The notes beneath the pieces are model-generated. The model saw only the letters and a program-made list of their open reading frames with translations. It had not been told where the DNA came from and did not search any database. 64,000 nt of DNA from the IMG/VR virus record IMGVR_UViG_3300030107_006644, positions 141,518-205,517 of that record; one strand, given 5' to 3'. This document shows positions 1 through 64,000 of this stretch, one piece after another (the first letter of the stretch is position 1; the number at the start of each line of letters is the position of its first letter). Both the position numbers and the translations under genes were made by a program.

Positions 1-1332
1 AACACGGCCGGAGACGGAACAACAACGGCTACAGTGTTGTCTCGCGCAATACTTACGCAGGCGCAAGCGTTCTTAACTGCCGGCTCATCGCCTATCGAAC
101 TTAAACGTGGCATAGATAAAGCTGTCGAAGTTATAAGCGATAGACTGTATAAACAGGCAAAGCCAATTTCCAGTCAAGAAGACATTGCACACGTTGCCAC
201 CATATCCGCTAACGGCGATAAGGTTATAGGACAACTGATAGCTACGGCAGTGGATGCGATTGGTAAGGATGGGGCAATCACAGTAGAGGAAGCTCGTTCC
301 TTGACTACGGCACTCGATATTGTGGAGGGCTTTCAACTAGGCAGTGGATTTGTATCCTCGTCTTTTATTACGGACGAGCGCCGTGGGGCTGTTCGGTACG
401 AAAACAGCTACGTGCTGGTTACGGATGGCACAATCGACACGGTGGATGAGTTGCTTCCTGTGCTTGAGGTCGTGGCTCGCGAGAACAGGCCGCTAGTCGT
501 TGTCTCCGAGAACATCGAGGGGCAAGCATTGGCCGCTCTGATAATGAATTCAGTACGAGGCACGTTGAAGGTAGCAGCTATCAAGGCGCCTAGATATGGC
601 GAAGAGCGCCGCAACATACTTAAGGATCTGTGTTATGCTGTGGGAGCAAAGTTCGTCTCACGCGAATCTGGAGTCGGACTCCGCGAAGTAAAGTTGGAGC
701 ATCTGGGCACATGCAAAAGTATTGAAGTCTTAAAAACCAACACCACAATTGTTGGCGGCGGCGGAAACTACGAAGCTTTAGAAAAGAGGATCGAATCACT
801 CAGGGTAGAGCTTTCGCAGACGGAGAACTTGCATGAGTGCGAGAGGTTACAAGAGAGAATTACACGTCTATCTTCTGGCGTTGCCATAATAAGGGTTGGC
901 GCGCCAACTGAAATTGAAATGGTAGAAAAGAAGCACAGAATTGAGGATGCATTAGAGGCTGTCCGCTCCGCTCAAGAGGAAGGCATCGTTCCCGGCGGAG
1001 GCACTGCGCTAATTAGAGCGGTGACCAACTTAGAGGTACAGACCGAAAACGAGACTCAAGCTCAAGGTGTTGAGATTGTTCGTCGCGCCTGTTCAGATCC
1101 TCTACGTCAGATGGCTATTAACGCTGGAGAATCTCCCGACATTGTGCAGGAGAAGGTTGAGGCTCTAGAGGATTCCGTCAGCGGATATGATTTTGCCGCT
1201 GGAGAAATCAAAGATTTGATCGAGGTGGGAATTATCGACCCAGTAAAGGTCACGCGAACCGCACTTGAGAACGCAGCCTCGGTAGCTAGTACCTTAATTA
1301 CGACAAATCATGCAATAATACAAGTTGATTAG
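1..1332 (+). CDS. groEL: Group I chaperonin GroEL/Cpn60-like, 5' truncated by the window edge
   Basis: Frame open from base 1 (NTAGDGTTTATV); AIIRVGAPTEIEMVEKKHRIEDAL, EEGIVPGGG, GIIDPVKVTRTALENAAS; no C-terminal GGM tail. Confidence 0.96.
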   Translation, partial: NTAGDGTTTATVLSRAILTQAQAFLTAGSSPIELKRGIDKAVEVISDRLYKQAKPISSQEDIAHVATISANGDKVIGQLIATAVDAIGKDGAITVEEARSLTTALDIVEGFQLGSGFVSSSFITDERRGAVRYENSYVLVTDGTIDTVDELLPVLEVVARENRPLVVVSENIEGQALAALIMNSVRGTLKVAAIKAPRYGEERRNILKDLCYAVGAKFVSRESGVGLREVKLEHLGTCKSIEVLKTNTTIVGGGGNYEALEKRIESLRVELSQTENLHECERLQERITRLSSGVAIIRVGAPTEIEMVEKKHRIEDALEAVRSAQEEGIVPGGGTALIRAVTNLEVQTENETQAQGVEIVRRACSDPLRQMAINAGESPDIVQEKVEALEDSVSGYDFAAGEIKDLIEVGIIDPVKVTRTALENAASVASTLITTNHAIIQVD

Positions 1333-1343
1333 TTCTTTCTAAA

Positions 1344-1355
1344 ACTATATATTAC
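1344..1355 (+). promoter_or_regulatory. CTAT(A/T)TAT late-promoter-like motif abutting ATG
   Basis: actatatattac directly before ATG 1356; same motif family precedes other structural-type genes. Confidence 0.4.
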
Positions 1356-1631
1356 ATGGATGAAACCACACAAACGCTCATGGAGCTTAACAGCAAGCTT
1401 GATCGCATGTTGTCTAGCGTTGAGATGCTGGCCGAAAACCAGAATCGCATGAGTGAGGATATATCTAAGATTAAGGAGGCGGTATACAACCCAGACGAAG
1501 GATTATATGCACGACTGCGTGCATTAGAGCAGTGGAAGGCTGGCCAAGCAAAGGTACAGTGGGTCATTATTTCGGCAATTATAGCGATGGTGGCTAAACA
1601 ATTCTGGGACATTGTAGTATTATCACCATGA
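1356..1631 (+). CDS. Small coiled-coil protein with C-terminal transmembrane helix
   Basis: 91 aa; hydrophobic VQWVIISAIIAMVA. Confidence 0.7.
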   Translation: MDETTQTLMELNSKLDRMLSSVEMLAENQNRMSEDISKIKEAVYNPDEGLYARLRALEQWKAGQAKVQWVIISAIIAMVAKQFWDIVVLSP

Positions 1632-1637
1632 AAGAGA

Positions 1638-2255
1638 ATGATTACGCCGACTCCCAATGCAGACTCGAAAATGATAGAGGAGCTTCTATCGGAGTACGAT
1701 CTTGGTGCGTCAACTCGTAGATATCTTTTTTCATTGAGAAATTGGCTTTCAAGCAGGCCGCTAACATATAGGCAGCGAGGAGCACTCCATAGAATTAGAG
1801 AGAGGGCTAGAAATAGGATGGAGCCGACTCAACAATGGATAGCAATGTGGAGCGATGAAAAGAGAGAAGCAGCATCAATATGTGCCAAATACTACATCGA
1901 AAACCCGCCCTATTTTGATTGGCTAAGTCATAATATTCTAAACAATCCAGATTTTATACCAACACAGGAAGAGTACGAAAAACTTACCACCAACAAATAC
2001 GCCATAAAAGTTCTGAACGCTTATCATTCGGATGCGAAATACAAACTTGGAGATTTGATGACTTATCGCTTGGGCGCGCCTGCAGAAGTTAAAGCTTTGT
2101 TCGAGGGCCGCCTTGCTATTATCATAAAAACAAACTTATTACCAATTACTAGCGCAGCTATAGGCGCTAAAAACTACATGGTCTTATCACTAGGCAACGA
2201 CACTCCGTTTGTTGTCGAAGAAAGATTTATTAAAAAATACAAACAAAAGGCTTGA
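1638..2255 (+). CDS. Hypothetical protein with C-terminal SH3/KOW-like domain; paralog of 26255..27058
   Basis: Shared blocks KYY..YF..L..KIL.NPDF(I/V)P...Y..(L/I)T.NKYA.KVL and (I/V)VEER.IK. Confidence 0.8.
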   Translation: MITPTPNADSKMIEELLSEYDLGASTRRYLFSLRNWLSSRPLTYRQRGALHRIRERARNRMEPTQQWIAMWSDEKREAASICAKYYIENPPYFDWLSHNILNNPDFIPTQEEYEKLTTNKYAIKVLNAYHSDAKYKLGDLMTYRLGAPAEVKALFEGRLAIIIKTNLLPITSAAIGAKNYMVLSLGNDTPFVVEERFIKKYKQKA

Positions 2256-2302
2256 CTAAGCCGTCAATATACGTTATATTAGTTAAAGAAAAGGAGAAAA
2301 CT

Positions 2303-2701
2303 ATGCGTGTTAATGTATGCTATTCGGCAGAATTGGAGGAGCTTCCTTCTATTGTGCTTAACTTAAGTTCCGAGGTTGCCAACAATCTCAGAGCGATTGC
2401 AGATAGTCTGGATAACGGAGTGTCTGAGACCTTGGCAGGAGGTCAATCAAAGAATCCTGAAGATCTGGTAAGGGTCGATTACGCTCTGCGTGTTGCCCGT
2501 GCCGCATTTGTGAATCTGGATACGAGGATTCAAGATATTCAGCTGATTAATAGCGGTGCTGCTGATGTGTTTGCTAACCCTGAACAATATGAAGCAGAGA
2601 TTGCTCGCCGACAAGCAGAGGCTGCAGCCGCACAAGCTCAAGCAGAACGAGAGCCCGAGGAGCCTGTCGTGGTGGAAGTTGAGGAATCCGAGGAAGCCTA
2701 A
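2303..2701 (+). CDS. Hypothetical protein
   Basis: AAGGAG SD before ATG 2303 (track starts at TTG 2252); acidic C-terminus. Confidence 0.7.
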   Translation: MRVNVCYSAELEELPSIVLNLSSEVANNLRAIADSLDNGVSETLAGGQSKNPEDLVRVDYALRVARAAFVNLDTRIQDIQLINSGAADVFANPEQYEAEIARRQAEAAAAQAQAEREPEEPVVVEVEESEEA

Positions 2702-2714
2702 GTTGGTTTCGGAT

Positions 2715-2966
2715 TTGGCGATCCGGACAGGAGACATGGTTTACCTTCCGTCCGAGGTCCGTTTGCTGCAATATAACGACAATGGACTTGTCGTGAAACA
2801 CTGTAAAACAGAGAAGCCGCAGAATGTTCTGGTCACTGGCAATCAGCAAGATCATTCTTTTCTTCTTAAAAAGATGTACAGGGTGTTTTTTAAAGGAGAG
2901 CAGTGGTTTGCTAAAACGGAAGATCTTTATCCAGTATATAACAAAGTGGAGAAACACAAGTGGTAA
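2715..2966 (+). CDS. Hypothetical SH3-like protein (start uncertain, 2715 or 2736)
   Basis: TGDMVYL...VLV...YRVFF...WFAKTEDLY pattern. Confidence 0.6.
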   Translation: MAIRTGDMVYLPSEVRLLQYNDNGLVVKHCKTEKPQNVLVTGNQQDHSFLLKKMYRVFFKGEQWFAKTEDLYPVYNKVEKHKW

Positions 2967-3262
2967 AGCTAATAGAAGTCTGTAAGCCCAACAACTATAC
3001 AACGTTGGGCGACAAAACAAAATACACCTTGAAAGAGGTGTTTATCAATCCTCAACACGTTGTCTGTTTGCGCGAAGATAATCTAGCGCGCAGACATTTG
3101 GTTGAGGGTCGAATGCCTCCGGGCTTGGATGAGAGACAGGAGTTTACAAAGGTTCATATTAATCGAGGTCAATCTGGTATTGATATAACCGTAGTTGGCA
3201 ACCCTGTCATGATCGAACAACAACTCAATCTTGAAAAGCAGCAAGTTTTGCTGAAAGGATAA
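2960..3262 (+). CDS. Hypothetical protein
   Basis: 100 aa ORF overlapping the upstream stop, in operon. Confidence 0.75.
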   Translation: MVKLIEVCKPNNYTTLGDKTKYTLKEVFINPQHVVCLREDNLARRHLVEGRMPPGLDERQEFTKVHINRGQSGIDITVVGNPVMIEQQLNLEKQQVLLKG

Positions 3263-3264
3263 AA

Positions 3265-3561
3265 ATGAAATACTTTATTGTGCACGGCAGAACATCGTGC
3301 CCGTTTTGTGTTAAGGCTGTAGGTCTGTTAGAAAGCAAAAACGTGGCATATGTATTTTCGCCCGTAGATGGCGAGGTCTTGACAGAGACTAAGCAAAGGT
3401 GGGGTCACCCGACTGTGCCTATCGTGGTAGAGCGCGATCTACATGAGTGTGAATACGAATTGCTAATTGGCGGATATACCGAACTTAGTGAATATTTGAC
3501 GGAATACGTTGAAGACGAGCAGGAAGGAGGCGGCTGTGTTTTGGACAGCAATAGCGATTAA
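3265..3561 (+). CDS. grx: Glutaredoxin
   Basis: CPFC active site, HPTVPIV, LIGGYTEL. Confidence 0.9.
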   Translation: MKYFIVHGRTSCPFCVKAVGLLESKNVAYVFSPVDGEVLTETKQRWGHPTVPIVVERDLHECEYELLIGGYTELSEYLTEYVEDEQEGGGCVLDSNSD

Positions 3562-3736
3562 CCCAGCCCTTGAAAAGGCCGAGCATCATGTGTTTGATAG
3601 CCTGTCGCATGACAACAGTAAAGCATACGCAGACATTCAAAAGCTTCTGCCAAATCGAGTCATTATTGCCTTGGTGAAAGGCAACCACAGTTCGTCCACT
3701 TACGTGCCGGATAAGACCGTCCAAGTGATCTGGTAG
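3536..3736 (+). CDS. Hypothetical protein
   Basis: AGGAGG SD then GTG 3536; fills the operon gap. Confidence 0.55.
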   Translation: MFWTAIAINPALEKAEHHVFDSLSHDNSKAYADIQKLLPNRVIIALVKGNHSSSTYVPDKTVQVIW

Positions 3737-3740
3737 CAGC

Positions 3741-4085
3741 ATGCCAAATATTCTTTTGGGTTGCCTGCTGTTTGTCATAGGGCAAACACTGGTCTGGTTT
3801 CAGTTAAACTCTCAGTTTGTATGGGATTGGTGGAAAGACAAGCCAATACCGGCCATTGTTCTCTTCTCTGTACCGGCCAGCTTTTGCTTTTGGTATGGAG
3901 TGAGAATGGTGGTCGGAGAAATGAACGAACTATGGGGACCGAGATTGCTTATTTTTGGCATGTCTTACTTGACGTTTCCCTTGTTAACATGGCATTTTAT
4001 GGGGGAGAGTATGTTCGCGCCAAAGACGCTAATTTGTGTCCTCTTATCTTTTACAATAGTAGGAGTACAACTTTTTTGGAAATGA
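3741..4085 (+). CDS. Small 4-TM membrane protein (SMR/EamA-like size)
   Basis: 114 aa with four hydrophobic segments. Confidence 0.7.
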   Translation: MPNILLGCLLFVIGQTLVWFQLNSQFVWDWWKDKPIPAIVLFSVPASFCFWYGVRMVVGEMNELWGPRLLIFGMSYLTFPLLTWHFMGESMFAPKTLICVLLSFTIVGVQLFWK

Positions 4086-4129
4086 GGGAGCCACTGGCTC
4101 CTTTTTTGTTGGTATTAGGGCTTTAAATA

Positions 4130-4138
4130 ACTATTTAC
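4130..4138 (+). promoter_or_regulatory. CTATTTA late-promoter-like motif
   Basis: actatttac upstream of the 1746-aa gene. Confidence 0.5.
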
Positions 4139-4152
4139 ATAGTAGCCGCAAC

Positions 4153-7100
4153 GTGGAGCTTTATATGAAGAAGATTTACGAGGGCTGGCGACGTTATGTT
4201 AAGAGAGTTCAACTCGATGAGTCTCGCAAAGTTAAACGTTCGCAGCTCCAAGAAAATTTAGAAACACTGAACGAGATTTCTCGCGAAGTCTCAGACAGAA
4301 TATACAAATGGATGCGCGATGCATCGGTCATGGACTATTCGTTTGATGAATTGTTTGACGGTAAGATGCGCATGGCTATGCCGTTCGACTCTGAAGATGC
4401 GTTGAACCTTAAGAAGGTCGTCCGCGCACTCAAGAAAGACGGTTGGCAAGCCGGCGAAATGGTTCCGTGGGAAGGGGGCATGCACAGCGCCAACAAGTTC
4501 CCCACGCGCACGGTCAAACAGAAGAGACAAAGACTTGCAGACGAGGGCGGCGGCTTTTACGAAGAAGAGATCGAGGTCGCGGATCTGGGCCTTGCCAAGA
4601 GTTATGAAAAGGAAATACCCGCAGGCCCTCGCAAGGGAGAGATCATCCAGCGTACAGACAAGCTAGGAATGGGCAAAGCAATCGCCAAACTTGTTAAGGA
4701 GAAAAAGCTAGATAAAGAGTTGCTGGATTGGTGGCTTAAGAAACAAACTTATTATACAAAAGACAGGAACTGGACAGAGATCGAGGCATTGTTCGCCAAC
4801 ACTGAAGTGGATTATACTGTCATTATCTCGCGCCATCCAGTCGATGTACTCCGTATGAGTGATATTGGCAGCATCAGATCGTGCCACAGCGAGGGGCATA
4901 GTCACTTCCAATGCGCTGTGGCAGAAGCTAGGGGTCATGGACCCATCGCGTACCTTGTTCCGACGACAGAGTATGATAAACTCATGGCCGGCTTGTATGA
5001 GGAATATGATACTGCTGATGATCCTGAGTCGGCATACGATGTGAATCGATCCACCAGCAAATTACTTAAAGCACACGCAGTGTTCAAAGCAGAAGAATAT
5101 ATCAAAAATCACATTACGACCATACACTCTCGCTGGTCATCGATATACAAAATAATTGACAATATCAAAACTAGCAAGGACGAGGATATGCTTGAATTCG
5201 CAATCCAAGCAGTCTTCGATGCCGACCCTGTGTATGGAGAACTAGACCCTACCGTTCGCGGCTTGCTAACTGATCAAGCTGTGATGGACGCTGTGGTTGC
5301 CAAAGCCGAGGGCAAGGAATGGTCGCTCCGTCCAGACGACACGCAGGAAGACGAACCTGACGAACCTGAAGAAATCGGAGACATATCCAAGTTTGATGAT
5401 AAGGAAATCTTCAGAGACGGGCAGCGCGGAGTTAAAGGTATCGTTGCAAAGGGTCGCGTCAGGTTTAGAAAATTTGAAGATAGCGACTCGGATATGCAAT
5501 TTATTGCCCCAGAGCACAGAACATATGGTGCAGTTCCTCCCGGCTTTGTCAAGTCGATGGTCAAGTGGGCCGCAGAGAGCCAAGAGCAGACGTTTAGAGA
5601 CAACGGTTTTCTAGGCCGCCACCCAGAGCAGAGAGGCTTGCACGCCCCCAACTGGTACAGCCTGACTAGATATGGAGGATCGTATGAGGACACAGAAGAT
5701 GGGGATGTGCTGACGGCACTCTTTCAGCACTATGACTCGGAATTTAGTTCTTATAAGCTGGGTTGGAATGTCGATCATCACACCGAAGATGAGCAGGACA
5801 GCCTCGCCGAACAATATGAGCAGAGAGTCGACGATCTTAATGATTACGCGGCCAACAATTTGGGGCACTGCAGCACCCACGCCGAGGTTAATGATGACGG
5901 TGAAGAGCCCTATGTCTATGCCAGCGGAGACTTGTCAATCGAATTAAACCTTCTAGGCTGGGGCGGCTTGATGGAAGACTATGTTGGCACAAACTACTAT
6001 CAATCAAGAGGCGCCGATGAGGACGGCGACCCATATATTATTCCAAAGAGTTGGGGCGGTGATTATCAAAAGAGAAGACAATTTGAAAGAGCAATCGAAG
6101 ACAAGCTGGACATCTACTCGGAAGAGACGGATTGGGAGGTTAATGTTCAAAAAGGTGGAGCAATAGGTGAAAAGGGCCCAACAACAGTTTTAGAAGTGCG
6201 ATTTAGATTTAGCATGGAAGATGGTCACACTCCTGATGACTACGAGAACTTTATTGATTATCTTAAGTCCGATGTCGATGACAAATATGAGAACATTCGC
6301 GAAGGAATAAGGTTAGCACTGGTTGAAGAAGGGTACATGCTCAGAAACTACTTCGACAAGCTTAATTATGCAGCGACAGAAGATGACGAGGGAGAAGAGA
6401 TCGAGCCCGGCCCTACTCCAGCGGAGGAATTTGCTGGAAGTCTTCAGCACTTCGAATTCTATCCTCCATCGGATGATGGCGATGGCGAAATGTTGTTCGT
6501 GTCTCGCGGGCCCGGAAAGGTTAATTATATTACAACACCCACAATGATGCCCGCCTCGCTCCGAAAGCATGACAGAGCAACAGGCTGGACGGTGGCTGAT
6601 CTTGAGACAGCGTTTGGTGGCGAACGGTTCTCACTTGGATTCGGCACACCGCCGTCAGTCAAACACACAGGCCTTGGCATGCATAAGATAGCCATGGCCC
6701 TTAGCGACATACAAGAGGAAGCGGAAGCATATGCCGGCAGGCAATTGTCGCTTGACTTTGGGGAGAGATACGAGGCACCACCCGATCAGGATGTACTTCC
6801 AGACTTTGCAAAGAATGTGGAGTTCATAACCGTTCTTGCTACACCAACTGCTTCACAACAAGCGGGACTACCAGAGACAGGCGATAAGGACTCTAGACAT
6901 TTAGGTTTTGGGATCAGGGTTAAGATTCTTTCTGTTGATTCTGAACGCGAAATTAAAGGTGCAATTGCGTTTATGGAATATGTCGATAAGGAAATTAGGA
7001 CAATTGCCAGAGCATTTCAAAGTCTATGGGAACCCGCAATTGAAGAGGCTGAAGAAACAAAAAAGAAGGCGCAAGCCGCAGCAGTTAGCAAAGGCACGAT

Positions 7101-9393
7101 GGAGCAGCTTACAAACGCTCTCGACACTAAGGTGAGGAACATGCTCAACACCCCTAGGCCCGGTAATCCTGATTATCAGCCACCTCTTGTTGCTGTATTA
7201 AAGGCTTATATTGAGTGGGCCCACGCAGCATGGCCAGAAATGCACTTGCTTGAACGCAGAGTGCTTATAAATCAGTATTTGAGGCCGCTACAGCAGGGAA
7301 GTCTCGGCACATCAGCGGGTAATTTTGAGCCGAACAGCACTGGAAGCAGTCACTCTCCACTGCACTGGAAGCGAGCGGTTCAGCAAGCCCATCGCGAAGC
7401 CGGAGCCCCAGAAGCCGTGTGGGGCAGATATGATTGGTATGGTGATGCTGATTTTAGGGATATTATAGCGAAGCACCAAGCCGAGGCCGGCATTGACAGA
7501 GATGCAGAACTTGATGCAGATATTGAGCAGGCAGAGCGTGTGCAACAACAGCTATCACCTGAAGCTGACGCAGAACAGGAAGAGCCCATCGGCCTCGCAC
7601 GCTTAGGTACCGCACTCGACCGAGGTGGTGGAGGGCCGATTGTCAGGAGACACGGATCCGCCAATCCCCCCGAGCCCGAGGATTTGAGAGAGGCCATTCG
7701 GAAAGCGATAAGCGGAACTATTTACGGTAAAGGAGAAATCAAAGTGTCAAACAAAGACAAACTTAGAGAAGCAATTCGAGGAGCAATAAAACAAAAGCTA
7801 GACGAGAATTGGCTGCAGCGCGGGATGGCGTATGCAACTGGTCAAGGCGAAGAGTATGATCGCGATCAGACAGTCGCAAGAGAAAGCGAAGAAGCAAGAG
7901 AGCAAGGACTGCGTGGTCGGCCAGATCCAGATTATGAGCCACCTCCATATCTAGACAGAACATCGCAGTCAGGTCGACGCCCGAACGATATTTATGCCGG
8001 CTCCATTGCTGAACCAGATTACTTACCTGCAGAGTACGCCGGTTGGGAGCAGGGCGATGCAACCCCTTTCGAGCAAGATGTTCAAAATTGGTACCAGCTA
8101 GGCGGCCCGCTTGAAGTTGACGAATTTGGGTATCCAAGTGAAGACTACGAAGCTGGTACGAACTTCATGGCGGGCAGCGATCCTATGAGTGAATACTTTG
8201 TTGATCCTGTGGACAATCCTTACCTATACGATGCGATGACCGGCTGGTATGAAGGTGGCCTAGGCGACACTTGGACAGACCAGTTTGGAATGCAACGCGA
8301 TTGGGCACCCGAATTGCTTTATGGAGATCCGCGAAGGCATTTAGAGACCACACAACCGCCCGAAACGTGGCTTGATCCACTGGGCTCTATGGAAATACCT
8401 TGGCGAGGACGAGCCCCCGCTGAAGGCGAGTCGCACGACATTACACAAAACATACTCGATCAATACTTCGGTACGCACAACGACTTTGCCGGCCGTGTAC
8501 ACCCAGTGCACGGCGGCCGAAGCACTCATTTAGCTATCGATGCCGGCGGCAGAGTGGGCGATCCACTTTATGCTAGTTTGCCGGGCTACGCACACTTGCA
8601 ACGGCGCTATGGTGGGGGCGGTAACACTGTTGGCATGGTGTCCCTAGTCCCAGATCCTAATGATCCGACGCAACCCTACTACGTTGATCAGCGATACATG
8701 CACATGAGGTCTCACCCCGGCGGCTATACGACAAGAGGCCAACGAGTTGAGCCCGGTCAGTTAGTGGGTGAGCTTGGAGGCACCGGCACATCGACCACTG
8801 GACCTCATCTACATTGGAGCATGCAAGGTGGCGATCTTGGGACTGAATTGGGGGGCGGCGGAGTGAGGGTCGGGTTCGATCAGCCGGGAACCAGTCGAGC
8901 CCAGACAGACGCCTATTTCAATCCGCGAGTGGAGAGAGTTGCGCCTGTAAATCCGGGCCAACTGGCGACTCACTGGAAGTTCCCCGACAACAGCTATACC
9001 GTTCCAGATACATATCGGACTCCTTACATAAACCCTACGTTACTTAGCCCTGATATATGGAACTACTCCTATTACAACCCGCCCCCGATGCAGGGCCCTG
9101 CCCCGTACATACCGATAGGCCCCGGCGATCCGGGATGGTATCCAGAGCCGGGAGAAGAAGGCTACGGAGTACTGCGAGAAAATGCCCAGACCTCTGACTT
9201 AAAAGACGCAATTCGAGAAGCTATCAAATTAAAGGTTTCCACGAGTGAAGAGGCTCACCATGGTGGGTGCGATGCCTGCGAAACTTGCGGCGAGATGCAT
9301 GGTCCCGAAGAGCCTTGCGAATTGCCAACCTTAGAAGAGGCGATTAGGCAGGCGATACTTCGCAAAATAGGCAAGAAGGTTAAAGATAGATGA
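4153..9393 (+). CDS. Large probable virion/internal-head protein with C-terminal M23 (LytM) peptidase domain; likely start ATG 4165
   Basis: RYMHM...GQRVEPGQLVGELGGTGTSTTGPHLHWSM is the M23 signature; repeated (L)REAIR.AI helices; acidic. Confidence 0.8.
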   Translation: MELYMKKIYEGWRRYVKRVQLDESRKVKRSQLQENLETLNEISREVSDRIYKWMRDASVMDYSFDELFDGKMRMAMPFDSEDALNLKKVVRALKKDGWQAGEMVPWEGGMHSANKFPTRTVKQKRQRLADEGGGFYEEEIEVADLGLAKSYEKEIPAGPRKGEIIQRTDKLGMGKAIAKLVKEKKLDKELLDWWLKKQTYYTKDRNWTEIEALFANTEVDYTVIISRHPVDVLRMSDIGSIRSCHSEGHSHFQCAVAEARGHGPIAYLVPTTEYDKLMAGLYEEYDTADDPESAYDVNRSTSKLLKAHAVFKAEEYIKNHITTIHSRWSSIYKIIDNIKTSKDEDMLEFAIQAVFDADPVYGELDPTVRGLLTDQAVMDAVVAKAEGKEWSLRPDDTQEDEPDEPEEIGDISKFDDKEIFRDGQRGVKGIVAKGRVRFRKFEDSDSDMQFIAPEHRTYGAVPPGFVKSMVKWAAESQEQTFRDNGFLGRHPEQRGLHAPNWYSLTRYGGSYEDTEDGDVLTALFQHYDSEFSSYKLGWNVDHHTEDEQDSLAEQYEQRVDDLNDYAANNLGHCSTHAEVNDDGEEPYVYASGDLSIELNLLGWGGLMEDYVGTNYYQSRGADEDGDPYIIPKSWGGDYQKRRQFERAIEDKLDIYSEETDWEVNVQKGGAIGEKGPTTVLEVRFRFSMEDGHTPDDYENFIDYLKSDVDDKYENIREGIRLALVEEGYMLRNYFDKLNYAATEDDEGEEIEPGPTPAEEFAGSLQHFEFYPPSDDGDGEMLFVSRGPGKVNYITTPTMMPASLRKHDRATGWTVADLETAFGGERFSLGFGTPPSVKHTGLGMHKIAMALSDIQEEAEAYAGRQLSLDFGERYEAPPDQDVLPDFAKNVEFITVLATPTASQQAGLPETGDKDSRHLGFGIRVKILSVDSEREIKGAIAFMEYVDKEIRTIARAFQSLWEPAIEEAEETKKKAQAAAVSKGTMEQLTNALDTKVRNMLNTPRPGNPDYQPPLVAVLKAYIEWAHAAWPEMHLLERRVLINQYLRPLQQGSLGTSAGNFEPNSTGSSHSPLHWKRAVQQAHREAGAPEAVWGRYDWYGDADFRDIIAKHQAEAGIDRDAELDADIEQAERVQQQLSPEADAEQEEPIGLARLGTALDRGGGGPIVRRHGSANPPEPEDLREAIRKAISGTIYGKGEIKVSNKDKLREAIRGAIKQKLDENWLQRGMAYATGQGEEYDRDQTVARESEEAREQGLRGRPDPDYEPPPYLDRTSQSGRRPNDIYAGSIAEPDYLPAEYAGWEQGDATPFEQDVQNWYQLGGPLEVDEFGYPSEDYEAGTNFMAGSDPMSEYFVDPVDNPYLYDAMTGWYEGGLGDTWTDQFGMQRDWAPELLYGDPRRHLETTQPPETWLDPLGSMEIPWRGRAPAEGESHDITQNILDQYFGTHNDFAGRVHPVHGGRSTHLAIDAGGRVGDPLYASLPGYAHLQRRYGGGGNTVGMVSLVPDPNDPTQPYYVDQRYMHMRSHPGGYTTRGQRVEPGQLVGELGGTGTSTTGPHLHWSMQGGDLGTELGGGGVRVGFDQPGTSRAQTDAYFNPRVERVAPVNPGQLATHWKFPDNSYTVPDTYRTPYINPTLLSPDIWNYSYYNPPPMQGPAPYIPIGPGDPGWYPEPGEEGYGVLRENAQTSDLKDAIREAIKLKVSTSEEAHHGGCDACETCGEMHGPEEPCELPTLEEAIRQAILRKIGKKVKDR

Positions 9394-11432
9394 GTTATGA
9401 AAAGATAGCTAACGATTGGAAGAGGTTTATGTCCGAGGATCTGAATCCCGACATAGAGGCTGCAATAGATCGCTCAAGTTCAACAGAGCCATCACCGGCA
9501 ACGGAAGAGGACTTTGAATCGTATGCTGCTGTGGCCGATTATGTTAGTGGTCAAGGCCACGCTCCAGAGGGAATACTCGGCTTTGCCGATCAGTATGACG
9601 CTAGCAAATATCCCGATTGGAACGATAGGGTCGCTCGAACGGACGCTGAGCTGGAATCCCTGCCCGGTCTTGCTCCTCGCGAAACAAGGTTGCCGGGCGT
9701 ACATCGAGGTCCGTACAGGGAAGACGCAGCTATATTTAGCGCCGCTGAATCCGAGGCTGCAGCCGAGGAAGAAAGGTTACGTCAGCGTAGAGAAGAGAAC
9801 GATTACTGGAGAGACCAGCACGCTATCTCGCAAGGCTATGAAAGCTGGAATGACATGGCAGAGAACGACGAAGATTTGAGGGCAACCCTGCAGGTCCATC
9901 AGGACCGTGAGGACGAGCGCGAGCGCAGACAAGCTTACGATGAGGAATCTATGGAACATATGATTGCTCTAGGAATGTATGAACGCCCTGAAGAGCCGGA
10001 GCCGGGCCGTCGATATGGCTTTGAGGATTGGCGAGATGAAAACCCTAATGTTGCAAACGATTTCCGGGCCACAGAACAAGTTATGGGCTCCTCTTTCCTG
10101 CAGACAGTCGACTGGGAAGGTATGTCCGATCAGGATTACGAGACGCTGCAAAGAGCGGAGTATTTGTTTTTGATGTTTGGAGGATCCGGCGCCCGTCGAG
10201 GAAATGCCGGCCACGCTCATCATGAGGATTCGGAAGAAGCAGACTCAATTTTAAGAGAATTGTATGGCACAGTGTACGATGAGATGCTTGAGCGAGAAGA
10301 TTTGGGTAAAATGGTTCGACCTGTCACAACTAGGGTCAGGGATCGCGATACCGGCGTTGTCGAGAGAGTTAAGCAGTGGCAAGAGTGTTCGGATGATGAT
10401 ATGCAACAGCATCCGACGACTGACGGTGATCGCGCCGGTCGCGGAACAGGCTGCAGACCCCAACTTTACAACTCTGTTGACACTAGGGATCGATACATAG
10501 ACAATGCGATGGGGCAGAACAAGTATCACTGGAGTGCAGCAACGATCACCTTTCTCAACAGACATATGGCTCCGAACTTTCGAGGACATCAGGGACACTT
10601 TGCATACATGGGCGATGCTAAACGTGCTCTAGATTCTGAAGAGTACGAAGTAGGAGATTATGTAGCTCACCGGCCCGTCGATGATGAAACCGGGACTACT
10701 CACGGACAAATAACAATAGGAGATGTCGGTGTGGGCTCTTCGTTATGTAGTCCAAGAGGAGGTACTGGTGATGGCTGGTCAAATATTGGGTCTGCCAATC
10801 ACTGTGATATTGTGATCGCAAAGGATGTAGATGGAAACCTTGTCACAATGGGGGGCAATATTGCTAACGGAAGACTGGGGATCCGCGTTTTTACTTCTGA
10901 TGTTAGGGCATACCTCAAGCAGCACGGCAGGCAGCCCGGCGTAGATGTTGTTAGTTGGACTCGCCCTTCGATGGTGATCGCGCAAGCGCAACAACCCGGA
11001 CCAGCCTCCGATGCATTGGCTTTAGCCGAACCTCTTCAAGAATCTAAGGACACAACAACTTTACGAACCGCAATCCGCTCTGCACTTAAGTTATTAAAAG
11101 AAGATTATATTCAAAATGTTTACGAGGCCCAGTGTTCGCTCAACATTCATAAGAAAAAGGGTGGCGATAAAAAACAAACCTTAACAGACATTCGTGGCAT
11201 CCCCGGTGTTACAATTGTTAGTGTGGTTCCCGGTACAAGTCGAGAGATGGGGCATACCTTTATAACAACGCTGTCGGTTAAGTTTGAACTCAACAATAAT
11301 CTGCCGCCGCGTAATTACATTAAGAGGGTTCTGGTTCCTCACTTACGAAGAGTAGAGGGCGTCAGCAATATTCAGGTAAAGCGAATAACTAAGTTATCTA
11401 ATGTGCAGGGGGAAGAAGATTATCATGGCTGA
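9390..11432 (+). CDS. Probable virion protein with DUF2272/CHAP-like amidase domain
   Basis: HWSAATITF...HCDIVIA...MGGNI; N-terminal WKRFMSE; LRTAIRSALKLLKE helix. Confidence 0.75.
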   Translation: MSYEKIANDWKRFMSEDLNPDIEAAIDRSSSTEPSPATEEDFESYAAVADYVSGQGHAPEGILGFADQYDASKYPDWNDRVARTDAELESLPGLAPRETRLPGVHRGPYREDAAIFSAAESEAAAEEERLRQRREENDYWRDQHAISQGYESWNDMAENDEDLRATLQVHQDREDERERRQAYDEESMEHMIALGMYERPEEPEPGRRYGFEDWRDENPNVANDFRATEQVMGSSFLQTVDWEGMSDQDYETLQRAEYLFLMFGGSGARRGNAGHAHHEDSEEADSILRELYGTVYDEMLEREDLGKMVRPVTTRVRDRDTGVVERVKQWQECSDDDMQQHPTTDGDRAGRGTGCRPQLYNSVDTRDRYIDNAMGQNKYHWSAATITFLNRHMAPNFRGHQGHFAYMGDAKRALDSEEYEVGDYVAHRPVDDETGTTHGQITIGDVGVGSSLCSPRGGTGDGWSNIGSANHCDIVIAKDVDGNLVTMGGNIANGRLGIRVFTSDVRAYLKQHGRQPGVDVVSWTRPSMVIAQAQQPGPASDALALAEPLQESKDTTTLRTAIRSALKLLKEDYIQNVYEAQCSLNIHKKKGGDKKQTLTDIRGIPGVTIVSVVPGTSREMGHTFITTLSVKFELNNNLPPRNYIKRVLVPHLRRVEGVSNIQVKRITKLSNVQGEEDYHG

Positions 11433-12162
11433 TTATTATGATAAGTGGAAACGCTTTATAGCAGAGCGAAAACAGGCGCCGCACCAAATCTACTGTGATA
11501 TGGATGGCGTTTTGGTAGACTTCGTTCGCGGTGCTCTTGTATCTATTAACGAGGATGTTAATAACGCCAAGCTTTCCGACAAGAAAGAGACAGGCGGGAT
11601 GACTGATCTTGGCCATCTTAGACGCGCCATGAAACGAGAAGGTGTGGACACCGTAACCGAAGAGCATATTGAAAAATTTGCAGGTGGACACTCTAAAGTG
11701 AGAAAATACGCCATAAGACATATGTATGCCAGCTTGTCTGATGATGTAGACTTCTGGGCTAATTTGCCTTGGATGGAGGGTGGTCGTGAGTTGTGGGACT
11801 CGATCAAAAAGTATGAACCTTATATTTTAACTGCGCCTATGGGCCCCGGCTCTGAAGAGGGCAAGAGAAGGTGGATTCGCAGAAATCTTTCTCCGTCGCC
11901 CAAAAAGATATTCATGTCTCACGACAAGTTTAAGTGGGCAACAGATAGCGGTGGAAACGCCAATATCTTAATAGACGACTTTATGACCAATATTGGCCCA
12001 TGGAGAGAGAACGGTGGCATAGCTGTCCATCACGATGCAACCGACCTGCAGGAAACTTACGCCGAACTGTTAAGAAACGGCATTGAGGTATTGCGAGCCC
12101 CCGAGAGTCATGAGGAAGATCCCATGTCGTCTATGCACGATGACGACGAGGATGTTATATAA
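11425..12162 (+). CDS. HAD-family 5'(3')-deoxyribonucleotidase-like protein
   Basis: IYCDMDGVLVDF motif I, ILTAP, LIDD, W...GGIAVHH; ATG 11425 overlaps the upstream stop. Confidence 0.88.
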   Translation: MADYYDKWKRFIAERKQAPHQIYCDMDGVLVDFVRGALVSINEDVNNAKLSDKKETGGMTDLGHLRRAMKREGVDTVTEEHIEKFAGGHSKVRKYAIRHMYASLSDDVDFWANLPWMEGGRELWDSIKKYEPYILTAPMGPGSEEGKRRWIRRNLSPSPKKIFMSHDKFKWATDSGGNANILIDDFMTNIGPWRENGGIAVHHDATDLQETYAELLRNGIEVLRAPESHEEDPMSSMHDDDEDVI

Positions 12163-12265
12163 AACAAATTTCTTTACCTCATGATAAATTAGTGGAAGAA
12201 ATTACGAGAAAATAAGATTTTTATAGATCCGGCTAATAGTTACTACAGAGCGGAGGCCGTTTTGC

Positions 12266-13081
12266 ATGGGTCTAATGTCGAAAGCTATCACGATTTTTAC
12301 CACAGCTATGATGAGTGGTTGCGTACAAGTTGGTAGCACTGACCCCGTTGTTGTTAGCCCGACATTACCAAATGCACATTTTTGCGAAGCTGGTAGCGAG
12401 GTAAACAGAGAGGTACAATCCGCACCCTCCAGAAGACTCGCAAAGATAGCGACGAAGACAAGAAACGCAGCAGTTATGATACACCACCTCGACGGCTCAC
12501 GTCGAGGTTCTGGCGTGTATATGTCTTACGACAACCATCACTTAGTTTTAACCTCTGCTCACGTTGTGCAGGGCGGCCCACCGATAGTGAGAGTGACCAC
12601 GCATACCGGAGAGTCTGTTGTTGCACCTGTGGTTGTTGCGGCTCTTTCACATACAGAAGACTACGCCGTTCTCTTGATCGAGGAACCCTTGTCTTCTGCT
12701 ACAGCGATGCCATTAAAGATCCGCCAGAACTCTAGAAGCGGGATTGTCGGCGAGTCGATAGTTTACTCTGGTTCTCCCGGCCACCACGAACTTCTAACTC
12801 TTTACGGAAACGTGTCTGGTGTTGCTGCGAACGAGAATTTAATAGTACACTCCTATGCTTGGATGGGGGCTTCTGGCTCCGGTGTATTTGATGACAGAGG
12901 AAACCTTGTTGGCATACTGAGAGCTATAGACGTGAATGACGGCATAGTGGTGCCTCAACTGAATGAAGATATGGTCTGGGTTGCGCCACTGACAAGCGTA
13001 GACTTGCAGAGATTATCGCTGGTTCTGGAAATTTATGATCTAGCGAGTGAGGTAGATGAATTAAACATGCCGCAGAGATAG
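12266..13081 (+). CDS. Trypsin-like serine protease, probable lipoprotein
   Basis: LTSAHV (His), EDYAV (Asp), GASGSG (Ser); N-terminal hydrophobic stretch ending SGC. Confidence 0.88.
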   Translation: MGLMSKAITIFTTAMMSGCVQVGSTDPVVVSPTLPNAHFCEAGSEVNREVQSAPSRRLAKIATKTRNAAVMIHHLDGSRRGSGVYMSYDNHHLVLTSAHVVQGGPPIVRVTTHTGESVVAPVVVAALSHTEDYAVLLIEEPLSSATAMPLKIRQNSRSGIVGESIVYSGSPGHHELLTLYGNVSGVAANENLIVHSYAWMGASGSGVFDDRGNLVGILRAIDVNDGIVVPQLNEDMVWVAPLTSVDLQRLSLVLEIYDLASEVDELNMPQR

Positions 13082-13101
13082 GCAGTAAAGGAGAGAAAGT
13101 T

Positions 13102-14136
13102 GTGAAACAAGTTAAAGCATTTAAGATGTTGATGATGCTGCCACTGTTGTTCTTTACCTCTTGCTTATCAGTGGATTATAGAATGACCGGCGAAGGAGAG
13201 ACATCCGGCGAAAGCCAAATTATCGAGGTGCCAGTTTACATATTGGTAGAGGTGCCGGGCGAAACTGAATATGGGGAAATCTGGGTAGACTCTTTTGACC
13301 AACCTCAGAGCGTTGACGGTGTAGACATTCTATGGGTCATCGACACATCCGGTTCGATGTATAGGTACGACCCCGAGTTGATGGCTGGTATCGAGGCTAT
13401 GCTAGAGGCCTTACCAGAGACAGGATGGCGACTAGCTATGGTAAGCAACGATCCAACCAAGGCTTCTGTCGAGGCGCAGTTTCCTTTGGTGCCGGGCGAC
13501 GACATTGGTGACGCGATGGATATGTACAATGCCATGGGGCGCGGAGGAAGAGAAGAAGGCTTCGATGCGGCCTATGAGTATATCGTAAATAATTCTTATG
13601 CCTCCACATGGCTACGTCCAGATGCCGCTTTGTTAGTTGTTTTCGTCTCGGATGAAGAAGAGCAGAGCGACGATCACTTTACAGACATCGCTGATTTTAA
13701 GGCGTGGTATGGCTCTCAGCGAGGAGGCTCTGCATTTCTGGCTAGTATCAACAATGTTGCACAAGCAGACTCGGTATGTGATAACCCGCCAAGTTCTATG
13801 GATATTGGCGACAGATATATGGAGGCAACCAATTATTTTAGTGGAGTCGTTGTAGACATTTGCGCTGAAGATTGGGCCCCCGGCGTACAGGATGCGTCAA
13901 ACCGTCTGGAGCCATATGAGCATATAGAGTTAACATATGTGGTGAGCGATGAGTCCACTATCCGAGTTTTTGTCAACGGAGCGTTGAACTGGGATTGGTA
14001 CTATCAGGCGTCTGACAATACCGTGTATTTCACTGTGATTCCGGCAGGCAATGATCATGTGGATGTTGCCTATCATTATGATCCGGACGATCCGTATGGA
14101 AATGGTTCGGGAGACACGGGTGATACGGGAAGTTAA
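13102..14136 (+). CDS. vWA-domain lipoprotein
   Basis: DILWVIDTSGSM MIDAS, VVFVSDEEEQS; lipobox-like FTSC; C-terminal GDTGDTGS. Confidence 0.85.
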   Translation: MKQVKAFKMLMMLPLLFFTSCLSVDYRMTGEGETSGESQIIEVPVYILVEVPGETEYGEIWVDSFDQPQSVDGVDILWVIDTSGSMYRYDPELMAGIEAMLEALPETGWRLAMVSNDPTKASVEAQFPLVPGDDIGDAMDMYNAMGRGGREEGFDAAYEYIVNNSYASTWLRPDAALLVVFVSDEEEQSDDHFTDIADFKAWYGSQRGGSAFLASINNVAQADSVCDNPPSSMDIGDRYMEATNYFSGVVVDICAEDWAPGVQDASNRLEPYEHIELTYVVSDESTIRVFVNGALNWDWYYQASDNTVYFTVIPAGNDHVDVAYHYDPDDPYGNGSGDTGDTGS

Positions 14137-14155
14137 ACCTTTGGAGACGGCCGAG

Positions 14156-14416
14156 ATGACCGAAGAAGAAAAAAAATGCAGGCCACCATACCTTAAACTT
14201 GTTCACTCAAAGGCGTATGAGCCTCCGGCAGAACCTGAGAAAGTCGAAGAGATAGAGGTTATAGATTTTCACAAACCGTCTCGTGGTTTTCGCGACATGC
14301 TGAATCGAAAGGGCATAGATATGAAAACAATAACTATGGGCTTGGGTGCTATATGTATAATGTGTGCATCAATTGTGTTTATGATGACCGTGCTATTGTT
14401 GGCTTCCTCTTCTTGA
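14156..14416 (+). CDS. Hypothetical protein with C-terminal TM helix
   Basis: GGAG SD, ATG 14156; hydrophobic C-terminus. Confidence 0.6.
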   Translation: MTEEEKKCRPPYLKLVHSKAYEPPAEPEKVEEIEVIDFHKPSRGFRDMLNRKGIDMKTITMGLGAICIMCASIVFMMTVLLLASSS

Positions 14417-14434
14417 CGATTTGCGATAGAGCGA

Positions 14435-14443
14435 ACTATTTAT
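14435..14443 (+). promoter_or_regulatory. CTATTTAT late-promoter-like motif
   Basis: actatttat in the intergenic gap before 14474. Confidence 0.45.
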
Positions 14444-14473
14444 ATATTGTGAGGTGTAAGTTGTGGGATAGCT

Positions 14474-14659
14474 GTGCTAACATTGTGTACTTCGGCTTTC
14501 GTTTGCTATGTGGCGGCGAGAATCAGGAAATCGTATATGTTGGCAGAGCAAAAAAAGAGACTGTTATCTGAGATGGAACAGAAGAGGCAACTCTTGGAGA
14601 GCTTGGAGAAACTTAAAGCTAAGGCAGCCCGCAGACGAAAAGCCAAAAAGAAAACTTAA
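14474..14659 (+). CDS. Small basic membrane-anchored hypothetical protein
   Basis: 61 aa; hydrophobic N-terminus, K/R-rich tail. Confidence 0.55.
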   Translation: MLTLCTSAFVCYVAARIRKSYMLAEQKKRLLSEMEQKRQLLESLEKLKAKAARRRKAKKKT

Positions 14660-14700
14660 AAACCACATCAACATAGTATATGATATGAACTGGAGGACAA

Positions 14701-14955
14701 ATGTTTAAATGGTTGCGGCAAAAGCTAGGAATAGTTAGCCAAAAAGAGGTCGATTATTTAATTGCCGAGAACGCACTTTTGAGAGCTAAGGTGGCGATGT
14801 TAGAGAGAGATATTTCAACACTCAGAGGGGAGAATGCCATTCTGATGGAGCGCGAACGAGAACAGCAGAAGCAGGACTCCCGTGCGATGAAGTCAGTGTT
14901 GGAACAACTGGATCTGCTACTTCTCGAAACCTTAGACCCAATTGGAGATGCGTGA
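14701..14955 (+). CDS. Coiled-coil hypothetical protein
   Basis: GGAGG SD; heptad pattern. Confidence 0.7.
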   Translation: MFKWLRQKLGIVSQKEVDYLIAENALLRAKVAMLERDISTLRGENAILMEREREQQKQDSRAMKSVLEQLDLLLLETLDPIGDA

Positions 14956-15392
14956 TGGTGAGAAACAAGAAGCATGCAAAAAGCGCATGGATCGCAAATA
15001 GTTCTTGCGTAGCAAAGCCTTGGGGAGAAGAGATTTCGTGGGCCGCTTTGCCGTCAATACATGGGAAGATGCTTTATATCGAGGCGGGAACTAGAACCAG
15101 CTACAAATATCACAAGAGCAAAAATGAGGTTCTCTTTGTGTTGAAAGGTGAGGCAAAAGTACAGTTTGGCTCCGAATACACACTTGAAGATCCGATTGGC
15201 TTTCCCTTAAAGCACGCATTACTTGAGCCCGGCCAGTGTCTTAACGTGCAGTCAGGTTGCCCATACCGCATCGAGGCGATTACGGATTGCGAAATTGTAG
15301 AGATAAGCGATGGGCGCTCCGGAGAATCAGATAAAGTCAGGATCGAAGATGATTATGGGAGAGAAGCAACCTCCAAAGCGCGGAAAGAATAA
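14952..15392 (+). CDS. Cupin (mannose-6-phosphate isomerase type II C-terminal-like)
   Basis: KPWGEE, S..YH..K.E..FV..G, VRIEDDYGR. Confidence 0.85.
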   Translation: MMVRNKKHAKSAWIANSSCVAKPWGEEISWAALPSIHGKMLYIEAGTRTSYKYHKSKNEVLFVLKGEAKVQFGSEYTLEDPIGFPLKHALLEPGQCLNVQSGCPYRIEAITDCEIVEISDGRSGESDKVRIEDDYGREATSKARKE

Positions 15393-15728
15393 ATGAGTAA
15401 CAACAGCATGGAACTGATAACAGCGGGCGACGAAGATTTAAAGCCAAAGAAGCCTAGTAATCGCGCCCCCGAAGGTATACGGACCTTTACTGTCTGTCGC
15501 CAGCACGATGAGACTGGTATATCTGGGGAAGGCGTAGTTATTGAAGGCGCGACGTTCGCCACAGGCCATACGGTTATACACTGGCTCACTCCGGCACCCC
15601 GTGGATCAATTGCATTCTTTGATGCTTTTGATGACTTTATCAAGATTCACGTTACCAGCCATCCGAGCAACAACACCATTATCACGTTTGAAGATGGCGA
15701 ACAGACTATTTACGAAGGTAAGAGTTAG
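15393..15728 (+). CDS. Hypothetical phage protein
   Basis: 111 aa; DETGISGEGVV.EG..F..G.TVIHW. Confidence 0.75.
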   Translation: MSNNSMELITAGDEDLKPKKPSNRAPEGIRTFTVCRQHDETGISGEGVVIEGATFATGHTVIHWLTPAPRGSIAFFDAFDDFIKIHVTSHPSNNTIITFEDGEQTIYEGKS

Positions 15729-15749
15729 TAAGAGAGGTTCGTTTGCGTT

Positions 15750-15998
15750 TTGACTCAACACAACAAGTTTAATATTGGTGACCTCGTAAAGCTAGTACCG
15801 GCGGCAATAGGGTATCCAATGTTTGATGATGCAAAGGAAGCACTTGGTGTTGGCATTGTTATAGAACAGAGGATGCAGGCTCCAGAATGGGGAGATCCGT
15901 CCGGTATTCCCACCTTAATGTATCGTGTGATGTGGAGTGGTACAAATACGAAAAGATGGGAATTCCCCAGTGATTTAGTTAAAGTCATAGATAAATAG
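15750..15998 (+). CDS. MKVGDLV-family SH3/KOW-like protein
   Basis: FNIGDLVKL...GVGIVIE...YRVMW...DLVKVI. Confidence 0.7.
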   Translation: MTQHNKFNIGDLVKLVPAAIGYPMFDDAKEALGVGIVIEQRMQAPEWGDPSGIPTLMYRVMWSGTNTKRWEFPSDLVKVIDK

Positions 15999-16001
15999 TA
16001 T

Positions 16002-16289
16002 GTGGAGTGCGAACTTACAACTGCTACTGTCGGCATCGGAGATTTGATTAGGTGGGTAAAGCCGCTCTACTATATACAGAATGGTAAAGAGTATACATTA
16101 GAAAACTGGAACTATGCGCTCGTTATTGAGGTTAATATCAAGGTCTACTCTACTTTGGTAGTGCGAAATTTAACCTTGCAACTGCTTGGCGAACATAGCT
16201 CAATGCGTATAGACATATCTCTTGACATGTTGACTGATCTTGGGAAGATAGAGAAATTATGCGAAAGAAAATGGATTTGTATAGGTTGA
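16002..16289 (+). CDS. MKVGDLV-family SH3/KOW-like protein
   Basis: VGIGDLIRW...ALVIEV. Confidence 0.65.
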   Translation: MECELTTATVGIGDLIRWVKPLYYIQNGKEYTLENWNYALVIEVNIKVYSTLVVRNLTLQLLGEHSSMRIDISLDMLTDLGKIEKLCERKWICIG

Positions 16290-16370
16290 GTAGAACTACT
16301 TAAATTAAAGGTTCTCTCGAACCGCCGCGCGAAACTTCGCGGAAAATTTTTCAATGCGAGGTGCCAATGA

Positions 16371-16661
16371 GTGTCAATCAGGAGATTCCGAATCGGAGAT
16401 TACATACGCTGGGAGTCTGGAATCGAGGCATTCAGCGCAAGTGCGTCGGGCATTGTCCACCCAATCGAGTTCAGATACGACTATGGCATCGTGGTAGACA
16501 TAGCAGAAGGCAATCCGAAGGAGAACGCATCGGACGTTATCATCGCGTATTGTGTCGAAAAGAGAGATTGGATTGTTGCTCACGTTGACGATGCAGAATA
16601 TCGCATGGAACTGGTCAGCCGAGCACCAGAAAAGCCCATTGGTAAAGTCGATGGGAGATGA
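16371..16661 (+). CDS. MKVGDLV-family SH3/KOW-like protein
   Basis: FRIGDYIRW...YGIVVDI...MELVS. Confidence 0.7.
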   Translation: MSIRRFRIGDYIRWESGIEAFSASASGIVHPIEFRYDYGIVVDIAEGNPKENASDVIIAYCVEKRDWIVAHVDDAEYRMELVSRAPEKPIGKVDGR

Positions 16662-17049
16662 CAAGACGATAGAAGAGAAGCCGCCTGATGTGTTCGTAGG
16701 CGACATGATAAAGTGGAAGGAAGCCGAGTTCTCATATACGCCAAGCGACTACAAGGTTAAACACTACGTCGGAATAGTCGTAGAGGTGAAGGTGCCGGAA
16801 GCTACAGTGCAGGATATAATGTGGAACATATACTATAGTCACAGCTACGACCCATTGGTAGACGAGTATTACCGCAAGAACTTCTGGGACCAAAGATATG
16901 AAGAGGTGCCATGGATTAAGGTGTTGACTATTCAAGGCAAGACCGGAAAGAAGGTGTTTCGCTACCTTTCGATGGAGGATGAGTTTGAAGTCCTATCGCG
17001 AGCTAGTCTGCTGATCCTGCCAACCACGGAGAAGGAGCATGAAGAGTAA
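16651..17049 (+). CDS. MKVGDLV-family SH3/KOW-like protein with insertion
   Basis: VFVGDMIKW...VGIVVEV...IKVL...FEVLS; start placed at ATG 16651. Confidence 0.65.
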   Translation: MGDDKTIEEKPPDVFVGDMIKWKEAEFSYTPSDYKVKHYVGIVVEVKVPEATVQDIMWNIYYSHSYDPLVDEYYRKNFWDQRYEEVPWIKVLTIQGKTGKKVFRYLSMEDEFEVLSRASLLILPTTEKEHEE

Positions 17050-17269
17050 CCCCGATGCTTATGACATTGGCGATTACGTCGAAATAATGGTGTGTCCGTC
17101 CATTGGTGGCGGTGTGGAAGTCTGCTACGGGATTGTAGTGGCTAGCTCATCAAAAAAAACGAGCTATTTAATATACTTGTTTGACAAAAATCGCTGGAAG
17201 TGGTACAATGATTTTGAGCTTACACTGATGAGCGCAGCGGAAGAGGCAAATGGAACTAGGAAAAAATAG
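17039..17269 (+). CDS. MKVGDLV-family SH3/KOW-like protein
   Basis: YDIGDYVEI...YGIVV...YLIYL...ELTLMS. Confidence 0.7.
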   Translation: MKSNPDAYDIGDYVEIMVCPSIGGGVEVCYGIVVASSSKKTSYLIYLFDKNRWKWYNDFELTLMSAAEEANGTRKK

Positions 17270-17573
17270 CGGCGAAAGGCTACAAGTTTACAAATACACG
17301 GCAGAAGATGAGAACGGACAGATAGTGTTTTACTACACATACCCCGAGAAAAGCGAGAGAATCGTCAAGAGGGTTGAAGACAAGATTAAACAAGATGTGA
17401 TCGTGTTCGATATATTTCCGGGCTTAATCAATGGTGACGAAGAACTAGAAGAGGCAATATGGGTGACAACGCAAATACAAACTCCCATGTATCTTCCGGC
17501 AGGCATGGGCGTAACTATGCATGACTTTGGAACCATACTATACGGAATCGCAGAAGATGACGAAGACTCTTGA
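17250..17573 (+). CDS. Acidic hypothetical protein
   Basis: 107 aa; its stop TGA lies inside the first TTGACA of promoter element P1. Confidence 0.7.
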   Translation: MELGKNSGERLQVYKYTAEDENGQIVFYYTYPEKSERIVKRVEDKIKQDVIVFDIFPGLINGDEELEEAIWVTTQIQTPMYLPAGMGVTMHDFGTILYGIAEDDEDS

Positions 17574-17624
17574 CATGTTGCTGACAACTTTTCCATTGAC
17601 AGGCGGGTCGTGATGAGCTATATT
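17570..17624 (+). promoter_or_regulatory. Triple-box sigma70-type promoter element P1
   Basis: TTGACA 17570, CTGACA 17581, TTGACA 17596, 17 bp, TATATT 17619. Confidence 0.9.
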
Positions 17625-17647
17625 ATTAGGGTAAACAGGAGGAAGCC

Positions 17648-17923
17648 TTGAAGGTTGGAGATTTGGTAACGCTTTCATCTTATGGTAAGCGCATTAACTA
17701 TATGGGTAAGTGCATAGCCCAGCGAAAATATAACGGAGGATTTCGTGGCCCGTTGATTGGGCTGGTTATCGCAAAAGTCGAGCCCACACATTCGTGGGAG
17801 AAGCAAATGAAGTATTCGGTTGCATGGATTGATAACTGCGAGTTCAATCCACAAGGTCGAGATAACTGGGTGAAGTATTTTCACCGCAAAGACCTTAAGA
17901 TGGTCAAAAAAGCAAAGAAGTAA
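17648..17923 (+). CDS. MKVGDLV-family SH3/KOW-like protein
   Basis: MKVGDLVTL...IGLVIA...YSVAW...DLKMV; AGGAGG SD. Confidence 0.8.
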   Translation: MKVGDLVTLSSYGKRINYMGKCIAQRKYNGGFRGPLIGLVIAKVEPTHSWEKQMKYSVAWIDNCEFNPQGRDNWVKYFHRKDLKMVKKAKK

Positions 17924-17933
17924 GGAGATAAAC

Positions 17934-18257
17934 ATGCATAGAACAATGATTATGACAATCGCAACGCTGATGGCAGCAGCAGCATACGCAGATGAACCCC
18001 CAACAGCGGTCGAAGTGCCAGCTACCGCAACGACACAGCCAGTGCGCGTAGTTACAGGTACGGTTGTCGATTCAATGGGCGGATCTGACCTCCACGGGGG
18101 ATGGGTCAAGGTTCATTTGGATGGTCAGCCCGAAGGACTAATCAACACCTTCAGCGATATTGTCTTTCCGCACACCTGTACCACACTCGGTGATAAGTTC
18201 TACATCGTCTTTGGTAGCGTTACAACCAGTATTACATGCGGGGAACCAACCAAGTGA
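17934..18257 (+). CDS. Secreted hypothetical protein
   Basis: Signal peptide ending AAAYA; AAGGAG SD. Confidence 0.7.
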   Translation: MHRTMIMTIATLMAAAAYADEPPTAVEVPATATTQPVRVVTGTVVDSMGGSDLHGGWVKVHLDGQPEGLINTFSDIVFPHTCTTLGDKFYIVFGSVTTSITCGEPTK

Positions 18258-18556
18258 GAAAGAAACTTAACAAAACCGTGGTGTGCGCTGATGGGTTCTC
18301 CATGAGCGTGCAGGCCAATGGCACCGCTTATTGTCATCCTCGTCAGGAGCATGCAGAGCAGTACACGGAGGTCGAGATCGGCTTTCCTAGCGAGGAGGAA
18401 GAGTTGCTGATGGAGTGGGCAGAGAATCCCAGTGAGCCGACCGATACCGTGTATGCGTGGGTGCCTGCTGGACGTGTTTCGCTCGTTATCGCAAAGCATG
18501 GCGGCATGGTGTCGGGGGAACTTCCTCCCGGCATTCCGCGACTGGAAGCCTGTTGA
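18254..18556 (+). CDS. Hypothetical phage protein
   Basis: CADGFSMSVQA...YCHPR...EVEIGFPS; stop lies inside P2 box 1. Confidence 0.75.
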   Translation: MRKKLNKTVVCADGFSMSVQANGTAYCHPRQEHAEQYTEVEIGFPSEEEELLMEWAENPSEPTDTVYAWVPAGRVSLVIAKHGGMVSGELPPGIPRLEAC

Positions 18557-18607
18557 CATTTACTTGACAAAGTTTTCCTTGACTTTGCGCTCACTGTAGA
18601 GTATATT
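18553..18607 (+). promoter_or_regulatory. Triple-box promoter element P2
   Basis: TTGACA 18553, TTGACA 18564, TTGACT 18579, 17 bp, TATATT 18602. Confidence 0.9.
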
Positions 18608-18613
18608 ATTTGT

Positions 18614-18871
18614 ATGAAACGGAAGTTGAACATTGGCGATTTGGTGCGAGTCACCGAGGACACACACGATTCAAGGATGCCTCCCTCACGCACTGGTCTG
18701 ATTGTGAGTCAGGTTTGCGAAGAGGCATGGAATGATGAAAAGGTGCCTGTCGGCGTGTTTAACGTATGGATGACGAACGGTGAAACTCTAAGGTTTCACG
18801 AAATGTTCTTGGTAAAGGTCGAAAGGGTCGAAAGGGTCGAAAGGAACGAAGATGAGAAGAGAGAAGATTAA
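18614..18871 (+). CDS. MKVGDLV-family SH3/KOW-like protein, probably leaderless
   Basis: LNIGDLVRV...TGLIVS...FNVWM; ATG 7 nt after the -10 hexamer, no SD. Confidence 0.75.
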   Translation: MKRKLNIGDLVRVTEDTHDSRMPPSRTGLIVSQVCEEAWNDEKVPVGVFNVWMTNGETLRFHEMFLVKVERVERVERNEDEKRED

Positions 18872-18948
18872 ACGGGCGTTGCGCCAAACTCTGCGGATCC
18901 TAATCCTAGGCTATCCCGCTATTTATTTCTAAACTACTGGAGAAAATC

Positions 18949-19098
18949 ATGGAAATCGGTACTATTGTTCAACACTTTGTGTGTGATTATCGAGGTCGAA
19001 TCGTGGCCATGGCCAATGGTCTGGTTCACGTCCTTGTCGATGGCGTTGGCGTTGTGGAAGATCGTGTTGAGAACTTTGTCTTGTCCGAAGCGGCTTGA
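18949..19098 (+). CDS. MKVGDLV-family SH3/KOW-like protein (49 aa, not in the ORF track)
   Basis: MEIGTIVQH...GRIVA...VHVLV; GGAG SD; stop lies in P3 box 1. Confidence 0.7.
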   Translation: MEIGTIVQHFVCDYRGRIVAMANGLVHVLVDGVGVVEDRVENFVLSEAA

Positions 19099-19149
19099 CA
19101 TTTTCTTGACAGGAAACCACTTGACGAATGAGCGTTTGGTGAGTATATT
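19095..19149 (+). promoter_or_regulatory. Triple-box promoter element P3
   Basis: TTGACA 19095, TTGACA 19106, TTGACG 19121, 17 bp, TATATT 19144. Confidence 0.9.
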
Positions 19150-19175
19150 ATATGGGTAAGCAGGAGAAAGCAAAC

Positions 19176-19373
19176 ATGGAACTTGATACACCTTTTGATA
19201 ATGCAGCTATCGCATGCGAATGCATTGTAACATCTGTCGCCTTTGCCTCGCAGGTAATCGAGGCGCAGAAGAAACTTCAACTACAGCCAGAAGAAAATCG
19301 TGAAATGGTTTCTATTCTACTGGAAACCTATGCTATCGCATGGCTGGAAGCAGACGGAGCAGCGCAAGCCTGA
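19176..19373 (+). CDS. Hypothetical protein
   Basis: AGGAG SD, ATG 19176. Confidence 0.65.
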   Translation: MELDTPFDNAAIACECIVTSVAFASQVIEAQKKLQLQPEENREMVSILLETYAIAWLEADGAAQA

Positions 19374-19660
19374 TGAAGACTGTAATCGTATTCGACACCG
19401 ATGATGAAGAGGGCATGCGTAATGCCTTCAAGATCGTTGATCATCTTTCAATGCAGTATCTCAACCAACGCTTGCGTGCGATGACTCCAACGGAGATTCG
19501 TTTCGGTCGGATCGAGTTTATAAAGATGATCCGTGCATATGCGAAACATATTACAGACGCTCAAAAGGCTGACGCCAAGGTAGACATTAACAGTCTTAGA
19601 TTCAACAAAGAGTATGCTGATAAGATTTGGCAGGAGAAACGCGCAAAGGCACTGATATGA
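19373..19660 (+). CDS. Hypothetical protein
   Basis: TGATG coupling to the upstream gene. Confidence 0.7.
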   Translation: MKTVIVFDTDDEEGMRNAFKIVDHLSMQYLNQRLRAMTPTEIRFGRIEFIKMIRAYAKHITDAQKADAKVDINSLRFNKEYADKIWQEKRAKALI

Positions 19661-19758
19661 AACACAACGAAGAACCAAAAACCGATCCACTATTCACTGC
19701 ATACCTGTGTGTGTGCGTGTTCTGGATGCTCGCTGCTAGTGTCGCAGCGGCAAGTTAA
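19657..19758 (+). CDS. Possible 33-aa membrane peptide
   Basis: ATGA coupling; hydrophobic; stop lies in GTTAAACCT. Confidence 0.4.
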   Translation: MKHNEEPKTDPLFTAYLCVCVFWMLAASVAAAS

Positions 19759-19779
19759 ACCTTCCGGCGGAGAAAACCA

Positions 19780-19917
19780 ATGGCTAAGAAGAAAATCAAA
19801 ACCATCAAACCTCGCAACTGGCTGGCGCTTCATGCCCGTCGTCGTCGCGGTGGTCCGATGAGGGATCGAAAGAAGGCAGCGAACAAGAAGGCATGCCGTG
19901 GGAGAGTCCATGCATAA
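19780..19917 (+). CDS. Small highly basic protein (45 aa, not in the ORF track)
   Basis: MAKKKIKTIKPRNWLALHARRRRGGPMRDRKKAANKKACRGRVHA; GGAG SD. Confidence 0.65.
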   Translation: MAKKKIKTIKPRNWLALHARRRRGGPMRDRKKAANKKACRGRVHA

Positions 19918-20230
19918 GAAGCTGATCGGAGCACTCGTTCGGTTCTTGCCTGTTGGCAACTATCATGAGTTTCACAATGCTGTGGGTATGGTGACTTCGC
20001 ATAATAAACCTTCACATGTTCGCGTCAAGTGGATCAAGCCTGTTCACTATGCCGTTCACAGCGAACACTACAAGTTTCATGGACCGGCGACGGTTTCGGA
20101 CTTTGACCTCGACCGGCTTGAAGTGATCAGTAGCGTACTTAGTGACGAGCAGCTTGAAAGCGTTGTCGGTGGTATGAGTCCAGAAAGTTTTAGTAACTGG
20201 CGAGCGGAGAAGTTAAATGAAAGTCGGTGA
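19910..20230 (+). CDS. MKVGDLV-family SH3/KOW-like protein
   Basis: LIGALVRF...VGMVT...VRVKW...RLEVIS; ends NESR overlapping the next start. Confidence 0.7.
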   Translation: MHKKLIGALVRFLPVGNYHEFHNAVGMVTSHNKPSHVRVKWIKPVHYAVHSEHYKFHGPATVSDFDLDRLEVISSVLSDEQLESVVGGMSPESFSNWRAEKLNESR

Positions 20231-20387
20231 TTTGGTTTGGATTGATTGGAATAGTTACCCAGAAGAGGCGTTCACTGCATCCGGCGTTATCATTAAGGAT
20301 GAGGGATTTAGCTTCTTTAGGGTCTTGTTTAACGGTGAGCAGAGGGTTTTCCATTCTGATTATCTGGAGGCACTCAATGAAGCATAG
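20217..20387 (+). CDS. MKVGDLV-family SH3/KOW-like protein (56 aa, not in the ORF track)
   Basis: MKVGDLVWI...SGVIIK...FRVLF...YLEALNEA. Confidence 0.8.
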   Translation: MKVGDLVWIDWNSYPEEAFTASGVIIKDEGFSFFRVLFNGEQRVFHSDYLEALNEA

Positions 20388-20565
20388 TGGTGCGCCGAGT
20401 GTGGGCGATCTCGTTGTGGCGCTCTATGACGAGCAGCGAGGACTCAAGTGTATCGGCCTTGTTTTAGATTGCCGAGGTATTGAGTGTCGAATCAAGTGGG
20501 CTTCGCGCAGCGACCCTATTGGGTGGTGGAGAAGAGATCAGTTAAGGGTTGTGCATGCCGCTTGA
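20377..20565 (+). CDS. MKVGDLV-family SH3/KOW-like protein
   Basis: PSVGDLVVA...IGLVLD...RIKW...QLRVV; GGAGG SD inside the upstream gene. Confidence 0.75.
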   Translation: MKHSGAPSVGDLVVALYDEQRGLKCIGLVLDCRGIECRIKWASRSDPIGWWRRDQLRVVHAA

Positions 20566-20618
20566 AGTCTTGGCAATAATGGTTATTTGGATATGTTTTT
20601 GGATATTAAGGGAGAAGT

Positions 20619-20822
20619 ATGAAAGTCGGTGATCTCGTTATTATGCCTGATCAGAAGCTGCTGAAGGATGAGCCTGTACCTATTGCCGTCGTGCTGCAAA
20701 CAAAGCATGATGGCATCAACCGAGGCACAAGCCATAAGCGTGTTAGGGTTCACTGGATTCAAGATAATGAAAGATCATGGGAGCCTGTGAAGTGGCTGGA
20801 GGTAATCAGTGCGGTTAGTTAG
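20619..20822 (+). CDS. MKVGDLV-family SH3/KOW-like protein
   Basis: MKVGDLVIM...VRVHW...WLEVIS. Confidence 0.8.
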   Translation: MKVGDLVIMPDQKLLKDEPVPIAVVLQTKHDGINRGTSHKRVRVHWIQDNERSWEPVKWLEVISAVS

Positions 20823-21141
20823 AGACATAAAGTTAGTTAGAGATTTAATCCCTCGCATCATCGAGGAGGAAGGAGGCACATGCAACAGTCGCACGGTTCA
20901 CGGGGTCGATGAACACCTTGTCTTTCTTAGAGTCAAGATGATCGAAGAGGTGAATGAGTTTATTGTGGATCCATCTTATGAAGAGGCTGCAGACATGTTA
21001 GAGGTTCTAAAAGCCTTTTGTTTATTAAATGGCTTGGATTTTGATACCGTGGTCAGCACGGCGCAAAGCAAACAAGAGGAGCGCGGAGGATTTCATCGCG
21101 GAGTCATCTTGCAGGAGGTAACAAACAGTGAAGATCGGTGA
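20809..21141 (+). CDS. MazG-like / phosphoribosyl-ATP pyrophosphohydrolase-family NTP pyrophosphatase
   Basis: KLVRDLIPRII...KMIEEVNEF...EE.AD.LEV...K.EERGGF. Confidence 0.85.
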   Translation: MRLVRDIKLVRDLIPRIIEEEGGTCNSRTVHGVDEHLVFLRVKMIEEVNEFIVDPSYEEAADMLEVLKAFCLLNGLDFDTVVSTAQSKQEERGGFHRGVILQEVTNSEDR

Positions 21142-21334
21142 CTTGGTAAGATGGTGCGGAAAAATCTGCGTTGTTACGGAGGTTTATGAAAGCAAGATAT
21201 GGCGCACCGACAAAATGGGAAAGATGGTGCGTTGGGGAGAGATTGAACCCGAGCCTTTCGCCCGAATCTTGCTTGGCGATGAGCTGCGTGGTGTGCCGCA
21301 AACGGACCTAGAGGTAGTCAGTGGGTGCAGCTAA
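21128..21334 (+). CDS. MKVGDLV-family SH3/KOW-like protein
   Basis: MKIGDLVRW...DLEVVS. Confidence 0.8.
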   Translation: MKIGDLVRWCGKICVVTEVYESKIWRTDKMGKMVRWGEIEPEPFARILLGDELRGVPQTDLEVVSGCS

Positions 21335-21573
21335 ATGTAACCATACTTCCCGGCGATCTGCTATGGCAGTTGCGACCTCCGCACGGAGTCTGCCTATTGT
21401 TGGAGATAAAAGACCTTCCACAAGACGTTCGCTCAATGAAAGGCTGGATTTCTCAAGACTATCCAGTATACAGACTATTACATCAAGCTGGGTTCATTTT
21501 TGAGGATCCCCATTACTATTACGAGAAGTTAAACCTTAGCCGACAGGAGAAACAAGATGGCAACTTGTATTAA
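21325..21573 (+). CDS. Divergent SH3/KOW-like protein
   Basis: ILPGDLLW...VCLLLE...YRLL. Confidence 0.6.
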   Translation: MQLNVTILPGDLLWQLRPPHGVCLLLEIKDLPQDVRSMKGWISQDYPVYRLLHQAGFIFEDPHYYYEKLNLSRQEKQDGNLY

Positions 21574-21754
21574 ATGTGAAGAAGAATATAACGATAAGCG
21601 ACTAGCCCTAGGCTACCGCACATGCTTGGACTGTGGCGGTCGCGATGCCAACAGGATCAGTCGAGCGAGAACAGCACAGGTTCTCAAGTCAATGACGCCA
21701 AATCATTATGAAGGTAGTCCCGAAGACCTGTTCGATAAGCCCGACGAGTCTTGA
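21557..21754 (+). CDS. C4 zinc-finger protein (DksA/TraR-finger-like)
   Basis: CIKCEEEYNDKRLALGYRTCLDCG; stop lies in P4 box 1. Confidence 0.65.
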   Translation: MATCIKCEEEYNDKRLALGYRTCLDCGGRDANRISRARTAQVLKSMTPNHYEGSPEDLFDKPDES

Positions 21755-21805
21755 CATTTACTTGACAACTGCACCCTTGACTTTCCCGGTCAGGGGTGCT
21801 ATATT
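21751..21805 (+). promoter_or_regulatory. Triple-box promoter element P4
   Basis: TTGACA 21751, TTGACA 21762, TTGACT 21777, 17 bp, TATATT 21800. Confidence 0.9.
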
Positions 21806-21832
21806 ATAGGGGTAATCAGCAAGGAGTATACA

Positions 21833-21997
21833 GTGAACTTGACAGAAGATGAAATCGTTGACCTGATCGACTGCGTTAACAATCGCATTGATGACCTGAT
21901 GGACTGCGCCATGTTTGGCGATGCCGTCGAGATTGAGAGCGAGATTGAGAGGATGAATGAACTATCAACTAAACTTAGCGAAGCATTGGAGGCTTAA
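21833..21997 (+). CDS. Small very acidic helical protein (54 aa, not in the ORF track)
   Basis: AAGGAG SD, GTG start; 16 D/E versus 3 K/R. Confidence 0.7.
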   Translation: MNLTEDEIVDLIDCVNNRIDDLMDCAMFGDAVEIESEIERMNELSTKLSEALEA

Positions 21998-21999
21998 AC

Positions 22000-22365
22000 A
22001 TGGGCTATCGTTCAACAGCTATTCTCGCGGTCAGCAAAGAGGCTCGACCGTATCTTATGCACTTTCTCGGTAAAACACCGGCTGCTATGGAACTTTGTTT
22101 CGGACCACATGCGGATCGTACCGAAGACTTCCAAGGCGAAGAAGGGTCGGTCATGTTTCGTTTCGACAGCATTAAGTGGTACGAGGGCTATAAGGAGATC
22201 GACGCTATCGAGTCCTTCATGAGCCACATGGACTGCGACGAAGCAGAAGAACTGGGCGAGGGATGCGAGCATTATCGCTTTGTACGTACTGGCGAAGAGT
22301 ACGAGGATATTGAACAGCGTGGTTATGCCTTTGACATTCACCCGTCAGTCGGTATCGAGTATTAA
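22000..22365 (+). CDS. Acidic hypothetical phage protein
   Basis: MGYRSTAILAV...IKWYEGY...YRFVRTGEEYED. Confidence 0.75.
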   Translation: MGYRSTAILAVSKEARPYLMHFLGKTPAAMELCFGPHADRTEDFQGEEGSVMFRFDSIKWYEGYKEIDAIESFMSHMDCDEAEELGEGCEHYRFVRTGEEYEDIEQRGYAFDIHPSVGIEY

Positions 22366-22393
22366 AGTTAAAGGTTGATAACAGGATCATAAC

Positions 22394-22591
22394 ATGAAGT
22401 ATACAATACCGCAAGCAGGATCGATGATCGGCGCTCTCGCTACTGGTGAGAACATCAAAGGGATTCAGATCGTTGTCGAGTACAAGTGTGACGCGAAAGG
22501 CGAGTGGATTCGATTCATTAAAGATCCACCAGATCATTGGTGGGATCTTAGCAATATAAACATTATTTCAAAGAAGGAACAGAATGGCTAA
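22394..22591 (+). CDS. Hypothetical protein
   Basis: 65 aa, AGGA SD. Confidence 0.6.
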   Translation: MKYTIPQAGSMIGALATGENIKGIQIVVEYKCDAKGEWIRFIKDPPDHWWDLSNINIISKKEQNG

Positions 22592-22856
22592 CTTAGCATT
22601 TTCAGGAGAGAAGGTATCGCAGGACGAGGTGAAGAAAGCGTTGATGGCTATTTTAGCCGAGGACTGGCCCGAAGCCTTTACCGTAGACTTTCATTCAGAC
22701 GGTGGAGGATCGGTGGTTCGCGCCATCGTCGAATGTCACAACACCGACGATCATTTAGACAAGTCCTTGACTGACAAGCTGCCACTTAAGTTTATGGGAT
22801 GGCGACTTGTGATATTAAAGGTTCCTATTGGTCATGTTGGAGTCTTTTACTCCTGA
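22584..22856 (+). CDS. Hypothetical protein
   Basis: 90 aa; stop lies in P5 box 1. Confidence 0.7.
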   Translation: MANLAFSGEKVSQDEVKKALMAILAEDWPEAFTVDFHSDGGGSVVRAIVECHNTDDHLDKSLTDKLPLKFMGWRLVILKVPIGHVGVFYS

Positions 22857-22907
22857 CATTCTCTTGACAACTTTGCTATTGACTTCGACCCTCGCAGGTG
22901 CTATATT
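22853..22907 (+). promoter_or_regulatory. Triple-box promoter element P5
   Basis: CTGACA 22853, TTGACA 22864, TTGACT 22879, 17 bp, TATATT 22902. Confidence 0.9.
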
Positions 22908-22932
22908 ATATGAGTAACCAAGGAGAGTACAC

Positions 22933-23277
22933 ATGGCCTATCTCACGAAAGACGATCTCGTAATCATTCGCACAAGCGACACCACCATTCAGGCGCGTGT
23001 TGTAGACATGCAGTTTCGGCGCTTCAAGCGTTCATGGCAGGACAAGAAGACTGGTGAGTGGAAATACCGATGGAAGTCCGTGCCTTATGCGATTTGCGAG
23101 TGCTTCATCGGCGCTCCTGTCGGTACAGAGTTCTTGATTCCCGGCTATAAGCTGAAGAGTGAGGTCAAGAACGGAGAAAGTCTGCTTGTTCTCCGCGACA
23201 AGTATGCAGCCGAGTTCGATGGCGAGTGGGTAAGTAAGATGTTGGCCGAAAGCAAGGCCAAGCGAGCTAGTGCGTGA
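22933..23277 (+). CDS. Hypothetical protein, possibly a divergent SH3-like fold
   Basis: AAGGAG SD; LTKDDLVII...ARVVDM. Confidence 0.75.
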   Translation: MAYLTKDDLVIIRTSDTTIQARVVDMQFRRFKRSWQDKKTGEWKYRWKSVPYAICECFIGAPVGTEFLIPGYKLKSEVKNGESLLVLRDKYAAEFDGEWVSKMLAESKAKRASA

Positions 23278-23438
23278 AAGTCGGTGATCTGGTAAAGTAT
23301 AGACGCAACGCGGTAGACGCTGGTGTGGGCATCGCTCTCATCGAGGGTGCCAATGCGCGGTGGACGATTCTGTGGTCAACCGGCGTGAGTGAGATCGTTA
23401 GAGAAGAAAACTTGAAGGTGATCAATGAAAGTCGGTGA
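23274..23438 (+). CDS. SH3/KOW-like array gene 1 (54 aa, not in the ORF track)
   Basis: MKVGDLVKY...GVGIALI...WTILW...NLKVINESR. Confidence 0.8.
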   Translation: MKVGDLVKYRRNAVDAGVGIALIEGANARWTILWSTGVSEIVREENLKVINESR

Positions 23439-23604
23439 TATAGTAACTTGTAGCTACGGTATTGGCATGGTGGCAGCAAAGGCTTTGCAGCATGACGGCC
23501 CGCTATTCCGTATCATATTCAACGCTTTCCCAGAGCGCAAGATATGGGTTCGCCCGTGGGAACTGGAGGTAATCAGTGCAAGTCGGCGATCTGGTCAAGT
23601 TTGA
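23425..23604 (+). CDS. SH3/KOW-like array gene 2 (59 aa, not in the ORF track)
   Basis: MKVGDIVTC...GIGMVA...FRIIF...ELEVISASR. Confidence 0.8.
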   Translation: MKVGDIVTCSYGIGMVAAKALQHDGPLFRIIFNAFPERKIWVRPWELEVISASRRSGQV

Positions 23605-23764
23605 AACTAACTCATGGGTGATGCAGCGGGACGACTATGCAAATCCCGGTGTGATCGTGGAAGACGTGTCTGGCGTGAGCACCCGACGCTACCGAGTCAT
23701 GTGGGCCGATCAGAGAATCACGGTCGAACATGAAGGTTATCTTAAACCTTTGACATCTTCTTGA
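23576..23764 (+). CDS. SH3/KOW-like array gene 3
   Basis: MQVGDLVKF...PGVIVE...YRVMW; stop lies in P6 box 2. Confidence 0.8.
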   Translation: MQVGDLVKFETNSWVMQRDDYANPGVIVEDVSGVSTRRYRVMWADQRITVEHEGYLKPLTSS

Positions 23765-23803
23765 CAAGATCCGCTTGACTTCCATGCTCGCCCATGCTAT
23801 ATT
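23750..23803 (+). promoter_or_regulatory. Triple-box promoter element P6
   Basis: TTGACA 23750, TTGACA 23761, TTGACT 23775, 17 bp, TATATT 23798. Confidence 0.9.
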
Positions 23804-23825
23804 ATATGGGTAATCAGGGAGAGAT

Positions 23826-24008
23826 ATGATTAAGGTTGGCGATTTGGTAAGGATAGCGGAGCCCTTCATGGGCTATCAGGGTCAAGTGGGTATCGTTACA
23901 AAGATCCCGCTGACCGAGCGTGGCATGTGGGCTATCCTGCTCACATCCGGCGAGCTTATCGCCACGAGGCTTATGTCACGTATGGAGGTCGTCAATGAAA
24001 GTCGGTAA
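23826..24008 (+). CDS. SH3/KOW-like array gene 4
   Basis: MIKVGDLVRI...VGIVT...WAILL...MEVVNESR. Confidence 0.8.
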   Translation: MIKVGDLVRIAEPFMGYQGQVGIVTKIPLTERGMWAILLTSGELIATRLMSRMEVVNESR

Positions 24009-24174
24009 TCTAGTAAGTGTGAAGCGCACTCATGGCCGAGAGCCTGTCATCGGTGTTATCATCGAGATCAAGGAAGACGAACACAATCGAGTCGCACTTG
24101 TTGAGTCTATTAAAGGTAACTATCGGCTTTATGCTAACCCTCTCGACATCGAGGTGATAAGTGACTGTCGGTGA
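23995..24174 (+). CDS. SH3/KOW-like array gene 5
   Basis: MKVGNLVSV...IGVIIE...DIEVISDCR. Confidence 0.8.
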   Translation: MKVGNLVSVKRTHGREPVIGVIIEIKEDEHNRVALVESIKGNYRLYANPLDIEVISDCR

Positions 24175-24379
24175 TCTCGTTAAAGTTACACGCGCATCCA
24201 TCGGCGTGCCTGTTGGGACATTGGGTCTAATCATGTCCTCGCATGAAACCCGTGGAGACTATGATACTGCGTCGGGCGAGAAGATTCACATACTGCAGCT
24301 TATTGGAGGTGATTTTGCATGGGGGCAGAACCGTCGTTATTTGGGGAGAGACTTGGAGGTAATCAATGCAAGTCGGTGA
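24161..24379 (+). CDS. SH3/KOW-like array gene 6
   Basis: MTVGDLVKV...LGLIMS...DLEVINASR. Confidence 0.8.
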   Translation: MTVGDLVKVTRASIGVPVGTLGLIMSSHETRGDYDTASGEKIHILQLIGGDFAWGQNRRYLGRDLEVINASR

Positions 24380-24539
24380 TTTGGTGAGGAACCGTAACTC
24401 TGAGGGCGGCCTGCTGGGTATTATTGTGGGCTGGCAGGATCTCAGTTATGAGGGTTTGCAGCCTATTATACACTGGTTCGACGGGCGCACAAGTTGGATT
24501 ATGGCGCATCGCGTGGAGGTCATCAATGCAAGTCGGTAG
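24366..24539 (+). CDS. SH3/KOW-like array gene 7 (57 aa, not in the ORF track)
   Basis: MQVGDLVRN...LGIIVG...IIHW...RVEVINASR. Confidence 0.8.
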   Translation: MQVGDLVRNRNSEGGLLGIIVGWQDLSYEGLQPIIHWFDGRTSWIMAHRVEVINASR

Positions 24540-24735
24540 TCTATACAGGTTTGACCGTATCAACGGTCACACAACAACCGTGAATGGCCGGTTGGCGATT
24601 TATTTGGGCGAAGCCTTCATCCGTCGAGACGATGGCGTGACCATCGAGAACCACAGGGTTTTGATGGTTGGGAACACAAGCCCGACGATCATTGATCGCG
24701 GCCTGCTGAAGCACATGCGAGAGGTGACAGCATGA
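24526..24735 (+). CDS. SH3/KOW-like array gene 8
   Basis: MQVGSLYRF...LAIYLG...HRVLM...MREVTA. Confidence 0.75.
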   Translation: MQVGSLYRFDRINGHTTTVNGRLAIYLGEAFIRRDDGVTIENHRVLMVGNTSPTIIDRGLLKHMREVTA

Positions 24736-24905
24736 AAGTCGGTGATCTGGTAACACAGTCGCATGCCGGGAGTAATACAGGCATCATCATAGCCATCGAT
24801 CCCGAAGAAATCGGAGATTCAAAAGAAGTGCTGGTATTCTGGGACGATGGCGAAGTTTGGAACCATTCGATGCGGTTTCTGGAGGTGATCAGTGCAAGAT
24901 CCTAG
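24732..24905 (+). CDS. SH3/KOW-like array gene 9 (57 aa, not in the ORF track)
   Basis: MKVGDLVTQ...TGIIIA...VLVFW...FLEVISARS. Confidence 0.8.
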   Translation: MKVGDLVTQSHAGSNTGIIIAIDPEEIGDSKEVLVFWDDGEVWNHSMRFLEVISARS

Positions 24906-25092
24906 ACCTTGGAAGGTGGGCGATCTAGTCAGGATTAAACGCACTGGTGAGACTGCGTTGATATTGTACGTTGCCGATGCGTCCATCGGCTGCAAAATGA
25001 TTAAGATTCATACGGGCGAGTATTTCGCCCCTTGGAAGTTAAACCTTGTTAGCAAGGGAGCTAACAAGGTCGAAGAAGGGAGAGAGGAATGA
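24892..25092 (+). CDS. SH3/KOW-like array gene 10
   Basis: WKVGDLVRI...TALILY...KLNLVS. Confidence 0.8.
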   Translation: MQDPRPWKVGDLVRIKRTGETALILYVADASIGCKMIKIHTGEYFAPWKLNLVSKGANKVEEGREE

Positions 25093-25442
25093 TGCCGATT
25101 TGGGTTTTTATGGTTCGCTACGATGGCGAAATGGCTTGCAGTACGCACTTGACGGAGAAGGGCGCGATCCTGACCGCGATTGAAGACGTGCTGCAGTACC
25201 TTGGAGTAGAAGACGAAGAGGACGCGAAGAACATATTTAGCGAACCGAGAAGATACAGTAATGTTTCCGCAGTCGAAGCAGCACTGAAAGAAGACGAGGT
25301 TCAACCTCCCGAATGGGATATTGGAAAGATGCAGAAGATGAATCGTGAACAACTTTATCGAGTCTATGCCGGATGGTGCGAGAAGACGTGGGATCACCAC
25401 ATCTACGAGTGCGAGATCATGAAAACGACGGTGACCGGATGA
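25089..25442 (+). CDS. Acidic hypothetical protein
   Basis: 117 aa; ATGA coupling at both ends. Confidence 0.75.
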   Translation: MMPIWVFMVRYDGEMACSTHLTEKGAILTAIEDVLQYLGVEDEEDAKNIFSEPRRYSNVSAVEAALKEDEVQPPEWDIGKMQKMNREQLYRVYAGWCEKTWDHHIYECEIMKTTVTG

Positions 25443-25762
25443 AGTTAAACCTTGAAGCTGCACCCGTCGAGGTTGTCTGGCCGCCGTGTCTCTCGACTAT
25501 CGGAGGCAAGCGATATGCGATCAGCGGCAACGTCTGGATCGAAGTACCGATGTCCACCGTGTTCGACGATTTGCCTCGATATATGGTCTGTGAGGCCCGC
25601 AAAGCCCCTGTGACGGCTCCGTGTCAGTCATGGGAGGTACAGGGTAGCAAAGGCAACAAGTACGCTGTGAGGCTGTCTGAGGGTGTCTGGTCCTGCTCAT
25701 GTCCCGGCTACTCGTTCCGTCGCAAATGTCGCCATATTGAGGAAAAGAAGATTGAAGTTTAA
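25439..25762 (+). CDS. SWIM zinc-finger protein
   Basis: GSKGNKYAV...WSCSCPGYSFRRKCRHI. Confidence 0.8.
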   Translation: MKLNLEAAPVEVVWPPCLSTIGGKRYAISGNVWIEVPMSTVFDDLPRYMVCEARKAPVTAPCQSWEVQGSKGNKYAVRLSEGVWSCSCPGYSFRRKCRHIEEKKIEV

Positions 25763-25937
25763 GGTTGGTGACTTGGTGACTTGGAGGAATGGCCTTGCTC
25801 AACCTCCCGGTATCATATTAAAGGTTTCCACCGAAAGGCGTGCGTACCTTATTTGCTTTCCGCATAAGAGCGTCACCCAGTGGTGTCCCGACGAGTTCTT
25901 GAACCAGTTGACAACCTCTTTACAAGAAAATCCTTGA
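25752..25937 (+). CDS. MKVGDLV-family SH3/KOW-like protein
   Basis: FKVGDLVTW...PGIILK...YLICF; stop lies in the -35 box of P7. Confidence 0.75.
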   Translation: MKFKVGDLVTWRNGLAQPPGIILKVSTERRAYLICFPHKSVTQWCPDEFLNQLTTSLQENP

Positions 25938-25962
25938 CTTTGGGCCTGAAAGACTATATATT
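25908..25962 (+). promoter_or_regulatory. Triple-box promoter element P7
   Basis: TTGACA 25908, TTTACA 25919, TTGACT 25934, 17 bp, TATATT 25957. Confidence 0.88.
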
Positions 25963-25986
25963 ATAGGGGTAACAAGGAGAGATACC

Positions 25987-26181
25987 ATGCAACCCGTGAT
26001 TCCACTTGACAAGATTCTTGAGCGCATGCGCGAAGAGCAACAGCCCGAGCGCCCAGCTTTGCGACTGTATGCACCCGAGCCTTCACCCGGTGATCCTCGC
26101 GACCATGAGTGGCCACCACGCCGGATCGAAGAAGACGAGCAGCCCGAAAGAGGGGTTGCAATCATTGATTTCACGATTTGA
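25987..26181 (+). CDS. Small hypothetical protein
   Basis: AAGGAG SD; EQQPERPALRLY...RGVAIIDF; stop lies in P8 box 1. Confidence 0.75.
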   Translation: MQPVIPLDKILERMREEQQPERPALRLYAPEPSPGDPRDHEWPPRRIEEDEQPERGVAIIDFTI

Positions 26182-26231
26182 CATTTCCCTGACATTTTAG
26201 ACTTGACTTTCTCTCTTCCCTGTGAGATAAT
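26178..26231 (+). promoter_or_regulatory. Triple-box promoter element P8
   Basis: TTGACA 26178, CTGACA 26189, TTGACT 26203, 17 bp, GATAAT 26226. Confidence 0.85.
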
Positions 26232-26254
26232 ACAGGGGTAATCAAGGAGATCCC

Positions 26255-27058
26255 ATGCCCCGTGTGACCTACGCCGACCGCTTCGCTGCCCTTCTCGCCC
26301 GCCCGCTATCCAGTAGCGACCGGAGATTCTGCGAAAGTCTGCGAGACTTCTACCAGCGCAAAGGTCGCCTGACCTCTGGGCGTGTGCGGTGTTTTAAGCA
26401 GCTTGAGGAGCGTTACAGTGCCGAGAGGCTAGCCGAGGCTGCAGAGCGCGGCGGGCCGATGCTCAAGCGATTGAGCGGCCTTCTGCCCCGCGTGGAGGGC
26501 AACAAATGGGCAAGCGGATTCGTGATGAGTCTATCCCAACAAGTTCAAGGAGGGCGCAATCTCTCCGACAAGCAGATTACAATGCTTGAAAAGATCGAGC
26601 GAGAAAACAGTGATGAAGCAATCGCAGCACGACAGACATGGCATCTTGATTATGATGACGACAAGCGTTTGCGTGCGATGGTCGCGGCTCGATACTACCG
26701 GGAGAGCGGAGGCTACTTCCGCGATCTGGTTAACAAGATTCTTGAAAACCCTGACTTCGTGCCGTCCCAGCGGCAGTACAGGTCTATCACCGAGAACAAG
26801 TATGCACAGAAGGTCTTGGATGCCCATTTCGCCGCGCCTAAGTACGCGGTCGGGTCATTCGTCGCGATGCGCTCCAGCGCACCGTGGGCATGCCGTAGCG
26901 GGGCCGGAAACAAGCCTTGCGTTGTCATCCAGACCGATGCCGCTCCTGTCGTCAGTGCAGCCCGAGGAGTCAAGCGTTACAAGGTGCTGCCCATCGGATC
27001 GGCAAGGCCGATCATTGTCGAGGAGCGACACATTAAAGCTGCGAGAGGACTTAAATAA
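26255..27058 (+). CDS. Hypothetical protein with C-terminal SH3/KOW-like domain; paralog of 1638..2255
   Basis: RYY..GGYF..L..KIL.NPDFVPS..QY..IT.NKYA.KVL...YAVGSFV...IVEERHIK. Confidence 0.8.
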   Translation: MPRVTYADRFAALLARPLSSSDRRFCESLRDFYQRKGRLTSGRVRCFKQLEERYSAERLAEAAERGGPMLKRLSGLLPRVEGNKWASGFVMSLSQQVQGGRNLSDKQITMLEKIERENSDEAIAARQTWHLDYDDDKRLRAMVAARYYRESGGYFRDLVNKILENPDFVPSQRQYRSITENKYAQKVLDAHFAAPKYAVGSFVAMRSSAPWACRSGAGNKPCVVIQTDAAPVVSAARGVKRYKVLPIGSARPIIVEERHIKAARGLK

Positions 27059-27061
27059 CCA

Positions 27062-27228
27062 GTGCGGCCCCACCACATATATAACTAAAGGTGGGATTCA
27101 ATGCCTTGAGTGAATCCACTGCGCTCCACCAGTCCCTTTGCGGGATGAGGACGTGAACCCGAGAGGGAGTCGAAACAAGGCTGGCGAGGAAGACGCGGTA
27201 AGGACAGCGATCATCGGTGGGGCCGCAC
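27062..27228 (+). ncRNA. Candidate structured ncRNA, 167 nt
   Basis: Perfect 13-bp terminal inverted repeat GTGCGGCCCCACC/GGTGGGGCCGCAC enclosing hairpins GGATTCA/TGAATCC, GTCCC/GGGAT and CCC-GAGA-GGG; no ORF. Confidence 0.6.
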
Positions 27229-27266
27229 CCCCTTCAACTTAAACCTTTGAACTTTTGAGAAAACAC

Positions 27267-27665
27267 ATGAAAGTAGAACTGACCGACATTGAGATTATCC
27301 ACATTATGAACGCGCTTAAGCTGACAGCCAACAAGCTCCGCGAAAAGCACTCGATTTCTGGTGACATGGAGCAAGCCGATCTTGCCGACGAACTTGAAGA
27401 GATCGAGTTTGACTTGTTTGAGGCTGTCAATCGACGCGATGACGACTGGCTAGCCGACCGAGACGATCCCACAGACCTTATGGGCCAAACGCTCTCAGAG
27501 CCGGATGCTGCCCTTTCATTCGTGCAGGCAGGCATTGACGCCCGCGAGCAAGTTAAAGGTTCCTCAATGGCCGCACAACGCCGGGAAGAGCAGGTTAAGC
27601 GCATGATGAAAGGTACAGCCACACCACGCGATCCTGACTTCATGAATGATCCGGTGGACTGGTAA
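27267..27665 (+). CDS. Acidic hypothetical protein
   Basis: ATG 27267; helical and D/E-rich. Confidence 0.7.
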   Translation: MKVELTDIEIIHIMNALKLTANKLREKHSISGDMEQADLADELEEIEFDLFEAVNRRDDDWLADRDDPTDLMGQTLSEPDAALSFVQAGIDAREQVKGSSMAAQRREEQVKRMMKGTATPRDPDFMNDPVDW

Positions 27666-27677
27666 ATCAAACCTCTC

Positions 27678-27732
27678 TTGACATTCTCTTTACAACTTTA
27701 ACCTTGACTTCCTCACTCATATCGGCTATATT
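27678..27732 (+). promoter_or_regulatory. Triple-box promoter element P9
   Basis: TCAAAC 27667, TTGACA 27678, TTTACA 27689, TTGACT 27704, 17 bp, TATATT 27727. Confidence 0.88.
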
Positions 27733-27777
27733 ATAAGGGTAAGAACGAGTTGAACCCCCTGACTTTGGAGATTTTAC

Positions 27778-28560
27778 ATGGGTAACTATTCTGGAACTAT
27801 TCGATGCGGTCACTGTTACGAGCGAGGCCACAATCGGGCTGGCTGCGAGAAGCTGACCGAGCAACTTGCTACACAATGGAGTCGCATCGAGACTGCGGGG
27901 TATGATGATGACAACTATACTCATAAGCGCACCCGTCAAATGCTAGCCAAGCGTCAGGGGTCTGACCCTCTCACTGGTGAGAGCACCCGCAAGCGTCGGG
28001 CGACCTACGGAGGCCGCAAGTGCTCATACTGCGGCGAGCCGGGTCACACTCGTCGCACTTGTCCGTCGATGAAGACTGACAAACAGAACTATCGCACGTT
28101 GACTGCAGCATCGCGCTCGACCCTCATTGAACGCATGCGCGAGCATGGTTTCGGACCCGGCTCGCTCTTGACTACCGTGTCAAAGGATTGGGAGGATGGC
28201 GAGTACAAGACCCGCACGGTCCCGATGATTGTCAAGTCCGTGGACTGGGAAGCGATCCACCAACGGACATGGGGCAGTCAGGGTCAGGGTGGCCCCGAAT
28301 GTGTCACAGTGCTCCGCATGAATGATAGCCGCATCGTTCAGATTATGCTTCCTAACTGCGTTACAGGCTACGATCCTAGCTGGAATCGCGTTGAGCTTGC
28401 TGGTCGAGTAGAGGACGTGCAGCCTCCCGCTGGATGGCTCGATGCATCGGAACTCGACTCCAAGACCATGGGCCAAGTGGTCGAACTCTTTGAAACTGGG
28501 GTTGCCCGCGACTACTACTGGTGGCAGCGACAGCCCGAAATAGAAGGACAGGAAGGTTAA
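27778..28560 (+). CDS. Protein with two CCHC zinc knuckles
   Basis: CGHCYERGHNRAGC and CSYCGEPGHTRRTC. Confidence 0.8.
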   Translation: MGNYSGTIRCGHCYERGHNRAGCEKLTEQLATQWSRIETAGYDDDNYTHKRTRQMLAKRQGSDPLTGESTRKRRATYGGRKCSYCGEPGHTRRTCPSMKTDKQNYRTLTAASRSTLIERMREHGFGPGSLLTTVSKDWEDGEYKTRTVPMIVKSVDWEAIHQRTWGSQGQGGPECVTVLRMNDSRIVQIMLPNCVTGYDPSWNRVELAGRVEDVQPPAGWLDASELDSKTMGQVVELFETGVARDYYWWQRQPEIEGQEG

Positions 28561-28567
28561 ACCTTTC

Positions 28568-28622
28568 TTGACATTCTCTTGACAACTTCGCTATTGACTT
28601 TTCCTCTCCCCTGTGGGATAAT
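28568..28622 (+). promoter_or_regulatory. Triple-box promoter element P10
   Basis: TTAAAC 28557, TTGACA 28568, TTGACA 28579, TTGACT 28594, 17 bp, GATAAT 28617. Confidence 0.88.
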
Positions 28623-28651
28623 ACAGGGGTAATCGAGCAAGGAGCTATCCG

Positions 28652-29212
28652 ATGACTGACACGCCGACCACTTCTGACCTTCGCGCCCTCAAGCTGACCG
28701 AGGACGAATGGCACTCACTCATGCACATGGGTGAGTTTGATCCTATTCGCGCTCACATGGATATGCTTGTGCTGGCTGGGCTTGCCGTGCGAACGCACAT
28801 TCACCCGCCCGAATGGGATCTGACCGAGGCCGGTCACGCAGCCTGCAACGCGATTGATCTCATCCTCGACTGGGATGACTTTGTATTCGTAGGCGACGGA
28901 GAGGACACCGAGCCTTTCGGCGTTATTCAGCTTGAGAACGCTTCTGATGCCTCTGATACGGTCTTCCTGAATGGTGAGCCTATCGAGCGCAGCGAAGCCG
29001 TAGAACTGGCTTCTGAGGCCCCTAAGCGCATCGGCGTAGGATCGCTTGTGCGCCACCAGCACCACGGCGAAGGTCTAGTGACCGATCATTTCATGTGGGA
29101 TGGCGACTGGGGCGGCTTCAGGATTAAACTTCTTAAACCTTCCCAAACTGGCGCTACAACCTCGATTACCGAGTTTAGTGACCGCGCCGATTCCTTTGAA
29201 CTTGTAAGTTAA
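28652..29212 (+). CDS. Acidic hypothetical protein with C-terminal SH3/KOW-like domain
   Basis: IGVGSLVRHQHHGEGLVT...FRIKL...FELVS. Confidence 0.75.
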   Translation: MTDTPTTSDLRALKLTEDEWHSLMHMGEFDPIRAHMDMLVLAGLAVRTHIHPPEWDLTEAGHAACNAIDLILDWDDFVFVGDGEDTEPFGVIQLENASDASDTVFLNGEPIERSEAVELASEAPKRIGVGSLVRHQHHGEGLVTDHFMWDGDWGGFRIKLLKPSQTGATTSITEFSDRADSFELVS

Positions 29213-29219
29213 ACCTCTC

Positions 29220-29274
29220 TTGACATTTACTTGACAAGATAATCCTTGACCTTTTACCCCCACCGTGCTATATT
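29220..29274 (+). promoter_or_regulatory. Triple-box promoter element P11
   Basis: TTAAAC 29209, TTGACA 29220, TTGACA 29231, TTGACC 29246, 17 bp, TATATT 29269. Confidence 0.9.
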
Positions 29275-29323
29275 TATAATGTGAGCGAGGGATGAACCCT
29301 CGCCTTGACCTAGGAGTCCTATC

Positions 29324-30391
29324 ATGGCTGTCGATTTCGCCACTTTCCGTTCTGTCGTTCCTCATGTCACTGCTGCCCGCTTCCCCGTGCTCTTGCGCGG
29401 TCGTCACGGTGTCGGTAAATCACAGGTTGTTTATCAGCTTGCAGGCGATCTCGATCTCCCCGTTGTGGAGCGTCGAGCTTCGCAAATGACCGAGGGCGAT
29501 CTTCTCGGCCTTCCGTCTACCGATGGCGCGACCACCCGATGGAACCCGCCTGTCTGGTTTAAGACCGCGTGCGAGACTCCTGTTGTGCTCTTTCTGGATG
29601 AGGTTGACCGTGCGACGGTCGAGGTCCGTCAGGGCATTTTCGAGTTGACCGATAGCCGCAAGCTGGCTGGGTTCTCGCTCCATGAGGACACGATCATCAT
29701 CGCAGCCGTCAACGGTGGCGAACATGGCGCTCAATATCAGGTCGGCGAAATGGACCCGGCAGAGCTTGACCGCTACACGGTCTTCGACGTTGAGCCTTCC
29801 CATGAGGATTGGCTTGAGTGGGCGAAGTCTAACGTCGATGGCGTCGTTTGGGACTTCATCAACAACAATCGGAACCACCTTGAGCACGCTGGCGACTTTG
29901 AGCCGAACAAGGTTTACCCTTCCCGTCGTTCGTGGGATCGGCTCAATCAGGCTGCGACTGGTGCGGCTCTCTTTGAAGAGGGTGCCGATCTCGGTCTGCT
30001 CTACAACCTGACTTGCGCGTTTGTCGGCTTTGAAGCTGGCGTTGCGTTCAAGGACTTCGTTGAGAACTATTCCCGTCAGGTCACTGTCGAGGATATTTTG
30101 GTCAAGGGTGAGATTGACCGTACCTCCGAGTTCACGATCAACGAGCACAGTGCTTTGGTCGAAAAGATGGAGGCAACCGAGACTTTCGCGGATCACCTGC
30201 CTTCCGAGCAGATTCAGAACCTCGCTGATTTCTTCGTCACGCTGCCTTCTGAAGTTGCTATGAAGCTGTGGACCGTCATGGGTAACGGCGAGATCCAGAA
30301 CACTGTCGATCTCCACCAGTCCACTGCGTCCGATGGTCGCTCCGTGTCTGGATACCTCGTTGAGCTTCTGACCGGCGAGGCAGCAAGTTAA
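29324..30391 (+). CDS. MoxR-like AAA+ ATPase
   Basis: Walker A GRHGVGKS, Walker B LFLDEVDR, MDPAELDRY, YPSRRSW. Confidence 0.92.
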   Translation: MAVDFATFRSVVPHVTAARFPVLLRGRHGVGKSQVVYQLAGDLDLPVVERRASQMTEGDLLGLPSTDGATTRWNPPVWFKTACETPVVLFLDEVDRATVEVRQGIFELTDSRKLAGFSLHEDTIIIAAVNGGEHGAQYQVGEMDPAELDRYTVFDVEPSHEDWLEWAKSNVDGVVWDFINNNRNHLEHAGDFEPNKVYPSRRSWDRLNQAATGAALFEEGADLGLLYNLTCAFVGFEAGVAFKDFVENYSRQVTVEDILVKGEIDRTSEFTINEHSALVEKMEATETFADHLPSEQIQNLADFFVTLPSEVAMKLWTVMGNGEIQNTVDLHQSTASDGRSVSGYLVELLTGEAAS

Positions 30392-30400
30392 ACCTTGAAC

Positions 30401-30432
30401 GTCCCCCGCTTGTCGGGGGACTTAAACCTTTC
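30401..30432 (+). terminator. GC hairpin flanked by TTAAACCTT direct repeats; probable intrinsic terminator
   Basis: GTCCCCCG-cttgt-CGGGGGAC (8 bp) followed by ttaaacctttct. Confidence 0.55.
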
Positions 30433-30487
30433 TTGACATTCTCTTGACAACTTTGCCCTTGATTTTTTCGCTCCAGCGTGCTATATT
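30433..30487 (+). promoter_or_regulatory. Triple-box promoter element P12
   Basis: TTAAAC 30422, TTGACA 30433, TTGACA 30444, TTGATT 30459, 17 bp, TATATT 30482. Confidence 0.88.
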
Positions 30488-30510
30488 ATATGTGTAGTAA
30501 GGAGATTTCT

Positions 30511-31707
30511 ATGACCGACCAGCCTTCGACCTTCGACCTCAACAAGCACACTGCGCGTCTGCTTATGAACGAGCCCTTCTTTGCCGCGCTCTCGCGCCGG
30601 ATCAATAAGCGCAAGTCCAGCGCGATCCCGACTGCCGGTGTGCGCGTGACCGATGATGGTCACTTTGAAATGCTTTATAATCCTGCTTTCTTTGAGGAGT
30701 TGACCGACGTGCAGCGTGCGGGCGTCCTTAAGCATGAGTTCTACCACCTTGTTTTTGAGCACGTCACTGGACGGTTGCCCGAGGCTGGTATGTCTAAAAT
30801 GTGGAACATCGCCACAGACCTCGCGATCAACAGTCACCTTGTGGGCGAGTTGCCCGAACAGTGCTGTATGCCCGGTCAAGGCCCGTTCGCCGATATGGAG
30901 TTGGGCAAGTCTGCCGAGTTCTACTTTGCCGCACTGAAGAAGAAGGCAGAGGAGCAGGACGAGCAGGAGGGCGACGGTGAAGGTGGCGGATCCGGCGACC
31001 CGTCCGATCAAATGGGCGATAGCTTTGATGACCACAGCGGCTGGGGAGAGGGTTCAGGGACCGCTCAAGACATCGCGAAGGAGCGTCTTAAGGATTCGGT
31101 CAAGAAAGCCGCTGAAGAGGCTCAGAAGGCCAATAGCTGGGGTTCTGTTAGCTCCTCGTGCCGTCAAGACATCCTTGAGCGCATCGCGACCCGCATCGAC
31201 TGGCGCAAGGTGCTCCGCTACTTCATTAAAACTTCTCAACGGTCTAACCGTACTCGCACGGTCAAGCGTTTGAACAAGCGTTACCCCTACATTCACGCGG
31301 GTTCTCGCGTCAGGCGTCAGGCCCGTATCGCGATCAGCATCGATCAGTCTGGTTCCGTTGATGATGGCATGCTTGCCGCGTTCTTCTCCGAGTTGAACAA
31401 GCTGGCCGAGCTTGCCGAGTTTACGGTTGTTCCTTTCGACACCGAGGTTGCAGAGGATCACGTCCACGTCTGGAAGCGCGGAGAGCGCCGCAAGTGGGTC
31501 CGTGTTCGCTATGGAGGCACTTGCTTCAACGCTCCGACCCGATACGTCAATGAGGGCAACTTCGACGGTCACATCGTCCTGACGGACCTCATGGCCCCTA
31601 AGCCAATCGCTAGCCGATGCCAGCGTATGTGGATGACGACCAAGCAGTACGCGGAGCGTCCTTACTTTCAAACCAACGAGCGTATCATCGCTATTGATAC
31701 GCAATAA
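30511..31707 (+). CDS. Metallopeptidase-vWA protein (DUF2201-like), MoxR partner
   Basis: HEFYH (HExxH), WNIATDLAIN, acidic linker, SIDQSGSV MIDAS, GGTCF. Confidence 0.9.
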   Translation: MTDQPSTFDLNKHTARLLMNEPFFAALSRRINKRKSSAIPTAGVRVTDDGHFEMLYNPAFFEELTDVQRAGVLKHEFYHLVFEHVTGRLPEAGMSKMWNIATDLAINSHLVGELPEQCCMPGQGPFADMELGKSAEFYFAALKKKAEEQDEQEGDGEGGGSGDPSDQMGDSFDDHSGWGEGSGTAQDIAKERLKDSVKKAAEEAQKANSWGSVSSSCRQDILERIATRIDWRKVLRYFIKTSQRSNRTRTVKRLNKRYPYIHAGSRVRRQARIAISIDQSGSVDDGMLAAFFSELNKLAELAEFTVVPFDTEVAEDHVHVWKRGERRKWVRVRYGGTCFNAPTRYVNEGNFDGHIVLTDLMAPKPIASRCQRMWMTTKQYAERPYFQTNERIIAIDTQ

Positions 31708-31840
31708 ACAACACAACTTAAACCTTTGGAGGGTTTTGTGATTACTACTGCAGCAGCTATTTTGTTTTGTTCTCTTTGGGTCGCCGCCTTTTCGGTGCTT
31801 GGCTATGAAGCATGCGCCCCGCTCATTCGTGGGGTGTAAC

Positions 31841-32161
31841 ATGGCTATTTTCTCAAGAGACACGCGAGGAACCAATCAGACCGTTATTCAAGAGTGGTCC
31901 GAGGGTAGAAGTGCCAGAAATCATAAAGGTACACTGACCACAAACGGTATCTATCTTTACAGTTACACAGTGGTTATTGGTATCAGGCTTGAGTCCGGTG
32001 TAACAATCGTCAAGGACTGCACTGCGCCCGCTGGCATGTTCCATTCTATGACCACTTCACAGCATGTAGGCGCAGCAAAGCGAGTAGCTAACACTGTCAT
32101 GCATCCAAGGGTCTGGGAAGCAACGCCCGAACTGCATGAGTTCTCCGATGTGCCATTTTAA
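31841..32161 (+). CDS. Hypothetical phage protein
   Basis: LYSYTVVIG...SMTTSQHV; start uncertain (31799 or 31841). Confidence 0.7.
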   Translation: MAIFSRDTRGTNQTVIQEWSEGRSARNHKGTLTTNGIYLYSYTVVIGIRLESGVTIVKDCTAPAGMFHSMTTSQHVGAAKRVANTVMHPRVWEATPELHEFSDVPF

Positions 32162-32176
32162 GGGTCGAGGGTAATA

Positions 32177-32497
32177 ATGAAGTATTATTTAACGAAAACA
32201 GACGTTAGACGCGGGGATCCTCAAAAGGGTGAACCCGCTATTGTTGCGACAGAAGTTGTGATGACCAAGCCAGCAACGTACAAGGCGACAGAAGGAGCAC
32301 GCCAACGCTGGACCGCTATGGGTATTGAAAACCTGCATGTCATTGAACACAAAGCCAAGCGATACAACAGTTTGGTGAGGGAACAGAATAAAAGACGCAA
32401 AGCAGAGAAGAAGATGACCAAGGCAGACTTGGCCGAGATTGCTGCAGCGTTCGCAGACAATGACGAGGAGAATAAGGAAGAGGGTAGTAATGATTAA
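32177..32497 (+). CDS. Hypothetical protein
   Basis: 106 aa; GAGG SD. Confidence 0.7.
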   Translation: MKYYLTKTDVRRGDPQKGEPAIVATEVVMTKPATYKATEGARQRWTAMGIENLHVIEHKAKRYNSLVREQNKRRKAEKKMTKADLAEIAAAFADNDEENKEEGSND

Positions 32498-32609
32498 AAA
32501 GATTATTGCTGCATTGATTGTGATACTTCTATGGGAGAATAGACACACTATTGCAGAACACATTAAGGTATTCTGGTATGAAGGTGTTACCATTTCCCAG
32601 AACGGTTAG
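32490..32609 (+). CDS. Possible 39-aa membrane peptide
   Basis: MIKKIIAALIVILLW...; overlaps the upstream stop. Confidence 0.5.
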   Translation: MIKKIIAALIVILLWENRHTIAEHIKVFWYEGVTISQNG

Positions 32610-33353
32610 GAGGGATCAGGCCCGTGGAGTTTCATCGGGTTAGGACAAAGCAAGTTAAACCTTTCTATAAAGTGAGCGAAGAGGTAACAAAATGAGGGGA
32701 TGATCTAGTATATACACGATGCACCACTGTGTCAACGTGTCAAAACATATACGGTTAGCTGGGGAAGCGTATCAAAAGGTATACGCTGCTCAAGTTAAAC
32801 CTTTGTCACATAAATGTCACACAAGGCATGCTACAAGTGCGACAAGGGTGGACATGACAAGGCCGAGGGCCGAGGAGAATATAAATGTATCAGCGTAACA
32901 ACAATGATGCTACAAATGCGACAGACGAGAGCGCAGGTTATAACGACCATATCAGTGACGCACTAGCATGTGTCTTTATGTGTATCATTGTATACATCAT
33001 GTGCTACATAGGGTTTGCTCTTGACGTTGCAGGAGGATACGAAAGATGAGCGAGGGTAATAAAATAAATAATGATACACAATAATACATACAACACATGT
33101 AACACAGGTGATACAAGCAACACATAAAGGGACACAAGCATAAGGTAGGTGTAACCTATGTAACCAGTGACACATATAAAGCGTATACATTTATATATGC
33201 TACACAAAAGCATAGTAATAACAAGCACATACACTACCCCCCCTCCCCTCTCCCGGAATGTAAGTACCTGTAATCATTGGGGTTTCAAGCGACGACTAGA
33301 TCAACGTGTGATCGCTATGAAAAAAACGTAGATCTTCATTTTTCAGAAAATAT
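32610..33353. other. Non-coding A/C-skewed region with direct repeats and a C-tract; candidate replication origin or genome terminus
   Basis: No credible ORF; ATGCTACAA(G/A)TGCGACA at 32828 and 32907; TGTCAC x2 at 11-bp spacing; CCCCCCTCCCCTCTCCC near 33237. Confidence 0.5.
32828..32923 (+). repeat. 17-bp direct repeat pair (16/17 identical)
   Basis: ATGCTACAAGTGCGACA 32828-32844; ATGCTACAAATGCGACA 32907-32923. Confidence 0.8.
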
Positions 33354-33382
33354 TTGACAAATTTCGTAGGATAGGTTATATT
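33354..33382 (+). promoter_or_regulatory. Single sigma70-type promoter
   Basis: TTGACA-17-TATATT. Confidence 0.75.
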
Positions 33383-33456
33383 TATATGTGAGGGCTAAAA
33401 GATATGACAGTAAGTGAAGCCCCAAAAATTTTGCAAAGTAAAAAATCGAGGATATA

Positions 33457-35091
33457 ATGGCAGAATGCAGAGAATGTGGCGGTCCGATTCCGCCCAAGAA
33501 GACGAGCCGAGGGCCAAAGAAGAAGTATTGCAGTGAAAGATGCATGGATTTGTGGCACTACAAAAACGGAAAGCACAAATATGTGAAGAAGAACCCAAAT
33601 TGGGGTAGTCTAACGCCAAAGCGAGAGGCCGAAAGGAAAAAGAGGCGAGAAGAGTACGAATGGTACAGCCAAAATTGGCTAACAGCGACAGATCTTGGCG
33701 ATCACTTGGGGATTCACCCGACAGGAGTGTTCCACAGGGCCAAAAAGCTTGGAATAAGACCCAAAATTGTGTTGTGGAGCGGTAAGAAGTCGTTCTACAG
33801 CCCAGAACAGGCCAAACAGATCGAGGAGGAGTATTTAGAAACACCGATTCCAGAAGGATTTCTAAAAAAGGTAGATGCAGCAGAGTACATATCCATGGCG
33901 GAGGGTACATTTGACTGGTATGTTCTTAAAAGAGAGATAGTACCCAGCATGGAATGGCAACAGACGCATGGTCAGAGAAATAAATGCTTTCTATATAGCG
34001 TAGAATCGTTAGACGAGTTCCAAGAGGGTATGGATGCCAAGAGAGCCGAGAGAGCCGCTGTACGGGAAGCTAGGGCTGCTGAAAGAGAGGCGAGGGAGGT
34101 CGCCCGAGTAGAGGCTACTACGGGTAGGCTGACCATGCAACAGGTAGCTGCGCTTCATGGAGTCTCAGTAACCACTGTTCTTAAGTGGGTTAACCACGGT
34201 TTGGTGCCGTATGTTACGTTTAGCGGAGTTTATTACATCGATGAAGACGGTGTGCAAGAGAAGCCGTTTGTCATAAAGGAACACACACCTTCTCAAACCC
34301 TCACTGATGAGGAGCGGCGATTGAACGAAATGTTCACGGCTATAGAACGTAGCAAAAACATATCTTCTGATTATGATATGGAGAGGCAACACCAACGTGA
34401 GCGAACAGAAGAGCTTAGTAGAAGGCAGAAGGAGCGTTGGAAAGATCCGAATGTCAAGTTTAGGATCCTTGTTGCAAATGCCATTAAGGGCGATATCAAG
34501 AAAAATACGAAGGATCGGTACTTCCGCTTAGCGGTAAGAGATAGCTGGAAAGCGCTTAAAGAGAAGTGCGGGTATGACTGTGCTGCTCTTATCAAGCATA
34601 TCGAGTCGCAATTTACCGATGAAATGAATTGGGATAACCACGGAAGGGTTAAAAAGGAAGGAGAAGGCTTTACATGGCAAATAGATCACATTAAGCCTCG
34701 CTCTGCTTTTAAATATACAAGCGTCGACGACCCTAAATTCGCTGAATGTTGGAGTTTAAATAACCTTAGACCGCTCGATGCAAGGCTCAACCTGTCTAAA
34801 GGTAGTGATAGTGAAGATAAGAAACCCACTTTAAAGCCCTCAAACGACAGAAAAAAATTCTCGCAAAAAAATTCGGCGCCGTTTTTGGCTTCTCCCTACA
34901 AGGATTACCTACATCCTTCGGAAGTTGCGCACAAACTTGACGTCTGTGAAGACACTGTGCGTAGATGGATACGTCAAGGAAAAATTTCTGCCGCGAAAAT
35001 TGGCAATGCGCTTTACATTCACGAAGATAATGTCGAGCGGCCGGCCCGTCGCGCGTGGGGATCGGTCCGAAAAGTCGACTACAGGTACTGA
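33457..35091 (+). CDS. Multi-domain DNA-binding protein: N-terminal Zn finger, several excisionase/MerR-like HTHs, HNH nuclease domain
   Basis: CRECG...YCSERC; LTMQQVAALHGVSVTTVLKWVNHG; WQIDHIKPRSAF...CWSLNNLRPL...N.SKG; LHPSEVAHKLDVCEDTVRRWIRQG. Confidence 0.85.
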   Translation: MAECRECGGPIPPKKTSRGPKKKYCSERCMDLWHYKNGKHKYVKKNPNWGSLTPKREAERKKRREEYEWYSQNWLTATDLGDHLGIHPTGVFHRAKKLGIRPKIVLWSGKKSFYSPEQAKQIEEEYLETPIPEGFLKKVDAAEYISMAEGTFDWYVLKREIVPSMEWQQTHGQRNKCFLYSVESLDEFQEGMDAKRAERAAVREARAAEREAREVARVEATTGRLTMQQVAALHGVSVTTVLKWVNHGLVPYVTFSGVYYIDEDGVQEKPFVIKEHTPSQTLTDEERRLNEMFTAIERSKNISSDYDMERQHQRERTEELSRRQKERWKDPNVKFRILVANAIKGDIKKNTKDRYFRLAVRDSWKALKEKCGYDCAALIKHIESQFTDEMNWDNHGRVKKEGEGFTWQIDHIKPRSAFKYTSVDDPKFAECWSLNNLRPLDARLNLSKGSDSEDKKPTLKPSNDRKKFSQKNSAPFLASPYKDYLHPSEVAHKLDVCEDTVRRWIRQGKISAAKIGNALYIHEDNVERPARRAWGSVRKVDYRY

Positions 35092-35129
35092 AATTGCAAG
35101 GCTACTACTTAATAGAAGGGAGTGGCTTG

Positions 35130-35372
35130 ATGAACAAGGGCGATCTTGTATGGTGGTACGACTTGTATGATGATGATATCGTCAAAGACGCCGGTTCCGG
35201 AGTTGTCTTAGAGTCCAAGACATGGCGCTATGATAGTGAACCCGAGAGGGGCCCGAATTTCTCATCGAACATAATACGAACGATTCATCGTGTGTATAAG
35301 TTTAAAACATGTAATGAAGACTGGTATACTGAATCAAATTTGGAACTTCTTTCAGAAAAAACAGAAGATTAG
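35130..35372 (+). CDS. MKVGDLV-family SH3/KOW-like protein
   Basis: MNKGDLVWW...SGVVLE...RVY...NLELLS. Confidence 0.7.
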   Translation: MNKGDLVWWYDLYDDDIVKDAGSGVVLESKTWRYDSEPERGPNFSSNIIRTIHRVYKFKTCNEDWYTESNLELLSEKTED

Positions 35373-35429
35373 TATAAGTTGGCCTCTAGTTACTTATGAG
35401 GCTTACCTCACATTTTATTAGGAGTGTAA

Positions 35430-35732
35430 ATGTTGTCAAACTCAGCTTCCGGTTCAATTGACATAGAAGAGCTTCTCAAAGAGATGCTTTTAGTTCAATC
35501 GAGTGCTTCAAAAGCTACAAAAGAGCCAACACCTTATCAGGTTGTTAGTGGTTCTGGTGATGCTTGGTATTTTAGCCCCCAAGACAGAAAAATGGTTAGA
35601 GTTCAACGTGGTTCTGAAGTATTGGTTTTGTCGAAAGAGACTGATATTCCCGGAAAGGTTTATGTTACGGACAGTAGTTCAAAAATATTTCTGATGCCAG
35701 TTGAAGAAATCATTGATATCGGATACAATTAA
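35430..35732 (+). CDS. Hypothetical protein
   Basis: AGGAG SD; 100 aa. Confidence 0.7.
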   Translation: MLSNSASGSIDIEELLKEMLLVQSSASKATKEPTPYQVVSGSGDAWYFSPQDRKMVRVQRGSEVLVLSKETDIPGKVYVTDSSSKIFLMPVEEIIDIGYN

Positions 35733-35750
35733 ATTATAACAGGAGGCGGC

Positions 35751-35897
35751 ATGGGTTCGCTATTGTTCACCCCTTTCGGTGCCAAACTCGTATGGATAGC
35801 TATATGGCTATTTTTTTGGTGGCTATTTAGTGCCGAGTTCGTAGTTGTGGTGCTGTTGTCGATGATCGCATACAAAAACCTGTTCCCAGAAGATTAG
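35751..35897 (+). CDS. Small 2-TM membrane protein (48 aa, not in the ORF track)
   Basis: AGGAGG SD; hydrophobic. Confidence 0.6.
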   Translation: MGSLLFTPFGAKLVWIAIWLFFWWLFSAEFVVVVLLSMIAYKNLFPED

Positions 35898-35920
35898 ATA
35901 AACTTTTTCTATTTAACAGG

Positions 35921-35930
35921 CCTATTTATA
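35921..35930 (+). promoter_or_regulatory. CTATTTAT late-promoter-like motif
   Basis: cctatttata, ATG follows at 35934. Confidence 0.5.
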
Positions 35931-35933
35931 GAG

Positions 35934-38900
35934 ATGAGTAAATTAACAAGAAAACAGCTTGAAGAATTAATCCACAAGAAACTGATGGAAACTTCGATAG
36001 CTAGTACAAATCCCAGAAGCGCTCGTAGCGCTAGCATGCCGCCGAGAGCAAGGAATCAGGCAGATCAACGAAATCCTGCCGATGAAGAAGTGCTTAGCGA
36101 AGAAGTTGGCGAGACAGAAGAGTTCGAAGCAGAAGAAACATCTGGTGGCGATGCAATTGCTATGGCAGATCCTCCCAGCGAATCGGAGATTGAGGATTAT
36201 AGGCCGGAATTACCGGCCGAGCGACCTCCAGCAGAACCAGATTTGGAGAGATTTAGAATATCCCGTGGTGGAGGCGGTGGAGGATCTGGCGGGAGCCAGC
36301 AAGTCTTTTCGCGTAGAGCAGAGCTTACCCCGCAAGCGCGAGATTGGCAGCGTTATGATGCAGCAATCGAACGTCGAAACACAATTTTAGATACCTTCGG
36401 TCAAGCTGAAAGTCCGGAAGCGGCTGCTGAACAGTTTCTTCGCGGATTGGAAATAAGTCAAGAGGATATTCAGGGCGCATTCGGAGGGCAAGATTTTAGA
36501 TATCTCCGCACCGCGTTAGAAGATCAGACTGAAGACATCTGGGGAGGCATCAGTGATATGCGCACCGCGTTCGCTAGTCAGATAAATCAAGAAAGTAGTC
36601 CGACAGATAGGCAAGGGCGATCTCAATATATTGCAAATCCGGATATGCAAGCACTGATGGCAAAAATAGAACAGGGCAGCCCTCTTGATTCTAATGATAC
36701 CGAACTTATTACCAGCCGCATGCGGACTTTAGACGTCGGAGATACTCAAGCTTCGCCGATGGGAGCATGGGACTTCTACGAACAAGAAGGCCTTACTGTG
36801 GCCGGAGAGGACGGCCGGATCGAAATGCGGTCGCAACAAGATATGACTCCTTTGCAAAGTGCAACAAAAAATGTCATCCTAAACGCCATGGCTGGTGGAG
36901 ATTTTCAGCCTACCATTGGAATTGAATCAGTGCCAATGGCCCAGTATGGCGGCGGGCCCGGGCTGGCGGTCACTAGAGCCGTTGTACCTCCGGGTTCTGA
37001 AGAGTATGAACACTTGCAGAGAGTGCACGATCAAGTTCGAAGACAGGGGATTCACCCCACAGAAAGACAGGTTGGTACAGATTCTGAAGGCCGGCCAATT
37101 CTTTTAGCTATGGCGGATCTTAACCCTGAACACTTCGCATCCACTCGCCAGTCGAATCAAAACGCGCATACGATTGCCGCTGAGCGTGCCGGCTGGGGTG
37201 CGGAAATGGAAGACCTCCGGCAATACGCGGACGAACTCAATGATCAGATTAGATCAACAAACCGTAGAGGTCAAGCAACAGAGCCGCTTCGACAAGGCAC
37301 TTCTATTGCGGATACCGACTTTGTTCTCCCGATGGACTTTTGGCATCCAAATATGAACAGGCCGAGAACCCGCGAGGAACTCGAAGGAGTAATGACCTCG
37401 CGAATACAAAGACGAGCAACGCGGGATCGACGGCAGATCCGCAGACGAGCGAAGATCAGACGTGGGCAGGCTGCTGCAGCAGATGAGGGCGGGTGGGCAC
37501 AACAAGCTTATACGTCAATGGATCGGGCGAGGGCAGCCGCTGGGACTGAAAGCGGGGCACGCACTATGGCCTCTGTGGGTATTAAGCGCGATGATGATAA
37601 ATTTAATGAATCCCTCGACTATTCCAATTTTAAACCTTGGACGTCGCAAGGATTTGCAAATCTTGTAATGGCTGAAAGAAACCACCATAAGAATAAAATT
37701 GACAGACAAATTGCAGAAACTCAGGAACAAATTCGCACAAAACACAGAGATCGACGAGCATTAGAGAGCAAAGTGCGCAGAGTTTTAGAACAAAAACTAA
37801 AAAAAAAGCTGAATGAAGCAGTTCCATATGGACAGCAGTTTGTACCCGGTACACTACCCTACGACTATGGCGCGGGTGGAGAGGGCAATTGGGCCCAGCC
37901 GGCGAACTGGCAGCCGACAACTGTAGCCGATACTGGAGGTGGGGGTGCGCCGGCAGCCGTCACCCCACCGCCAAGGGGCAGGGCCTCGCACCCATTAAGC
38001 GATGTAATTGGCGATAACCAAGAACGCGGAAATCTATTTAGACGATGGGTGAATGCAAATTATGGAGATTCGCTAGCAGGAGTTTTTGAAACAGACCAGA
38101 GAACTGCGGGACTTACCAACCGTCGTACCGGGCAACCAGATCGCAGCCTAGGCGGGAGCGGAAACCCCTCTAACGCCCACATGCAAGCTGCTTGGGATGC
38201 CTATGGCGACCAATTTATTAGAGCCATGTCCGCTACCGACGAAGGCGCAGATGTACATCCTAATTTAAGACCGTCTGAGGGAGACGCTGGATATTTTAGC
38301 CAATTCGAAATGCCTACGCTCACTCCTCCGTCTGAAATTGAAACGCCCGAAACCGTAACACACACTTTTGGACAAGCCGATCTTGAGCAGCATCAAGCTG
38401 CGCTAGATAGCGATGATCAATTACCTCCAAGCTGGAGTCAGCAAAACCAACAGACGAGTCATAGTCCCGCTTATAGGGACAGAATGCTTAGATCCCGAGG
38501 CGGTCGGACATTTGGCCAAAAATTAGCAGACCCATGGCGTAGAGTTGGTCAACAAGTACGCGACACTGCAGGAACATATATAGATCCAGAAGATACTACG
38601 AACGCCGGCGTAGCTAGAAACGTTGCGCGCGGTATTGGCGGGGCTGCAACTCTTGGCCTTGTTGGACATCACCAGAGTACGGAAGCTAGCCCGCTTGGAG
38701 TGGTGGGCTCAACGGCAAGAGCTATTGGTAGTAATATAGGTACCGCATTGACTGAGCCTGTTAGGGCTATTGGCAATATCGGCACAAGACAGCGTATATC
38801 TGGATTTGACGCCGAGACTGGCCGGCGAACAGACACACCAGCTGGAACTCGCACAGATGTTGGCGCTGAGCTTAGTCGTATCGGTACTCACTTGAATCCT

Positions 38901-39134
38901 TTTGACGCCCAATCAGAACGTAGTCGCGCAACAGATCGTGCTGAAGCGAGCGCGGAAAGAATGGAAAGAATTGGGGGCCAAGAAGGTATAGATAGTATAA
39001 CAGATATGATCAGTCAGCGCCGAGCAGAGCGTGGTGTGCAAGAAGGCAAAACTAAAAGTAGAATAGAAACGAAAGGTCTTTTGACAGAAGAACAACGCCA
39101 CAGGTTTATAAAACTAGCATTAATTAAAAGTTGA
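35934..39134 (+). CDS. Large probable virion/internal-head protein
   Basis: 1066 aa; KLTRKQLEELIHKKLME and RALESKVRRVLEQKLKKKLNE helices; low-complexity G/Q/E/R. Confidence 0.75.
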   Translation: MSKLTRKQLEELIHKKLMETSIASTNPRSARSASMPPRARNQADQRNPADEEVLSEEVGETEEFEAEETSGGDAIAMADPPSESEIEDYRPELPAERPPAEPDLERFRISRGGGGGGSGGSQQVFSRRAELTPQARDWQRYDAAIERRNTILDTFGQAESPEAAAEQFLRGLEISQEDIQGAFGGQDFRYLRTALEDQTEDIWGGISDMRTAFASQINQESSPTDRQGRSQYIANPDMQALMAKIEQGSPLDSNDTELITSRMRTLDVGDTQASPMGAWDFYEQEGLTVAGEDGRIEMRSQQDMTPLQSATKNVILNAMAGGDFQPTIGIESVPMAQYGGGPGLAVTRAVVPPGSEEYEHLQRVHDQVRRQGIHPTERQVGTDSEGRPILLAMADLNPEHFASTRQSNQNAHTIAAERAGWGAEMEDLRQYADELNDQIRSTNRRGQATEPLRQGTSIADTDFVLPMDFWHPNMNRPRTREELEGVMTSRIQRRATRDRRQIRRRAKIRRGQAAAADEGGWAQQAYTSMDRARAAAGTESGARTMASVGIKRDDDKFNESLDYSNFKPWTSQGFANLVMAERNHHKNKIDRQIAETQEQIRTKHRDRRALESKVRRVLEQKLKKKLNEAVPYGQQFVPGTLPYDYGAGGEGNWAQPANWQPTTVADTGGGGAPAAVTPPPRGRASHPLSDVIGDNQERGNLFRRWVNANYGDSLAGVFETDQRTAGLTNRRTGQPDRSLGGSGNPSNAHMQAAWDAYGDQFIRAMSATDEGADVHPNLRPSEGDAGYFSQFEMPTLTPPSEIETPETVTHTFGQADLEQHQAALDSDDQLPPSWSQQNQQTSHSPAYRDRMLRSRGGRTFGQKLADPWRRVGQQVRDTAGTYIDPEDTTNAGVARNVARGIGGAATLGLVGHHQSTEASPLGVVGSTARAIGSNIGTALTEPVRAIGNIGTRQRISGFDAETGRRTDTPAGTRTDVGAELSRIGTHLNPFDAQSERSRATDRAEASAERMERIGGQEGIDSITDMISQRRAERGVQEGKTKSRIETKGLLTEEQRHRFIKLALIKS

Positions 39135-39159
39135 CATTCTGTCATTAACGCTATATAAT
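39131..39159 (+). promoter_or_regulatory. Consensus sigma70 promoter
   Basis: TTGACA-17-TATAAT; ATG 7 nt downstream. Confidence 0.85.
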
Positions 39160-39165
39160 ATGTAA

Positions 39166-39636
39166 ATGAGTATTTGGTTTACTGGTAGTGGTTATGAAAT
39201 CAAGTTTGACGAAATGGTCAAACAAATTGAACGCCATTTAGGCAAAAACGGCAAACTCTTTATCGGTACTGATTCTTTCTTGACCAAAAAAAGCTGTGTT
39301 TTCGCAACAGCGATATGTCTCCACGGAGCGGATGAGCAATCAGGAGGTATTTATTTTGTTCAAAAGGTTAAAACATCTAACCGACCCTTTCGGCACCTTA
39401 TGTTACGAATCTTGACTGAGGTTGAAAAGACAGTCGACACCGCGCTTAAAATATCCTCGCTATATCCTGAAGCCGATATAGAACTGCATTTGGATATAAG
39501 CGCGTCGAACACCGGTGCTGCAACTGCTAGGTTTTCCGATGCTTTAGCTGGATATGCAAAAAGCACAGGCTTCTCATGCAAACTCAAACCGTACTCATGG
39601 GCCGCAGCTTCTGTGGCCGATAAACATTCAAAATAA
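39166..39636 (+). CDS. RNase H-like YkuK/DUF458 family protein
   Basis: LFIGTDS...LTEVEKT...ELHLDI...KPYSWAAASVADKH. Confidence 0.85.
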   Translation: MSIWFTGSGYEIKFDEMVKQIERHLGKNGKLFIGTDSFLTKKSCVFATAICLHGADEQSGGIYFVQKVKTSNRPFRHLMLRILTEVEKTVDTALKISSLYPEADIELHLDISASNTGAATARFSDALAGYAKSTGFSCKLKPYSWAAASVADKHSK

Positions 39637-39644
39637 GAGGAACT

Positions 39645-40088
39645 ATGAATTTAGATGAAAAGAGGAAATTGCTGTATGCTGGATATTACGAAGCTATTAA
39701 CTGGGCCGAAAATGCTGGTTATGAAGTAATCGAGGGTCCGGAAGAACTAGATGCATGCTGGTCCGATGTAAAACACATAACAGTGTATTCTAGTCAAGGT
39801 GTTGAAAACAGGCTTTATTCTCTCCTACATGAATGCGGACATGCCCTAATCAGGAGAAACTGGAGTAAGTTTGAGTCCGAATACCCCGCTCATGCTACGG
39901 CTGAACTTGACCGACGCAAGATGAAAAGTGAAAAATATAAAGCTTCCCTGATCGAAGAAGAGGTTGAAGCATGGAAGCGAGGACGGCGTTTAGCCAAGAG
40001 GCTTGGAATATATGTCGACGATGAAAAATTTAATAAATTGAAAGCGAAATGTCTTATGAGTTATTTCACTTGGGCCGTAGAGACGTGA
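39645..40088 (+). CDS. HExxH metallopeptidase-like protein (ImmA/IrrE-like)
   Basis: LLHECGHALI...EEVEAWKRG. Confidence 0.75.
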   Translation: MNLDEKRKLLYAGYYEAINWAENAGYEVIEGPEELDACWSDVKHITVYSSQGVENRLYSLLHECGHALIRRNWSKFESEYPAHATAELDRRKMKSEKYKASLIEEEVEAWKRGRRLAKRLGIYVDDEKFNKLKAKCLMSYFTWAVET

Positions 40089-40214
40089 AAAGACACAAGC
40101 TTAAAGAAAGACTTTCTTCTGTAAGAGGAAAATTAGAGCTTTTACCTGTAGTTTTCTTGTTGTCTGCTGCTATTTATACTCACGTAATATACTACGGATA
40201 TCAGCGATCAAAAA

Positions 40215-40466
40215 ATGAAAAAAAACGAAAGTCTTGGACATAGCGCAACAAAGAAATTTGGAATTGGAGATCTTGTAACGTGGAAGGACCTATCTGGTCC
40301 TCAAAAATTGGGTATAATAAAAGAAATATACACAAAAATGCAAGGAGGGAGACCCGTGGCATATGCCCGGGTTTTTCTAGTTAAAGATGACAAAAAACAA
40401 TCCCTTTTGCACGAAGAAGACATAATTATTATAAAGCTACGGTTGGTTTCCAAGCGATCTCGATGA
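40215..40466 (+). CDS. MKVGDLV-family SH3/KOW-like protein
   Basis: FGIGDLVTW...LGIIKE...ARVFL...LRLVS. Confidence 0.7.
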   Translation: MKKNESLGHSATKKFGIGDLVTWKDLSGPQKLGIIKEIYTKMQGGRPVAYARVFLVKDDKKQSLLHEEDIIIIKLRLVSKRSR

Positions 40467-40525
40467 GAATATCGAAATTTATGCCGCTTTGCAATCACAA
40501 ATATTACTTTTTTACAACAAAGCAA

Positions 40526-40534
40526 ACTATTTAT
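40526..40534 (+). promoter_or_regulatory. CTATTTAT late-promoter-like motif
   Basis: actatttat, ATG follows at 40539. Confidence 0.5.
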
Positions 40535-40538
40535 TAAT

Positions 40539-43500
40539 ATGCGTAAGCCAAAAATTATTAACAATACAGAGGCTGATCACTCTAGCCTTATCGAATTAGC
40601 AAATCACTTTTTTCCTTTTGCTCAAAAGCAGATGGGATTTTCCGAACCCGTCACCATAGTTTTGATCTCAGACGAAGAGAACGGCGCAGACCACTTAGGA
40701 AAAACAGGATATTACAACCCTTCAGACAACAACATAGGATTGTATACTGACAGTAGGCATCCAAAAGATATTTTAAGATCTCTCGCGCATGAGTTGGTGC
40801 ACCATACTCAAAATGGCAAAGGTATGTTTAATTTAGATATCGATCTTGAGCCCGGCTATGCTCAGAATGATGAACATATGCGCGAAATGGAACGTCAAGC
40901 CTATGAGCTTGGGAACATGTGCTTCAGAGACTGGGAAGATAACAACAAAGAAGAGATTCGCAAATGGGATCTTAAGGAATCTATTCGTCAAGAACTTAGA
41001 AAAAGAATGTCTGGAACGCCGGAGATCTTAGAAGAAGGTCCTCGATGGGACAAGTTTAAAGGCGCAATGGGCTCGGCTGGCAAAGGCGTGTGGGGTGGGG
41101 TCAAGGCTGCACCGGGCGCGACTTGGAGAGGGATAAAACATTCTTGGACGGGAGATCCGGTAGCCATGAGTGCAAAACCTGCTCGGGGGCCCAAGGGAGA
41201 GTATATTCCGCGCGGCGGCCCGGGCAAGGAAAAAAAGCAATTTTTCACCGAAGAAGAACAGACCACGAGCGAATTTCCCTCCCCATTTCAGCAAAAAATC
41301 ACTGAAAAGTCTGATGCAGAAGCATGGGCTAAGTGGATTATGGATTTTCAAGAACCAGCTTTAATCAAAAAAGCATTTTATACAGTGATATACGATGAAA
41401 TTCTCGGTAACGATGGGGAACCGGTCAAATTTAAGATGAATAAGAAGCTCGAAATTGCCCAGCATTACACGGCAATGTTTTATGGACCGGATGGGCCCGG
41501 GCACGAAGAGGCACCACCTGCTGAAAGCCCAGTAGAAACTGCAGCAGATACTGCCGATGCCGATGCGGAAGAATCACCAGCAACAGCAGAGGTCGAGGAT
41601 GACTCCAGTATCTATGATGTGTCTAGAGTCATGACGCCCGGTACCGACTATGAAGATCCCATCGAGACAGGATATGGAACTTCCGTAGATGATCCAACTG
41701 CTGGAGGACTTGGTGGAGAGTGGAGAGAGCATAAGGAAATGAACAGTATGAACAAAAAACTCAGTATACGAGAAGAACTAAGACTTCGAAGTCTTATCGC
41801 CGAAGCAACACAGAGAGTAATGCAAAAACAAAGACTGCTGAGGGAGAATTCTCAAGAAGAGTTTGGCACATCTGATGTGACTGTCGACGAGCCCTCTGCA
41901 CACGGAGGTCTTGAAGATCGCGGAGAATGGACAAACCCTGTTACTGATGTTACACATGAAAACACAAGAGATGATGCTGCGGCCGATCTTCAGTTCGACA
42001 CATCGACTGCTTTTGGTACATCGTATACCCAAGGCGCCGGCGGTGCACCAGTAGGAAGCTGGCTAACCAATCCAGCAATGAGACATCCAACGGCATCTTG
42101 GACAGGGAGGCAAGAAAAGATCGCGCGGACCTTAGCCGGCGAGACTGTGACCAATCGCGACGGCAGCGTCTTTGAAATTGGCCGTGGAGATCAGAGGTTC
42201 GTTGATCGTCTGCAAAGCGGCGATTTGATGGGTACCGATTTGGGCATGGTTAGACGTGGAGAACGTATTAATCCAAATGCTTGGCGCGAAGCCTTATTGG
42301 AGGCTGGAGACGTGGGTCGTGCACTTTATGAGCAGCACGATGCCGAAGGCTGGATTAACGAAGGTGAAATTAAAGATTTTTGGCAACCAGCTTACGAAAG
42401 AGAATGGCTGTCGCAATATCGTGCGAACAACGATTATCATCGTGAAAGATTTGCTAGGCAAGAGGGGTTTCAAAGCTGGAACTCCCTGCAGGCTGCTGGT
42501 GGAGCCGACCTGTTTACAGTTACGGCTGAAGATATTGATGCTGAAATGCCTACTCGATTGGAATGGGCACAGCACCACTTAGGGCTTGGAGATATTAAAT
42601 CTGCCTCTGGTGCCGGCGGACTTGCAGGCGATCCTCGATTTGATATGAGGGTTAACCCCAATCTCACACAGCAACAGGCAGAGCGCAATATGCGTATGTG
42701 GGGATATGAGCCGGAATACGTAGATCTTCCCGATGGTAGAAGGATTCCCATGGCTCTGACGAGAGAACAGGCCGACGAACAAATTGCAGAAAACGAGTGG
42801 GGAGTCACCACGTTCTTGCGGCGAAATGTTGCAGATCCAATTGTTCAGGATATCGCTCAACAAGGCCAATTTGCTCACGATGCAATATTGCGCCCGATGT
42901 TTGGCAACGTGCAAAGCGGAGAATTTATACCCCTCTGGGCTGGCTGGGGCCTTGGTGATGATCCTATAAACCAATGGGGCCGGGATGACGTATATGGAAG
43001 CGGCCGTCAGTTCGGCGCATCGATGCCGGGAACATATAGAGATCCTCGAATGCAATCAGTTTATGCAGAATACTATGGTCCAGAAGACGCTCCTAGCGAA
43101 GATATGATTGGAAAAATGAAGCCTATGGATGAATGGAATATTCCCAACAGGGGCGCGGTGATTATGAATTCTCTTAACATGCCCGAATCATGGAAGTATG
43201 CCGCGATGTATTATGGTGGCGGTGCTGCGATGAGAGGTCTTGGGGCTTTGCGCGGCATGCCAGCAGCTGCCGGCGGAGCCGGTGCATCTGGTGGAGGCGC
43301 GGCTGGAGGTTGGCTTGGTGGCTCCGTTCCAAAATGGCTTGGGCAAATTCCCGGGCGAACACCGGGGCTATGGCGAGCACCGGGCGCCGGAGCGGTTGAG
43401 TCAGGCCTTGTTAACCTAGGTTCTCGTTTGGGACCGTGGGGAACAAGGTGGGGAACAACGCTCGGCCGATGGGGAGGATACGGCGCCGGTGCCGGTGCGG

Positions 43501-46355
43501 CCGGTAGTTTGGGAATGGGCGCGCTGGGTGTCGGTGGACATTTTGGAAGAAGCCTGATGGACGACGGGCCCGGGCTCAATCAACTGTTTGGTATCGGAAG
43601 CGGTGTAAATTGGTTAGGAGATCAGTTAGACCCGGGCAGATCGGGCTGGGGAAGAGAAGGTTGGACAAGCGATGCTAATTTTGGCCAACCACAGCCTAAA
43701 TATGAGCGCGATGAAAGCGGTGAATTTGTCAGAGATGAAAGAGGTCGACGAGTAATTGCGCGGGACGAAAACGGACTACCACAATATGAAACAAACGAAG
43801 ACGGAAGTTTAGTTTATGCGCATGATCAGTATCGTTCACTTTTAAGCCAGCCGGTGGGCAACTTGGCCGGGCTTGGAGATACAGAATATCAGCCATGGGA
43901 AAGTCCGTATGAGGCAAGGTGGGCAAGAGAAGCAGATCTTGGCGGAATGGCTGCAGCTTTTAATGCTGAAGATATACAACAAGCGGAGATGGCAACAGGT
44001 TTGCGCGCTGCTGATGCCCAAGTTCAATCATTGGAGACACAACTTCTTGGAATGGCAATGGAAAATGTGGCGGACGCGCCGGCAGATCTTGTTAATCCTG
44101 ATGCTGCCATGGCATTTGCAAGCGACATGGGAGTTGACAACGCTGAAGCTGTCTCGGATCAAGCCCAAGAATATGTAGAGCGAATTGAACGTCTTAAGCA
44201 AAACTATGGATTAACTAATGCTAGCGAAGCTGATGTTGGGCGTGTGTCCGAAGAACAAATGGCCATACTTCAGCAAAATCCGCAAAGTTTAGCAGAGTTT
44301 GAATCTGGAATGTCAGAATTAAGTGCCGGGTGGAATCAGGAAGTGACCGCACTGCTTGGACCTCAAGCAGGAAGAGAGGCCGGCGGCCAATATGCTTTTG
44401 ACTTTGGAGTTACCGGTACGGGTGGAAACCAATATAGAACACCAAATATGTCTCCGGCTGCAATAGAAGATTTACTTATGAACATTTCGTCTAACAGGGT
44501 GTCAAATGGAAACTATACAATACCTTCGGGAATTCCATTGCCAACATTGGAAGTTACCAATGAAAATGGTGAAACAGTGGAAGTTACTGCACATTCAGAC
44601 CCACATCGATGGTGGAACGCTCTTCATCAAATGCAGCAAGAGAGATTTAACAGTAATTTAGATCAGGCAATTGCAGGAGACCTCGATGAAATAATTGGCG
44701 AACGTTCTGCAGCCGGTAGTTTGGCTCGATTTATCACCGGCCAAGATGGCTTCCTAATGACTCAGGGTTCCGAGGCGCCAGTTGAAGCTGGATTGGAACA
44801 GGGCGAACGCGTTGGCCGGCGAGAGATGCTAGAAACCTATTATAATACAAGAGTCGAAGAGCATGTTGCACAGATTACAGAAAACCGGGTTCAACAGATG
44901 GTACAATACGGTAACATGAGTGAAGACGAAGCTCAGCTACAACTTCGTGGTATGCGGGATGAGATCGTAAGAGAAGCAACTGGATATGCTATAGATGATG
45001 TAACATTAAAAAGAATTCTTACTCCTATTCCTCCGAGTAGTCAAGACGGCACTTGGAACCCTCTAGCTGGAATAGGACAGTTTGGGTTAGGTTCTGACAA
45101 TCCCGATTCGGCTGGGCCTGAAGCTGAAGCATTTAACGCCGATATGACTGTCATAGCTATGCTAAGCATGCCTTCTCATAGAGACGCAATTCTGTCCCAC
45201 GAAGATGGTCTTGGAAAAGTTGCACAACTAGCGTGGGATTACGGATTTGCTAAAAACAATCCACAATTTATAGAACAGATTTTGCCCGGACCACAATATG
45301 CACAACTGAGAAGAACAATTTCCATGGCAGCATATAGAAAGTCGCAAACTCTTCTTGCGTGGGATACTGCCGGTGAGGCGACAAATCCGAGAACGGGAGA
45401 AAGGTTGGGTAACATCGATGTTCTTTCAGAAGAATCACAGCAAGCTTTTAGCCGACTCAGGAATATTAACTGGGGACACTTTGGCTTAGTAGAGGGCTCT
45501 GATGGTTCGGCGAATCTGGGCGCATGGAGAGATTACGCTGGAAACGGACATGATCTTGACCGGCTTGGTCCGGTCGGGAACGCCACAGCAACAAATCCTG
45601 ATGGCGAATTAACCGTTAACGCACAAGAAATGGTTGCACTGAATGAAGAGTTTAGCGATCTCAGCGATCTAGACCGACGAACGCCGTTGTATTCTGCTGC
45701 CTACAATGCTTTGCCGGAAGAAACACAAGACAGAATATACCAATATAGCGTAACTAGATCAGATATAATAGGTCGACAATATAAAAGGCGTGGAGAACTC
45801 CTGCAGGACGAAGGGCATGCGATCCCAAGAGCAAGACAAATGGCTGGAGCATATTACGTAGCTAGTTCCGGAGATCCGGTCTTAGATCAATTAAGAGGCG
45901 TAGGGTTCCCATCAGCAGCTATTGCAAATCAGGTTGCATTAAGACTTGTAGGCGGACAACCATTGCAGGACATTCAACTAGCTATAAACCCGGATGGGCG
46001 AGCCGCTGCAGCGATTGAGGCAGGGCGAGGAGATTTGAATGGCCCCATATGGGTAGCAGGGGAAACGCTAGACGAAGCCCGACAAAGTGGACAAACATTG
46101 CTGTGGGCCCCTAATCTTGAAAACTCAGCTGGAATGGGCGGTGCACTACCGCAAGGCGCAACAATCAGATTCGGCAGCAACCAGACGGGAGGCGAAACTA
46201 CGCAAGCTATAGAAGTTCCGCAGGCGCCCGGGGCTGGAGCTAGCGCTGAAGATCAGGCCGAATATCGTCGACAATTGCAAGATGCAGCGCGACAACAGGT
46301 GGGCGCACAGGGAGCCCCTAGACGCAGGGGTCGAGTTGTTGTACCGGCGAGATAA
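40539..46355 (+). CDS. Very large probable virion protein with N-terminal zincin-like (HExxH) domain
   Basis: 1938 aa; HPKDILRSLAHELVHH...MERQAYE; IREELRLRSLIAE helix; Gly-rich middle. Confidence 0.8.
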   Translation: MRKPKIINNTEADHSSLIELANHFFPFAQKQMGFSEPVTIVLISDEENGADHLGKTGYYNPSDNNIGLYTDSRHPKDILRSLAHELVHHTQNGKGMFNLDIDLEPGYAQNDEHMREMERQAYELGNMCFRDWEDNNKEEIRKWDLKESIRQELRKRMSGTPEILEEGPRWDKFKGAMGSAGKGVWGGVKAAPGATWRGIKHSWTGDPVAMSAKPARGPKGEYIPRGGPGKEKKQFFTEEEQTTSEFPSPFQQKITEKSDAEAWAKWIMDFQEPALIKKAFYTVIYDEILGNDGEPVKFKMNKKLEIAQHYTAMFYGPDGPGHEEAPPAESPVETAADTADADAEESPATAEVEDDSSIYDVSRVMTPGTDYEDPIETGYGTSVDDPTAGGLGGEWREHKEMNSMNKKLSIREELRLRSLIAEATQRVMQKQRLLRENSQEEFGTSDVTVDEPSAHGGLEDRGEWTNPVTDVTHENTRDDAAADLQFDTSTAFGTSYTQGAGGAPVGSWLTNPAMRHPTASWTGRQEKIARTLAGETVTNRDGSVFEIGRGDQRFVDRLQSGDLMGTDLGMVRRGERINPNAWREALLEAGDVGRALYEQHDAEGWINEGEIKDFWQPAYEREWLSQYRANNDYHRERFARQEGFQSWNSLQAAGGADLFTVTAEDIDAEMPTRLEWAQHHLGLGDIKSASGAGGLAGDPRFDMRVNPNLTQQQAERNMRMWGYEPEYVDLPDGRRIPMALTREQADEQIAENEWGVTTFLRRNVADPIVQDIAQQGQFAHDAILRPMFGNVQSGEFIPLWAGWGLGDDPINQWGRDDVYGSGRQFGASMPGTYRDPRMQSVYAEYYGPEDAPSEDMIGKMKPMDEWNIPNRGAVIMNSLNMPESWKYAAMYYGGGAAMRGLGALRGMPAAAGGAGASGGGAAGGWLGGSVPKWLGQIPGRTPGLWRAPGAGAVESGLVNLGSRLGPWGTRWGTTLGRWGGYGAGAGAAGSLGMGALGVGGHFGRSLMDDGPGLNQLFGIGSGVNWLGDQLDPGRSGWGREGWTSDANFGQPQPKYERDESGEFVRDERGRRVIARDENGLPQYETNEDGSLVYAHDQYRSLLSQPVGNLAGLGDTEYQPWESPYEARWAREADLGGMAAAFNAEDIQQAEMATGLRAADAQVQSLETQLLGMAMENVADAPADLVNPDAAMAFASDMGVDNAEAVSDQAQEYVERIERLKQNYGLTNASEADVGRVSEEQMAILQQNPQSLAEFESGMSELSAGWNQEVTALLGPQAGREAGGQYAFDFGVTGTGGNQYRTPNMSPAAIEDLLMNISSNRVSNGNYTIPSGIPLPTLEVTNENGETVEVTAHSDPHRWWNALHQMQQERFNSNLDQAIAGDLDEIIGERSAAGSLARFITGQDGFLMTQGSEAPVEAGLEQGERVGRREMLETYYNTRVEEHVAQITENRVQQMVQYGNMSEDEAQLQLRGMRDEIVREATGYAIDDVTLKRILTPIPPSSQDGTWNPLAGIGQFGLGSDNPDSAGPEAEAFNADMTVIAMLSMPSHRDAILSHEDGLGKVAQLAWDYGFAKNNPQFIEQILPGPQYAQLRRTISMAAYRKSQTLLAWDTAGEATNPRTGERLGNIDVLSEESQQAFSRLRNINWGHFGLVEGSDGSANLGAWRDYAGNGHDLDRLGPVGNATATNPDGELTVNAQEMVALNEEFSDLSDLDRRTPLYSAAYNALPEETQDRIYQYSVTRSDIIGRQYKRRGELLQDEGHAIPRARQMAGAYYVASSGDPVLDQLRGVGFPSAAIANQVALRLVGGQPLQDIQLAINPDGRAAAAIEAGRGDLNGPIWVAGETLDEARQSGQTLLWAPNLENSAGMGGALPQGATIRFGSNQTGGETTQAIEVPQAPGAGASAEDQAEYRRQLQDAARQQVGAQGAPRRRGRVVVPAR

Positions 46356-46396
46356 TAAGATGACGAAAGTGGTAGATGACATTTACACAATAACAC

Positions 46397-46405
46397 ACTA
46401 TTTAA
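46397..46405 (+). promoter_or_regulatory. CTATTTA late-promoter-like motif
   Basis: actatttaa upstream of 46456. Confidence 0.45.
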
Positions 46406-46455
46406 GATAGCAGAGATTAATAACTCAATTTTTCATTTTTTAAGGAGCAAGACAA

Positions 46456-47313
46456 ATGAGTAAAAAAACAAAATTAAACAGAAGGCAGCTTGAAGCTCTT
46501 GTCCGGAGCAAGCTGCAGGAAAAACTAAATATACAAGAGGACGTTGGCGATTGGGTCGGAAGGACTGCGAGCGCTGCGAGCAGAGCTGCCGGCAAAGTGG
46601 CCTCGGGAGCGGCGGAAGCAGGAGAAGCAGTCGGTACCGAAGTCGGCAAAACTGTGCAAGGCGTGTTGCCGGCTAACGTGGGCGATGTTGCGAGCACCGC
46701 CGGGGAAAGGATTGGTGCAGCCGTTGGCAAAGGTGTAGGATCGCTTAAGCGTGAAACCGGAAAGTGGAGCGATGCGATTCCTCGAAACCAGTCAATGCAA
46801 GAAGCTCAACTTAATGAGTTTTTTGGTGACGTGGCCCAAGGCATGATGGACTACGCCTACGGTACCGGAAGGCACGGCGGTGGTACGATTCACGGCGAGC
46901 CATGGCGAGACGTTGCAGCCCGAATGGCGCGAACTGGTGGCGTGGCATACAAACGAGATGACGCGCAAAATGTTAAAGGACCTCAGCCAAGCGCAGTTGA
47001 TAACCTTGGACCACGGGCAGGTGCGCAGTTTATGAGAGAAGCGGTAGCGGACGTGGTGGATCCGCCGGATATGCCTGAGACAGCAGATCTAGCAGATCTT
47101 GACGATGTGGAAGCGTTTGCTGCTGATGAAGTTATGGATGATATTACAGAACAAGCCGCCGGCGATGCAGTGAAAGCTGCAGCAGCAAATGCTGAAGAAG
47201 ATGGAGACGAATTGGGATCCATGGGCGATGCAGTTAAAAATGAACACCTGTCCGATAAAGAGTGGTACGACAATCAGCTTTTCGAGAACCTTAAAAAGAA
47301 ATGGATAAGATAA
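46456..47313 (+). CDS. Probable virion/internal-head protein
   Basis: KLNRRQLEALVRSKLQE; A/D-rich; C-terminal WYDNQLFENLKKKW. Confidence 0.75.
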   Translation: MSKKTKLNRRQLEALVRSKLQEKLNIQEDVGDWVGRTASAASRAAGKVASGAAEAGEAVGTEVGKTVQGVLPANVGDVASTAGERIGAAVGKGVGSLKRETGKWSDAIPRNQSMQEAQLNEFFGDVAQGMMDYAYGTGRHGGGTIHGEPWRDVAARMARTGGVAYKRDDAQNVKGPQPSAVDNLGPRAGAQFMREAVADVVDPPDMPETADLADLDDVEAFAADEVMDDITEQAAGDAVKAAAANAEEDGDELGSMGDAVKNEHLSDKEWYDNQLFENLKKKWIR

Positions 47314-47328
47314 AGGAATACATAATGT

Positions 47329-47511
47329 ATGAAAACTCGCAAAAAAACAGATTCTCAACATTATGTTATCTGGACTGACGAAGACGGCACAAGAAAAGTT
47401 GAACCCTTCGATAAGAAGGTTGAGGCGTATGAATTTATGGTCTCAAAACTCTCTATTGGTAACTGGGCATGCTTTCCTGAAAACGCTAGAATCTTAAGAA
47501 ACACTATGTAG
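47329..47511 (+). CDS. Small hypothetical protein
   Basis: 60 aa; AAGGA SD. Confidence 0.6.
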   Translation: MKTRKKTDSQHYVIWTDEDGTRKVEPFDKKVEAYEFMVSKLSIGNWACFPENARILRNTM

Positions 47512-47527
47512 TACAGGGCGATACAAG

Positions 47528-49174
47528 ATGAGCGTTACAAACGTAAACAAAATAACAAAAGTAATACTCGGCTCAGCCGAGGACGAGTGTTTATTAAGCG
47601 GCTCGAATTGGTTTGATAGAATACATGTTGGTAGTGGTGCCAATCAAGATGGCTCTTATCCTTCTTTCGTACTTCACCCATACAGTGATAACGATGTCTA
47701 CGTAGCTAGCAAAGATAGTGCTTTAATTGTAAGTGCACGTAATCCTTGTTATAGATATCTGCAAATAGAGATAGCTGACTGGCGAGTTGAAGATTGGTAT
47801 CGGCGAAGAGTTACTGCCGATGACGACTCTTTGGAGAACAATTATGGCTCTTATGATTACTTAGATATTTATATTGGCCGCCCAGTCGATGACAATGCCT
47901 CTTCTTATACGGAAACTTTTTGGGCTCGACTTGGAGGCGCCTCGTATAGTACTTTAGAAGTAGCCGAAGCCGGTAATGGCATAAATGATAAATACAGATC
48001 TTATCACGAAGGAACCATAAGAACGGTACCCGGCGTTGATAGTAGTAAAAAGTTTGTGATCGATATGGCTCAAGCGTGGGCGTCAGCAGCTAATCAAACT
48101 GATGATTATGGTTATCCAAGATATGCATATTACCCGACAGGTTCGACAGAAGCTACAGAAAACGGAATCGACACAAGGCCTGTTTATTTGCCAACTGGCT
48201 CAATTGCGTATGTAGTCTTTCACTGGCATACTGAAGCTACCGTAACTTCGCACGCAGGAACAATGGGTCGATTCTTCGAGATTACGTGTTCTTTTCACGA
48301 AAAGGTGTCAGAAACGGCTTACATATATGGCACTACCTCTGTATATGCAGAAAATGTATTGCAAAGGCAAAACCCGGGATTTATGCAATATCCCGCAGTG
48401 ACGCTAGCCTCCAGTATAATTCCCGGGCTCACATCTAGTATCGAAGGAGATATACCTACCTCAAACCGCACGGGACCGCCGGCCATATGCTGCCCAGTCG
48501 ATCAGTGGGATGATATAACTAAAGAAGTACCAACCGGTTTTGCAGCTATTGCTAGAGGTGATAATTGCGATGAGTATGGCACGGTGGAGCTAGTGTGGAA
48601 TGAAGCCACCTCTTCAACTGGATATACTCGCTACAACATTTATATTGACGATGGTACCAGCGGAGTTAATCCGGCCGATTCTTCAACGTATGCCTCTGCC
48701 TTAACACCCATATGGGGTACTTGTTTCCCGCCTCCAAATAGCGGAAGCGGAAAAGAAGATCATCCAGCCGACGAACCCGGTGCTGGATGGCCGAGACCGG
48801 GGGTTAGTGTCGGCGGCATAGGAAATGTTGGCCAAACTCAATCTGGTTCTAAGTTTTCAATATCACACACAATTACAGGTGTTGATACATCGCAAACATA
48901 CAAATATTGGCTTCAAGCAGTAGATGTATGTGGTGCTAGCAGTCTTATTAGCGCTGAAGCTAGTTTTACAACCACCGATTTAACCTGTAGTTCTCCATAT
49001 TATTATGATGAAGATTTTACGATTGACTACTATAAATGTTTACATATGCAATTTAATAGAAAAGGCGCTGTTCCGGGACAATATTGTCCTCCAGACCACG
49101 TTCCATTTGCTTACGGAACCAAAGGAGTTACAATTCGCTATCCCAAAACTCCTTATAGTGGTAATTTAGGCTAA
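47528..49174 (+). CDS. Beta-rich probable structural protein with FN3-like C-terminal part
   Basis: 548 aa; VELVWNEAT...YNIY...YKYWLQAVD. Confidence 0.7.
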   Translation: MSVTNVNKITKVILGSAEDECLLSGSNWFDRIHVGSGANQDGSYPSFVLHPYSDNDVYVASKDSALIVSARNPCYRYLQIEIADWRVEDWYRRRVTADDDSLENNYGSYDYLDIYIGRPVDDNASSYTETFWARLGGASYSTLEVAEAGNGINDKYRSYHEGTIRTVPGVDSSKKFVIDMAQAWASAANQTDDYGYPRYAYYPTGSTEATENGIDTRPVYLPTGSIAYVVFHWHTEATVTSHAGTMGRFFEITCSFHEKVSETAYIYGTTSVYAENVLQRQNPGFMQYPAVTLASSIIPGLTSSIEGDIPTSNRTGPPAICCPVDQWDDITKEVPTGFAAIARGDNCDEYGTVELVWNEATSSTGYTRYNIYIDDGTSGVNPADSSTYASALTPIWGTCFPPPNSGSGKEDHPADEPGAGWPRPGVSVGGIGNVGQTQSGSKFSISHTITGVDTSQTYKYWLQAVDVCGASSLISAEASFTTTDLTCSSPYYYDEDFTIDYYKCLHMQFNRKGAVPGQYCPPDHVPFAYGTKGVTIRYPKTPYSGNLG

Positions 49175-49179
49175 TAAAA

Positions 49180-49188
49180 ACTACTTAT
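49180..49188 (+). promoter_or_regulatory. CTACTTAT late-promoter-like motif
   Basis: actacttat upstream of 49211. Confidence 0.4.
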
Positions 49189-49210
49189 ATTATGACTGTA
49201 GGAGAAAAAA

Positions 49211-49471
49211 ATGAATTACAGCGATTTAAACAAAGTTACTAGAAAATTTCTTATTGGAGAAAATTCCAAGCCCGGAATACACAGCTACATTCAAGCTTTG
49301 AGCGAAACCTTGTCAAAATTCAAGCCCAAAAGCATGCTTGAAAGTCGACGATTAGAAATTGCAAATAGTCAACTAAAAGAAATTAGACGATCTGTTCGAA
49401 AGCTTGAAGAGCAAGTGAACGTGTTGCAAGAGCAACTTAAAGTTCTAGAAGAGGGAACAGATAATAAATGA
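49211..49471 (+). CDS. Coiled-coil hypothetical protein
   Basis: AGGAG SD; heptad C-terminus. Confidence 0.75.
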   Translation: MNYSDLNKVTRKFLIGENSKPGIHSYIQALSETLSKFKPKSMLESRRLEIANSQLKEIRRSVRKLEEQVNVLQEQLKVLEEGTDNK

Positions 49472-52047
49472 GCAAATTAAAGCTTTTACTCGAAGGTGGC
49501 GTTGCTGGTCACTTGGCCCATCTATATGACAATCCTGATCTGACTTTTAACGAAGTAAAATCAATTTTGCGCTCTGCTTCAAATGGCGAGCTTGTCGGCA
49601 CAGAAAAGACGGATGGATACAACATTTATCTAAGTGCTCGACAGGGTGTTGCATTGTACGCTAGAAACAAAGGAGATATGGTTGCTGGTGGCCGAACGTT
49701 GCAGGACTTAAACATGCGACAGTTCGCGGGAGGCCAACAAGTTAAAGATGTATATGTAAAATCTTTCTCAGCATTTCAAAGAATGGTTAGCAGTTTAGAG
49801 CCTAGAGAACAAGCTTTTGTTTTTGGCGCTAATGGTGAGATATTTTACAATACAGAGATTCAGGGCCCGGGCGCATCTAATGTAGTTAATTATGACGCTA
49901 ATATTTTATCGATTCACCGAAGTGGTCACAAGGTCTATGATGCTAAAACAAATAAAGTAGTTGCCATCCCAAAGCCAAGTGATGCTAATTATGCAGATTT
50001 TGCACGTCGATTTCCCAATATCAATATTGAGCGAAGTTCGCATTATCTTGATTCGGTCTTAGATCAGTTTGAAGAGGCCGGACAAGACACAGATTTCACA
50101 GTACGTAGGACGGCCATATTACAGCTTCAGGCTCTTTCTGACGATTCGGCATATCAAGAAGCTATTGAAAAGATGAATACTGCCGGCTTTGGCGGAAATA
50201 TGACTGTCGGAGATTATATAGAAGATAGACTTAAGCATTTATTAGGACAAGATTTGTCCTTTTTCCCCACACAGACCCAGCAAGACATTATTGATAAAAT
50301 TCTTAGCAAAGATGGCGCCAAAAATCTACGACAAATTTACAAAGGACTGCCAACCGATCAGGTTGAGGCAATTAGAGCCTTAGTTTCAAATGGTGGAAAG
50401 TTTATTTCAAAAGCCGTCTCGCCGTTGGAAAACGCAATTCACGATTTCGCAGTAGAGATGCTTAGAGGGCTGGAAAGTGCTTATATTCTCGACAACCAAG
50501 CCGAATTGGAAAGACTGAGACGTGAAGTTCGAACTGCAATTGATCAAATTTCTCAATATGGCGGCCCGGGAGCAACGGAAGCTCATGACATATTAAAGAA
50601 GCAATTACAAAAGCTTAAATCACATAGCAACATTAATTCTGTTGTTGAAGGGTTCGTGTTTGAATACAACGGGCAGAACTATAAATTTACCGGCAACTTT
50701 GCGCCCATAAATCAATTACTAGGCCTGTTTAAGTATGGGCGAGGTACTGCCCCTCCCATCATGGCGCAAGGCAGTCAGCACCTCTCTGAGGCTGTGCAAC
50801 ACACCAACCAACAACAGGCTATGACCTTCACATCTGCGGGTGCTGGGCAAATGCCTCAATCAATTGCTGTGATTCCCGGCGGATTCAAGCCTCCTCACAG
50901 AGGCCATGTTGCAATGGCTAAGCATTTTAACAGTTTAGCTGAAGTTACTCTGATTATTATGGGCCATGGTGCCAAAACCAACAAAAGAACCATCGCTGGT
51001 CAAGAAGTTTCGTTTGATGTCTCCAAAAATCTCTGGTCTCTGATGGGAGATGCAGTGGGTCTTGATGCGTATATAGTGGAGGCTCCACCCGGATCGAATC
51101 CGATGAAGATTGCGTATGAGGTTTTAGAATCTGCTCAGCCGGGTCAAACAATTTACATGGGTGCGGGAGCAAAAGATGCAGAGAGGTTTAGAGGGCAAGC
51201 AGAAGCATATGCTCCAGAAGGCGTCAATTTAGAGGTGGAGCCGTTTCCAGATATTAGACATTCATCTCAATATATGCAATTATTAGAAGCAAATCCAGAA
51301 ATTGCTCAAAATATGCCAAGTATAAAGAATGCCAAAAAGAGGCCAGAAGAGTTGCATGCTTCTGATTTGAGATATGTTGCAGAGCAGGCTATGCAGAATC
51401 CGATAGCCGTAGAGATGTTCAAAGACTTTCTACCTCAAGGAGTCGATGCAGGACAAGTTTTACAATCATTGGGCGTAACGGGTGCACAAGCTCAACCTGA
51501 AGAGATGGCAGAAATGCTTTTTAGAATAGTCGAAGAAACGCTACTGGAACAACCACAACAGCAAGGACCTCCACCGCCCGATTGGGAGTCGCTAGTTAAA
51601 GCTGCGGGGGAAACTACTGGGGCGCCTGTTCAGCAAATCACAATGACGTTGCAAGATATGGCTGGCGCTGTTGGACAAAGCGCGGAAGATATTGGCGCTG
51701 GACTGGATGCACTTGGGGGAGTTGCAGACGCATTAGGAAACCCAGAGGGCCCAGTACAAGGTCCTCTATCACAAATCCCCTCTAGTCTTGAGGGAGTTAT
51801 TGGCGATTTTGCCAAAAGTCACGATAAACAAGTTCAAAAACACAACAGCAACATGCAAACTCAGCAGTTTCTTGATCAGAAAAAGCAAGATTCTGCAGCT
51901 ATAGCAGAAATTTCCGCTGCTGGTGGTGGAGCGGTTGCTGGCTTTGCTGCTAAAGCTGAAGATGATGAAGATCAAGAGCCGACTATATTTCGCGAGGAAA
52001 TGATAGAAGAAGTTTTGAATTATTTATTACAAAGACGCATAAACTAA
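49468..52047 (+). CDS. Fusion of a ligase-like covalent nucleotidyltransferase domain and a HIGH-motif (cytidylyltransferase-like) domain
   Basis: TEKTDG (KxDG), FYNTEI, VEGFVF, YKF; AVIPGGFKPPHRGH. Confidence 0.75.
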   Translation: MSKLKLLLEGGVAGHLAHLYDNPDLTFNEVKSILRSASNGELVGTEKTDGYNIYLSARQGVALYARNKGDMVAGGRTLQDLNMRQFAGGQQVKDVYVKSFSAFQRMVSSLEPREQAFVFGANGEIFYNTEIQGPGASNVVNYDANILSIHRSGHKVYDAKTNKVVAIPKPSDANYADFARRFPNINIERSSHYLDSVLDQFEEAGQDTDFTVRRTAILQLQALSDDSAYQEAIEKMNTAGFGGNMTVGDYIEDRLKHLLGQDLSFFPTQTQQDIIDKILSKDGAKNLRQIYKGLPTDQVEAIRALVSNGGKFISKAVSPLENAIHDFAVEMLRGLESAYILDNQAELERLRREVRTAIDQISQYGGPGATEAHDILKKQLQKLKSHSNINSVVEGFVFEYNGQNYKFTGNFAPINQLLGLFKYGRGTAPPIMAQGSQHLSEAVQHTNQQQAMTFTSAGAGQMPQSIAVIPGGFKPPHRGHVAMAKHFNSLAEVTLIIMGHGAKTNKRTIAGQEVSFDVSKNLWSLMGDAVGLDAYIVEAPPGSNPMKIAYEVLESAQPGQTIYMGAGAKDAERFRGQAEAYAPEGVNLEVEPFPDIRHSSQYMQLLEANPEIAQNMPSIKNAKKRPEELHASDLRYVAEQAMQNPIAVEMFKDFLPQGVDAGQVLQSLGVTGAQAQPEEMAEMLFRIVEETLLEQPQQQGPPPPDWESLVKAAGETTGAPVQQITMTLQDMAGAVGQSAEDIGAGLDALGGVADALGNPEGPVQGPLSQIPSSLEGVIGDFAKSHDKQVQKHNSNMQTQQFLDQKKQDSAAIAEISAAGGGAVAGFAAKAEDDEDQEPTIFREEMIEEVLNYLLQRRIN

Positions 52048-52055
52048 CTATTTAT
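52047..52055 (+). promoter_or_regulatory. CTATTTAT late-promoter-like motif
   Basis: actatttat upstream of 52073. Confidence 0.5.
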
Positions 52056-52072
52056 TATAAGGAACATTCACA

Positions 52073-52969
52073 ATGGATCGAAAAACGTTTTTAGAAGAAT
52101 TGCAGCTTCGTCAGCAGATTCGCGAAGTCATTCAAATCGTGTATCGAAGAAAGGCTGCTAAAGTGCTCTCGGAAGAAAGGGTGTTGCGAAGCTGTATTCG
52201 TAAACTTATTCAAGAAGTTGTCGATGCTGAGCCCGCCTCTAACCCGAATAGATCGACAGGTATCACCGTTTTAGATGAAGAGGTCCTGCAGAATATTATT
52301 CCAATTTTTAAGAAATATTACATGCAGTTAGACAATGCAGAAAAACGAGAGTCTTTTCGCTCTCACATCATTAACGCGGCAGAGAATCTGCTAAGTACAA
52401 TCGGTTCTGGTCAAGAAGAAGGTGGAGAAACTGCACTGGCGGCTGCTCCCGAAGAACCTGAAGTGGAGCCGTTAGCTGAACAAGACGTTTCTATGAACGT
52501 TTCACCAAAAGACGATCCCATGTTCATTCCCGTAGAGGATGACAAGCCAGATCCGGAAACAGCTGAAAGAGATGAATTTAGAACCGGAATGGACGGAGAA
52601 TTATCGCCAGATCAAGAAGTGGGAGCACTCAGGGCTCAAACCGCATTCAACGGACCTGACACTACTATCAAAAAGGCTTATAAAGATTTGCGTGGAGAAG
52701 ACGCAGCATTGTTTGGCGAATATTTGATTACCAACCTCAAATTGCACTTCGATGCAATGGAAGAGGAAATTAGTATGACTCCGGAGCCCACGACCCCATC
52801 ATACGAAGAGGCGGCTGCAGAAATGGGTGGAGAGGTTGCGCCACCTGATGATATGGGCGCTGCGCCGCCCGTGGATGCTCCGATGGATGCTGGGCCACCT
52901 GCCGATATGGGTGCACCCGCTGGGGCTCCTATACCTCCTGAAGAGGGTGCTATGCCGCCGGGCATGTAA
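52073..52969 (+). CDS. Probable virion-associated acidic protein
   Basis: LEELQLRQQIREVI, LRSCIRKLIQE helices; NPNRSTGI; P/A/M/D tail. Confidence 0.75.
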   Translation: MDRKTFLEELQLRQQIREVIQIVYRRKAAKVLSEERVLRSCIRKLIQEVVDAEPASNPNRSTGITVLDEEVLQNIIPIFKKYYMQLDNAEKRESFRSHIINAAENLLSTIGSGQEEGGETALAAAPEEPEVEPLAEQDVSMNVSPKDDPMFIPVEDDKPDPETAERDEFRTGMDGELSPDQEVGALRAQTAFNGPDTTIKKAYKDLRGEDAALFGEYLITNLKLHFDAMEEEISMTPEPTTPSYEEAAAEMGGEVAPPDDMGAAPPVDAPMDAGPPADMGAPAGAPIPPEEGAMPPGM

Positions 52970-53043
52970 AAAGATCATTTTTCTGAGAGATTTACTTAAA
53001 ATCCGAAATATTATGTGCTATTTTGGGAGGGTAGGTGGTTTTA

Positions 53044-53424
53044 ATGAGTTGGAAACGAAAAAGAAGACTTCAAGGAAGTAATAAATACTATAGCATATCC
53101 AACAAACTGAAAAGAGAAAAGAAAATCTCAGATGACTTTGAAGTAATGCTTAACAATTTAGACTTAGAAGAAGTCATAGGTCTTAAGCTAGAGTTAGCCT
53201 CCCGTGCAGCTGGGGGTAAACTATTTGGAATCTGTATATGGAATTCTTTAACAGATGTTATTAGGGATGCTATATTTAAATATGCTCTCTCAGCAACTCG
53301 TTCAAAACGAGAGGCTGCTACCTTTTTAGGTATTGACATTCAGACGTTTTATAGATTACAGAACTACTATGGTTCAGAAACTTATTTTAAAGAAGAGAAG
53401 GACGCCCATGGGGAAATAACGTAA
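53044..53424 (+). CDS. Fis-like (HTH_8) DNA-binding protein
   Basis: YALSATRSKREAATFLGIDIQTFYRL. Confidence 0.7.
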   Translation: MSWKRKRRLQGSNKYYSISNKLKREKKISDDFEVMLNNLDLEEVIGLKLELASRAAGGKLFGICIWNSLTDVIRDAIFKYALSATRSKREAATFLGIDIQTFYRLQNYYGSETYFKEEKDAHGEIT

Positions 53425-53537
53425 AACATGGGCTCCATGCCTCTAACGAGCCCGACCTTAAGGGAGGTGAAATCCGATAAGGTGAACTGAAGAGAGGATA
53501 GTATGGTACTGGAGCGAGAAATGTACCCTCCATGGGC
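53404..53537 (+). ncRNA. Candidate structured RNA
   Basis: Closing stem GCCCATGGGG/CTCCATGGGC; hairpins GGGCTC/GAGCCC and GGTAC/GTACC; shares CCTCTAACGA with 57924..58050. Confidence 0.35.
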
Positions 53538-53557
53538 TTATATAATAAGGAAAGATA

Positions 53558-54154
53558 ATGAAAGCAACATTAATTAAGGCAATGCTGTGTGGAATGTTCC
53601 TCACTGCATGCAGTGCGTGTACACCAGAAATAGAAAGCGAGTCACCTTCGAATACAGATAGTGAAGTGGTAGTGGATAAACACCCATGGGCTACTTGGGA
53701 AGATTGCAGTCAAGTGCCCGGAGCACATCCATGCAATTTTGAACTCATGGACCAGAATGGAGAAATGGTAGAGCTTTACGATCAATATGAAAAGGTTATA
53801 GTAATTGATTTATCAGCTATGTGGTGTGGAGTTTGCAACAACATAGCAACGATGGGAGACCAATTCGTATCAGATTATGGTTCTGAGAATGTGGTTTGGT
53901 TAACCGTGCTGATTGATGACAGCACTGGAAATCCACCAGATTTAGCAGATCTGCAGCATTGGGCTGAAACATACAATATATCAGGACCAGTACTGGGCGC
54001 AGATAGGACCCTGATTGACCAAACTGCACAAACAGGATATCCAGTAACTTCTTGGCCAACTTTAGTAGTGGTTGATAAGCAAATGGTTATGCAATACGGT
54101 ATATATGGATGGAGCGAAAGCGTTGTTCGTGGCTGGGTTGAGAGTTTACTATAA
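53558..54154 (+). CDS. TlpA/redoxin-like thioredoxin-fold lipoprotein
   Basis: DLSAMWCGVC, SWPTLVVVD; lipobox-like LTAC. Confidence 0.85.
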   Translation: MKATLIKAMLCGMFLTACSACTPEIESESPSNTDSEVVVDKHPWATWEDCSQVPGAHPCNFELMDQNGEMVELYDQYEKVIVIDLSAMWCGVCNNIATMGDQFVSDYGSENVVWLTVLIDDSTGNPPDLADLQHWAETYNISGPVLGADRTLIDQTAQTGYPVTSWPTLVVVDKQMVMQYGIYGWSESVVRGWVESLL

Positions 54155-54411
54155 TGTGGAAAGTATATGCATGGAACGGAAGATTTATACAAGGTGACTT
54201 GGTAAGTAAACACTCCTCAGAATCTGCTGCTCTTAAAGCAGCAAAAAAATCAATAGGATATAAAAAAAATACCAAAGAAACAAAAAAGGGTGAAATACTT
54301 ATTTGGTTAGATAATGAAGATGGTACGCCCATGGGAGTTATCGTGAAAAAAACCAAAGTAGAAGAAATAAGGGGACGAAAAAGGATTCGACAGGGTAAGA
54401 AAAAGGAATAG
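54154..54411 (+). CDS. Basic hypothetical protein; 3' end overlaps the tmRNA 5' end
   Basis: 85 aa; TAATG coupling to the upstream gene. Confidence 0.6.
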   Translation: MWKVYAWNGRFIQGDLVSKHSSESAALKAAKKSIGYKKNTKETKKGEILIWLDNEDGTPMGVIVKKTKVEEIRGRKRIRQGKKKE

Positions 54412-54707
54412 TGCAAGTAGGTTAGATACGGCCTTAACAGTTCAAAAACAATAGTTGCAAATAACAACAATCACTTCGATTCTGTTCGCTTAGCGGCTTA
54501 ATCGGGAGGTCGCTCAAAACCTTCTATCCAATTTGGGCAAAAACAACAGACAAGTTGTAAAAATCAACAAATTTATCGCAATAGGATGGTAAGCGATATC
54601 TGAACGCCATCTATATTTGTCAGTAGCTGATAGAAACTGACTAAACTTGTGAATGACTACAGTTGGACTTATTGTGGACGCGGGTTCGATTCCCGCCGTC
54701 TCCACCA
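54371..54707 (+). ncRNA. ssrA: tmRNA; tag (A)NNNNHFDSVRLAA at 54457-54501
   Basis: 5' GGGGACG...GGATTCGAC; 3' GCGGGTTCGATTCCCGC CGTCTCC ACCA; acceptor pairing with G-U; tag ends LAA-stop. Confidence 0.95.
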
Positions 54708-54722
54708 CTTAAAGGAGAAAAC

Positions 54723-54881
54723 ATGAAATTTTTAGCATCAAAACAAGTAAGTGGCGCATGCGCAATTATAAACGGAGTTTTAGCGTTTAACTTTCTTATT
54801 AGCGGAAGTTGGCTTTTAGCGTTAATGTCAGCCGGCTTTTGCGGCCTCTGTACTAGAAATTATTTAGTAGCTGGGGATTGA
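54723..54881 (+). CDS. Small membrane protein
   Basis: AAGGAG SD; two hydrophobic segments. Confidence 0.6.
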   Translation: MKFLASKQVSGACAIINGVLAFNFLISGSWLLALMSAGFCGLCTRNYLVAGD

Positions 54882-54884
54882 TCA

Positions 54885-55100
54885 ATGGATGAGGAAGCCC
54901 GAGGAGCGCTAAGCGATCAGCAGATGCTGTTTACTATATTAACTGCACTAGTCAAAAAAGATGGTGGAGAAATAAGAATAACTGAAGAAGAGATGGATTC
55001 AGTCACAAAGAGTGACATGATGTTAATGTATTACGATAAAAAGAAGAAAGAAATTATCTTAGCAATGCACATGTTGTCTGGCCCAAGCGAAGAGTTTTGA
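54885..55100 (+). CDS. Hypothetical protein
   Basis: 71 aa, in operon. Confidence 0.7.
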   Translation: MDEEARGALSDQQMLFTILTALVKKDGGEIRITEEEMDSVTKSDMMLMYYDKKKKEIILAMHMLSGPSEEF

Positions 55101-55343
55101 ATGGAAGATGACGAGAAAGTAACCAAAATTGTAACTAATGCTTTGTGCAAGTGCGTTATTTATATTGGGCTAATAGTTTTGGCGGGAATGTGGCTATCTA
55201 ATTGCAACCTAGACGCAGAAACAATACAACAATGTGAGGAATCTTGTACAGGTACAGGCTCACAAATGGAGTCGGTAACCTCTGGTAAATGCGTGTGCGA
55301 AAGCACTGCAACTATTAGCGATCCGTGGGTTTTATCAAATTAA
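55101..55343 (+). CDS. Membrane-anchored Cys-rich small protein
   Basis: TM segment then CEESC...C.CE. Confidence 0.7.
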   Translation: MEDDEKVTKIVTNALCKCVIYIGLIVLAGMWLSNCNLDAETIQQCEESCTGTGSQMESVTSGKCVCESTATISDPWVLSN

Positions 55344-55352
55344 ATAAAATAT

Positions 55353-55381
55353 TTGATGTCGCTTCTCAAATGTGATATAAT
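55353..55381 (+). promoter_or_regulatory. Single sigma70-type promoter
   Basis: TTGATG-17-TATAAT. Confidence 0.65.
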
Positions 55382-55395
55382 TATTAGTAAGAGAG

Positions 55396-55905
55396 GTGTA
55401 TAGGTTGAAGATCAAGATTGCGTTCTATAAAGGTCCGGGCGATTGGAAAAACAGGATTATCCGGTGGTGGACAAAGAGTCCATATTCACACGCAGAATTG
55501 ATCATGGCTGATAACTTTACTTGGATTGGAATTAGTCCCTTATTGACCTCTACCGTGTCTGCAAGAAAGAAAGTCGACTTTGATTTAGAAAATTGGGATT
55601 TTTCTGATTTACAAATTACCCAAGAACAGAGTAATATTATACAAGAGTTTTATGAAGAAACACAGGGCAGCAAATATGATTGGATTGGGATGTTATTATC
55701 TCAGTTTTTCCCTTACAACATTAAGAGGAAAGGAAAATGGTATTGTTCTGAGTGGATAGCGTATGCACTTCGTATATCTGGAGTAGTCGATTGGAGAACA
55801 ATCAGGATATATGATAGGTGCGACCTTTCTCCCGGAGTTCTTTATCAAATTGTACAAGAGGCAAAAGAAAATCAAAATTCGCTTGACAGCGACCCCCCAA
55901 GCTGA
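55396..55905 (+). CDS. Permuted papain-like NlpC/P60 (YiiX-like) amidase
   Basis: YSHAELI, KYDWIG, WYCSEWIA, LSPG. Confidence 0.85.
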   Translation: MYRLKIKIAFYKGPGDWKNRIIRWWTKSPYSHAELIMADNFTWIGISPLLTSTVSARKKVDFDLENWDFSDLQITQEQSNIIQEFYEETQGSKYDWIGMLLSQFFPYNIKRKGKWYCSEWIAYALRISGVVDWRTIRIYDRCDLSPGVLYQIVQEAKENQNSLDSDPPS

Positions 55906-55911
55906 TATATT
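55883..55911 (+). promoter_or_regulatory. Single sigma70-type promoter for the tRNA-like RNA
   Basis: TTGACA-17-TATATT. Confidence 0.8.
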
Positions 55912-55922
55912 AGTATAGTTGA

Positions 55923-56007
55923 GGGGGCGTATCCCAGCCGTCTTATAAGCGGTGCATTAAACTTGGGTAATTGGTGCATGCGGGTTCAAGTCCCGTCGCC
56001 CCTACCA
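55923..56007 (+). tRNA. Non-canonical tRNA-Ile(UAU)-like RNA lacking a D-arm, with a 26-nt variable region
   Basis: 7-bp acceptor GGGGGCG/CGCCCCT, A73, CCA; T-arm GCGGG-TTCAAGT-CCCGT; anticodon arm GCCGT-CTTATAA-GCGGT; only TATCCCA between the acceptor and anticodon stems. Confidence 0.75.
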
Positions 56008-56025
56008 TCTTAAAAAGAGGAAAAC

Positions 56026-56268
56026 ATGGATCCAAATAAGGAAAACAACAAGTCTTGGAAAAAGGCAGGCTACTTTAGTACATATGAGGAAGCTCAAACT
56101 AAGAAAACGCAACTTCACGCCGAACATACGGTTGATAATGAGCTTGTAGTTAAGATACGCCGCAGCGGACCCGGCGGTACGCGTTTTACGGTCAAGTATT
56201 GGCATCCCGACTTTGTAAAGCCTAAAAACAAAAAGAAGAATAAGCGCCCCGATAGCTCAGCTGGATAG
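56026..56268 (+). CDS. Basic hypothetical protein; 3' end overlaps tRNA-Arg
   Basis: GAGG SD; 80 aa. Confidence 0.65.
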   Translation: MDPNKENNKSWKKAGYFSTYEEAQTKKTQLHAEHTVDNELVVKIRRSGPGGTRFTVKYWHPDFVKPKNKKKNKRPDSSAG

Positions 56269-56322
56269 AGCATCGGCCTTCTAAGCCGAGGGTCGTAGGT
56301 TCGAATCCTACTCGGGGTACCA
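56246..56322 (+). tRNA. tRNA-Arg(TCT)
   Basis: Canonical cloverleaf; loop CT-TCT-AA; encoded CCA. Confidence 0.95.
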
Positions 56323-56336
56323 TTTACGAGGAGAAT

Positions 56337-56951
56337 ATGAAAGATATTTATTGGTTAAAATCATCAACTGAAGACGAAGAAGAAGGTCCGAGTGCTAGCT
56401 CAAGCGACGACAACAATATAGTTTCCAGTCTAAATAACAACATCTACTTCTATTCAGAAGTAACTAGAGCTAAAAACTTGCAGCTAAATAAAAAACTGAT
56501 GACTTTGGGAGTTTCATTGGTTAACCGAAGCAATTCGCTTGGAGCATCACCACCACCGCCGATTAATTTGCATATTAACAGCTATGGAGGCAGTCTTTTT
56601 GCCGGATTTTCATCTGTTGATTATGTATTAAACTGTCCTGTGCCAGTTCATTCAGTTATTGATGGCTGTGCTGCATCTGCAGCCACACTCTTTAGCGTTG
56701 TCGCAGAGAGGAGATTCATGCATAAGCACTCGTTTATGTTGATTCACCAGCTTTCTTCTGGAATGTGGGGAAATTATGAATCACTTAAAGATGATATGGA
56801 GAATTGCGATCTGCTGATGGAAACAATTCGAACTATTTATAGCGACCATACTAAAATTCCCAAGAAGATGCTCAATCAAATTTTGAAAAGAGATTTGTGG
56901 TTCGATGCGGAAACGTGTTTAAAGCATGGTTTGGTCGATGAAATTATTTAA
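56337..56951 (+). CDS. clpP: ClpP-like protease
   Basis: HINSYGGSLFAG, CAASAAT, MLIHQLS, RDLWFDAE.CL..GLVDEI. Confidence 0.9.
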   Translation: MKDIYWLKSSTEDEEEGPSASSSDDNNIVSSLNNNIYFYSEVTRAKNLQLNKKLMTLGVSLVNRSNSLGASPPPPINLHINSYGGSLFAGFSSVDYVLNCPVPVHSVIDGCAASAATLFSVVAERRFMHKHSFMLIHQLSSGMWGNYESLKDDMENCDLLMETIRTIYSDHTKIPKKMLNQILKRDLWFDAETCLKHGLVDEII

Positions 56952-57069
56952 AATATCGGATAGAATATTTGACATTGTAACATTCGTAGGCATAGGGTTG
57001 TCTATTGGCATTATTGTTTTAAATTTACAATGTTTACTTACCTGCACACAACATTAAGGAGAAAATGAT

Positions 57070-57588
57070 TTGGCGCATCATTACGGTGATTTTATGAGAA
57101 AAAGAAAATATATTATGGTTTCTGGTGGGTTTGACCCTATTCACGTTGGACATGTACGCATGATTCAAGAAGCTGCTCGCCATGGCGATGGGCTTTATGT
57201 TGTCTTGAATAGTGATGATTGGCTTCTTCGCAAGAAAGGGTACATCTTTATGCCATTTGAGGAACGCGCTGAGATTATAAATGCAATTAGTGGTGTCACG
57301 GCCGTGATTCCGGTAGATGATTCAGATAACACCGTGTGTGAGGCCCTACGCAGAGTAAAGCCAGATTGTTTCGCCAACGGCGGTGATAGGACCAATAAAA
57401 ATACTCCTGAAATGCAAGTTTGCGAAGAATTGGACATTGAGATGATTTGGAATATAGGCGGCGGAAAGATTCAAAGTAGCAGCGAACTTGTAGCTAATTC
57501 CAACATTGTTGAAAGTAGAGAAAACACAAATCGTACTGAAACACAGCAAGTCGACTTATTTGAACATTGGTCGCTAGATCGAACATAA
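57070..57588 (+). CDS. Cytidylyltransferase-like (HIGH) protein, glycerol-3-P CT/RfaE-like
   Basis: SGGFDPIHVGH, LNSD..L.RKKG, FANGGDR, KIQSSS. Confidence 0.9.
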   Translation: MAHHYGDFMRKRKYIMVSGGFDPIHVGHVRMIQEAARHGDGLYVVLNSDDWLLRKKGYIFMPFEERAEIINAISGVTAVIPVDDSDNTVCEALRRVKPDCFANGGDRTNKNTPEMQVCEELDIEMIWNIGGGKIQSSSELVANSNIVESRENTNRTETQQVDLFEHWSLDRT

Positions 57589-57593
57589 ACCAC

Positions 57594-57622
57594 TTGACTT
57601 CAGCCCTATAATAGGGTATATT
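57594..57622 (+). promoter_or_regulatory. Single sigma70-type promoter for tRNA-Leu
   Basis: TTGACT-17-TATATT. Confidence 0.75.
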
Positions 57623-57630
57623 ATAAGTGA

Positions 57631-57715
57631 GGCTGAGTGGTGGAATCGGTATACACAGGAGACTTAAAATCTCCCGCCTTAAGGCTTGCGGGTTCGAGTC
57701 CCGCCTCAGCTACCA
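57631..57715 (+). tRNA. tRNA-Leu(TAA)
   Basis: Class II cloverleaf; loop CT-TAA-AA; CCA. Confidence 0.95.
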
Positions 57716-57731
57716 TTTTACAGGAAAATAA

Positions 57732-57920
57732 ATGCTTTTACTAATATTGCTAGCTTATAATCACGGACAACCAGAGTTACCACAATGTACTATTGATCGG
57801 TGCGAAGCGCAATATTGCGTAGTAGAGACACCGGAAGGAAGTGTTGATGTTTCACGAAAACCTCACTACAGAGAGGGTATGTTAATTGAGTGTCCTTTTT
57901 GGCTAATTGATCCGACTTAA
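57732..57920 (+). CDS. Small secreted Cys-containing protein
   Basis: CTIDRCE...C.VETPEG...EG..IECP. Confidence 0.65.
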   Translation: MLLLILLAYNHGQPELPQCTIDRCEAQYCVVETPEGSVDVSRKPHYREGMLIECPFWLIDPT

Positions 57921-57923
57921 ATA

Positions 57924-58050
57924 CGCTGCTCCCGTACAGCAGATGAAGTGGCGTTCCTCTAACGATATGCAGGCCATCATAGGGAAGTTGACATAGATTG
58001 CATTACACGGTCTGTGAAACTATCCACGAAATTGGTGCTGGGGAGCAAGC
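57924..58050 (+). ncRNA. Candidate structured RNA abutting the tRNA-Lys 5' end
   Basis: Long irregular closing stem GCTCCC/GGGAGC, CAGCA/TGCTG, GTGG/CCAC; no credible ORF. Confidence 0.45.
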
Positions 58051-58125
58051 GGGTCAATAGCTCAATGGTAGAGCACCGGGCTTTTAACCCGTAGGCTCTG
58101 GGTTCGAATCCCAGTTGACCCACCA
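58051..58125 (+). tRNA. tRNA-Lys(TTT)
   Basis: Canonical cloverleaf; loop CT-TTT-AA; CCA. Confidence 0.95.
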
Positions 58126-58152
58126 TTGAAGAGAATATGAGAAGATTAATAC

Positions 58153-58227
58153 GCGAATGTAGCTCAGTGGTAGAGCCCCACGTTGCCAACGTGGCTGTCG
58201 CTGGTTCGAATCCAGTCATTCGCTCCA
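58153..58227 (+). tRNA. tRNA-Gly(GCC)
   Basis: Canonical cloverleaf; loop TT-GCC-AA; U73; CCA. Confidence 0.95.
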
Positions 58228-58331
58228 ATCATGCGCTGTTCTGCTCGCATTATAAGCGGAACGCGGCTGCCGGTGGTCACGTAGGCAGGGGTTTCCGGTC
58301 ATCCTAGTTCGCGGCAGAAAACCGGTTTTTT

Positions 58332-58607
58332 ATGAAATATAAAGTAAATGATGTAGTGTTGGTTAAGTCTCCTGCGGGGAATGCAATTCCGCATATACAT
58401 GTTAAATTACTTAAAAGAATTGTGGTAAAAGCTAGCAAGGGTAGGAGCATGGATTGGCCCGGCTATTCTGGCTGGGAAGCGACTCCTGTCTATCAAAAAG
58501 AAATTGATATTCTTCGTAAAAAATGGAGCATTCCCTTTACTAAGCCGGAAAAAGACTTGACATTTGTCTATGACCGAGATATACTACATAAGGAGAAGAA
58601 AAAATGA
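58332..58607 (+). CDS. SH3/KOW-like hypothetical protein
   Basis: MKYKVNDVVLV...VKLLKR. Confidence 0.65.
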   Translation: MKYKVNDVVLVKSPAGNAIPHIHVKLLKRIVVKASKGRSMDWPGYSGWEATPVYQKEIDILRKKWSIPFTKPEKDLTFVYDRDILHKEKKK

Positions 58608-59119
58608 ATATATTTGCAATTGAAGGAAACAACGGTGTAATTGATTGGAAGGCTTCGGCTCGTTCACAAGACAATTATAGAGTAGTAAAAATGATCTTAG
58701 AATCGTGTCAGATGTTGTGCACGGCAATTAATGAGTTGTCTGGCGAGCATATTGCGCCATATCGTTCAACCCACAAGCATCACCCAAGTACAAAATGGGT
58801 TATGGCTTCTTCCGCTAATTTTGAAGCATTAGTAGTCCACACTGAAGCAATGCTAAGAGAATACACAGAACGTTTTAATAAGATACACAAGTGTCAGGCC
58901 GTCCTCGACAAATGCAAGCTTTTATATAGTCCAACACTTTTTGCTACTTGTAAGCCTACAAAATTGCCGCTAGCAATGCCATATGAATTCCAGAGCGATG
59001 ATATTGTGGAATCATATCGTAAGTTTTATGCTTCAAAGCCAAAGATTCGATATCCAAAGGACAAAGTGCCACAATGGTTTAAAGAATACAGAGGCGACAA
59101 AGAGTTTCAGATAATTTAA
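58604..59119 (+). CDS. Pyrimidine-dimer DNA glycosylase-related (DenV-like superfamily) protein
   Basis: MNIF...VVKMILESCQML...YRSTHKHHPS..W...LAMP...VESYRKFY. Confidence 0.8.
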   Translation: MNIFAIEGNNGVIDWKASARSQDNYRVVKMILESCQMLCTAINELSGEHIAPYRSTHKHHPSTKWVMASSANFEALVVHTEAMLREYTERFNKIHKCQAVLDKCKLLYSPTLFATCKPTKLPLAMPYEFQSDDIVESYRKFYASKPKIRYPKDKVPQWFKEYRGDKEFQII

Positions 59120-59694
59120 TGAGAGATAAAACAAGAAGGGAGAGATACGATGAGAAAAAGAGATCTGCTGAAAGTTTTCCTATTAGCCTCGTGTGTATTA
59201 ATTTTCAGCATGACGGTAACCTTGGTTATCTTATTAGAGCCGCTGCTTGCTTTGGCGCTGAACGGATTCATGTTATAGGTTCGATGCCGCGAAGATCGGC
59301 TTTAGACTCACTATCGGGAAGTTTATACGATTATGTCGAAATTAAAAAATACAGTTCGCCGATGGCTTTTCTTGATCACTGTCGAGACAGCGGCCTTAGA
59401 CTCGTATCTGCAGAGATTTGTAAAGGTGCGAAGCCCATTACTAGTCATAATTTCAACTTTGATAAGCCTTTGGCTCTGGTCGTGGGTAACGAACAAGTAG
59501 GAATTCCAGCGGAGATTTTGAAAAACAGCGAAACAGTCTATATTCCTATGCCCGGCGTAGGATATTGCTTAAATACTTCACAAGCCGCTAATATAATGTT
59601 GTACGAGGCTACAAAACAATATACGAGATCACAGGAACACAAAAAGGCTGTCCAAGTAGATTGGGCAGAGCAAGGCATGTTTAATCTGCCGTAG
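59119..59694 (+). CDS. SpoU/TrmH-family RNA methyltransferase
   Basis: NLGYLIRAAACFG, LVVGNEQVGI, YIPMPG..YCLNTSQA. Confidence 0.92.
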   Translation: MRDKTRRERYDEKKRSAESFPISLVCINFQHDGNLGYLIRAAACFGAERIHVIGSMPRRSALDSLSGSLYDYVEIKKYSSPMAFLDHCRDSGLRLVSAEICKGAKPITSHNFNFDKPLALVVGNEQVGIPAEILKNSETVYIPMPGVGYCLNTSQAANIMLYEATKQYTRSQEHKKAVQVDWAEQGMFNLP

Positions 59695-59702
59695 GAGCGA
59701 GA

Positions 59703-59888
59703 ATGAATATATGGGAAGACCACGTTGAGGGCCTCACAAGACAGGTGGCTTTAATGAAGGAACAGATGGAAGTGATGGAGCAGCGATTAGATTATTATGA
59801 GCAGGTTCTAGGTACTTTACTGTATGCACTAAAGACCGCCGGTATTATTGTAGACGATCCGGATGGCGAACATACGATGCCATCATAA
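59703..59888 (+). CDS. Small coiled-coil protein
   Basis: AGGAG SD; 61 aa. Confidence 0.65.
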   Translation: MNIWEDHVEGLTRQVALMKEQMEVMEQRLDYYEQVLGTLLYALKTAGIIVDDPDGEHTMPS

Positions 59889-59910
59889 AACAATTTAACA
59901 AGGAAGGAAT

Positions 59911-61500
59911 ATGTGTGGAATATTTGCCTATTATGGTAAAGACTACGAACTACAGGATATACAGGAACAGATAACCTCTATTAGATACAGAGGTCCGGAC
60001 AGTACGTCATACAGCATGCCAGATAGAGACTTGCTGATGGCTTTTCATAGGTTATCAATTGTAGGTATAGACAACGGCAATCAGCCGTTGCGCCACCCTG
60101 CAGACGAAAATTTATCGTTGATCTGCAATGGTGAGATCTATAATTATAAAGAGCTTATTTCTAAGTTTGGTTTCGAGTCGGCAACCGATTCAGATTGTGA
60201 AGTAATATTGCACTTGTATGAAAAATTTGGAATAGCCGAAACCGTTACAATGTTGGACGGTGTATTCGCATTTGTACTATATGATGAAAATACTAAAACA
60301 CTCTATTCGGCTAGAGATACATACGGTGTGCGCCCAAGTTTTATTGGATATCGTGGAGACGATATAATAATAGCATCGGAAGCAAAGGCTGTTGCGCCGC
60401 TTTGCTCAAAAGTGTTGCCCTTTCCTCCGGCTACTTGGTGGTCCTCAGCCGAGCCAAATGCTTTTATTTCTTACAAAAATACACTTTTCCGCCACCCAGT
60501 AGAAGCACCCGAACAAGAAATTTGCAACACCATTAACACTCTGTTGACAGAAGCGGTAGATAAACGTATGATGTCCGAGCGCGAAATTGGATGCCTGCTC
60601 TCAGGAGGATTAGACTCTAGCTTGATAGCTGCTCTGGTATCTAGAAATATTACCGATGGAAAGCTTAAAACCTTTTCTATTGGCATGCCCGGAAGTATTG
60701 ACGTTGAATATGCAAGAAAAGTGGCAAAACATATAGATTCAGATCATCACGAAGTTGTAATTTCGCCAGAAGAGTTTATCGATGCGATAGAAACCGTGAT
60801 TTATCACACCGAATCATATGATACGACAACGGTTAGAGCAAGTGTTGGCAATTATTTGGTATCAAAATACATACGCGAAAACACGGATTGCAAAGTTGTA
60901 TTTAACGGAGACGGCAGCGATGAGGTGTGCATGGGGTATGTATATAATCAGAACGCCCCTAACGAACGTGAGTTTTACGAAGAGAATAATAGACTTTTAG
61001 ATGAAATATATTTATATGATGTGTTAAGATCTGATAGGAGTATAAGTTCCAATGGCTTGGAGCCTAGAACACCATTCTTGGATAAAAAGTTCGTAGACTT
61101 TTATATGAGGGTTCCACCACACCTAAAAATGTTTAACGGTAAAGATAGGATAGAAAAATACTTGCTTAGAAAGGCATTCGCAGAAGATAATCTATTACCG
61201 GAAGATGTGTTGTGGAGAGCAAAGTGTGCGTTTTCTGATGGAGTAAGCAATATAAACAACTCATGGCATAAGATAATACAAAAGTATGTTGACAGTAAGG
61301 TAACTGATGAGGAGTTCCACGTACACAAATTAAAGATTAAGCACTGTCCACCAGTTTTGAAGGAAAGTTATTATTATCGAAAGATGTTTAACAATATGTT
61401 TCAGCCGTCGATGGCGCACCTAATTCCAAGATTTTGGATGCCTCGATGGACAAATACGAAAGATCCGTCAGCTAGAGAACTATCTAATTATAAGGAGTAA
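59911..61500 (+). CDS. asnB: Asparagine synthetase B (glutamine-hydrolysing)
   Basis: MCGIF, RGPD, HRLSIV, NGEIYN, LSGGLDSS, GDGSDE, LEPRTPFLD. Confidence 0.95.
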   Translation: MCGIFAYYGKDYELQDIQEQITSIRYRGPDSTSYSMPDRDLLMAFHRLSIVGIDNGNQPLRHPADENLSLICNGEIYNYKELISKFGFESATDSDCEVILHLYEKFGIAETVTMLDGVFAFVLYDENTKTLYSARDTYGVRPSFIGYRGDDIIIASEAKAVAPLCSKVLPFPPATWWSSAEPNAFISYKNTLFRHPVEAPEQEICNTINTLLTEAVDKRMMSEREIGCLLSGGLDSSLIAALVSRNITDGKLKTFSIGMPGSIDVEYARKVAKHIDSDHHEVVISPEEFIDAIETVIYHTESYDTTTVRASVGNYLVSKYIRENTDCKVVFNGDGSDEVCMGYVYNQNAPNEREFYEENNRLLDEIYLYDVLRSDRSISSNGLEPRTPFLDKKFVDFYMRVPPHLKMFNGKDRIEKYLLRKAFAEDNLLPEDVLWRAKCAFSDGVSNINNSWHKIIQKYVDSKVTDEEFHVHKLKIKHCPPVLKESYYYRKMFNNMFQPSMAHLIPRFWMPRWTNTKDPSARELSNYKE

Positions 61501-61503
61501 AAA

Positions 61504-61722
61504 ATGAAACCAATAAAAAGAGTATTACCAAAAGGGACAGCTGTATGTCGTTCAATTTTGGGGCACTACAATTTTCAATATCCTGCTGAAGATTGTACTG
61601 TGTTAACCAAGGATGTTGAGGTCGAACCTCTCAACTGGATCGGCTCACAGACTCACTATGCATACAGGACTACAAGTTTGGATGCCAATTGTGTTTTGTG
61701 GAGCATACTAAAGTTACGCTAA
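61504..61722 (+). CDS. Hypothetical protein
   Basis: AAGGAG SD; 72 aa. Confidence 0.6.
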   Translation: MKPIKRVLPKGTAVCRSILGHYNFQYPAEDCTVLTKDVEVEPLNWIGSQTHYAYRTTSLDANCVLWSILKLR

Positions 61723-61764
61723 TTAACAAGCAGTAGACTAATTAATTACGATATAGGAATATAG

Positions 61765-63078
61765 ATGGCTAAAAAGACCTACGTCATAGATACTAGCGCG
61801 TATCTCACAGACAGTCAATGCATTTATAAATATGGCAACAACGACATTGTAGTTCCTCTCAAGGTACTAGAAGAGATCGATAAGCATAAGAAACGGCAAG
61901 ACTCTGTTGGGATAAACGCTAGAGGTATCATCAGAACACTAGATTCACTGAGAGAAAAGGGCAACCTTCATCGAGGAGTACGCCTTGCAAAAGGTCAGGG
62001 AATTGTTAGAGTTAAGTCTGGAGCAGTAGACTTGTTACCTCCAGATTTAGATAGAAGACAGGCGGACCACATAATTATATCAACCGCCTTATCTTTGAAA
62101 AAAGCAGAGCCAAGCAAGAAAGTTATTATCGTAACGCGCGACATTAATATGCGAGTTATTTGCGATTCTATTAATGTAGAATGTCAAGATTACATTTCCA
62201 ATCAGGTGGTCGAGCGTGCAGAGAACATATATTCTGGATTCGCAGAATGTTTAGTTGATGATCAAATAGTGGATAGATTTTATGATGACGAAGAAATCGT
62301 GTTAGAGGATACAAAACACCTTCACCCCAATCAATTTATTATGCTAATCTCTAATGCGAACGATAAGAAGACTGCATTAGCTATCTTTGTAGATCACGAA
62401 AAGCCAATTAAACGTCTGATTAACTACAAAAATGGTATATGGAAGGTTAAATCTAGAAACAAAGAACAAATGTTTGCGATGAATCTGCTGATGAATCCGA
62501 ACATTCCAATCGTTTCATTGGTAGGTCGAGCCGGCTCGGGTAAGACTTTGTGCGCAATTGCTGCTGGCTTGGAACAAATTATGGGTAATGATGAGAAAAC
62601 CTATAAGAGACTTATAGTTTCCCGCCCAGTGCAACCTCTTGGTAAAGATATCGGCTTTCTTCCGGGAACAATGGAAGAGAAGATGCACCCTTGGTTAATG
62701 CCCGTACAAGACAATCTTCAATTTCTTATGGGTGATGATAGAGCAACTTTAGAGTTGTATATGGAAAAGGGGCAAATTGAAGTAGAAGCTTTGACCTATA
62801 TTCGCGGTCGTTCGATATCAAATGCATACATTATTATTGATGAAGCTCAAAATTTAACAACACACGAAATTAAGACTATTATTACGAGAGTGGGAGAAGG
62901 GACAAAAATAATTTTTACAGGGGATATTGAGCAGATTGATAACGTGTACGTTGATGAAACTACAAATGGCCTGACTTATGCAATTGAAAAGCTTAAAAAC
63001 TCCGATTTAACAGGTCATATTACGCTGCAAAAGGGCGAAAGAAGCAAGGTTGCAACGCTTGCAGCAAAAATGTTATAG
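61765..63078 (+). CDS. phoH: PIN-domain PhoH-family ATPase
   Basis: YVIDT (PIN), GRAGSGKT, RGRS, IDEAQN, GDIEQID, ERS. Confidence 0.95.
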   Translation: MAKKTYVIDTSAYLTDSQCIYKYGNNDIVVPLKVLEEIDKHKKRQDSVGINARGIIRTLDSLREKGNLHRGVRLAKGQGIVRVKSGAVDLLPPDLDRRQADHIIISTALSLKKAEPSKKVIIVTRDINMRVICDSINVECQDYISNQVVERAENIYSGFAECLVDDQIVDRFYDDEEIVLEDTKHLHPNQFIMLISNANDKKTALAIFVDHEKPIKRLINYKNGIWKVKSRNKEQMFAMNLLMNPNIPIVSLVGRAGSGKTLCAIAAGLEQIMGNDEKTYKRLIVSRPVQPLGKDIGFLPGTMEEKMHPWLMPVQDNLQFLMGDDRATLELYMEKGQIEVEALTYIRGRSISNAYIIIDEAQNLTTHEIKTIITRVGEGTKIIFTGDIEQIDNVYVDETTNGLTYAIEKLKNSDLTGHITLQKGERSKVATLAAKML

Positions 63079-63085
63079 AATTTTC

Positions 63086-63114
63086 TTGACAACCTATAAA
63101 TTTGTGATTATAAT
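63086..63114 (+). promoter_or_regulatory. Consensus sigma70 promoter
   Basis: TTGACA-17-TATAAT. Confidence 0.85.
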
Positions 63115-63131
63115 ATAAAGGAGTATATAAA

Positions 63132-63422
63132 ATGAAATCAAATGAAAATCCGACTTTGACACAAGCGGTAGATAGTACAACGGCACTAAAGGAGTGGCTT
63201 GTTAACTATGTTGGCGAGCAGCAAGAGCCAGAAAACGGCGAAGTTACTGTCGAAATGATAGTTAACACTGTAGCTGATGAATTTCCTGAGTTTTTGCTGG
63301 TAGTTGCAGAAGAGAATTGGGTTAGAGGATATCACCAAGCAATGATTGATGTCGAGTCGCTTGAGCGCAAAGCTCTCCAAGAAGTCGACAGTATGGATAA
63401 TAACACGACCAATGAGGGATAA
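63132..63422 (+). CDS. Hypothetical phage protein
   Basis: AAGGAG SD; LKEWLVNYVG...EFPEFLL.VAEENW.RGY. Confidence 0.75.
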   Translation: MKSNENPTLTQAVDSTTALKEWLVNYVGEQQEPENGEVTVEMIVNTVADEFPEFLLVVAEENWVRGYHQAMIDVESLERKALQEVDSMDNNTTNEG

Positions 63423-64000
63423 TCTAACAAAATATATTCAAAAATCTGCAACAGGACAAAAAGAAGACCAGCGTGTGATGTATAACAAGCTACCTTTTAT
63501 GGTAAAAGACCCGTTGCCAGAGAATATCAGTTTAGCCAACATTATTAAGACTATTGAATCATATGTACCAGAAAAGTTTACTGTCGGAATCGATATGGTC
63601 TTTGTTGGTCAGTTTGAAGACGTGGTTGAGAGAGATGCTACGTCTTTGTGGGCAGATGGGGCAATATTTGTAGATAACGAACAGGACAATGACGACGATA
63701 TTATAGAAGATATAATTCATGAAATAGCTCATGCTGTAGAAGACAGTTATATGCTAGAGGTGTATGGCGATGATTCCATTGAGAATGAGTTTTTGTTAAA
63801 ACGCCGACACTTATATGATATACTGGAGTCTCAAGGATTAGCAGATAATATACAGCCATTCTTATCTCTGCAATATGATTTGGAGTTTGACAAATATTTA
63901 TACAAAACTATTGGATATGAGCGCTTAACTTGGCTTACAATGGGGTTATTTGTATCTCCCTACGGAGCAACGTCTTTAAAGGAGTATTTTGCCAACGGAT
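63412..64000 (+). CDS. HExxH metallopeptidase-like protein, 3' truncated by the window edge (not in the ORF track)
   Basis: ATG 63412, open to the end; IIHEIAHAVE; SLKEYFANG. Confidence 0.8.
   Translation, partial: MRDNLTKYIQKSATGQKEDQRVMYNKLPFMVKDPLPENISLANIIKTIESYVPEKFTVGIDMVFVGQFEDVVERDATSLWADGAIFVDNEQDNDDDIIEDIIHEIAHAVEDSYMLEVYGDDSIENEFLLKRRHLYDILESQGLADNIQPFLSLQYDLEFDKYLYKTIGYERLTWLTMGLFVSPYGATSLKEYFANG

What the first reader, a model, noticed from the sequence alone, without database searches (positions are those of the whole stretch)
15750..58607. About 30-member expansion of tiny MKVGDLV (SH3/KOW-like) proteins
Seen: (K/I/V)GD(L/Y/M)V - G(I/V)(I/V) - (V/I)xW - LEV(I/V)S recurs at 15750, 16002, 16371, 16651, 17039, 17648, 18614, 18949, 19910, 20217, 20377, 20619, 21128, 21325, the ten array genes, 25752, 35130, 40215 and 58332, and as C-terminal modules of 1638, 26255 and 28652. 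Beta-strand residues are conserved and loops vary widely; several members are under 60 aa and missing from the ORF track. Established: KOW/Tudor/SH3 barrels bind proteins or RNA (NusG, ribosomal proteins). Inference: a diversified binder library (anti-defence or host-takeover decoys) on one scaffold.
Basis: partly seen in the sequence, partly recalled or inferred. Interest (0 to 1): 0.65.

Follow-up and report, generated by a model that had tools for sequence, protein, structure and literature searches.

The report
Shuffled small beta-barrel cassettes, marine jumbo phage
A 205-kb uncultured marine phage carries about 23-29 copies of an undescribed 55-90-residue SH3-like beta-barrel protein in its promoter-dense, probably early, region. 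The copies are joined by a conserved 14-base gene overlap that probably also lets related phages swap them as cassettes; what the proteins bind is still unknown.

Summary
The window is the last 64 kb of a 205,517-bp viral record. An HMM finds 17 members at E<1e-7. Profile-profile comparison adds 6 at 95% or more and 6 at 84-93%, including the three C-terminal modules. Sites 16002 and 58332 are ambiguous and 18949 fails. All lie on the + strand, and none is in the other 141 kb.

Two independent AlphaFold models (pLDDT 91 and 92.5) give the same five-strand SH3-like barrel, nearest to KOW, Tudor, PWWP and CarD. Pfam, PHROGs and NCBIfam have no matching family.

New here: most array genes overlap by 14 nt. 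One roughly 25-35-nt junction encodes the upstream C-terminus (LEVI[NS]ESR*), a GGAGG ribosome-binding site, the start codon and the downstream MKVGD. Part of the motif conservation is therefore DNA-level.

Related genomes carry 22-33 copies. Cassette order differs between close relatives, with breakpoints in junctions and in repeated sigma70-type promoters. Orthologues are under purifying selection.

Function is inferred: diversified early-expressed binding modules. It is a new variant of phage hyperplastic-region cassette shuffling.

The parts
15750..15998 (+). family member, 82 aa, stand-alone (TTG start)
   Evidence: HMM E 1.8e-9; core-only HMM E 5e-5
16371..16661 (+). divergent member, 96 aa
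   Evidence: hhalign 96.3% over 54 columns
16651..17049 (+). probable member with long insertions, 132 aa
   Evidence: hhalign 85.5% over 35 columns; HMM E 0.002-0.1
17039..17269 (+). divergent member, 76 aa
   Evidence: hhalign 97.4%; HMM E 0.0085
17648..17923 (+). member, 91 aa, basic (pI 10), directly behind a promoter repeat
   Evidence: HMM E 1.7e-9; promoter at 17596
18614..18871 (+). member, 85 aa, with a VERVERVER tail, behind a promoter repeat
   Evidence: HMM E 7e-8; promoter at 18579
19910..20230 (+). divergent member, 106 aa; ends in NESR* and overlaps the next member by 14 nt
   Evidence: hhalign 97.4%; sequence
20217..20387 (+). member, 56 aa, acidic
   Evidence: HMM E 1.6e-9
20377..20565 (+). 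member, 62 aa; 11-nt overlap with the previous member
   Evidence: hhalign 98.5%; HMM E 0.009
20619..20822 (+). member, 67 aa, the one modelled; its junction-type 3' end starts the unrelated gene 20809-21141
   Evidence: HMM E 2.7e-16; AF2 pLDDT 91.2; orthologues P0001-P0024
21128..21334 (+). member, 68 aa
   Evidence: HMM E 4e-9
21325..21573 (+). possible divergent member, 82 aa
   Evidence: hhalign 84% but over the N-terminal 25 columns only
   Evidence: hhalign 86.3% over 48 columns
23274..23438 (+). array gene 1, 54 aa
   Evidence: HMM E 4e-11
23425..23604 (+). array gene 2, 59 aa
   Evidence: HMM E 4e-13
23576..23764 (+). array gene 3, 62 aa
   Evidence: HMM E 2e-11
23826..24008 (+). array gene 4, 60 aa, first gene behind the promoter at 23775
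   Evidence: HMM E 8e-11; dN/dS 0.17 against L077
23995..24174 (+). array gene 5, 59 aa
   Evidence: HMM E 5e-16; dN/dS 0.13
24161..24379 (+). array gene 6, 72 aa
   Evidence: HMM E 3e-11; dN/dS 0.05
24366..24539 (+). array gene 7, 57 aa
   Evidence: HMM E 2e-14
24526..24735 (+). array gene 8, 69 aa, of a distinct subfamily (MQVGSLYRF...YLGEAFIRRDDG)
   Evidence: hhalign 95.7%; AF2 from its own orthologues gives pLDDT 92.5 and the same strand order
24732..24905 (+). array gene 9, 57 aa; 100% identical protein sits in another operon of L077
   Evidence: HMM E 1e-15
24892..25092 (+). array gene 10, 66 aa
   Evidence: HMM E 1e-9
25752..25937 (+). member, 61 aa (TTG start)
   Evidence: HMM E 8e-13
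35130..35372 (+). outlying member, 80 aa
   Evidence: HMM E 0.005; hhalign 95.4%
40215..40466 (+). outlying member, 83 aa, basic
   Evidence: HMM E 4e-9
2043..2255 (+). probable barrel module at the C-terminus of the 205-aa protein 1638-2255
   Evidence: hhalign 89% over 48 columns
26846..27058 (+). probable barrel module at the C-terminus of the 267-aa protein 26255-27058 (paralogue of 1638)
   Evidence: hhalign 90% over 49 columns
29030..29212 (+). probable barrel module at the C-terminus of the 186-aa protein 28652-29212
   Evidence: hhalign 93% over 33 columns
23412..23444 (+). junction cassette: C-terminus LKVINESR*, ribosome-binding site, ATG and MKVGD of the next gene; 14-nt overlap
23563..23595 (+). 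junction sequence CTGGAGGTAATCAGTGCAAGTCGGCGATCTGGT; here a point change (GGCGA instead of GGTGA) removes the TGA, so gene 2 runs on and overlaps gene 3 by 29 nt
23982..24014 (+). junction cassette, 14-nt overlap
24148..24180 (+). junction cassette, 14-nt overlap
24353..24385 (+). junction cassette TTGGAGGTAATCAATGCAAGTCGGTGATTTGGT; the most widely shared piece in marine metagenome contigs
24513..24545 (+). junction cassette, 14-nt overlap
24879..24911 (+). junction cassette, 14-nt overlap
17568..17637 (+). 70-nt promoter repeat (TTGACA boxes, TTGAC-N18-TATATTAT)
   Evidence: (D1)
18551..18620 (+). promoter repeat
19093..19162 (+). promoter repeat
21749..21818 (+). promoter repeat, with a 12-pair stem-loop across the spacer
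22851..22927 (+). promoter repeat ahead of 22933 and array genes 1-3
23775..23823 (+). promoter repeat ahead of array genes 4-10
   Evidence: (D3)
25906..25982 (+). promoter repeat closing the region

Best explanation
The family is lineage-specific and undescribed. Each member is a stand-alone small SH3-like beta-barrel protein of 55-90 aa. The genes lie as exchangeable cassettes in the promoter-dense, probably early, 'hyperplastic' region of an uncultured marine jumbo phage whose terminase is distantly T4-like.

Shown:
- The proteins share one five-strand barrel with a conserved hydrophobic core and highly variable loops and charge.
- In arrays, consecutive genes overlap by 14 nt. One conserved junction of about 25-35 nt holds the end of gene n (L-E-V-I-[NS]-E-S-R-stop), a GGAGG ribosome-binding site, the start codon and the first residues of gene n+1 (M-K-V-G-D). 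The stop TGA lies inside the G-D codons.
- Close relatives carry the same cassettes in a different order and number. Breakpoints fall in these junctions and in repeated sigma70-type promoter cassettes.
- Orthologous cassettes are under purifying selection.

Inferred:
- The junction gives whichever cassette lands downstream a strong translation start, coupled to the upstream gene.
- The junction also acts as a seam of short homology. Recombination between co-infecting or related phages can swap, add or delete whole cassettes there without damaging either protein.
- The proteins themselves most likely act early in infection as single-domain binding modules, each recognising a different host or competitor macromolecule (protein or peptide more likely than nucleic acid). 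The phage population would then hold a large, reshuffled repertoire of host-takeover or counter-defence factors.
For: - Family and copy number. Complete relatives have 22 and 33 copies clustered in one region. The cultured phages with the nearest terminases have none.
- Fold: pLDDT 91.2 and 92.5 with the same strand order, from independent alignments. Nearest solved folds are Spt5 KOW (Z 8.0), Tudor (7.2), PWWP (6.9) and CarD (6.8).
- Junction anatomy. Exactly 14 nt of overlap occurs in 415 of 844 neighbouring member pairs in 126 loci. Glu in the LEV motif is 91% with the junction tail and 59% without.
- Shuffling: the window has 23826-23995-24161-24366-24526-24732-24892. L077 has 23826-24526-23995-24161-three others-24892. 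The 24732 protein is 100% identical but sits in another operon. Copy number differs among the near-identical contigs L001-L003.
- Metagenome contigs: junction bins are tens- to hundred-fold deeper than cassette bodies, and the flanks are heterogeneous.
- Promoters: TTGAC-N18-TATATTAT occurs 14 times on the + strand (0.09 expected). Eight of the 9 exact copies in the genome lie in 10 kb around the family.
- Selection: dN/dS is 0.05-0.33 against L077 orthologues.
- Diversity: pI 4.2-10. There are 863 unique domains in 1.14 Mb of related loci and 9,415 representatives of 50%-identity clusters at E<=0.001.
- No reverse transcriptase in the genome, so diversification is not retroelement-driven.
Against: - No binding partner, expression time or phenotype is known. 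No RNA run holds the region and the host is unknown.
- 'Early' rests only on sigma70-like consensus promoters.
- Purifying selection on orthologues shows no sign of an arms race at the point-mutation level.
- Fold matches are generic (Z 6-8, many tied), so the fold does not choose between protein, peptide and nucleic-acid ligands.
- The recombination role of the junction is inferred from comparison of two genomes and from contig patterns, not observed. The 126 loci were selected for having a junction, which inflates the 14-nt statistic.
- The 9,415 figure includes more distant SH3-fold proteins such as DUF1918-type repeats.
Confidence: 0.55

Rival explanations
1. The proteins are modulators of transcription or translation that bind nucleic acid or RNA polymerase. 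They would be KOW-, CarD- or Mfd-RID-like barrels that dock on host RNA polymerase, the ribosome or RNA and redirect gene expression early in infection.
For: - The top structural neighbours include Spt5/NusG KOW (Z 8.0), CarD N-terminal domain (Z 6.8), Mfd RID (Z 6.6), CdnL and UvrD C-terminus bound to the RNAP lobe.
- Weak profile matches exist to uL24 and NusG KOW (E about 0.01).
- The N-terminal GDxV...G motif resembles the KOW motif.
Against: - All these matches are tied with Tudor, PWWP, PsaE and R67 DHFR.
- No Pfam KOW or CarD_TRCF match was found in 120 members.
- A quarter of the family has pI below 5 and the median is 6.5, which is not what uniform nucleic-acid binders show.
- Twenty to thirty very different paralogues per genome are hard to reconcile with a single conserved docking site.
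Confidence: 0.2
2. The paralogues assemble with each other. Translationally coupled neighbours would form homo- or hetero-oligomers (rings or filaments of small barrels, as Sm/LSm or R67 DHFR do), so the array would encode one composite machine.
For: - The 14-nt and 4-nt overlaps suggest coupled, balanced synthesis.
- Seven coupled genes follow the promoter at 23775.
- The adjacency of 23995 and 24161 is kept in L077.
- R67 DHFR, a tetramer, is among the structural neighbours (Z 7.1).
Against: - The number, order and identity of cassettes differ between close relatives, which does not suit a fixed-stoichiometry complex.
- Many members stand alone behind their own promoter.
- No complex prediction was run.
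Confidence: 0.1
3. The genes are largely neutral passengers of a self-propagating DNA repeat. The junction and promoter cassettes would multiply by recombination, and the short ORFs between them would have little or no function.
For: - The junction is much more widespread than any single cassette body in marine contigs.
- Part of the protein motif conservation is explained by the overlap.
Against: - dN/dS is 0.05-0.33 in orthologues, and identical proteins occur in different contexts.
- A well-packed fold is confidently predicted for two divergent members.
- Core positions far from the junction are conserved.
- Stand-alone members without any overlap keep the GDLV and G-I-V motifs.
Confidence: 0.07
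4. The likeness is only a repeated N-terminal and C-terminal DNA motif attached to unrelated short ORFs, so there is no real protein family.
For: Most of the HMM score comes from the first 8 and the last 8 residues. The core alone gives weak E-values for many members.
Against: - The core-only profile still finds 10 members at E<0.01, against a best of 1.3 elsewhere in the genome.
- hhalign covers 48-54 of 55 columns for divergent members.
- Two models from separate alignments give the same fold.
Confidence: 0.03

Closest known systems
PeSL-mediated modular shuffling in the hyperplastic regions of T4-type phages (Arbiol et al. 2010, PMC2839356; Comeau et al. 2014, PMC4122927)
   Same: - Clusters of small, non-essential-looking genes of unknown function.
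- Dense, repeated strong sigma70-like early promoter cassettes.
- Insertions, deletions and replacements between close relatives, with breakpoints in the repeated cassettes.
- The terminase of this phage is distantly T4-like.
   Different: - Here a second seam lies inside coding sequence: the 14-nt overlap junction, which carries the ribosome-binding site, the start and both protein termini.
- The shuffled genes belong to one protein family, not to unrelated ORFans.
- A terminator stem-loop as part of the promoter cassette was not established.
- Mini-circles were not tested.
Lineage-specific expansions of small domains in jumbo phages, for example about 35 zinc-ribbon copies in Bacillus phage G (Iyer et al. 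2021, PMC7824862)
   Same: Tens of copies of one small domain in one jumbo phage lineage, with function guessed from the fold.
   Different: - The fold is different (SH3-like barrel).
- The family is spread over many uncultured marine phages.
- Organisation in overlapping arrays has not been reported for the phage G zinc ribbons in the passage read.
SH3-fold small beta-barrels: KOW (NusG/Spt5, uL24), Tudor/PWWP/chromo, CarD/Mfd RID, PsaE, R67 DHFR, DUF1918 (Rv2302)
   Same: - Five-strand barrel of 50-65 residues.
- Z 6-8, rmsd 1.8-2.8 A over 50-58 residues.
- N-terminal G-D-x-V strand as in KOW.
- Weak profile matches.
   Different: - No member-wide match to any Pfam, NCBIfam or PHROG model.
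- No aromatic cage or catalytic residues could be shown.
- Stand-alone, cytoplasmic and phage-encoded.
Host-range multigene families and 'genomic accordions' of large DNA viruses (own knowledge; not checked in the papers read)
   Same: Many paralogues of a binding scaffold clustered near a genome end, and a repertoire that varies between strains.
   Different: Copies here are old and diverged (median identity about 32%, no near-identical pairs). Variation arises by cassette exchange, not by recent amplification.

Membership tests
KOW domain (Pfam PF00467 and relatives) | Significant match to the KOW profile | tested here: not met
   No KOW family matched at E<=1 in 10 members. One of 120 members touches KOW6_SPT51-2 at E 1e-4. 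Profile against PDB sequences gives uL24 and NusG at E about 0.01 only.
KOW domain (Pfam PF00467 and relatives) | SH3-like five-strand barrel superposable on NusG/Spt5 KOW | tested here: met
   Spt5 KOW gives Z 8.0, rmsd 1.8 A over 54 residues. NusG gives Z 6.5-6.7.
Chromo-like / Tudor 'royal' superfamily (Pfam clan CL0049) | SH3-fold barrel similar to Tudor, PWWP or chromo barrels | tested here: met
   Tudor Z 7.2, PWWP Z 6.9, MRG15 chromo Z 6.7. Foldseek TM is 0.57-0.65. NSD3 PWWP gives E 1.6e-4 with profile A1 but 0.03 with the deeper profile A2.
Chromo-like / Tudor 'royal' superfamily (Pfam clan CL0049) | Aromatic cage for methylated lysine or arginine | not testable with these tools
   Conserved Trp at profile columns 38 and 46. 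Their strand positions suggest core packing, but model coordinates could not be inspected.
CarD_TRCF RNAP-interacting domain (PF02559) | Profile match, and contact with the RNA polymerase beta lobe | tested here: not met
   No Pfam match. Only fold-level similarity: CarD Z 6.2-6.8 and Mfd RID Z 6.6. Binding was not tested.
DUF1918 (PF08940, Rv2302-like) | Profile match over the gathering score | tested here: not met
   One of 120 members at E 0.005. A distant five-repeat protein found by the family profile does match it (3.6e-16). Rv2302 gives E 0.028.
PeSL-type modular shuffling system | Repeated sigma70-like early promoter cassettes concentrated in a variable region | tested here: met
   70-nt repeats D1 and D3. 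Fourteen sites against 0.09 expected. Eight of the 9 exact genome copies lie within 10 kb.
PeSL-type modular shuffling system | Breakpoints between close relatives fall in the repeated cassettes | tested here: met
   blastn segments between L077 and the window end in promoter repeats and in junctions. The gene order comparison agrees.
PeSL-type modular shuffling system | Stem-loop terminator as part of the cassette | tested here: inconclusive
   One promoter copy has a 12-pair stem-loop (21771-21799). Terminator-like sites are not enriched overall: 14 found against 11.2 expected.
Diversity-generating retroelement targets | Reverse transcriptase in the genome | tested here: not met
   No RVT_1 match in the 205-kb record.
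Lineage-specific domain expansion in jumbo phages | Tens of paralogues per genome, confined to one lineage | tested here: met
   23-29 copies here. Two complete relatives have 22 and 33. The cultured phages with the nearest terminases have 0.

The most novel reading that the evidence does not exclude
The 14-nt overlap junction would be a dedicated coding 'seam': a portable unit of ribosome-binding site, start codon and both protein termini. It would let a whole clade of marine jumbo phages trade small-barrel cassettes seamlessly by homologous recombination. The result would be an integron-like, population-wide combinatorial library of early binding proteins (thousands of variants), from which each phage genome draws 20-30 to match its host's defences.
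Probability: 0.3. Interest if true: 0.8.

Novelty: new variant of a known kind. Interest (0 to 1): 0.62.

Why it matters
If the reading holds, this is one of the largest uncharacterised small-protein families of marine viruses. The family profile finds thousands of representatives of 50%-identity clusters (an upper bound, as some are more distant SH3-fold proteins), and no Pfam, PHROG or NCBIfam model covers it.

It would show how a phage can keep a big repertoire of binding modules evolvable. The translation signals and the recombination seam are written into the overlapping ends of the genes, so cassettes can be swapped without loss of expression or fold.

It also carries a caution for motif-based reading. 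The most conserved 'protein' motifs are partly ribosome-binding site, start and stop signals of the neighbouring gene.

Practically, the family is a ready-made natural library on a 55-residue scaffold. It can be screened for inhibitors of bacterial defence or host functions.

Tried and rejected
- The search for related loci with alignment A1 failed because no stretch was conserved enough. A DNA pattern for the junction was used instead.
- tblastn of member 20619 against 50,697 phage records gave no match at E<=1. The cultured phages with the closest terminases lack the family.
- Pfam, PHROGs and NCBIfam gave only scattered single-member weak hits.
- The N-terminal parts of the three fusion proteins and the neighbouring genes gave no functional clue.
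- Host assignment failed. The junction occurs in MAGs labelled Halobacteriovorax, Flavobacteriales, Legionellales, Peribacter and Rubritalea. These are mutually inconsistent and most simply explained as mis-binned phage contigs.
- Expression could not be checked. No RNA run holds the region.
- 'Joints' between junction copies in metagenome contigs were not accepted as deletion variants. Their sides are only 19-33 letters, and the tool warns that such joints arise from repeats. Only the excess of junction sequence with heterogeneous flanks was used.
- Diversification by a retroelement was rejected.
- A recent tandem duplication ('accordion') was rejected. No paralogue pair is close.
- dN/dS between paralogues was not attempted, since synonymous sites are saturated. 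Several orthologue pairs were also saturated.

Full report
**Context**

The window is bases 141,518-205,517 of a 205,517-bp IMG/VR virus record that CheckV rates complete. All long ORFs are on the + strand and GC skew is positive throughout.

The window also encodes a GroEL-type chaperonin, an M23 peptidase domain in a 1,746-aa protein, a MoxR-like ATPase with a VWA/DUF2201 partner, asparagine synthase and PIN-PhoH.

The large terminase is 45% identical to that of Flavobacterium phage immuto, 41% to Microcystis phage Mel-JY01 and 31% to T4-like cyanophages. The element is therefore an uncultured jumbo myovirus-type phage on a far branch of the T4-like terminase tree. DNA holders of the region are marine and seawater metagenomes.

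Yes.

- A motif scan and then an HMM seeded on the array genes picked out the listed ORFs.
- After enlarging the profile with relatives from other contigs, 17 window ORFs score E<1e-7. Every weaker hit down to E about 1 is also a + strand ORF of the window. The best hit on the opposite strand or in the other 141 kb of the genome is E=2.4.
- For the weak candidates I built small alignments from their own orthologues and compared them with the family profile.
  - 95.4-98.5%: 16371, 17039, 19910, 20377, 24526 and 35130.
  - 84-93%: 16651, 21325, 22394 and the C-terminal parts of 1638, 26255 and 28652.
  - Twenty unrelated neighbouring genes treated the same way reach at most 9.3%.
  - 18949 (8%) is at control level. 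16002 (42%), 58332 (30%) and 2556 (18%) are undecided.
- The count is therefore 23 firm and 6 probable members. 'About 30' is a fair description, but nothing is supported beyond 40466.
It fails to refute. A profile of columns 9-51 only, built solely from other phages' sequences, still finds 10 window members at E<0.01, against a best of 1.3 elsewhere in the genome. The termini do carry most of the score.

**Fold**

- Member 20619, modelled with the 19 window paralogues as its alignment, gives pLDDT 91.2 and strands at 6-8, 22-34, 37-46, 51-56 and 61-64.
- The oddest array gene, 24526, lacks both GD and LEVIS. It was modelled from its own 16 orthologues only, and gives pLDDT 92.5 with the same order of five strands.
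- Exhaustive structural comparison puts both among SH3-fold small barrels.
  - 20619: Spt5 KOW Z 8.0 (rmsd 1.8 A, 54 residues), PsaE 7.5, Tudor 7.2, R67 DHFR 7.1, PWWP 6.9.
  - 24526: CarD 6.8, Mfd RID 6.6, KOW 6.0.
- These values are tied and lie in the range the tool calls 'a common arrangement'. They name the fold, not a family or function.
- Foldseek against PDB agrees (CdnL, PWWP, Tudor; E 0.04-0.15).
- Sequence profiles reach PWWP and KOW only weakly.
- No Pfam, PHROG or NCBIfam model covers the members. The nearest predicted viral structures and ESM Atlas clusters are all unnamed viral proteins.

**The junction**

Reading the DNA at gene boundaries shows that six neighbouring pairs in the array overlap by exactly 14 nt, and two pairs just upstream do so as well (19910 with 20217, and 20619 with the unrelated gene at 20809). 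The other array seams overlap by 4 nt (24526 with 24732) or 29 nt (23425 with 23576, where GGCGA replaces GGTGA and removes the stop).

The sequence is a near-constant CTG GAG GTN ATC ART GMA AGT CGG TGA.

- In the upstream frame it reads L-E-V-I-N/S-E/A-S-R-stop.
- Shifted by one base, it reads ATG AAA GTC GGT GAT = M-K-V-G-D.
- GGAGGT lies 5 nt upstream of the start codon.
- The upstream stop TGA lies inside the downstream G-D codons.

The pattern has six copies within 3 mismatches in the window, against none in 100 shuffles, and forms repeat families D2, D4 and D5.

In 126 related loci, 415 of 844 neighbouring member pairs overlap by exactly 14 nt and 41 by 4 nt. These loci were chosen for having a junction, so the share is inflated.

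Part of the 'protein' conservation is therefore nucleotide-level. Glu of LEV (the GAG of the ribosome-binding site) is 91% in genes with the junction tail and 59% in those without. Stand-alone members use varied codons for K-V-G-D where overlapped ones use AAAGTCGGTGA.

G-D-L-V, G-[ILV]-[VI] and V-x-W stay conserved without any overlap, so they are true protein features.

The same junction also starts a non-family gene at 20809.

**Promoters**

A 70-nt repeat with up to three TTGACA-like boxes and TTGAC-N18-TATATTAT occurs 14 times on the + strand of the window, against 0.09 expected. None is on the - strand.

Eight of the nine exact copies in the whole genome lie between window 17.6 and 27.7 kb.

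The genome has no sigma70-family gene. The region therefore looks like a block of host-polymerase (early-type) transcription units. This is an inference from consensus, not from data.

**Relatives**

- Orthologues of 20619 occur on marine contigs of up to 193 kb.
- Their neighbourhoods are syntenic and full of family members with the same junction.
Many are on 185-293-kb contigs.
- Those loci hold 1,018 HMM hits, 863 of them unique, and up to 27 per locus.
- Two complete relatives have 22 and 33 copies, each clustered in one region. Immuto and Mel-JY01 have none.
- A profile search of 1.84 billion cluster representatives returns 9,415 proteins at E<=0.001.
  - Most of the top hits are 51-75-aa single-domain proteins.
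  - A few are two-domain fusions.
  - Some are long multi-repeat proteins that belong to more distant SH3-fold groups such as DUF1918, so the number is an upper bound for the family proper.

**Evolutionary mode**

- Within the window the paralogues are old: 14-38% identity to 20619 in the alignment, a median of about 32% pairwise, and no close pair.
- Orthologues in the closest relative (L077, a 200,760-bp genome) are up to 100% identical, with dN/dS of 0.05-0.33 where dS is not saturated.
- Order differs between the two genomes.
  - Window: 23826-23995-24161-24366-24526-24732-24892.
  - L077: 23826-24526-23995-24161-three unrelated members-24892.
  - The 24732 cassette (97.7% nucleotide identity, 100% protein identity) sits behind a different promoter. 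A 24366-like cassette lies elsewhere.
- blastn segments end in junctions or promoter repeats.
- The near-identical contigs L001-L003 differ by whole cassettes.
- In four other marine metagenomes, the two junction-containing bins at 23412-23444 and 24353-24385 are tens- to hundred-fold deeper than the cassette bodies. Their loose ends have low consensus, meaning many different flanks.
- There is no reverse transcriptase.

**Interpretation**

Shown:
- one scaffold;
- extreme diversification;
- purifying selection;
- the overlap junction;
- cassette-level rearrangement at repeated seams.

Inferred:
- The junction supplies a strong, probably coupled, translation start to any downstream cassette.
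- It also serves as the homology for seamless exchange. [quoted passage not shown]
- The proteins are early, single-domain binders with different targets.

The wide spread of charge (pI 4.2-10) and the loop diversity fit many different targets better than one nucleic-acid site. The KOW/CarD-like rival cannot be excluded. An oligomeric-assembly reading and a 'selfish repeat' reading are less likely, for the reasons given under the rivals.

As a kind, lineage-specific expansion of a small domain in a jumbo phage has precedent in the roughly 35 zinc ribbons of phage G (PMC7824862).

**Limits**

- There is no host, no expression data and no experiment.
- Model coordinates could not be inspected, so conserved surface patches were not mapped.

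Noticed in passing
window 17568-17637, 18551-18620, 19093-19162, 21749-21818, 22851-22927, 23775-23823, 25906-25982, 26203-26251, 27704-27734: A 50-70-nt promoter-like repeat with up to three TTGACA boxes, TTGAC-N18-TATATTAT and a GGGGTAATCA...GGAG leader. One copy (21771-21799) folds into a 12-pair stem-loop across the spacer. It resembles the PeSL cassettes of T4-type phages.
   Followed up: partly
window 20809-21141: A 110-aa gene that is not in the family starts at the GTG of a family-type junction at the 3' end of member 20619. The junction therefore also serves foreign cassettes.
   Followed up: partly
window 18814-18849: Three tandem 9-bp units (AAGGGTCGA) encode VERVERVER in the acidic tail of member 18614.
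   Followed up: no
window 26000-32000: A GC-richer block (54-56% against about 45-49%) has almost no GC skew. It holds the paralogous pair 1638/26255-type proteins, a zinc-knuckle protein (27778), a MoxR-like AAA_5 ATPase (29324) and a DUF2201 metallopeptidase/VWA protein (30478). The same gene set is syntenic in relatives.
   Followed up: partly
window 25373-25762: A 129-aa protein with a SWIM zinc finger (E 6e-4) lies in the same operon as array genes 4-10, just upstream of member 25752.
   Followed up: no
window 34-1332, 59911-61500, 61765-63078: Auxiliary genes: a GroEL-type chaperonin, glutamine-dependent asparagine synthase, and a PIN-PhoH fusion.
   Followed up: no
window 33457-35091: A 544-aa protein has two or more HTH_17/MerR/excisionase-like helix-turn-helix domains, directly upstream of outlying member 35130.
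   Followed up: no
window 40539-46355: A 1,938-aa protein whose residues 45-142 are 41% identical to a region annotated as nicotinamide mononucleotide adenylyltransferase in Flavobacterium phage immuto. The rest has no match in cultured phages. It lies directly downstream of outlying member 40215.
   Followed up: no
P0030, P0033, P0038 (metagenome proteins): Natural two-domain fusions of the family (126-129 aa), as expected if a junction loses its stop or frame offset. Long proteins with 5-16 related repeats also exist (for example P0028, which matches DUF1918).
   Followed up: partly
L127-L135 (genome contigs): The phage junction occurs in MAGs labelled with five unrelated bacterial groups. 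These are probably phage contigs binned into MAGs, so such bins should not be used for host calls.
   Followed up: partly
window, general: Strong GGAGG ribosome-binding sites and TTGACA/TATAAT-type promoters argue against a Bacteroidota host, although the nearest cultured terminase and GroEL relatives are Flavobacterium and Bacteroides phages. This inference rests on general knowledge of Bacteroidota expression signals.
   Followed up: no

What the first reader, a model, noticed from the sequence alone, without database searches (positions are those of the whole stretch)
17570..30395. Each of the 12 promoter elements is fused to the stop codon of the upstream gene
Seen: for P1-P8 the upstream ORF ends on the TGA inside a TTGAC/CTGAC box (17573, 18556, 19098, 21754, 22856, 23764, 25937, 26181). 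For P10-P12 it ends on the TAA inside GTTAAAC (28560, 29212, 30391), and for P9 immediately before TCAAAC (27665). Inference: either the element supplies the stop for incoming genes at recombination joints, or genome compaction trimmed genes to the first available stop.
Basis: partly seen in the sequence, partly recalled or inferred. Interest (0 to 1): 0.65.

Follow-up and report, generated by a model that had tools for sequence, protein, structure and literature searches.

The report
Gene stops overlap phage promoter boxes
In a tightly packed T4-like marine phage, twelve repeated early promoters sit directly on the ends of the preceding genes, so the TGA inside a TTGACA promoter box doubles as the stop codon; this is genome economy at swappable promoter cassettes, not a device that caps newly arrived genes.

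Summary
All 12 stop coordinates check. Six stops are the TGA of the most distal TTGACA box (box 1). One is in box 2 and one is in the -35 box itself. Three are the TAA of a TTAAACC motif 5' of box 1. P9's stop lies 12 nt before box 1.

The same triple-box promoter occurs more than 300 times in about 90 related IMG/VR loci, many from contigs of about 190-205 kb. Across 89 upstream-gene families, 58% end on the box 1 TGA (1/3 expected for random-frame read-through, p=3e-6).

Homologues that are not followed by an element have C-termini of the same length (median difference 0 aa, 36 families). Fused and unfused states alternate within families. Gene-gene junctions in these phages overlap about as often (52-68%). 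Box 1 is conserved whether or not it holds the stop.

So the spacer, not the protein, has been squeezed out. Only the last codon (NCT in 81% of fused families) and the stop come from the element.

The elements are recombination joints like the PeSLs of T4-type phages: P6 is a chimera with its crossover between the -10 and the Shine-Dalgarno. The crossover lies downstream of the stop, so genes keep their own ends. A designed three-frame stop is not supported.

Verdict: ordinary compaction at a new variant of PeSL-like cassettes.

The parts
17570..17624 (+). P1 triple-box promoter (box 1 to -10). The stop of ORF 17250-17573 is the TGA 17571-17573 inside box 1.
18553..18607 (+). P2. The stop of ORF 18236-18556 is the TGA 18554-18556 in box 1.
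   Evidence: Homologue L073 ends the same way; others have their own TAA or TAG.
19095..19149 (+). P3. The stop of ORF 18949-19098 is the TGA 19096-19098 in box 1.
   Evidence: In L073 (92% aa identity) box 1 reads TTAACA and the stop at the same place is TAA.
21751..21805 (+). P4. The stop of ORF 21557-21754 is the TGA 21752-21754 in box 1. A 12-bp hairpin (21771-21799) spans the -35.
   Evidence: The L022 homologue has its own TGA plus a 4-nt spacer.
22853..22907 (+). P5. Box 1 is CTGACA. The stop of ORF 22584-22856 is the TGA 22854-22856.
23743..23803 (+). P6. TAAACC plus box 1 lie inside ORF 23576-23764 and encode its tail LKPLTSS. The stop TGA 23762-23764 is in box 2. The element is a recombinant chimera.
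   Evidence: alignment A1
25908..25962 (+). P7. Boxes 1 and 2 are coding (tail LTTSLQENP). The stop TGA 25935-25937 lies in the -35 hexamer.
26178..26231 (+). P8. The stop of ORF 25987-26181 is the TGA 26179-26181 in box 1.
27663..27732 (+). P9. The gene's own TAA (27663-27665) is followed by ATCAAACCTCTC and then box 1 at 27678. Not fused.
   Evidence: The C-terminus ...NDPxDW is the same in all 18 homologues listed, whatever follows.
28557..28622 (+). P10. The TAA 28558-28560 lies in TTAAACC directly 5' of box 1 (28568).
29209..29274 (+). P11. The TAA 29210-29212 lies in TTAAACC directly 5' of box 1 (29220).
30388..30487 (+). P12. The TAA 30389-30391 lies in the first TTAAACCTT copy. A GC hairpin (30401-30421) and a second TTAAACCTT copy (30422-30430) follow, then box 1 at 30433.
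2252..2280 (+). Control: an ordinary single-box sigma-70-like promoter. The upstream ORF's stop (TGA 2253-2255) is also inside the -35 TTGACT.
39131..39159 (+). Control: a single-box promoter. The stop of ORF 35934-39134 (TGA 39132-39134) is inside the -35 TTGACA.

Best explanation
The 12 elements are host-sigma-70-type early promoters of a T4-like phage. Each carries two extra TTGACA-like direct repeats at about -50 and -61. They head small ORFan cassettes in a hyperplastic region.

The genome is packed to about 96% coding, so the non-functional spacer between a gene's end and the next functional signal has been deleted. Because TTGACA contains TGA, the tightest arrangement that leaves both protein and promoter intact is to let the gene's stop coincide with the TGA of the 5'-most box. 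Only the last codon (usually NCT, so Ser, Ala, Pro or Thr) is then dictated by the element's conserved C at -1 and the first T of the box.

A minority of genes run deeper. Their last 4-10 residues (LTxS*, LTTSLQENP*) are encoded by the boxes, and they stop at the TGA of box 2 or box 3.

Shown here: the positions, the clade-wide pile-up, unchanged C-terminal lengths, repeated fused/unfused switches within families, equal compaction at gene-gene junctions, and box 1 conservation independent of stop use.

Inferred: that deletion bias or selection for economy is the driver, and that the elements are active early promoters.
For: - Coordinates and architecture.
- Only 12 such elements exist in the genome.
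- More than 300 copies occur in about 90 related loci.
- Of 89 upstream-gene families, weighted by family, 51 end at the box 1 TGA, 9 at box 2, 4.5 elsewhere inside the element, 15 within 20 nt upstream and 9 farther upstream.
- Within-family switches occur without any change to the protein. In the ...HPDCCND family the forms are TGA/TAA + TCTC + TTGACAT and GAC|TGACAT. In the ...IAID(A/S/G/Q) family similar switches occur. 20 of 40 multi-member families are mixed.
- Tail length against element-less homologues has a median difference of 0 aa.
- Box 1 is a perfect TTGACA in 69 of 78 elements whose upstream stop lies before it.
- Four-box elements place the stop in the extra distal box.
- Gene-gene junctions: 52% overlap overall, and 68% of those under 40 nt. 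G000 is 96.5% coding.
- Single-box promoters elsewhere in the genome also carry or abut the upstream stop.
- The last codon is NCT in 81% of fused families.
Against:
- No explicit forward simulation of deletion and compaction was run. The match to compaction rests on internal controls.
- Of 113 elements with TA at +20/+21 in the box 2-box 3 spacer, 109 read TAA or TAG. That could hint at selection for a third-frame stop, although these spacers are related by descent.
- My gene calls come from a home-made codon-score caller.
Confidence: 0.7

Rival explanations
1. Plug-and-play cassette boundary. The element's 5' edge (TAA in TTAAACC, TGA in box 1, TGA in box 2, TAA or TAG in the spacer) is selected as a multi-frame ORF terminator, so any gene placed upstream by recombination is closed.
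For: - The elements are recombination joints.
- P10-P12 close all three frames within 26 nt.
- Two frames are closed in about 100% of elements.
- The spacer codon at +20 is TAA or TAG in 109 of the 113 elements that have TA there.
- Some genes do take their last 4-10 residues and their stop from the element.
Against: - C-termini have the same length as in element-less homologues.
- The observed crossover is downstream of the stop.
- The third frame is open to +41..+62 in P1-P5 and is closed in only 47% of elements.
- Frame use is 59:15:15, not the even split expected for genes arriving in random frames.
- The TGAs come for free with TTGACA.
Confidence: 0.15
2. Functional coupling. Ending translation exactly at the distal box matters for regulation, for example by limiting ribosome or RNA-polymerase read-through interference with the promoter, or by avoiding Rho loading on an untranslated gap.
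For: - There is a strong pile-up at one position.
- No frame-1 gene has lost the box 1 stop; the only variants at G are G-to-A, which give TAA.
Against: - 27% of families keep their own stop 4-95 nt upstream of apparently normal elements.
- Genes ending in box 2, box 3 or TTAAACC coexist in one genome.
- About 75-95 nt of untranslated leader follows in every case.
- Gene-gene junctions show the same degree of overlap.
Confidence: 0.08
3. Chance, or an ORF-calling artefact.
For: In the window alone, 6 of 12 stops at box 1 is not significant (p=0.18).
Against: - Clade-level statistics on 89 families.
- Conserved protein tails across homologues.
- Two independent frame or gene-calling procedures agree.
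Confidence: 0.02

Closest known systems
PeSLs (promoter-early stem-loop cassettes) of T4-type phages (Arbiol et al. 2010, PMC2839356; Comeau et al. 2014, PMC4122927)
   Same: - Near-consensus sigma-70 early promoters repeated in a hyperplastic ORFan region of a T4-like genome (Gp23 capsid).
- They fill the whole space from the upstream stop to the downstream ATG.
- They bound shuffled cassettes.
- The crossover mapped between the -10 and the Shine-Dalgarno, the same interval as one of the sequenced PeSL mini-circles.
   Different: - No general stem-loop.
- Two extra TTGACA direct repeats stand where PeSLs have an AT-rich upstream region.
- The upstream stop codon lies inside the element rather than before it.
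- Mini-circles were not tested.
Overlapping stop/start junctions (ATGA, TAATG) in compact phage and bacterial genomes (general knowledge)
   Same: Two signals share bases because the spacer has been eliminated. The frequency here is similar: 52-68% of gene-gene junctions against 58% of gene-element junctions.
   Different: Here the shared signal is a DNA-level promoter box, not a translational start.
T4 early promoters with upstream (-42/UP-like) determinants (from memory; not tested here)
   Same: Strong early promoters with an extended -10 and sequence information upstream of the -35.
   Different: The upstream information here is two -35-like hexamers spaced 11 and 15 nt apart, not an A/T-rich tract.
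OmpR/PhoB-type direct-repeat operators (Pho box: 7-bp repeats with an 11-bp period; from memory, a lead only)
   Same: TTGACAT-N4-TTGACAA has the same layout of a 7-bp repeat plus a 4-bp spacer.
   Different: The sequence differs, it sits upstream of an intact -35, and no binding protein was tested.

Membership tests
PeSL | Sigma-70-like early promoter (-35, about 17 nt, -10) | tested here: met
   All 12 have TTGAC(T/A/G/C) or TTGATT, a 17-nt spacer and TATATT or GATAAT, 7 with a TG-extended -10. This is a consensus match only; there is no transcript data.
PeSL | Stable stem-loop as an integral part of the motif | tested here: not met
   The arm-pairing test gave the same result as its permutation control. 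Mean MFE z-score was -0.14 over 314 elements, with 6% below -2. Only P4, P8, P10 and P12 carry hairpins.
PeSL | Repeated in hyperplastic regions and flanking ORFans | tested here: met
   12 copies in 13 kb. The flanking genes have no Pfam or PHROG hits. Gene order is only 27-31% conserved between relatives.
PeSL | Occupies the intergenic space from the upstream stop to the downstream ATG | tested here: met
   Stop-to-start gaps are 49-119 nt and are filled by the element.
PeSL | Copies recombine with each other (chimeric elements, cassette deletion or insertion, mini-circles) | tested here: inconclusive
   One clear chimera (P6), one cassette insertion at the element's edge (P9) and permuted cassettes. 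Mini-circles need wet-lab inverse PCR.
PeSL | Host genome is a T4-type myovirus | tested here: met
   PF07068 (Gp23) at 202 bits in G000. The nearest cultured relatives reach only 30% aa identity.
Designed three-frame translational stop | Stops in all three frames in every copy | tested here: not met
   The third frame is closed in 47% of 318 elements. It is open to +41..+62 in P1-P5.

The most novel reading that the evidence does not exclude
The triple-TTGACA elements are a stem-loop-less class of mobile regulatory cassettes in an uncultured clade of marine T4-like phages. Their repeated boxes are kept partly because they guarantee termination of whatever ORF lies upstream after any crossover within the element. 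On this reading one sequence acts at once as promoter, recombination site and ORF terminator.
Probability: 0.12. Interest if true: 0.6.

Novelty: new variant of a known kind. Interest (0 to 1): 0.35.

Why it matters
The result gives a clean, quantified case of how far a phage can overlap a DNA-level signal (a promoter box) with a translational signal (a stop codon). It shows that the promoter then dictates the last residue of dozens of unrelated proteins.

It extends the PeSL idea of promoter cassettes as recombination joints to an uncultured marine T4-like clade with a different promoter architecture of three phased -35-like boxes.

For annotation there are two practical points. ORFs ending ...S/A/P* on TTGACA are genuine ends. 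C-terminal tails of the form LTxS are promoter-encoded.

The stop overlap itself is ordinary compaction and does not point to a new mechanism.

Tried and rejected
- Megablast and blastn of the region against GenBank phages found no match. A protein search found only relatives at 30% identity.
- Pfam and PHROGs scans of the upstream and neighbouring small genes gave no hits.
- A stem-loop around the -10 looked plausible by eye in P6, P8 and P10, but it disappears against permuted arms and in MFE z-scores.
- The three-frame stop design was rejected.
- Random-frame read-through to the first stop was rejected.
- The prediction that unfused genes should end more often in K/E/Q/M/W gave only a weak result: 31% against a 25% background.
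- The segment covariation test gave only small effects. The 3' part of the element follows the downstream gene. The box 1-box 2 spacer follows the upstream gene only marginally, 0.66 against 0.62.
- A literature search for stop codons overlapping -35 boxes found nothing relevant.
- My first regular expression had the wrong box spacing and found nothing.
- The costly protein searches, structure prediction and complex prediction were not used, because the question did not need them.
Full report
**Context.** The window is the last 64 kb of a 205,517-bp IMG/VR virus record. Nearly all genes lie on the + strand, and by my codon-score gene caller the record is 96.5% coding. It encodes a T4-type major capsid protein (PF07068, 202 bits), so it is a T4-like myovirus. 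It has no DNA-level relative among GenBank phages. Its MoxR-type ATPase reaches only 30% identity to Vibrio phages of about 190-195 kb.

**Check of the observation.** Reading the 12 sites and locating the boxes gives one architecture:

- box 1 (T/C)TGACAT;
- 4 nt;
- box 2 TTGACAA or TTTACAA;
- 8 nt;
- box 3 TTGAC(T), which is the true -35;
- a 17-nt spacer;
- TATATT or GATAAT, often with a TG-extended -10;
- GGGTAA, a Shine-Dalgarno and the start codon.

There are exactly 12 such elements in the whole genome. All lie between window positions 17570 and 30487 on the + strand.

- P1-P5 and P8 stop on the TGA of box 1.
- P6 stops on the TGA of box 2, with box 1 inside the ORF.
- P7 stops on the TGA of the -35 hexamer, with boxes 1 and 2 coding.
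- P10 and P11 stop on the TAA of TTAAACC directly before box 1.
- P12 uses the TAA of a first TTAAACCTT copy. A hairpin (30401-30421) and a second copy separate it from the promoter.
- P9 has its own TAA 12 nt before box 1.

**Relatives.** A 20-base pattern spanning the three boxes hit 90 stretches of IMG/VR contigs, many from contigs of 185-205 kb. A looser expression found 364 elements in these loci plus the window's genome.

**Where upstream genes end.** I chose the coding frame upstream of each element by codon log-odds. Of 299 usable elements, 171 have the stop on the box 1 TGA and 29 on the box 2 TGA. Sixteen stop elsewhere inside the element. The rest stop upstream, mostly within 17 nt.

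I then anchored only on box 2, box 3 and the -10, so that box 1 was not preselected, and collapsed the upstream proteins into 89 families. The family-weighted counts are:

| Stop position | Families |
|---|---|
| box 1 TGA | 51.2 |
| box 2 TGA | 9.1 |
| elsewhere inside the element | 4.5 |
| within 20 nt upstream | 15.0 |
| farther upstream | 9.1 |

The frames split 59.3: 14.5: 15.2. Random-frame read-through to the first stop predicts thirds and is rejected (p=3e-6 and 2e-10). In the window alone, 6 of 12 is not significant (p=0.18).

**Is box 1 an artefact of stop codons?** No. In elements whose upstream gene stops earlier, box 1 is a perfect TTGACA in 69 of 78. Some elements carry a fourth, more distal TTGACAA, and the stop then sits in that box. 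The rule is that the gene ends in the 5'-most conserved motif.

**Homologue C-termini.**

- The 12 window genes have homologues in many loci.
- The P9 gene family ends ...NDPxDW* in all 18 homologues listed, whether an element (spacers of 3-12 nt) or another gene follows.
- The families ...HPDCCND and ...IAID(A/S/G/Q) contain both unfused members (TGA or TAA + TCTC + TTGACAT, or TAG + TCC + TTGACAT) and fused members (GAC|TGACAT, or GCT|TGACAT) with the same protein end.
- Twenty of the 40 families with two or more members are mixed.
- Systematically, genes fused at box 1 differ in tail length from homologues not followed by an element by a median of 0 aa. This covers 1,283 pairs in 36 families, 81% of them within +-2 aa.
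- What the element does dictate is the last codon. It is NCT (Ser 43%, Ala 21%, Pro 12%, Thr 6%) in 81% of fused families, against about 25% in the background. The cause is the conserved C at -1 and the first T of the box.

**Genes that run deeper.** P6 and its two homologues end LTSS*, with TTG ACA read as Leu-Thr. P7 ends LTTSLQENP*. The P8 family is DFTI* in the window but DLTIS* in L003, where box 1 is coding. A family LKFHEMFLE(H/P)FTSS* has TTTACA as box 1. In these cases the boxes encode the tail and box 2 or box 3 supplies the stop.

**Compaction controls.**

- In the genome, 39% of + strand junctions overlap.
- In the related loci, 51.5% of non-element junctions overlap, and 68% of those shorter than 40 nt.
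- Ordinary single-box promoters elsewhere in the genome behave the same way. The stops at 2253-2255 and 39132-39134 are the TGA of a -35 hexamer, and the others lie 5-11 nt before it or overlap it.
- The gene-to-element overlap frequency therefore matches the genome's general packing.

**Three-frame stop idea.** TAA (in TTAAACC), the box 1 TGA and the box 2 TGA lie in three different frames in P10-P12. In P1-P5 the third frame stays open to +41..+62. Clade-wide it is closed in only 47% of elements.

**Are the elements recombination joints?** Yes, in the manner of PeSLs (PMC2839356, PMC4122927).

- Promoter-headed cassettes are permuted among genomes. For example, [P]f77 f37 [P]f40 [P]f76 [P]f46 [P]f47 in the window corresponds to [P]f40 [P]f77 [P]f46 [P]f47 in L068 and to [P]f40 f76 [P]f46 [P]f47 [P]f77 in L006.
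- When only one of two homologous genes is followed by an element, the next gene differs in 91% of pairs.
- Alignment A1 shows that P6 is a chimera. The upstream gene and the element as far as TATATGGGTAATCA match the f383 junction of L044. From the Shine-Dalgarno onward the sequence is nearly identical to a different L044 junction (f382 to f38).
- The crossover therefore lies between the -10 and the Shine-Dalgarno. That is the same interval as in one of the sequenced PeSL mini-circles (PMC2839356).
- P9 is orthologous to the L044 element upstream of the same downstream gene, although the upstream genes differ. Homology starts at AACCTCTC.
- Because crossovers fall downstream of the stop, each gene keeps its own end. 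The elements do not cap incoming genes.
- The defining PeSL stem-loop is absent as a general feature.

**Conclusion.** The finding is real and statistically robust at clade level. The best explanation is spacer elimination between gene ends and a functionally conserved promoter whose boxes happen to contain TGA (confidence 0.7). The elements themselves are a new variant of PeSL-like cassettes.

**Limits.** Gene calls are my own.

Noticed in passing
window 54371-54707; tRNAs at 55923-56004, 56246-56319, 57631-57712, 58051-58122, 58153-58224: The phage encodes a tmRNA (Rfam RF00023, 126.7 bits) and five tRNAs.
   Followed up: no
window 27062-27228: A 208-nt gap between genes holds a GC-rich region closed by a 13-bp stem (MFE -71 kcal/mol, z -2.4). 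It has no Rfam family. It is absent at the corresponding junction of relative L044 and looks inserted together with gene 27267-27665.
   Followed up: partly
window 14133, 19755, 21529, 25039, 25445, 27239, 28557, 29209, 30388, 30422, 31718, 32655, 32795 (first T of TTAAACCT): The motif (a)AGTTAAACCTT occurs 21 times on the + strand against 3.4 expected, and 3 times on the - strand. It clusters at 14-33 kb, often at gene ends with its TAA used as the stop. In other subclades the same TTAAACC fills the box 2-box 3 spacer directly 5' of the -35. Its function is unknown.
   Followed up: partly
G000 intergenic gaps, e.g. window 14440-14450 and 18920-18930; G000:C1 90380, 90670, 98990: Many other intergenic regions carry a(a)CTATTTAt about 20-30 nt before the start codon. 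This is a candidate late-promoter consensus that differs from T4's TATAAATA.
   Followed up: no
window 23425/23438, 24161/24174, 24366/24379, 24526/24539, 24892/24905; 265 junctions in the loci: Arrays of small paralogous ORFans (N-terminus M-K-V-G-D-L-V) are joined by a conserved 14-nt overlap, cTGGAGGTnATCAATGAAAGTCGGTGA. The upstream stop TGA lies inside the next gene's Gly-Asp codons, and the Shine-Dalgarno lies inside the upstream tail LEVI.
   Followed up: partly
window 21771-21799: P4 carries a 12-bp inverted repeat that encloses its -35 hexamer. The hairpin is conserved in L044 downstream of a different gene.
   Followed up: no
window 29324-31707 and 61765-63078: There is a MoxR-like AAA ATPase next to a DUF2201 metallopeptidase/VWA protein, and a PhoH-like gene. 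The protein at 27778-28560 has a zinc-knuckle hit.
   Followed up: no
window 26000-32000: GC content is 54-56% here against 38-50% elsewhere in the window, and the GC skew drops to zero.
   Followed up: no

What the first reader, a model, noticed from the sequence alone, without database searches (positions are those of the whole stretch)
17570..30487. Twelve promoters with an invariant triple-TTGAC geometry partition a 13-kb early region into cassettes
Seen: all 12 elements have box 1 (T/C)TGACA, box 2 exactly 11 bp later, a -35 box 15 bp later (14 in P6 and P8), a 17-bp spacer, TATATT/GATAAT, and usually a GGGTAA..AAGGAG leader. Spacer sequences differ, so spacing rather than sequence is conserved. 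Six other sigma70 promoters in the window (33354, 39131, 55353, 55883, 57594, 63086) lack the extra boxes. Established: PeSL promoter cassettes shuffle small genes in T4-type phages. Inference: a dedicated regulon in which a helically phased tandem site (or RNAP pre-binding boxes) controls the accessory genes, with the elements doubling as recombination joints. This is the strongest candidate for an undescribed system here.
Basis: partly seen in the sequence, partly recalled or inferred. Interest (0 to 1): 0.85.

Follow-up and report, generated by a model that had tools for sequence, protein, structure and literature searches.

The report
Phage promoters with two extra upstream boxes
Twelve strong, host-type promoters in the probable early-gene region of an uncultured ~205-kb marine phage each carry two extra TTGACA boxes at a fixed distance upstream, an architecture shared by about a hundred related environmental phage contigs, not found in the one cellular-genome scan or in the papers searched, and best explained as a docking site for an unidentified regulator.

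Summary
All 12 elements are on the + strand. Each has box 1, then box 2 exactly 11 bp later, then the -35 hexamer 15 bp later (14 bp in P6 and P8), a 17-bp spacer and TATATT or GATAAT.

The window is the last 64 kb of IMG/VR contig 3300030107_006644 (205.5 kb), a phage with no cultured relative. About 95 IMG/VR contigs share the architecture. In 26 loci fetched through a protein, not through the motif, 196 of 205 boxed promoters keep the 11-bp spacing. One scan of 185,579 cellular genomes gave a single hit.

The trait is all-or-none per lineage. Sister clades carry A-tract, UP-like sequence at the same place in the orthologous promoter. Some members of the boxed clade carry other modules there (GTGACA repeats 10 bp apart, or a GGACA-N5-TGTCC palindrome) while the -35 stays the same. 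Position 6 of the boxes is A in 88-95% of cases, against 21% in the real -35.

Best reading: a clade-specific upstream module read by a tandem-binding protein, not by sigma or alpha.

The box TGA serves as the stop codon of the upstream gene in 86% of cases. Homology blocks between relatives end in the elements 3.4 times more often than expected. The elements are not PeSLs, because they lack the stem-loop. Verdict: a new variant of a known kind.

The parts
17570..17624 (+). P1: box 1 TTGACA, box 2 CTGACA (+11), -35 TTGACA (+15), 17-bp spacer, TATATT
   Evidence: The TGA of box 1 is the stop codon of ORF 17250-17573.
18553..18607 (+). P2: TTGACA / TTGACA / TTGACT / TATATT. The ATG of the next gene lies 6 nt after the -10, so the mRNA may be leaderless.
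   Evidence: The TGA of box 1 is the stop codon of the upstream gene.
19095..19149 (+). P3: TTGACA / TTGACA / TTGACG / TATATT
   Evidence: The TGA of box 1 is the stop codon of the upstream gene.
21751..21805 (+). P4: TTGACA / TTGACA / TTGACT / TATATT, with TG extended -10
   Evidence: The TGA of box 1 is the stop codon of the upstream gene.
22853..22907 (+). P5: CTGACA / TTGACA / TTGACT / TATATT. Synteny breakpoint against relative L122.
23750..23803 (+). P6: TTGACA / TTGACA / TTGACT (14-bp offset) / TATATT. Synteny breakpoint against L122.
   Evidence: The TGA of box 2 is the stop codon of the upstream gene.
25908..25962 (+). P7: TTGACA / TTTACA / TTGACT / TATATT
   Evidence: The TGA of the -35 hexamer is the stop codon of the upstream gene.
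26178..26231 (+). P8: TTGACA / CTGACA / TTGACT (14-bp offset) / GATAAT. An inverted repeat CCCTGT..ACAGGG brackets the -10.
27678..27732 (+). P9: TTGACA / TTTACA / TTGACT / TATATT
28568..28622 (+). P10: TTGACA / TTGACA / TTGACT / GATAAT, preceded by GTTAAACCTT
29220..29274 (+). P11: TTGACA / TTGACA / TTGACC / TATATT, upstream of the MoxR-type AAA ATPase gene (29324-30391)
30433..30487 (+). P12: TTGACA / TTGACA / TTGATT / TATATT, upstream of the DUF2201 metallopeptidase/VWA gene (30511-31707)
30402..30422 (+). The only G+C-rich hairpin lying directly upstream of one of the 12 elements (before P12)
32804..32819 (-). Thirteenth TGACA-N6-TGACA pair (GTGACA type). It lies about 75 nt upstream of the minus-strand promoter below.
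32707..32735 (-). Convergent minus-strand promoter (two TTGACAC boxes 8 bp apart, 17-bp spacer, TATACT) pointing at gene g44. Homologous antisense promoters face g44 homologues in relatives.
32177..32497 (+). g44, 106 aa. It is the gene whose presence best tracks the boxed-promoter clade. Confident model, unknown fold. A candidate regulator by co-occurrence only.

Best explanation
Each element is a strong promoter for the host's sigma-70 RNA polymerase: a near-consensus -35, a 17-bp spacer, a -10 that often has TG in front, and then a ribosome-binding site.

Fused to it is a clade-specific upstream module of two 7-8-bp boxes, (C)TTGACA(T/A), in direct repeat exactly one helical turn apart. With the -35 hexamer numbered -35 to -30, the boxes are centred at about -58.5 and -47.5.

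The module sits where sister phages have an A-tract UP-like element. It is most likely read by a sequence-specific protein that binds as a tandem (head-to-tail) pair and helps recruit polymerase. On this reading it replaces the UP element and ties one 13-kb block of small accessory genes into a single regulon.

The twelve promoters are co-directional and, except before P12, have no terminator between them, so transcription should add up along the block.

As side effects, the TGA inside the boxes terminates the upstream gene, and the roughly 75-bp repeats act as occasional recombination joints.

Shown: the anatomy, the conservation, the lineage distribution, the stop-codon use and the breakpoint enrichment.

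Inferred: that a protein other than sigma or alpha reads the boxes, that the effect is positive, and that these genes are early.
For: Geometry beyond chance:
- In the window.
- In promoters not selected by the motif: upstream TGACA words pile up only at two offsets.
- 196 of 205 boxed promoters in 26 ATPase-anchored loci have the 11-bp spacing. The distance to the -35 is 15 bp in 166 and 14 bp in 27. A rigid pair with a slightly flexible link to the core promoter fits an upstream factor.

The boxes obey other rules than the -35:
- Position 6 is A in 88-95% of boxes and is followed by a conserved T or A.
- The true -35 has A there in only 21% of cases.

Lineage pattern:
- The trait is all-or-none per locus: 3-13 elements or none.
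- It is concentrated in one clade of the ATPase tree.
- At the orthologous promoter of the same ATPase gene, sister clades have A-tract UP-like sequence.
- Some members of the boxed clade have other modules with an unchanged -35: GTGACA and ATTACA 10 bp apart in L123, GTGACA twice in L171, and a GGACA-N5-TGTCC palindrome centred near -62 in L141.

Distribution:
- A strict pattern scan of 185,579 cellular genomes gave one hit. About 95 IMG/VR contigs have the pattern.
- In long contigs the elements cluster in one region next to the ATPase.
- All elements are on the coding strand.

The only other box pair in 64 kb lies upstream of an antisense promoter that faces the clade-specific gene g44.
Against: - No reader protein was identified. 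Pfam found no sigma, HTH or winged-helix domain in 82 small window proteins or in the clade-specific gene clusters near the ATPase.
- g44 has a confident model but no known fold. Its co-occurrence with the boxes is confounded by phylogeny, and L124 has boxes but no g44 in the stretch fetched.
- The boxes match the sigma-70 -35 consensus exactly. That would be an odd coincidence for an independent reader.
- The core promoter is already near-consensus, so an activator is not obviously needed.
- Genes transcribed before any phage protein is made cannot depend on a newly made phage factor. The factor would have to be a host protein, be injected with the DNA, or act later.
- Neither the timing of expression nor the transcription start sites were measured.
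Confidence: 0.4

Rival explanations
1. Same kind of reader, opposite sign. The box pair is an operator for a phage-made protein that shuts off (or times) this promoter class after the early phase. It would spare host and other phage promoters that have only a single -35. Phage phi29 protein p4 acting on its early promoters is the precedent (from memory).
For: - The core promoters are near-consensus, and 7 of 12 have an extended -10, so they should fire without help.
- The module is specific to phages and is all-or-none per lineage.
- The same genome has a second promoter class without boxes, so the two classes could be controlled separately.
- A further box pair sits at an antisense promoter that faces a clade-specific gene, which looks like a regulatory circuit.
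Against: - The boxes lie wholly upstream of the -35 (-61 to -45), not over the core promoter.
- The true -35 avoids the box form: A at position 6 in 21% of cases. A reader would therefore not compete with sigma there.
- The boxes take the place of a positive element (UP-like A-tracts) in orthologous promoters rather than being added to it.
- No repressor candidate was found.
Confidence: 0.2
2. RNA polymerase itself reads the boxes. They would act as extra landing sites for sigma region 4, or as an unusual alpha-CTD (UP-type) element, raising capture of polymerase with no additional factor.
For: - The boxes are the exact sigma-70 -35 consensus and lie in the -40 to -60 zone, where UP elements act.
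- Sister phages have A-tract UP-like sequence there.
- This needs no factor, which suits genes transcribed right after infection.
Against: - Conservation within the boxes is the reverse of what is known for sigma region 4 (from memory): A-C-A is kept and positions 1 and 3 vary (CTGACA, TTTACA, GTGACA, ATTACA), and position 6 is far more conserved than in the real -35.
- One lineage has a palindrome in place of the boxes, which sigma region 4 cannot read the same way.
- The conserved G and C in the box core do not fit the A/T minor-groove binding of alpha-CTD. The box centres (-47.5 and -58.5) are out of phase with the usual alpha sites (from memory).
- No -10-like hexamer lies 17 bp after box 1 or box 2.
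- Cellular genomes do not use this architecture.
Confidence: 0.2
3. A host response regulator of the OmpR/PhoB type binds the pair, coupling phage early-gene output to host physiology such as phosphate status. This is a special case of 'a protein reads the boxes', with the reader supplied by the host.
For: - The pair is a direct repeat with an 11-bp period, made of a conserved part of about 7 bp and a pyrimidine-rich linker of about 4 bp.
- Read on the other strand, the pair is TGTCA-N6-TGTCA. That is the core and spacing of the proteobacterial Pho box (from memory).
- Variants such as TTTACA, ATTACA and GTTACA resemble other sites of this protein family.
- A host factor is present at the moment of infection.
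Against: - The orientation is opposite to classical Pho boxes. The site lies upstream of an intact -35 rather than replacing it.
- The host is unknown.
- A palindromic variant exists.
- The resemblance is recalled from memory, not tested.
Confidence: 0.1
4. The boxes have no role in transcription. They persist as part of a repeat that spreads by recombination (a cassette joint or selfish repeat), or because they supply stop codons to whatever gene lands upstream.
For: - 313 of 365 upstream ORFs end at a box TGA; in the window the figure is 8 of 12.
- Homology-block ends are enriched 3.4-fold in the elements.
- Element pairs share up to about 30 identical bases.
Against: - The 11-bp spacing is invariant over more than 400 diverged elements while the spacers drift. 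That points to selection on geometry, not on mere homology.
- With the 11 + 15 geometry the TGAs cover only two of the three reading frames.
- About 80% of breakpoints lie elsewhere.
- Other lineages put different motifs at the same position relative to the -35.
Confidence: 0.07

Closest known systems
PeSL (promoter-early stem-loop) cassettes of T4-type phages (PMC2839356, PMC4122927)
   Same: Repeated sigma-70-type promoters, each with a Shine-Dalgarno sequence and a start codon, scattered between small genes of unknown function in a plastic region. They coincide with insertions and replacements between close relatives, and the repeats are long enough for recombination.
   Different: There is no stem-loop upstream, except before P12. 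The region upstream of the -35 holds two rigidly spaced boxes rather than AT-rich sequence. The phage shows no T4 hallmark in the window. Most breakpoints are not at the elements.
UP element of strong bacterial and phage promoters, bound by the alpha C-terminal domain (from memory: Ross 1993, Estrem 1998)
   Same: The position (about -40 to -60) directly upstream of a strong sigma-70 core. Sister phages carry A-tract UP-like sequence at the orthologous promoters.
   Different: The sequence is G/C-containing TTGACA repeats, not A/T tracts. The box centres are out of phase with the usual alpha sites. The trait is lineage-specific and all-or-none.
Tandem direct-repeat sites of OmpR/PhoB-family response regulators, such as the Pho box (from memory)
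   Same: Two direct repeats with an 11-bp period, a conserved part of about 7 bp plus a linker of about 4 bp. The TGACA core is the complement of the TGTCA of the Pho box at identical spacing.
   Different: The orientation relative to the gene is reversed. The site lies upstream of an intact consensus -35 instead of replacing a poor one. Binding was not tested and the host is unknown.
Phage-encoded regulators that read repeats at sigma-70 promoters: lambda CII (TTGC-N6-TTGC), P2 Ogr and P4 delta (site near -55), phi29 p4 (from memory)
   Same: A phage-specific protein reads a short repeated site next to, or upstream of, the -35 of a set of phage promoters, and so defines a temporal class.
   Different: The sequences and positions differ. 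The CII sites straddle a weak -35. No homologue of these proteins was detected in the window.

Membership tests
PeSL cassette | Sigma-70-like early promoter followed by a Shine-Dalgarno sequence and the start codon of the next gene | tested here: met
   All 12 have a -35, a 17-bp spacer and a -10. A GGAG-type ribosome site and a start codon follow 22-49 nt after the -10 in 11 of them, and 6 nt after it in P2.
PeSL cassette | Stem-loop (terminator-like) immediately upstream of the promoter | tested here: not met
   Terminator-like sites are no more frequent than in shuffled sequence (20 against 15.9). Only the hairpin at 30402-30422, before P12, fits. The definition is taken from PMC4122927.
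PeSL cassette | AT-rich region upstream of the -35 | tested here: not met
   Two conserved TTGACA boxes occupy that region.
PeSL cassette | Located among variable small genes and coinciding with indels or replacements between close relatives | tested here: met
   P5 and P6 are synteny breakpoints against L122. Block ends fall in the elements 39 of 194 times against 11.4 expected. About 80% of ends lie elsewhere.
PeSL cassette | Host genome is a T4-like myovirus | not testable with these tools
   No T4 hallmark family is present in the 64-kb window. The other 141 kb of the contig was not read.
UP element | Lies between about -40 and -60, upstream of a sigma-70 core promoter | tested here: met
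   The boxes span -61 to -56 and -50 to -45 when the -35 hexamer is numbered -35 to -30.
UP element | A/T-rich consensus (A-tracts and T-tracts) | tested here: not met
   The box core G-A-C is 80-92% conserved. A-tracts are seen only in sister clades.
UP element | Bound by the alpha C-terminal domain | not testable with these tools
   This needs footprinting or transcription with alpha-CTD-deleted polymerase.
OmpR/PhoB-type tandem site (Pho box) | Two or more direct repeats with a period of 10-11 bp | tested here: met
   The period is 11 bp in 196 of 205 promoters and 10 bp in L123 and L171.
OmpR/PhoB-type tandem site (Pho box) | TGTCA core on the coding strand, overlapping or replacing a weak -35 | tested here: not met
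   The core is present only on the opposite strand. The site lies upstream of an intact TTGACY -35.
OmpR/PhoB-type tandem site (Pho box) | Bound by a response regulator | not testable with these tools
Lambda CII-type activator site | TTGC-N6-TTGC repeats flanking a poor -35 | tested here: not met
   The sequence and position differ, and the -35 is near consensus.

The most novel reading that the evidence does not exclude
A large clade of abundant, uncultured ~190-205-kb marine phages replaced the A-tract UP element of its early promoters with an operator for a dedicated tandem-binding transcription factor of unknown fold. That factor might be the clade-specific g44 family, which is itself faced by a box-rich antisense promoter. 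Sub-lineages then swapped the operator type: TTGACA with an 11-bp period, GTGACA with a 10-bp period, or a GGACA/TGTCC palindrome. This would be a new, portable phage regulon whose operator also supplies the stop codon of the upstream gene and acts as a joint between gene cassettes.
Probability: 0.3. Interest if true: 0.75.

Novelty: new variant of a known kind. Interest (0 to 1): 0.58.

Why it matters
Phage early promoters decide how a virus wins the competition for the host's polymerase. The known solutions are UP elements, polymerase modification, and phage-made activators or repressors.

Here a whole clade of environmental phages shows a different upstream solution that is very strictly conserved. 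Natural swap experiments sit next to it: sister clades with UP-like tracts, and sub-lineages with other box types.

This gives a concrete, testable handle on transcription control in phages that have never been cultured. It also offers short, modular promoter parts whose function can be assayed in laboratory bacteria. Finally, it extends the idea of promoter cassettes as joints for gene shuffling beyond the T4-type phages examined in the PeSL papers.

Tried and rejected
- Cultured relatives. Megablast and blastn of the region and of one promoter against 50,697 phage records gave no match. tblastn of several proteins gave at best 30% identity for the ATPase, 44% for GroEL (best hits not clearly phage) and nothing for g37.
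- The 544-aa multi-HTH protein (33457-35091) as the box reader. Rejected: it carries an HNH-like C-terminus by eye, is sporadic among relatives and is absent from L122, so it looks like a homing-endonuclease-type gene.
- PeSL membership. Rejected because the stem-loop is missing.
- Boxes as extra promoters. No -10-like hexamer lies at the right distance from box 1 or box 2.
- Cellular use of the architecture. One hit in 185,579 genomes.
- Domain search for a DNA-binding protein. Nothing in 82 small window proteins or in the clade-specific clusters.
- g44 as reader. The AlphaFold model is confident (pLDDT 88) but has no PDB fold match. Its subfamilies do not follow the box variants. It remains only a co-occurrence lead.
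- Profile-based locus search with the g44 alignment.
- Rfam on the structured region at 27.06-27.23 kb. No credible family.
- Literature. Three full-text searches found no description of promoters with phased -35-like boxes upstream.

Full report
**1. What is in the window**

A script that searched for the best box positions gave these results:
- Box 1 to box 2 is 11 bp in all 12.
- Box 2 to the -35 hexamer is 15 bp in ten, and 14 bp in P6 and P8.
- The spacer is 17 bp in all 12.
- The -10 hexamer is TATATT in ten and GATAAT in two (P8, P10).

Seven promoters also have TG in front of the -10. The pattern 'two TTGAC plus a -10' occurs 13 times against 0.11 expected. TGACA-N6-TGACA occurs 11 times against 0.19 expected.

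All elements are on the + strand, as are the genes. A ribosome-binding site and a start codon follow 22-49 nt after the -10. P2 is the exception: its ATG is 6 nt away, so the mRNA may be leaderless.

The other sigma-70-like promoters in the window lack the boxes and have A/T-rich upstream sequence. Only P12 has a hairpin upstream, and terminator-like sites are at chance level. The twelve promoters therefore stand in series along one co-directional block of about 45 mostly small genes with no family match.

**2. What genome this is**

The window is the last 64 kb of IMG/VR contig 3300030107_006644, which is 205,517 bp long. Its recognisable contents are:
- a GroEL;
- a 1,746-aa protein with an M23 peptidase domain;
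- a MoxR-type ATPase next to a DUF2201/VWA protein;
- a tmRNA and several tRNAs;
- an asparagine synthase;
- a PIN-PhoH protein.

Nothing in 50,697 deposited phage genomes is close. This is an uncultured lineage whose contigs come from many different metagenome samples.

**3. The architecture is a family trait**

Many of these contigs are 170-205 kb long. Nearly every hit continues with a -10 hexamer after a 17-bp spacer and with a ribosome-binding site.

Two tests avoid selection by the motif:
- Among 291 sigma-70-like promoters in those loci that did not match the search pattern, upstream TGACA words pile up only at the two expected offsets.
- In 26 loci fetched through the ATPase protein, 205 of 242 promoters have two upstream boxes. 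The box-to-box distance is 11 bp in 196 of them. The distance to the -35 is 15 bp in 166, 14 bp in 27 and 16 bp in 1.

The pair is therefore rigid, and its link to the core promoter tolerates one base of slack. In long contigs the elements lie in one region next to the ATPase gene. A strict three-box pattern found one match in 185,579 bacterial and archaeal genomes, so cells do not use this design.

**4. The boxes are not just more -35 hexamers**

The frequency table of 171 unselected promoters reads:
- Box 1: T75 T92 G80 A92 C90 A88, followed by T76 T68.
- Box 2: preceded by C85, then T89 T93 G80 A92 C92 A95, followed by A71.
- The true -35 has A at position 6 in only 21% of cases (T in 48%).

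The variants seen (CTGACA, TTTACA, GTGACA, ATTACA) keep A-C-A and change positions 1 and 3. From what is known of sigma region 4, T-T-G matters most and position 6 least. The boxes thus show a different reading pattern.

**5. Natural swaps**

Promoter type is all-or-none per locus: 28 of 80 ATPase-anchored loci have 3-13 boxed promoters, and most of the rest have none. On the ATPase tree the trait sits in one clade (27 of 34 members) plus L124.

Upstream of the same ATPase gene, sister clades (G+C 37-45%) have A-tract, UP-like sequence directly before the -35.

Inside the boxed clade some members carry other modules while the -35 stays TTGACY:
- L123 has GTGACA or GTTACA followed by ATTACA, 10 bp apart.
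- L171 has GTGACA twice, 10 bp apart.
- L141 has a GGACA-N5-TGTCC palindrome centred near -62.

The same slot, filled by different sequence-specific modules in different lineages, is what a co-evolving DNA-binding protein would produce. Sigma or the alpha subunit would not.

**6.

- The multi-HTH 544-aa protein at 33457-35091 is sporadic and looks like a homing endonuclease.
- Pfam found no sigma or HTH domain in 82 small window proteins, nor in the gene clusters restricted to the boxed clade.
- The best co-occurring gene is g44 (32177-32497). It is present in 25 of 28 boxed loci, 4 of 7 variant loci and 0 of 45 sister loci.
- The g44 model is confident (pLDDT 88): three strands and a helix, then a long basic helix. 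It matches no solved structure.
- The only further TGACA-N6-TGACA pair in the window lies on the minus strand at 32804-32819. It is upstream of a strong minus-strand promoter (32735-32707) that points into g44. Homologous box-rich antisense promoters face g44 homologues in many relatives.

This looks like a regulatory circuit. However, the association is confounded by ancestry, g44 subfamilies do not follow the box variants, and L124 has boxes without g44 in the stretch fetched. g44 is a lead, not a finding.

**7. Cassette behaviour**

Against L122 (ATPase 86% identical) the promoter-proximal genes stay with their promoters (g22, g26, g36, g37, g39-g42). P5 and P6 are breakpoints:
- g21|P5|g22 in the window, g21|P|g31 in L122;
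- g25|P6|g26 in the window, g25|P|g22 in L122.

Over 13 pairs of relatives, ends of homology blocks fall in the elements (plus or minus 25 bp) 39 of 194 times against 11.4 expected. Two cautions apply: intergenic position alone may explain part of this, and about 80% of ends lie elsewhere.

A second kind of joint is the 34-nt junction repeated between the paralogous 'KVGDLV' genes. One of those genes, g31, is a 97.7%-identical island in a 70-90% background.

One regularity appears to be new. Of 365 upstream ORFs that read into 446 unique elements, 240 stop at the TGA of box 1, 59 at that of box 2 and 14 at that of the -35. In the window the figure is 8 of 12.

**8. Mechanism**

The evidence favours a tandem-binding protein that reads the pair, over polymerase reading it by itself (sections 4 and 5).

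An activating, UP-replacing role is preferred, for two reasons: the module stands in for a positive element in orthologous promoters, and the -35 avoids the box form. A shut-off operator cannot be excluded, because the core promoters are already strong.

The 11-bp direct repeat, and the identity of its complement with TGTCA-N6-TGTCA, recall OmpR/PhoB-type sites. This resemblance comes from memory and is not tested. The orientation and the position both differ from classical Pho boxes.

**9. Comparison and verdict**

The elements work like PeSL cassettes as repeated promoter joints, but they fail the stem-loop and AT-rich criteria. They occupy the UP-element position but fail its sequence criterion. 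Three literature searches found no description of this design.

The finding is real, widespread and undescribed. It is a new variant of a known kind, the phage promoter cassette with an upstream regulatory module, rather than a new category.

Noticed in passing
window 14132-32803, + strand (exact copies at 14132, 19754, 21528, 25038, 25444, 28556, 30387, 32654, 32794): The motif GTTAAACCTT occurs 25 times with at most 1 mismatch, against 3.6 expected. It is almost always on the + strand and in any reading frame. It lies at gene boundaries: directly before box 1 of P6 and P9-P12, 16-41 nt before the start codons of g9, g17, g33 and g38, and on both sides of the P12 hairpin and of the antisense promoter. 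It is nearly absent from close relatives. Its function is unknown; it may be a second joint or signal.
   Followed up: partly
window 17648-25937, densest at 23274-25092: An array of at least 15 paralogous genes of 54-91 aa begins M(K/Q)VGDLV. Consecutive genes overlap by about 14 nt, so each start codon lies inside the end of the previous gene, and a 34-nt junction is repeated 10 times. There is no Pfam or PHROG match. One copy (g31) is 97.7% identical to L122 in a 70-90% background, which suggests recent exchange.
   Followed up: partly
window 27062-27232, + strand, between g37 and g38: A structured RNA-like element of about 170 nt is closed by a 13-bp stem (-70 kcal/mol, z = -3.0). Its core is conserved in 8 relatives, with 4 covarying pairs and invariant GACGCGG and ACAGCG blocks. 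No Rfam family matches.
   Followed up: partly
window 32707-32735 (- strand); L006, L021, L026, L050, L055 and others: A strong minus-strand promoter converges on g44. Relatives have a conserved box-rich promoter (GGACA..TGAC-TTGACAC..TATACT-AAACAC) that would give a C/A-rich transcript without an ORF, antisense to their g44 homologue.
   Followed up: partly
window 26000-32000: G+C rises to 54-56% and the GC skew falls to about 0, against 38-50% G+C and positive skew elsewhere. The block holding P8-P12 and the ATPase/VWA pair differs in composition from the rest of the window.
   Followed up: no
window 33457-35091: A 544-aa protein has several HTH_17/MerR-type domains and, by eye, an HNH-like C-terminus. 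It is sporadic among relatives and looks like a homing-endonuclease-type mobile gene.
   Followed up: yes
window 54371-58227: A phage-borne tmRNA (tag peptide ANNNNHFDSVRLAA) and tRNAs Arg, Leu, Lys and Gly, plus a weak tRNA-like hit at 55923. Some follow unboxed sigma-70 promoters at 55883 and 57594.
   Followed up: no
window 26212-26240 and 28603-28631: In the two GATAAT promoters (P8, P10) an inverted repeat (CCCTGT..ACAGGG) brackets the -10 hexamer. This may be an extra operator or a DNA-level structure.
   Followed up: no
window 32900-33250: A low-complexity CA/TG-rich stretch without a convincing ORF lies between the antisense promoter and the promoter at 33354.
   Followed up: no
window 21557-21754 (g17) and 27778-28560 (g39): Two small zinc-binding proteins are encoded in the block. 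One is a 65-aa C4 finger of CxxC..CxxC type. The other is a 260-aa protein with two CCHC knuckles. Both also occur in sister clades without boxes.
   Followed up: partly
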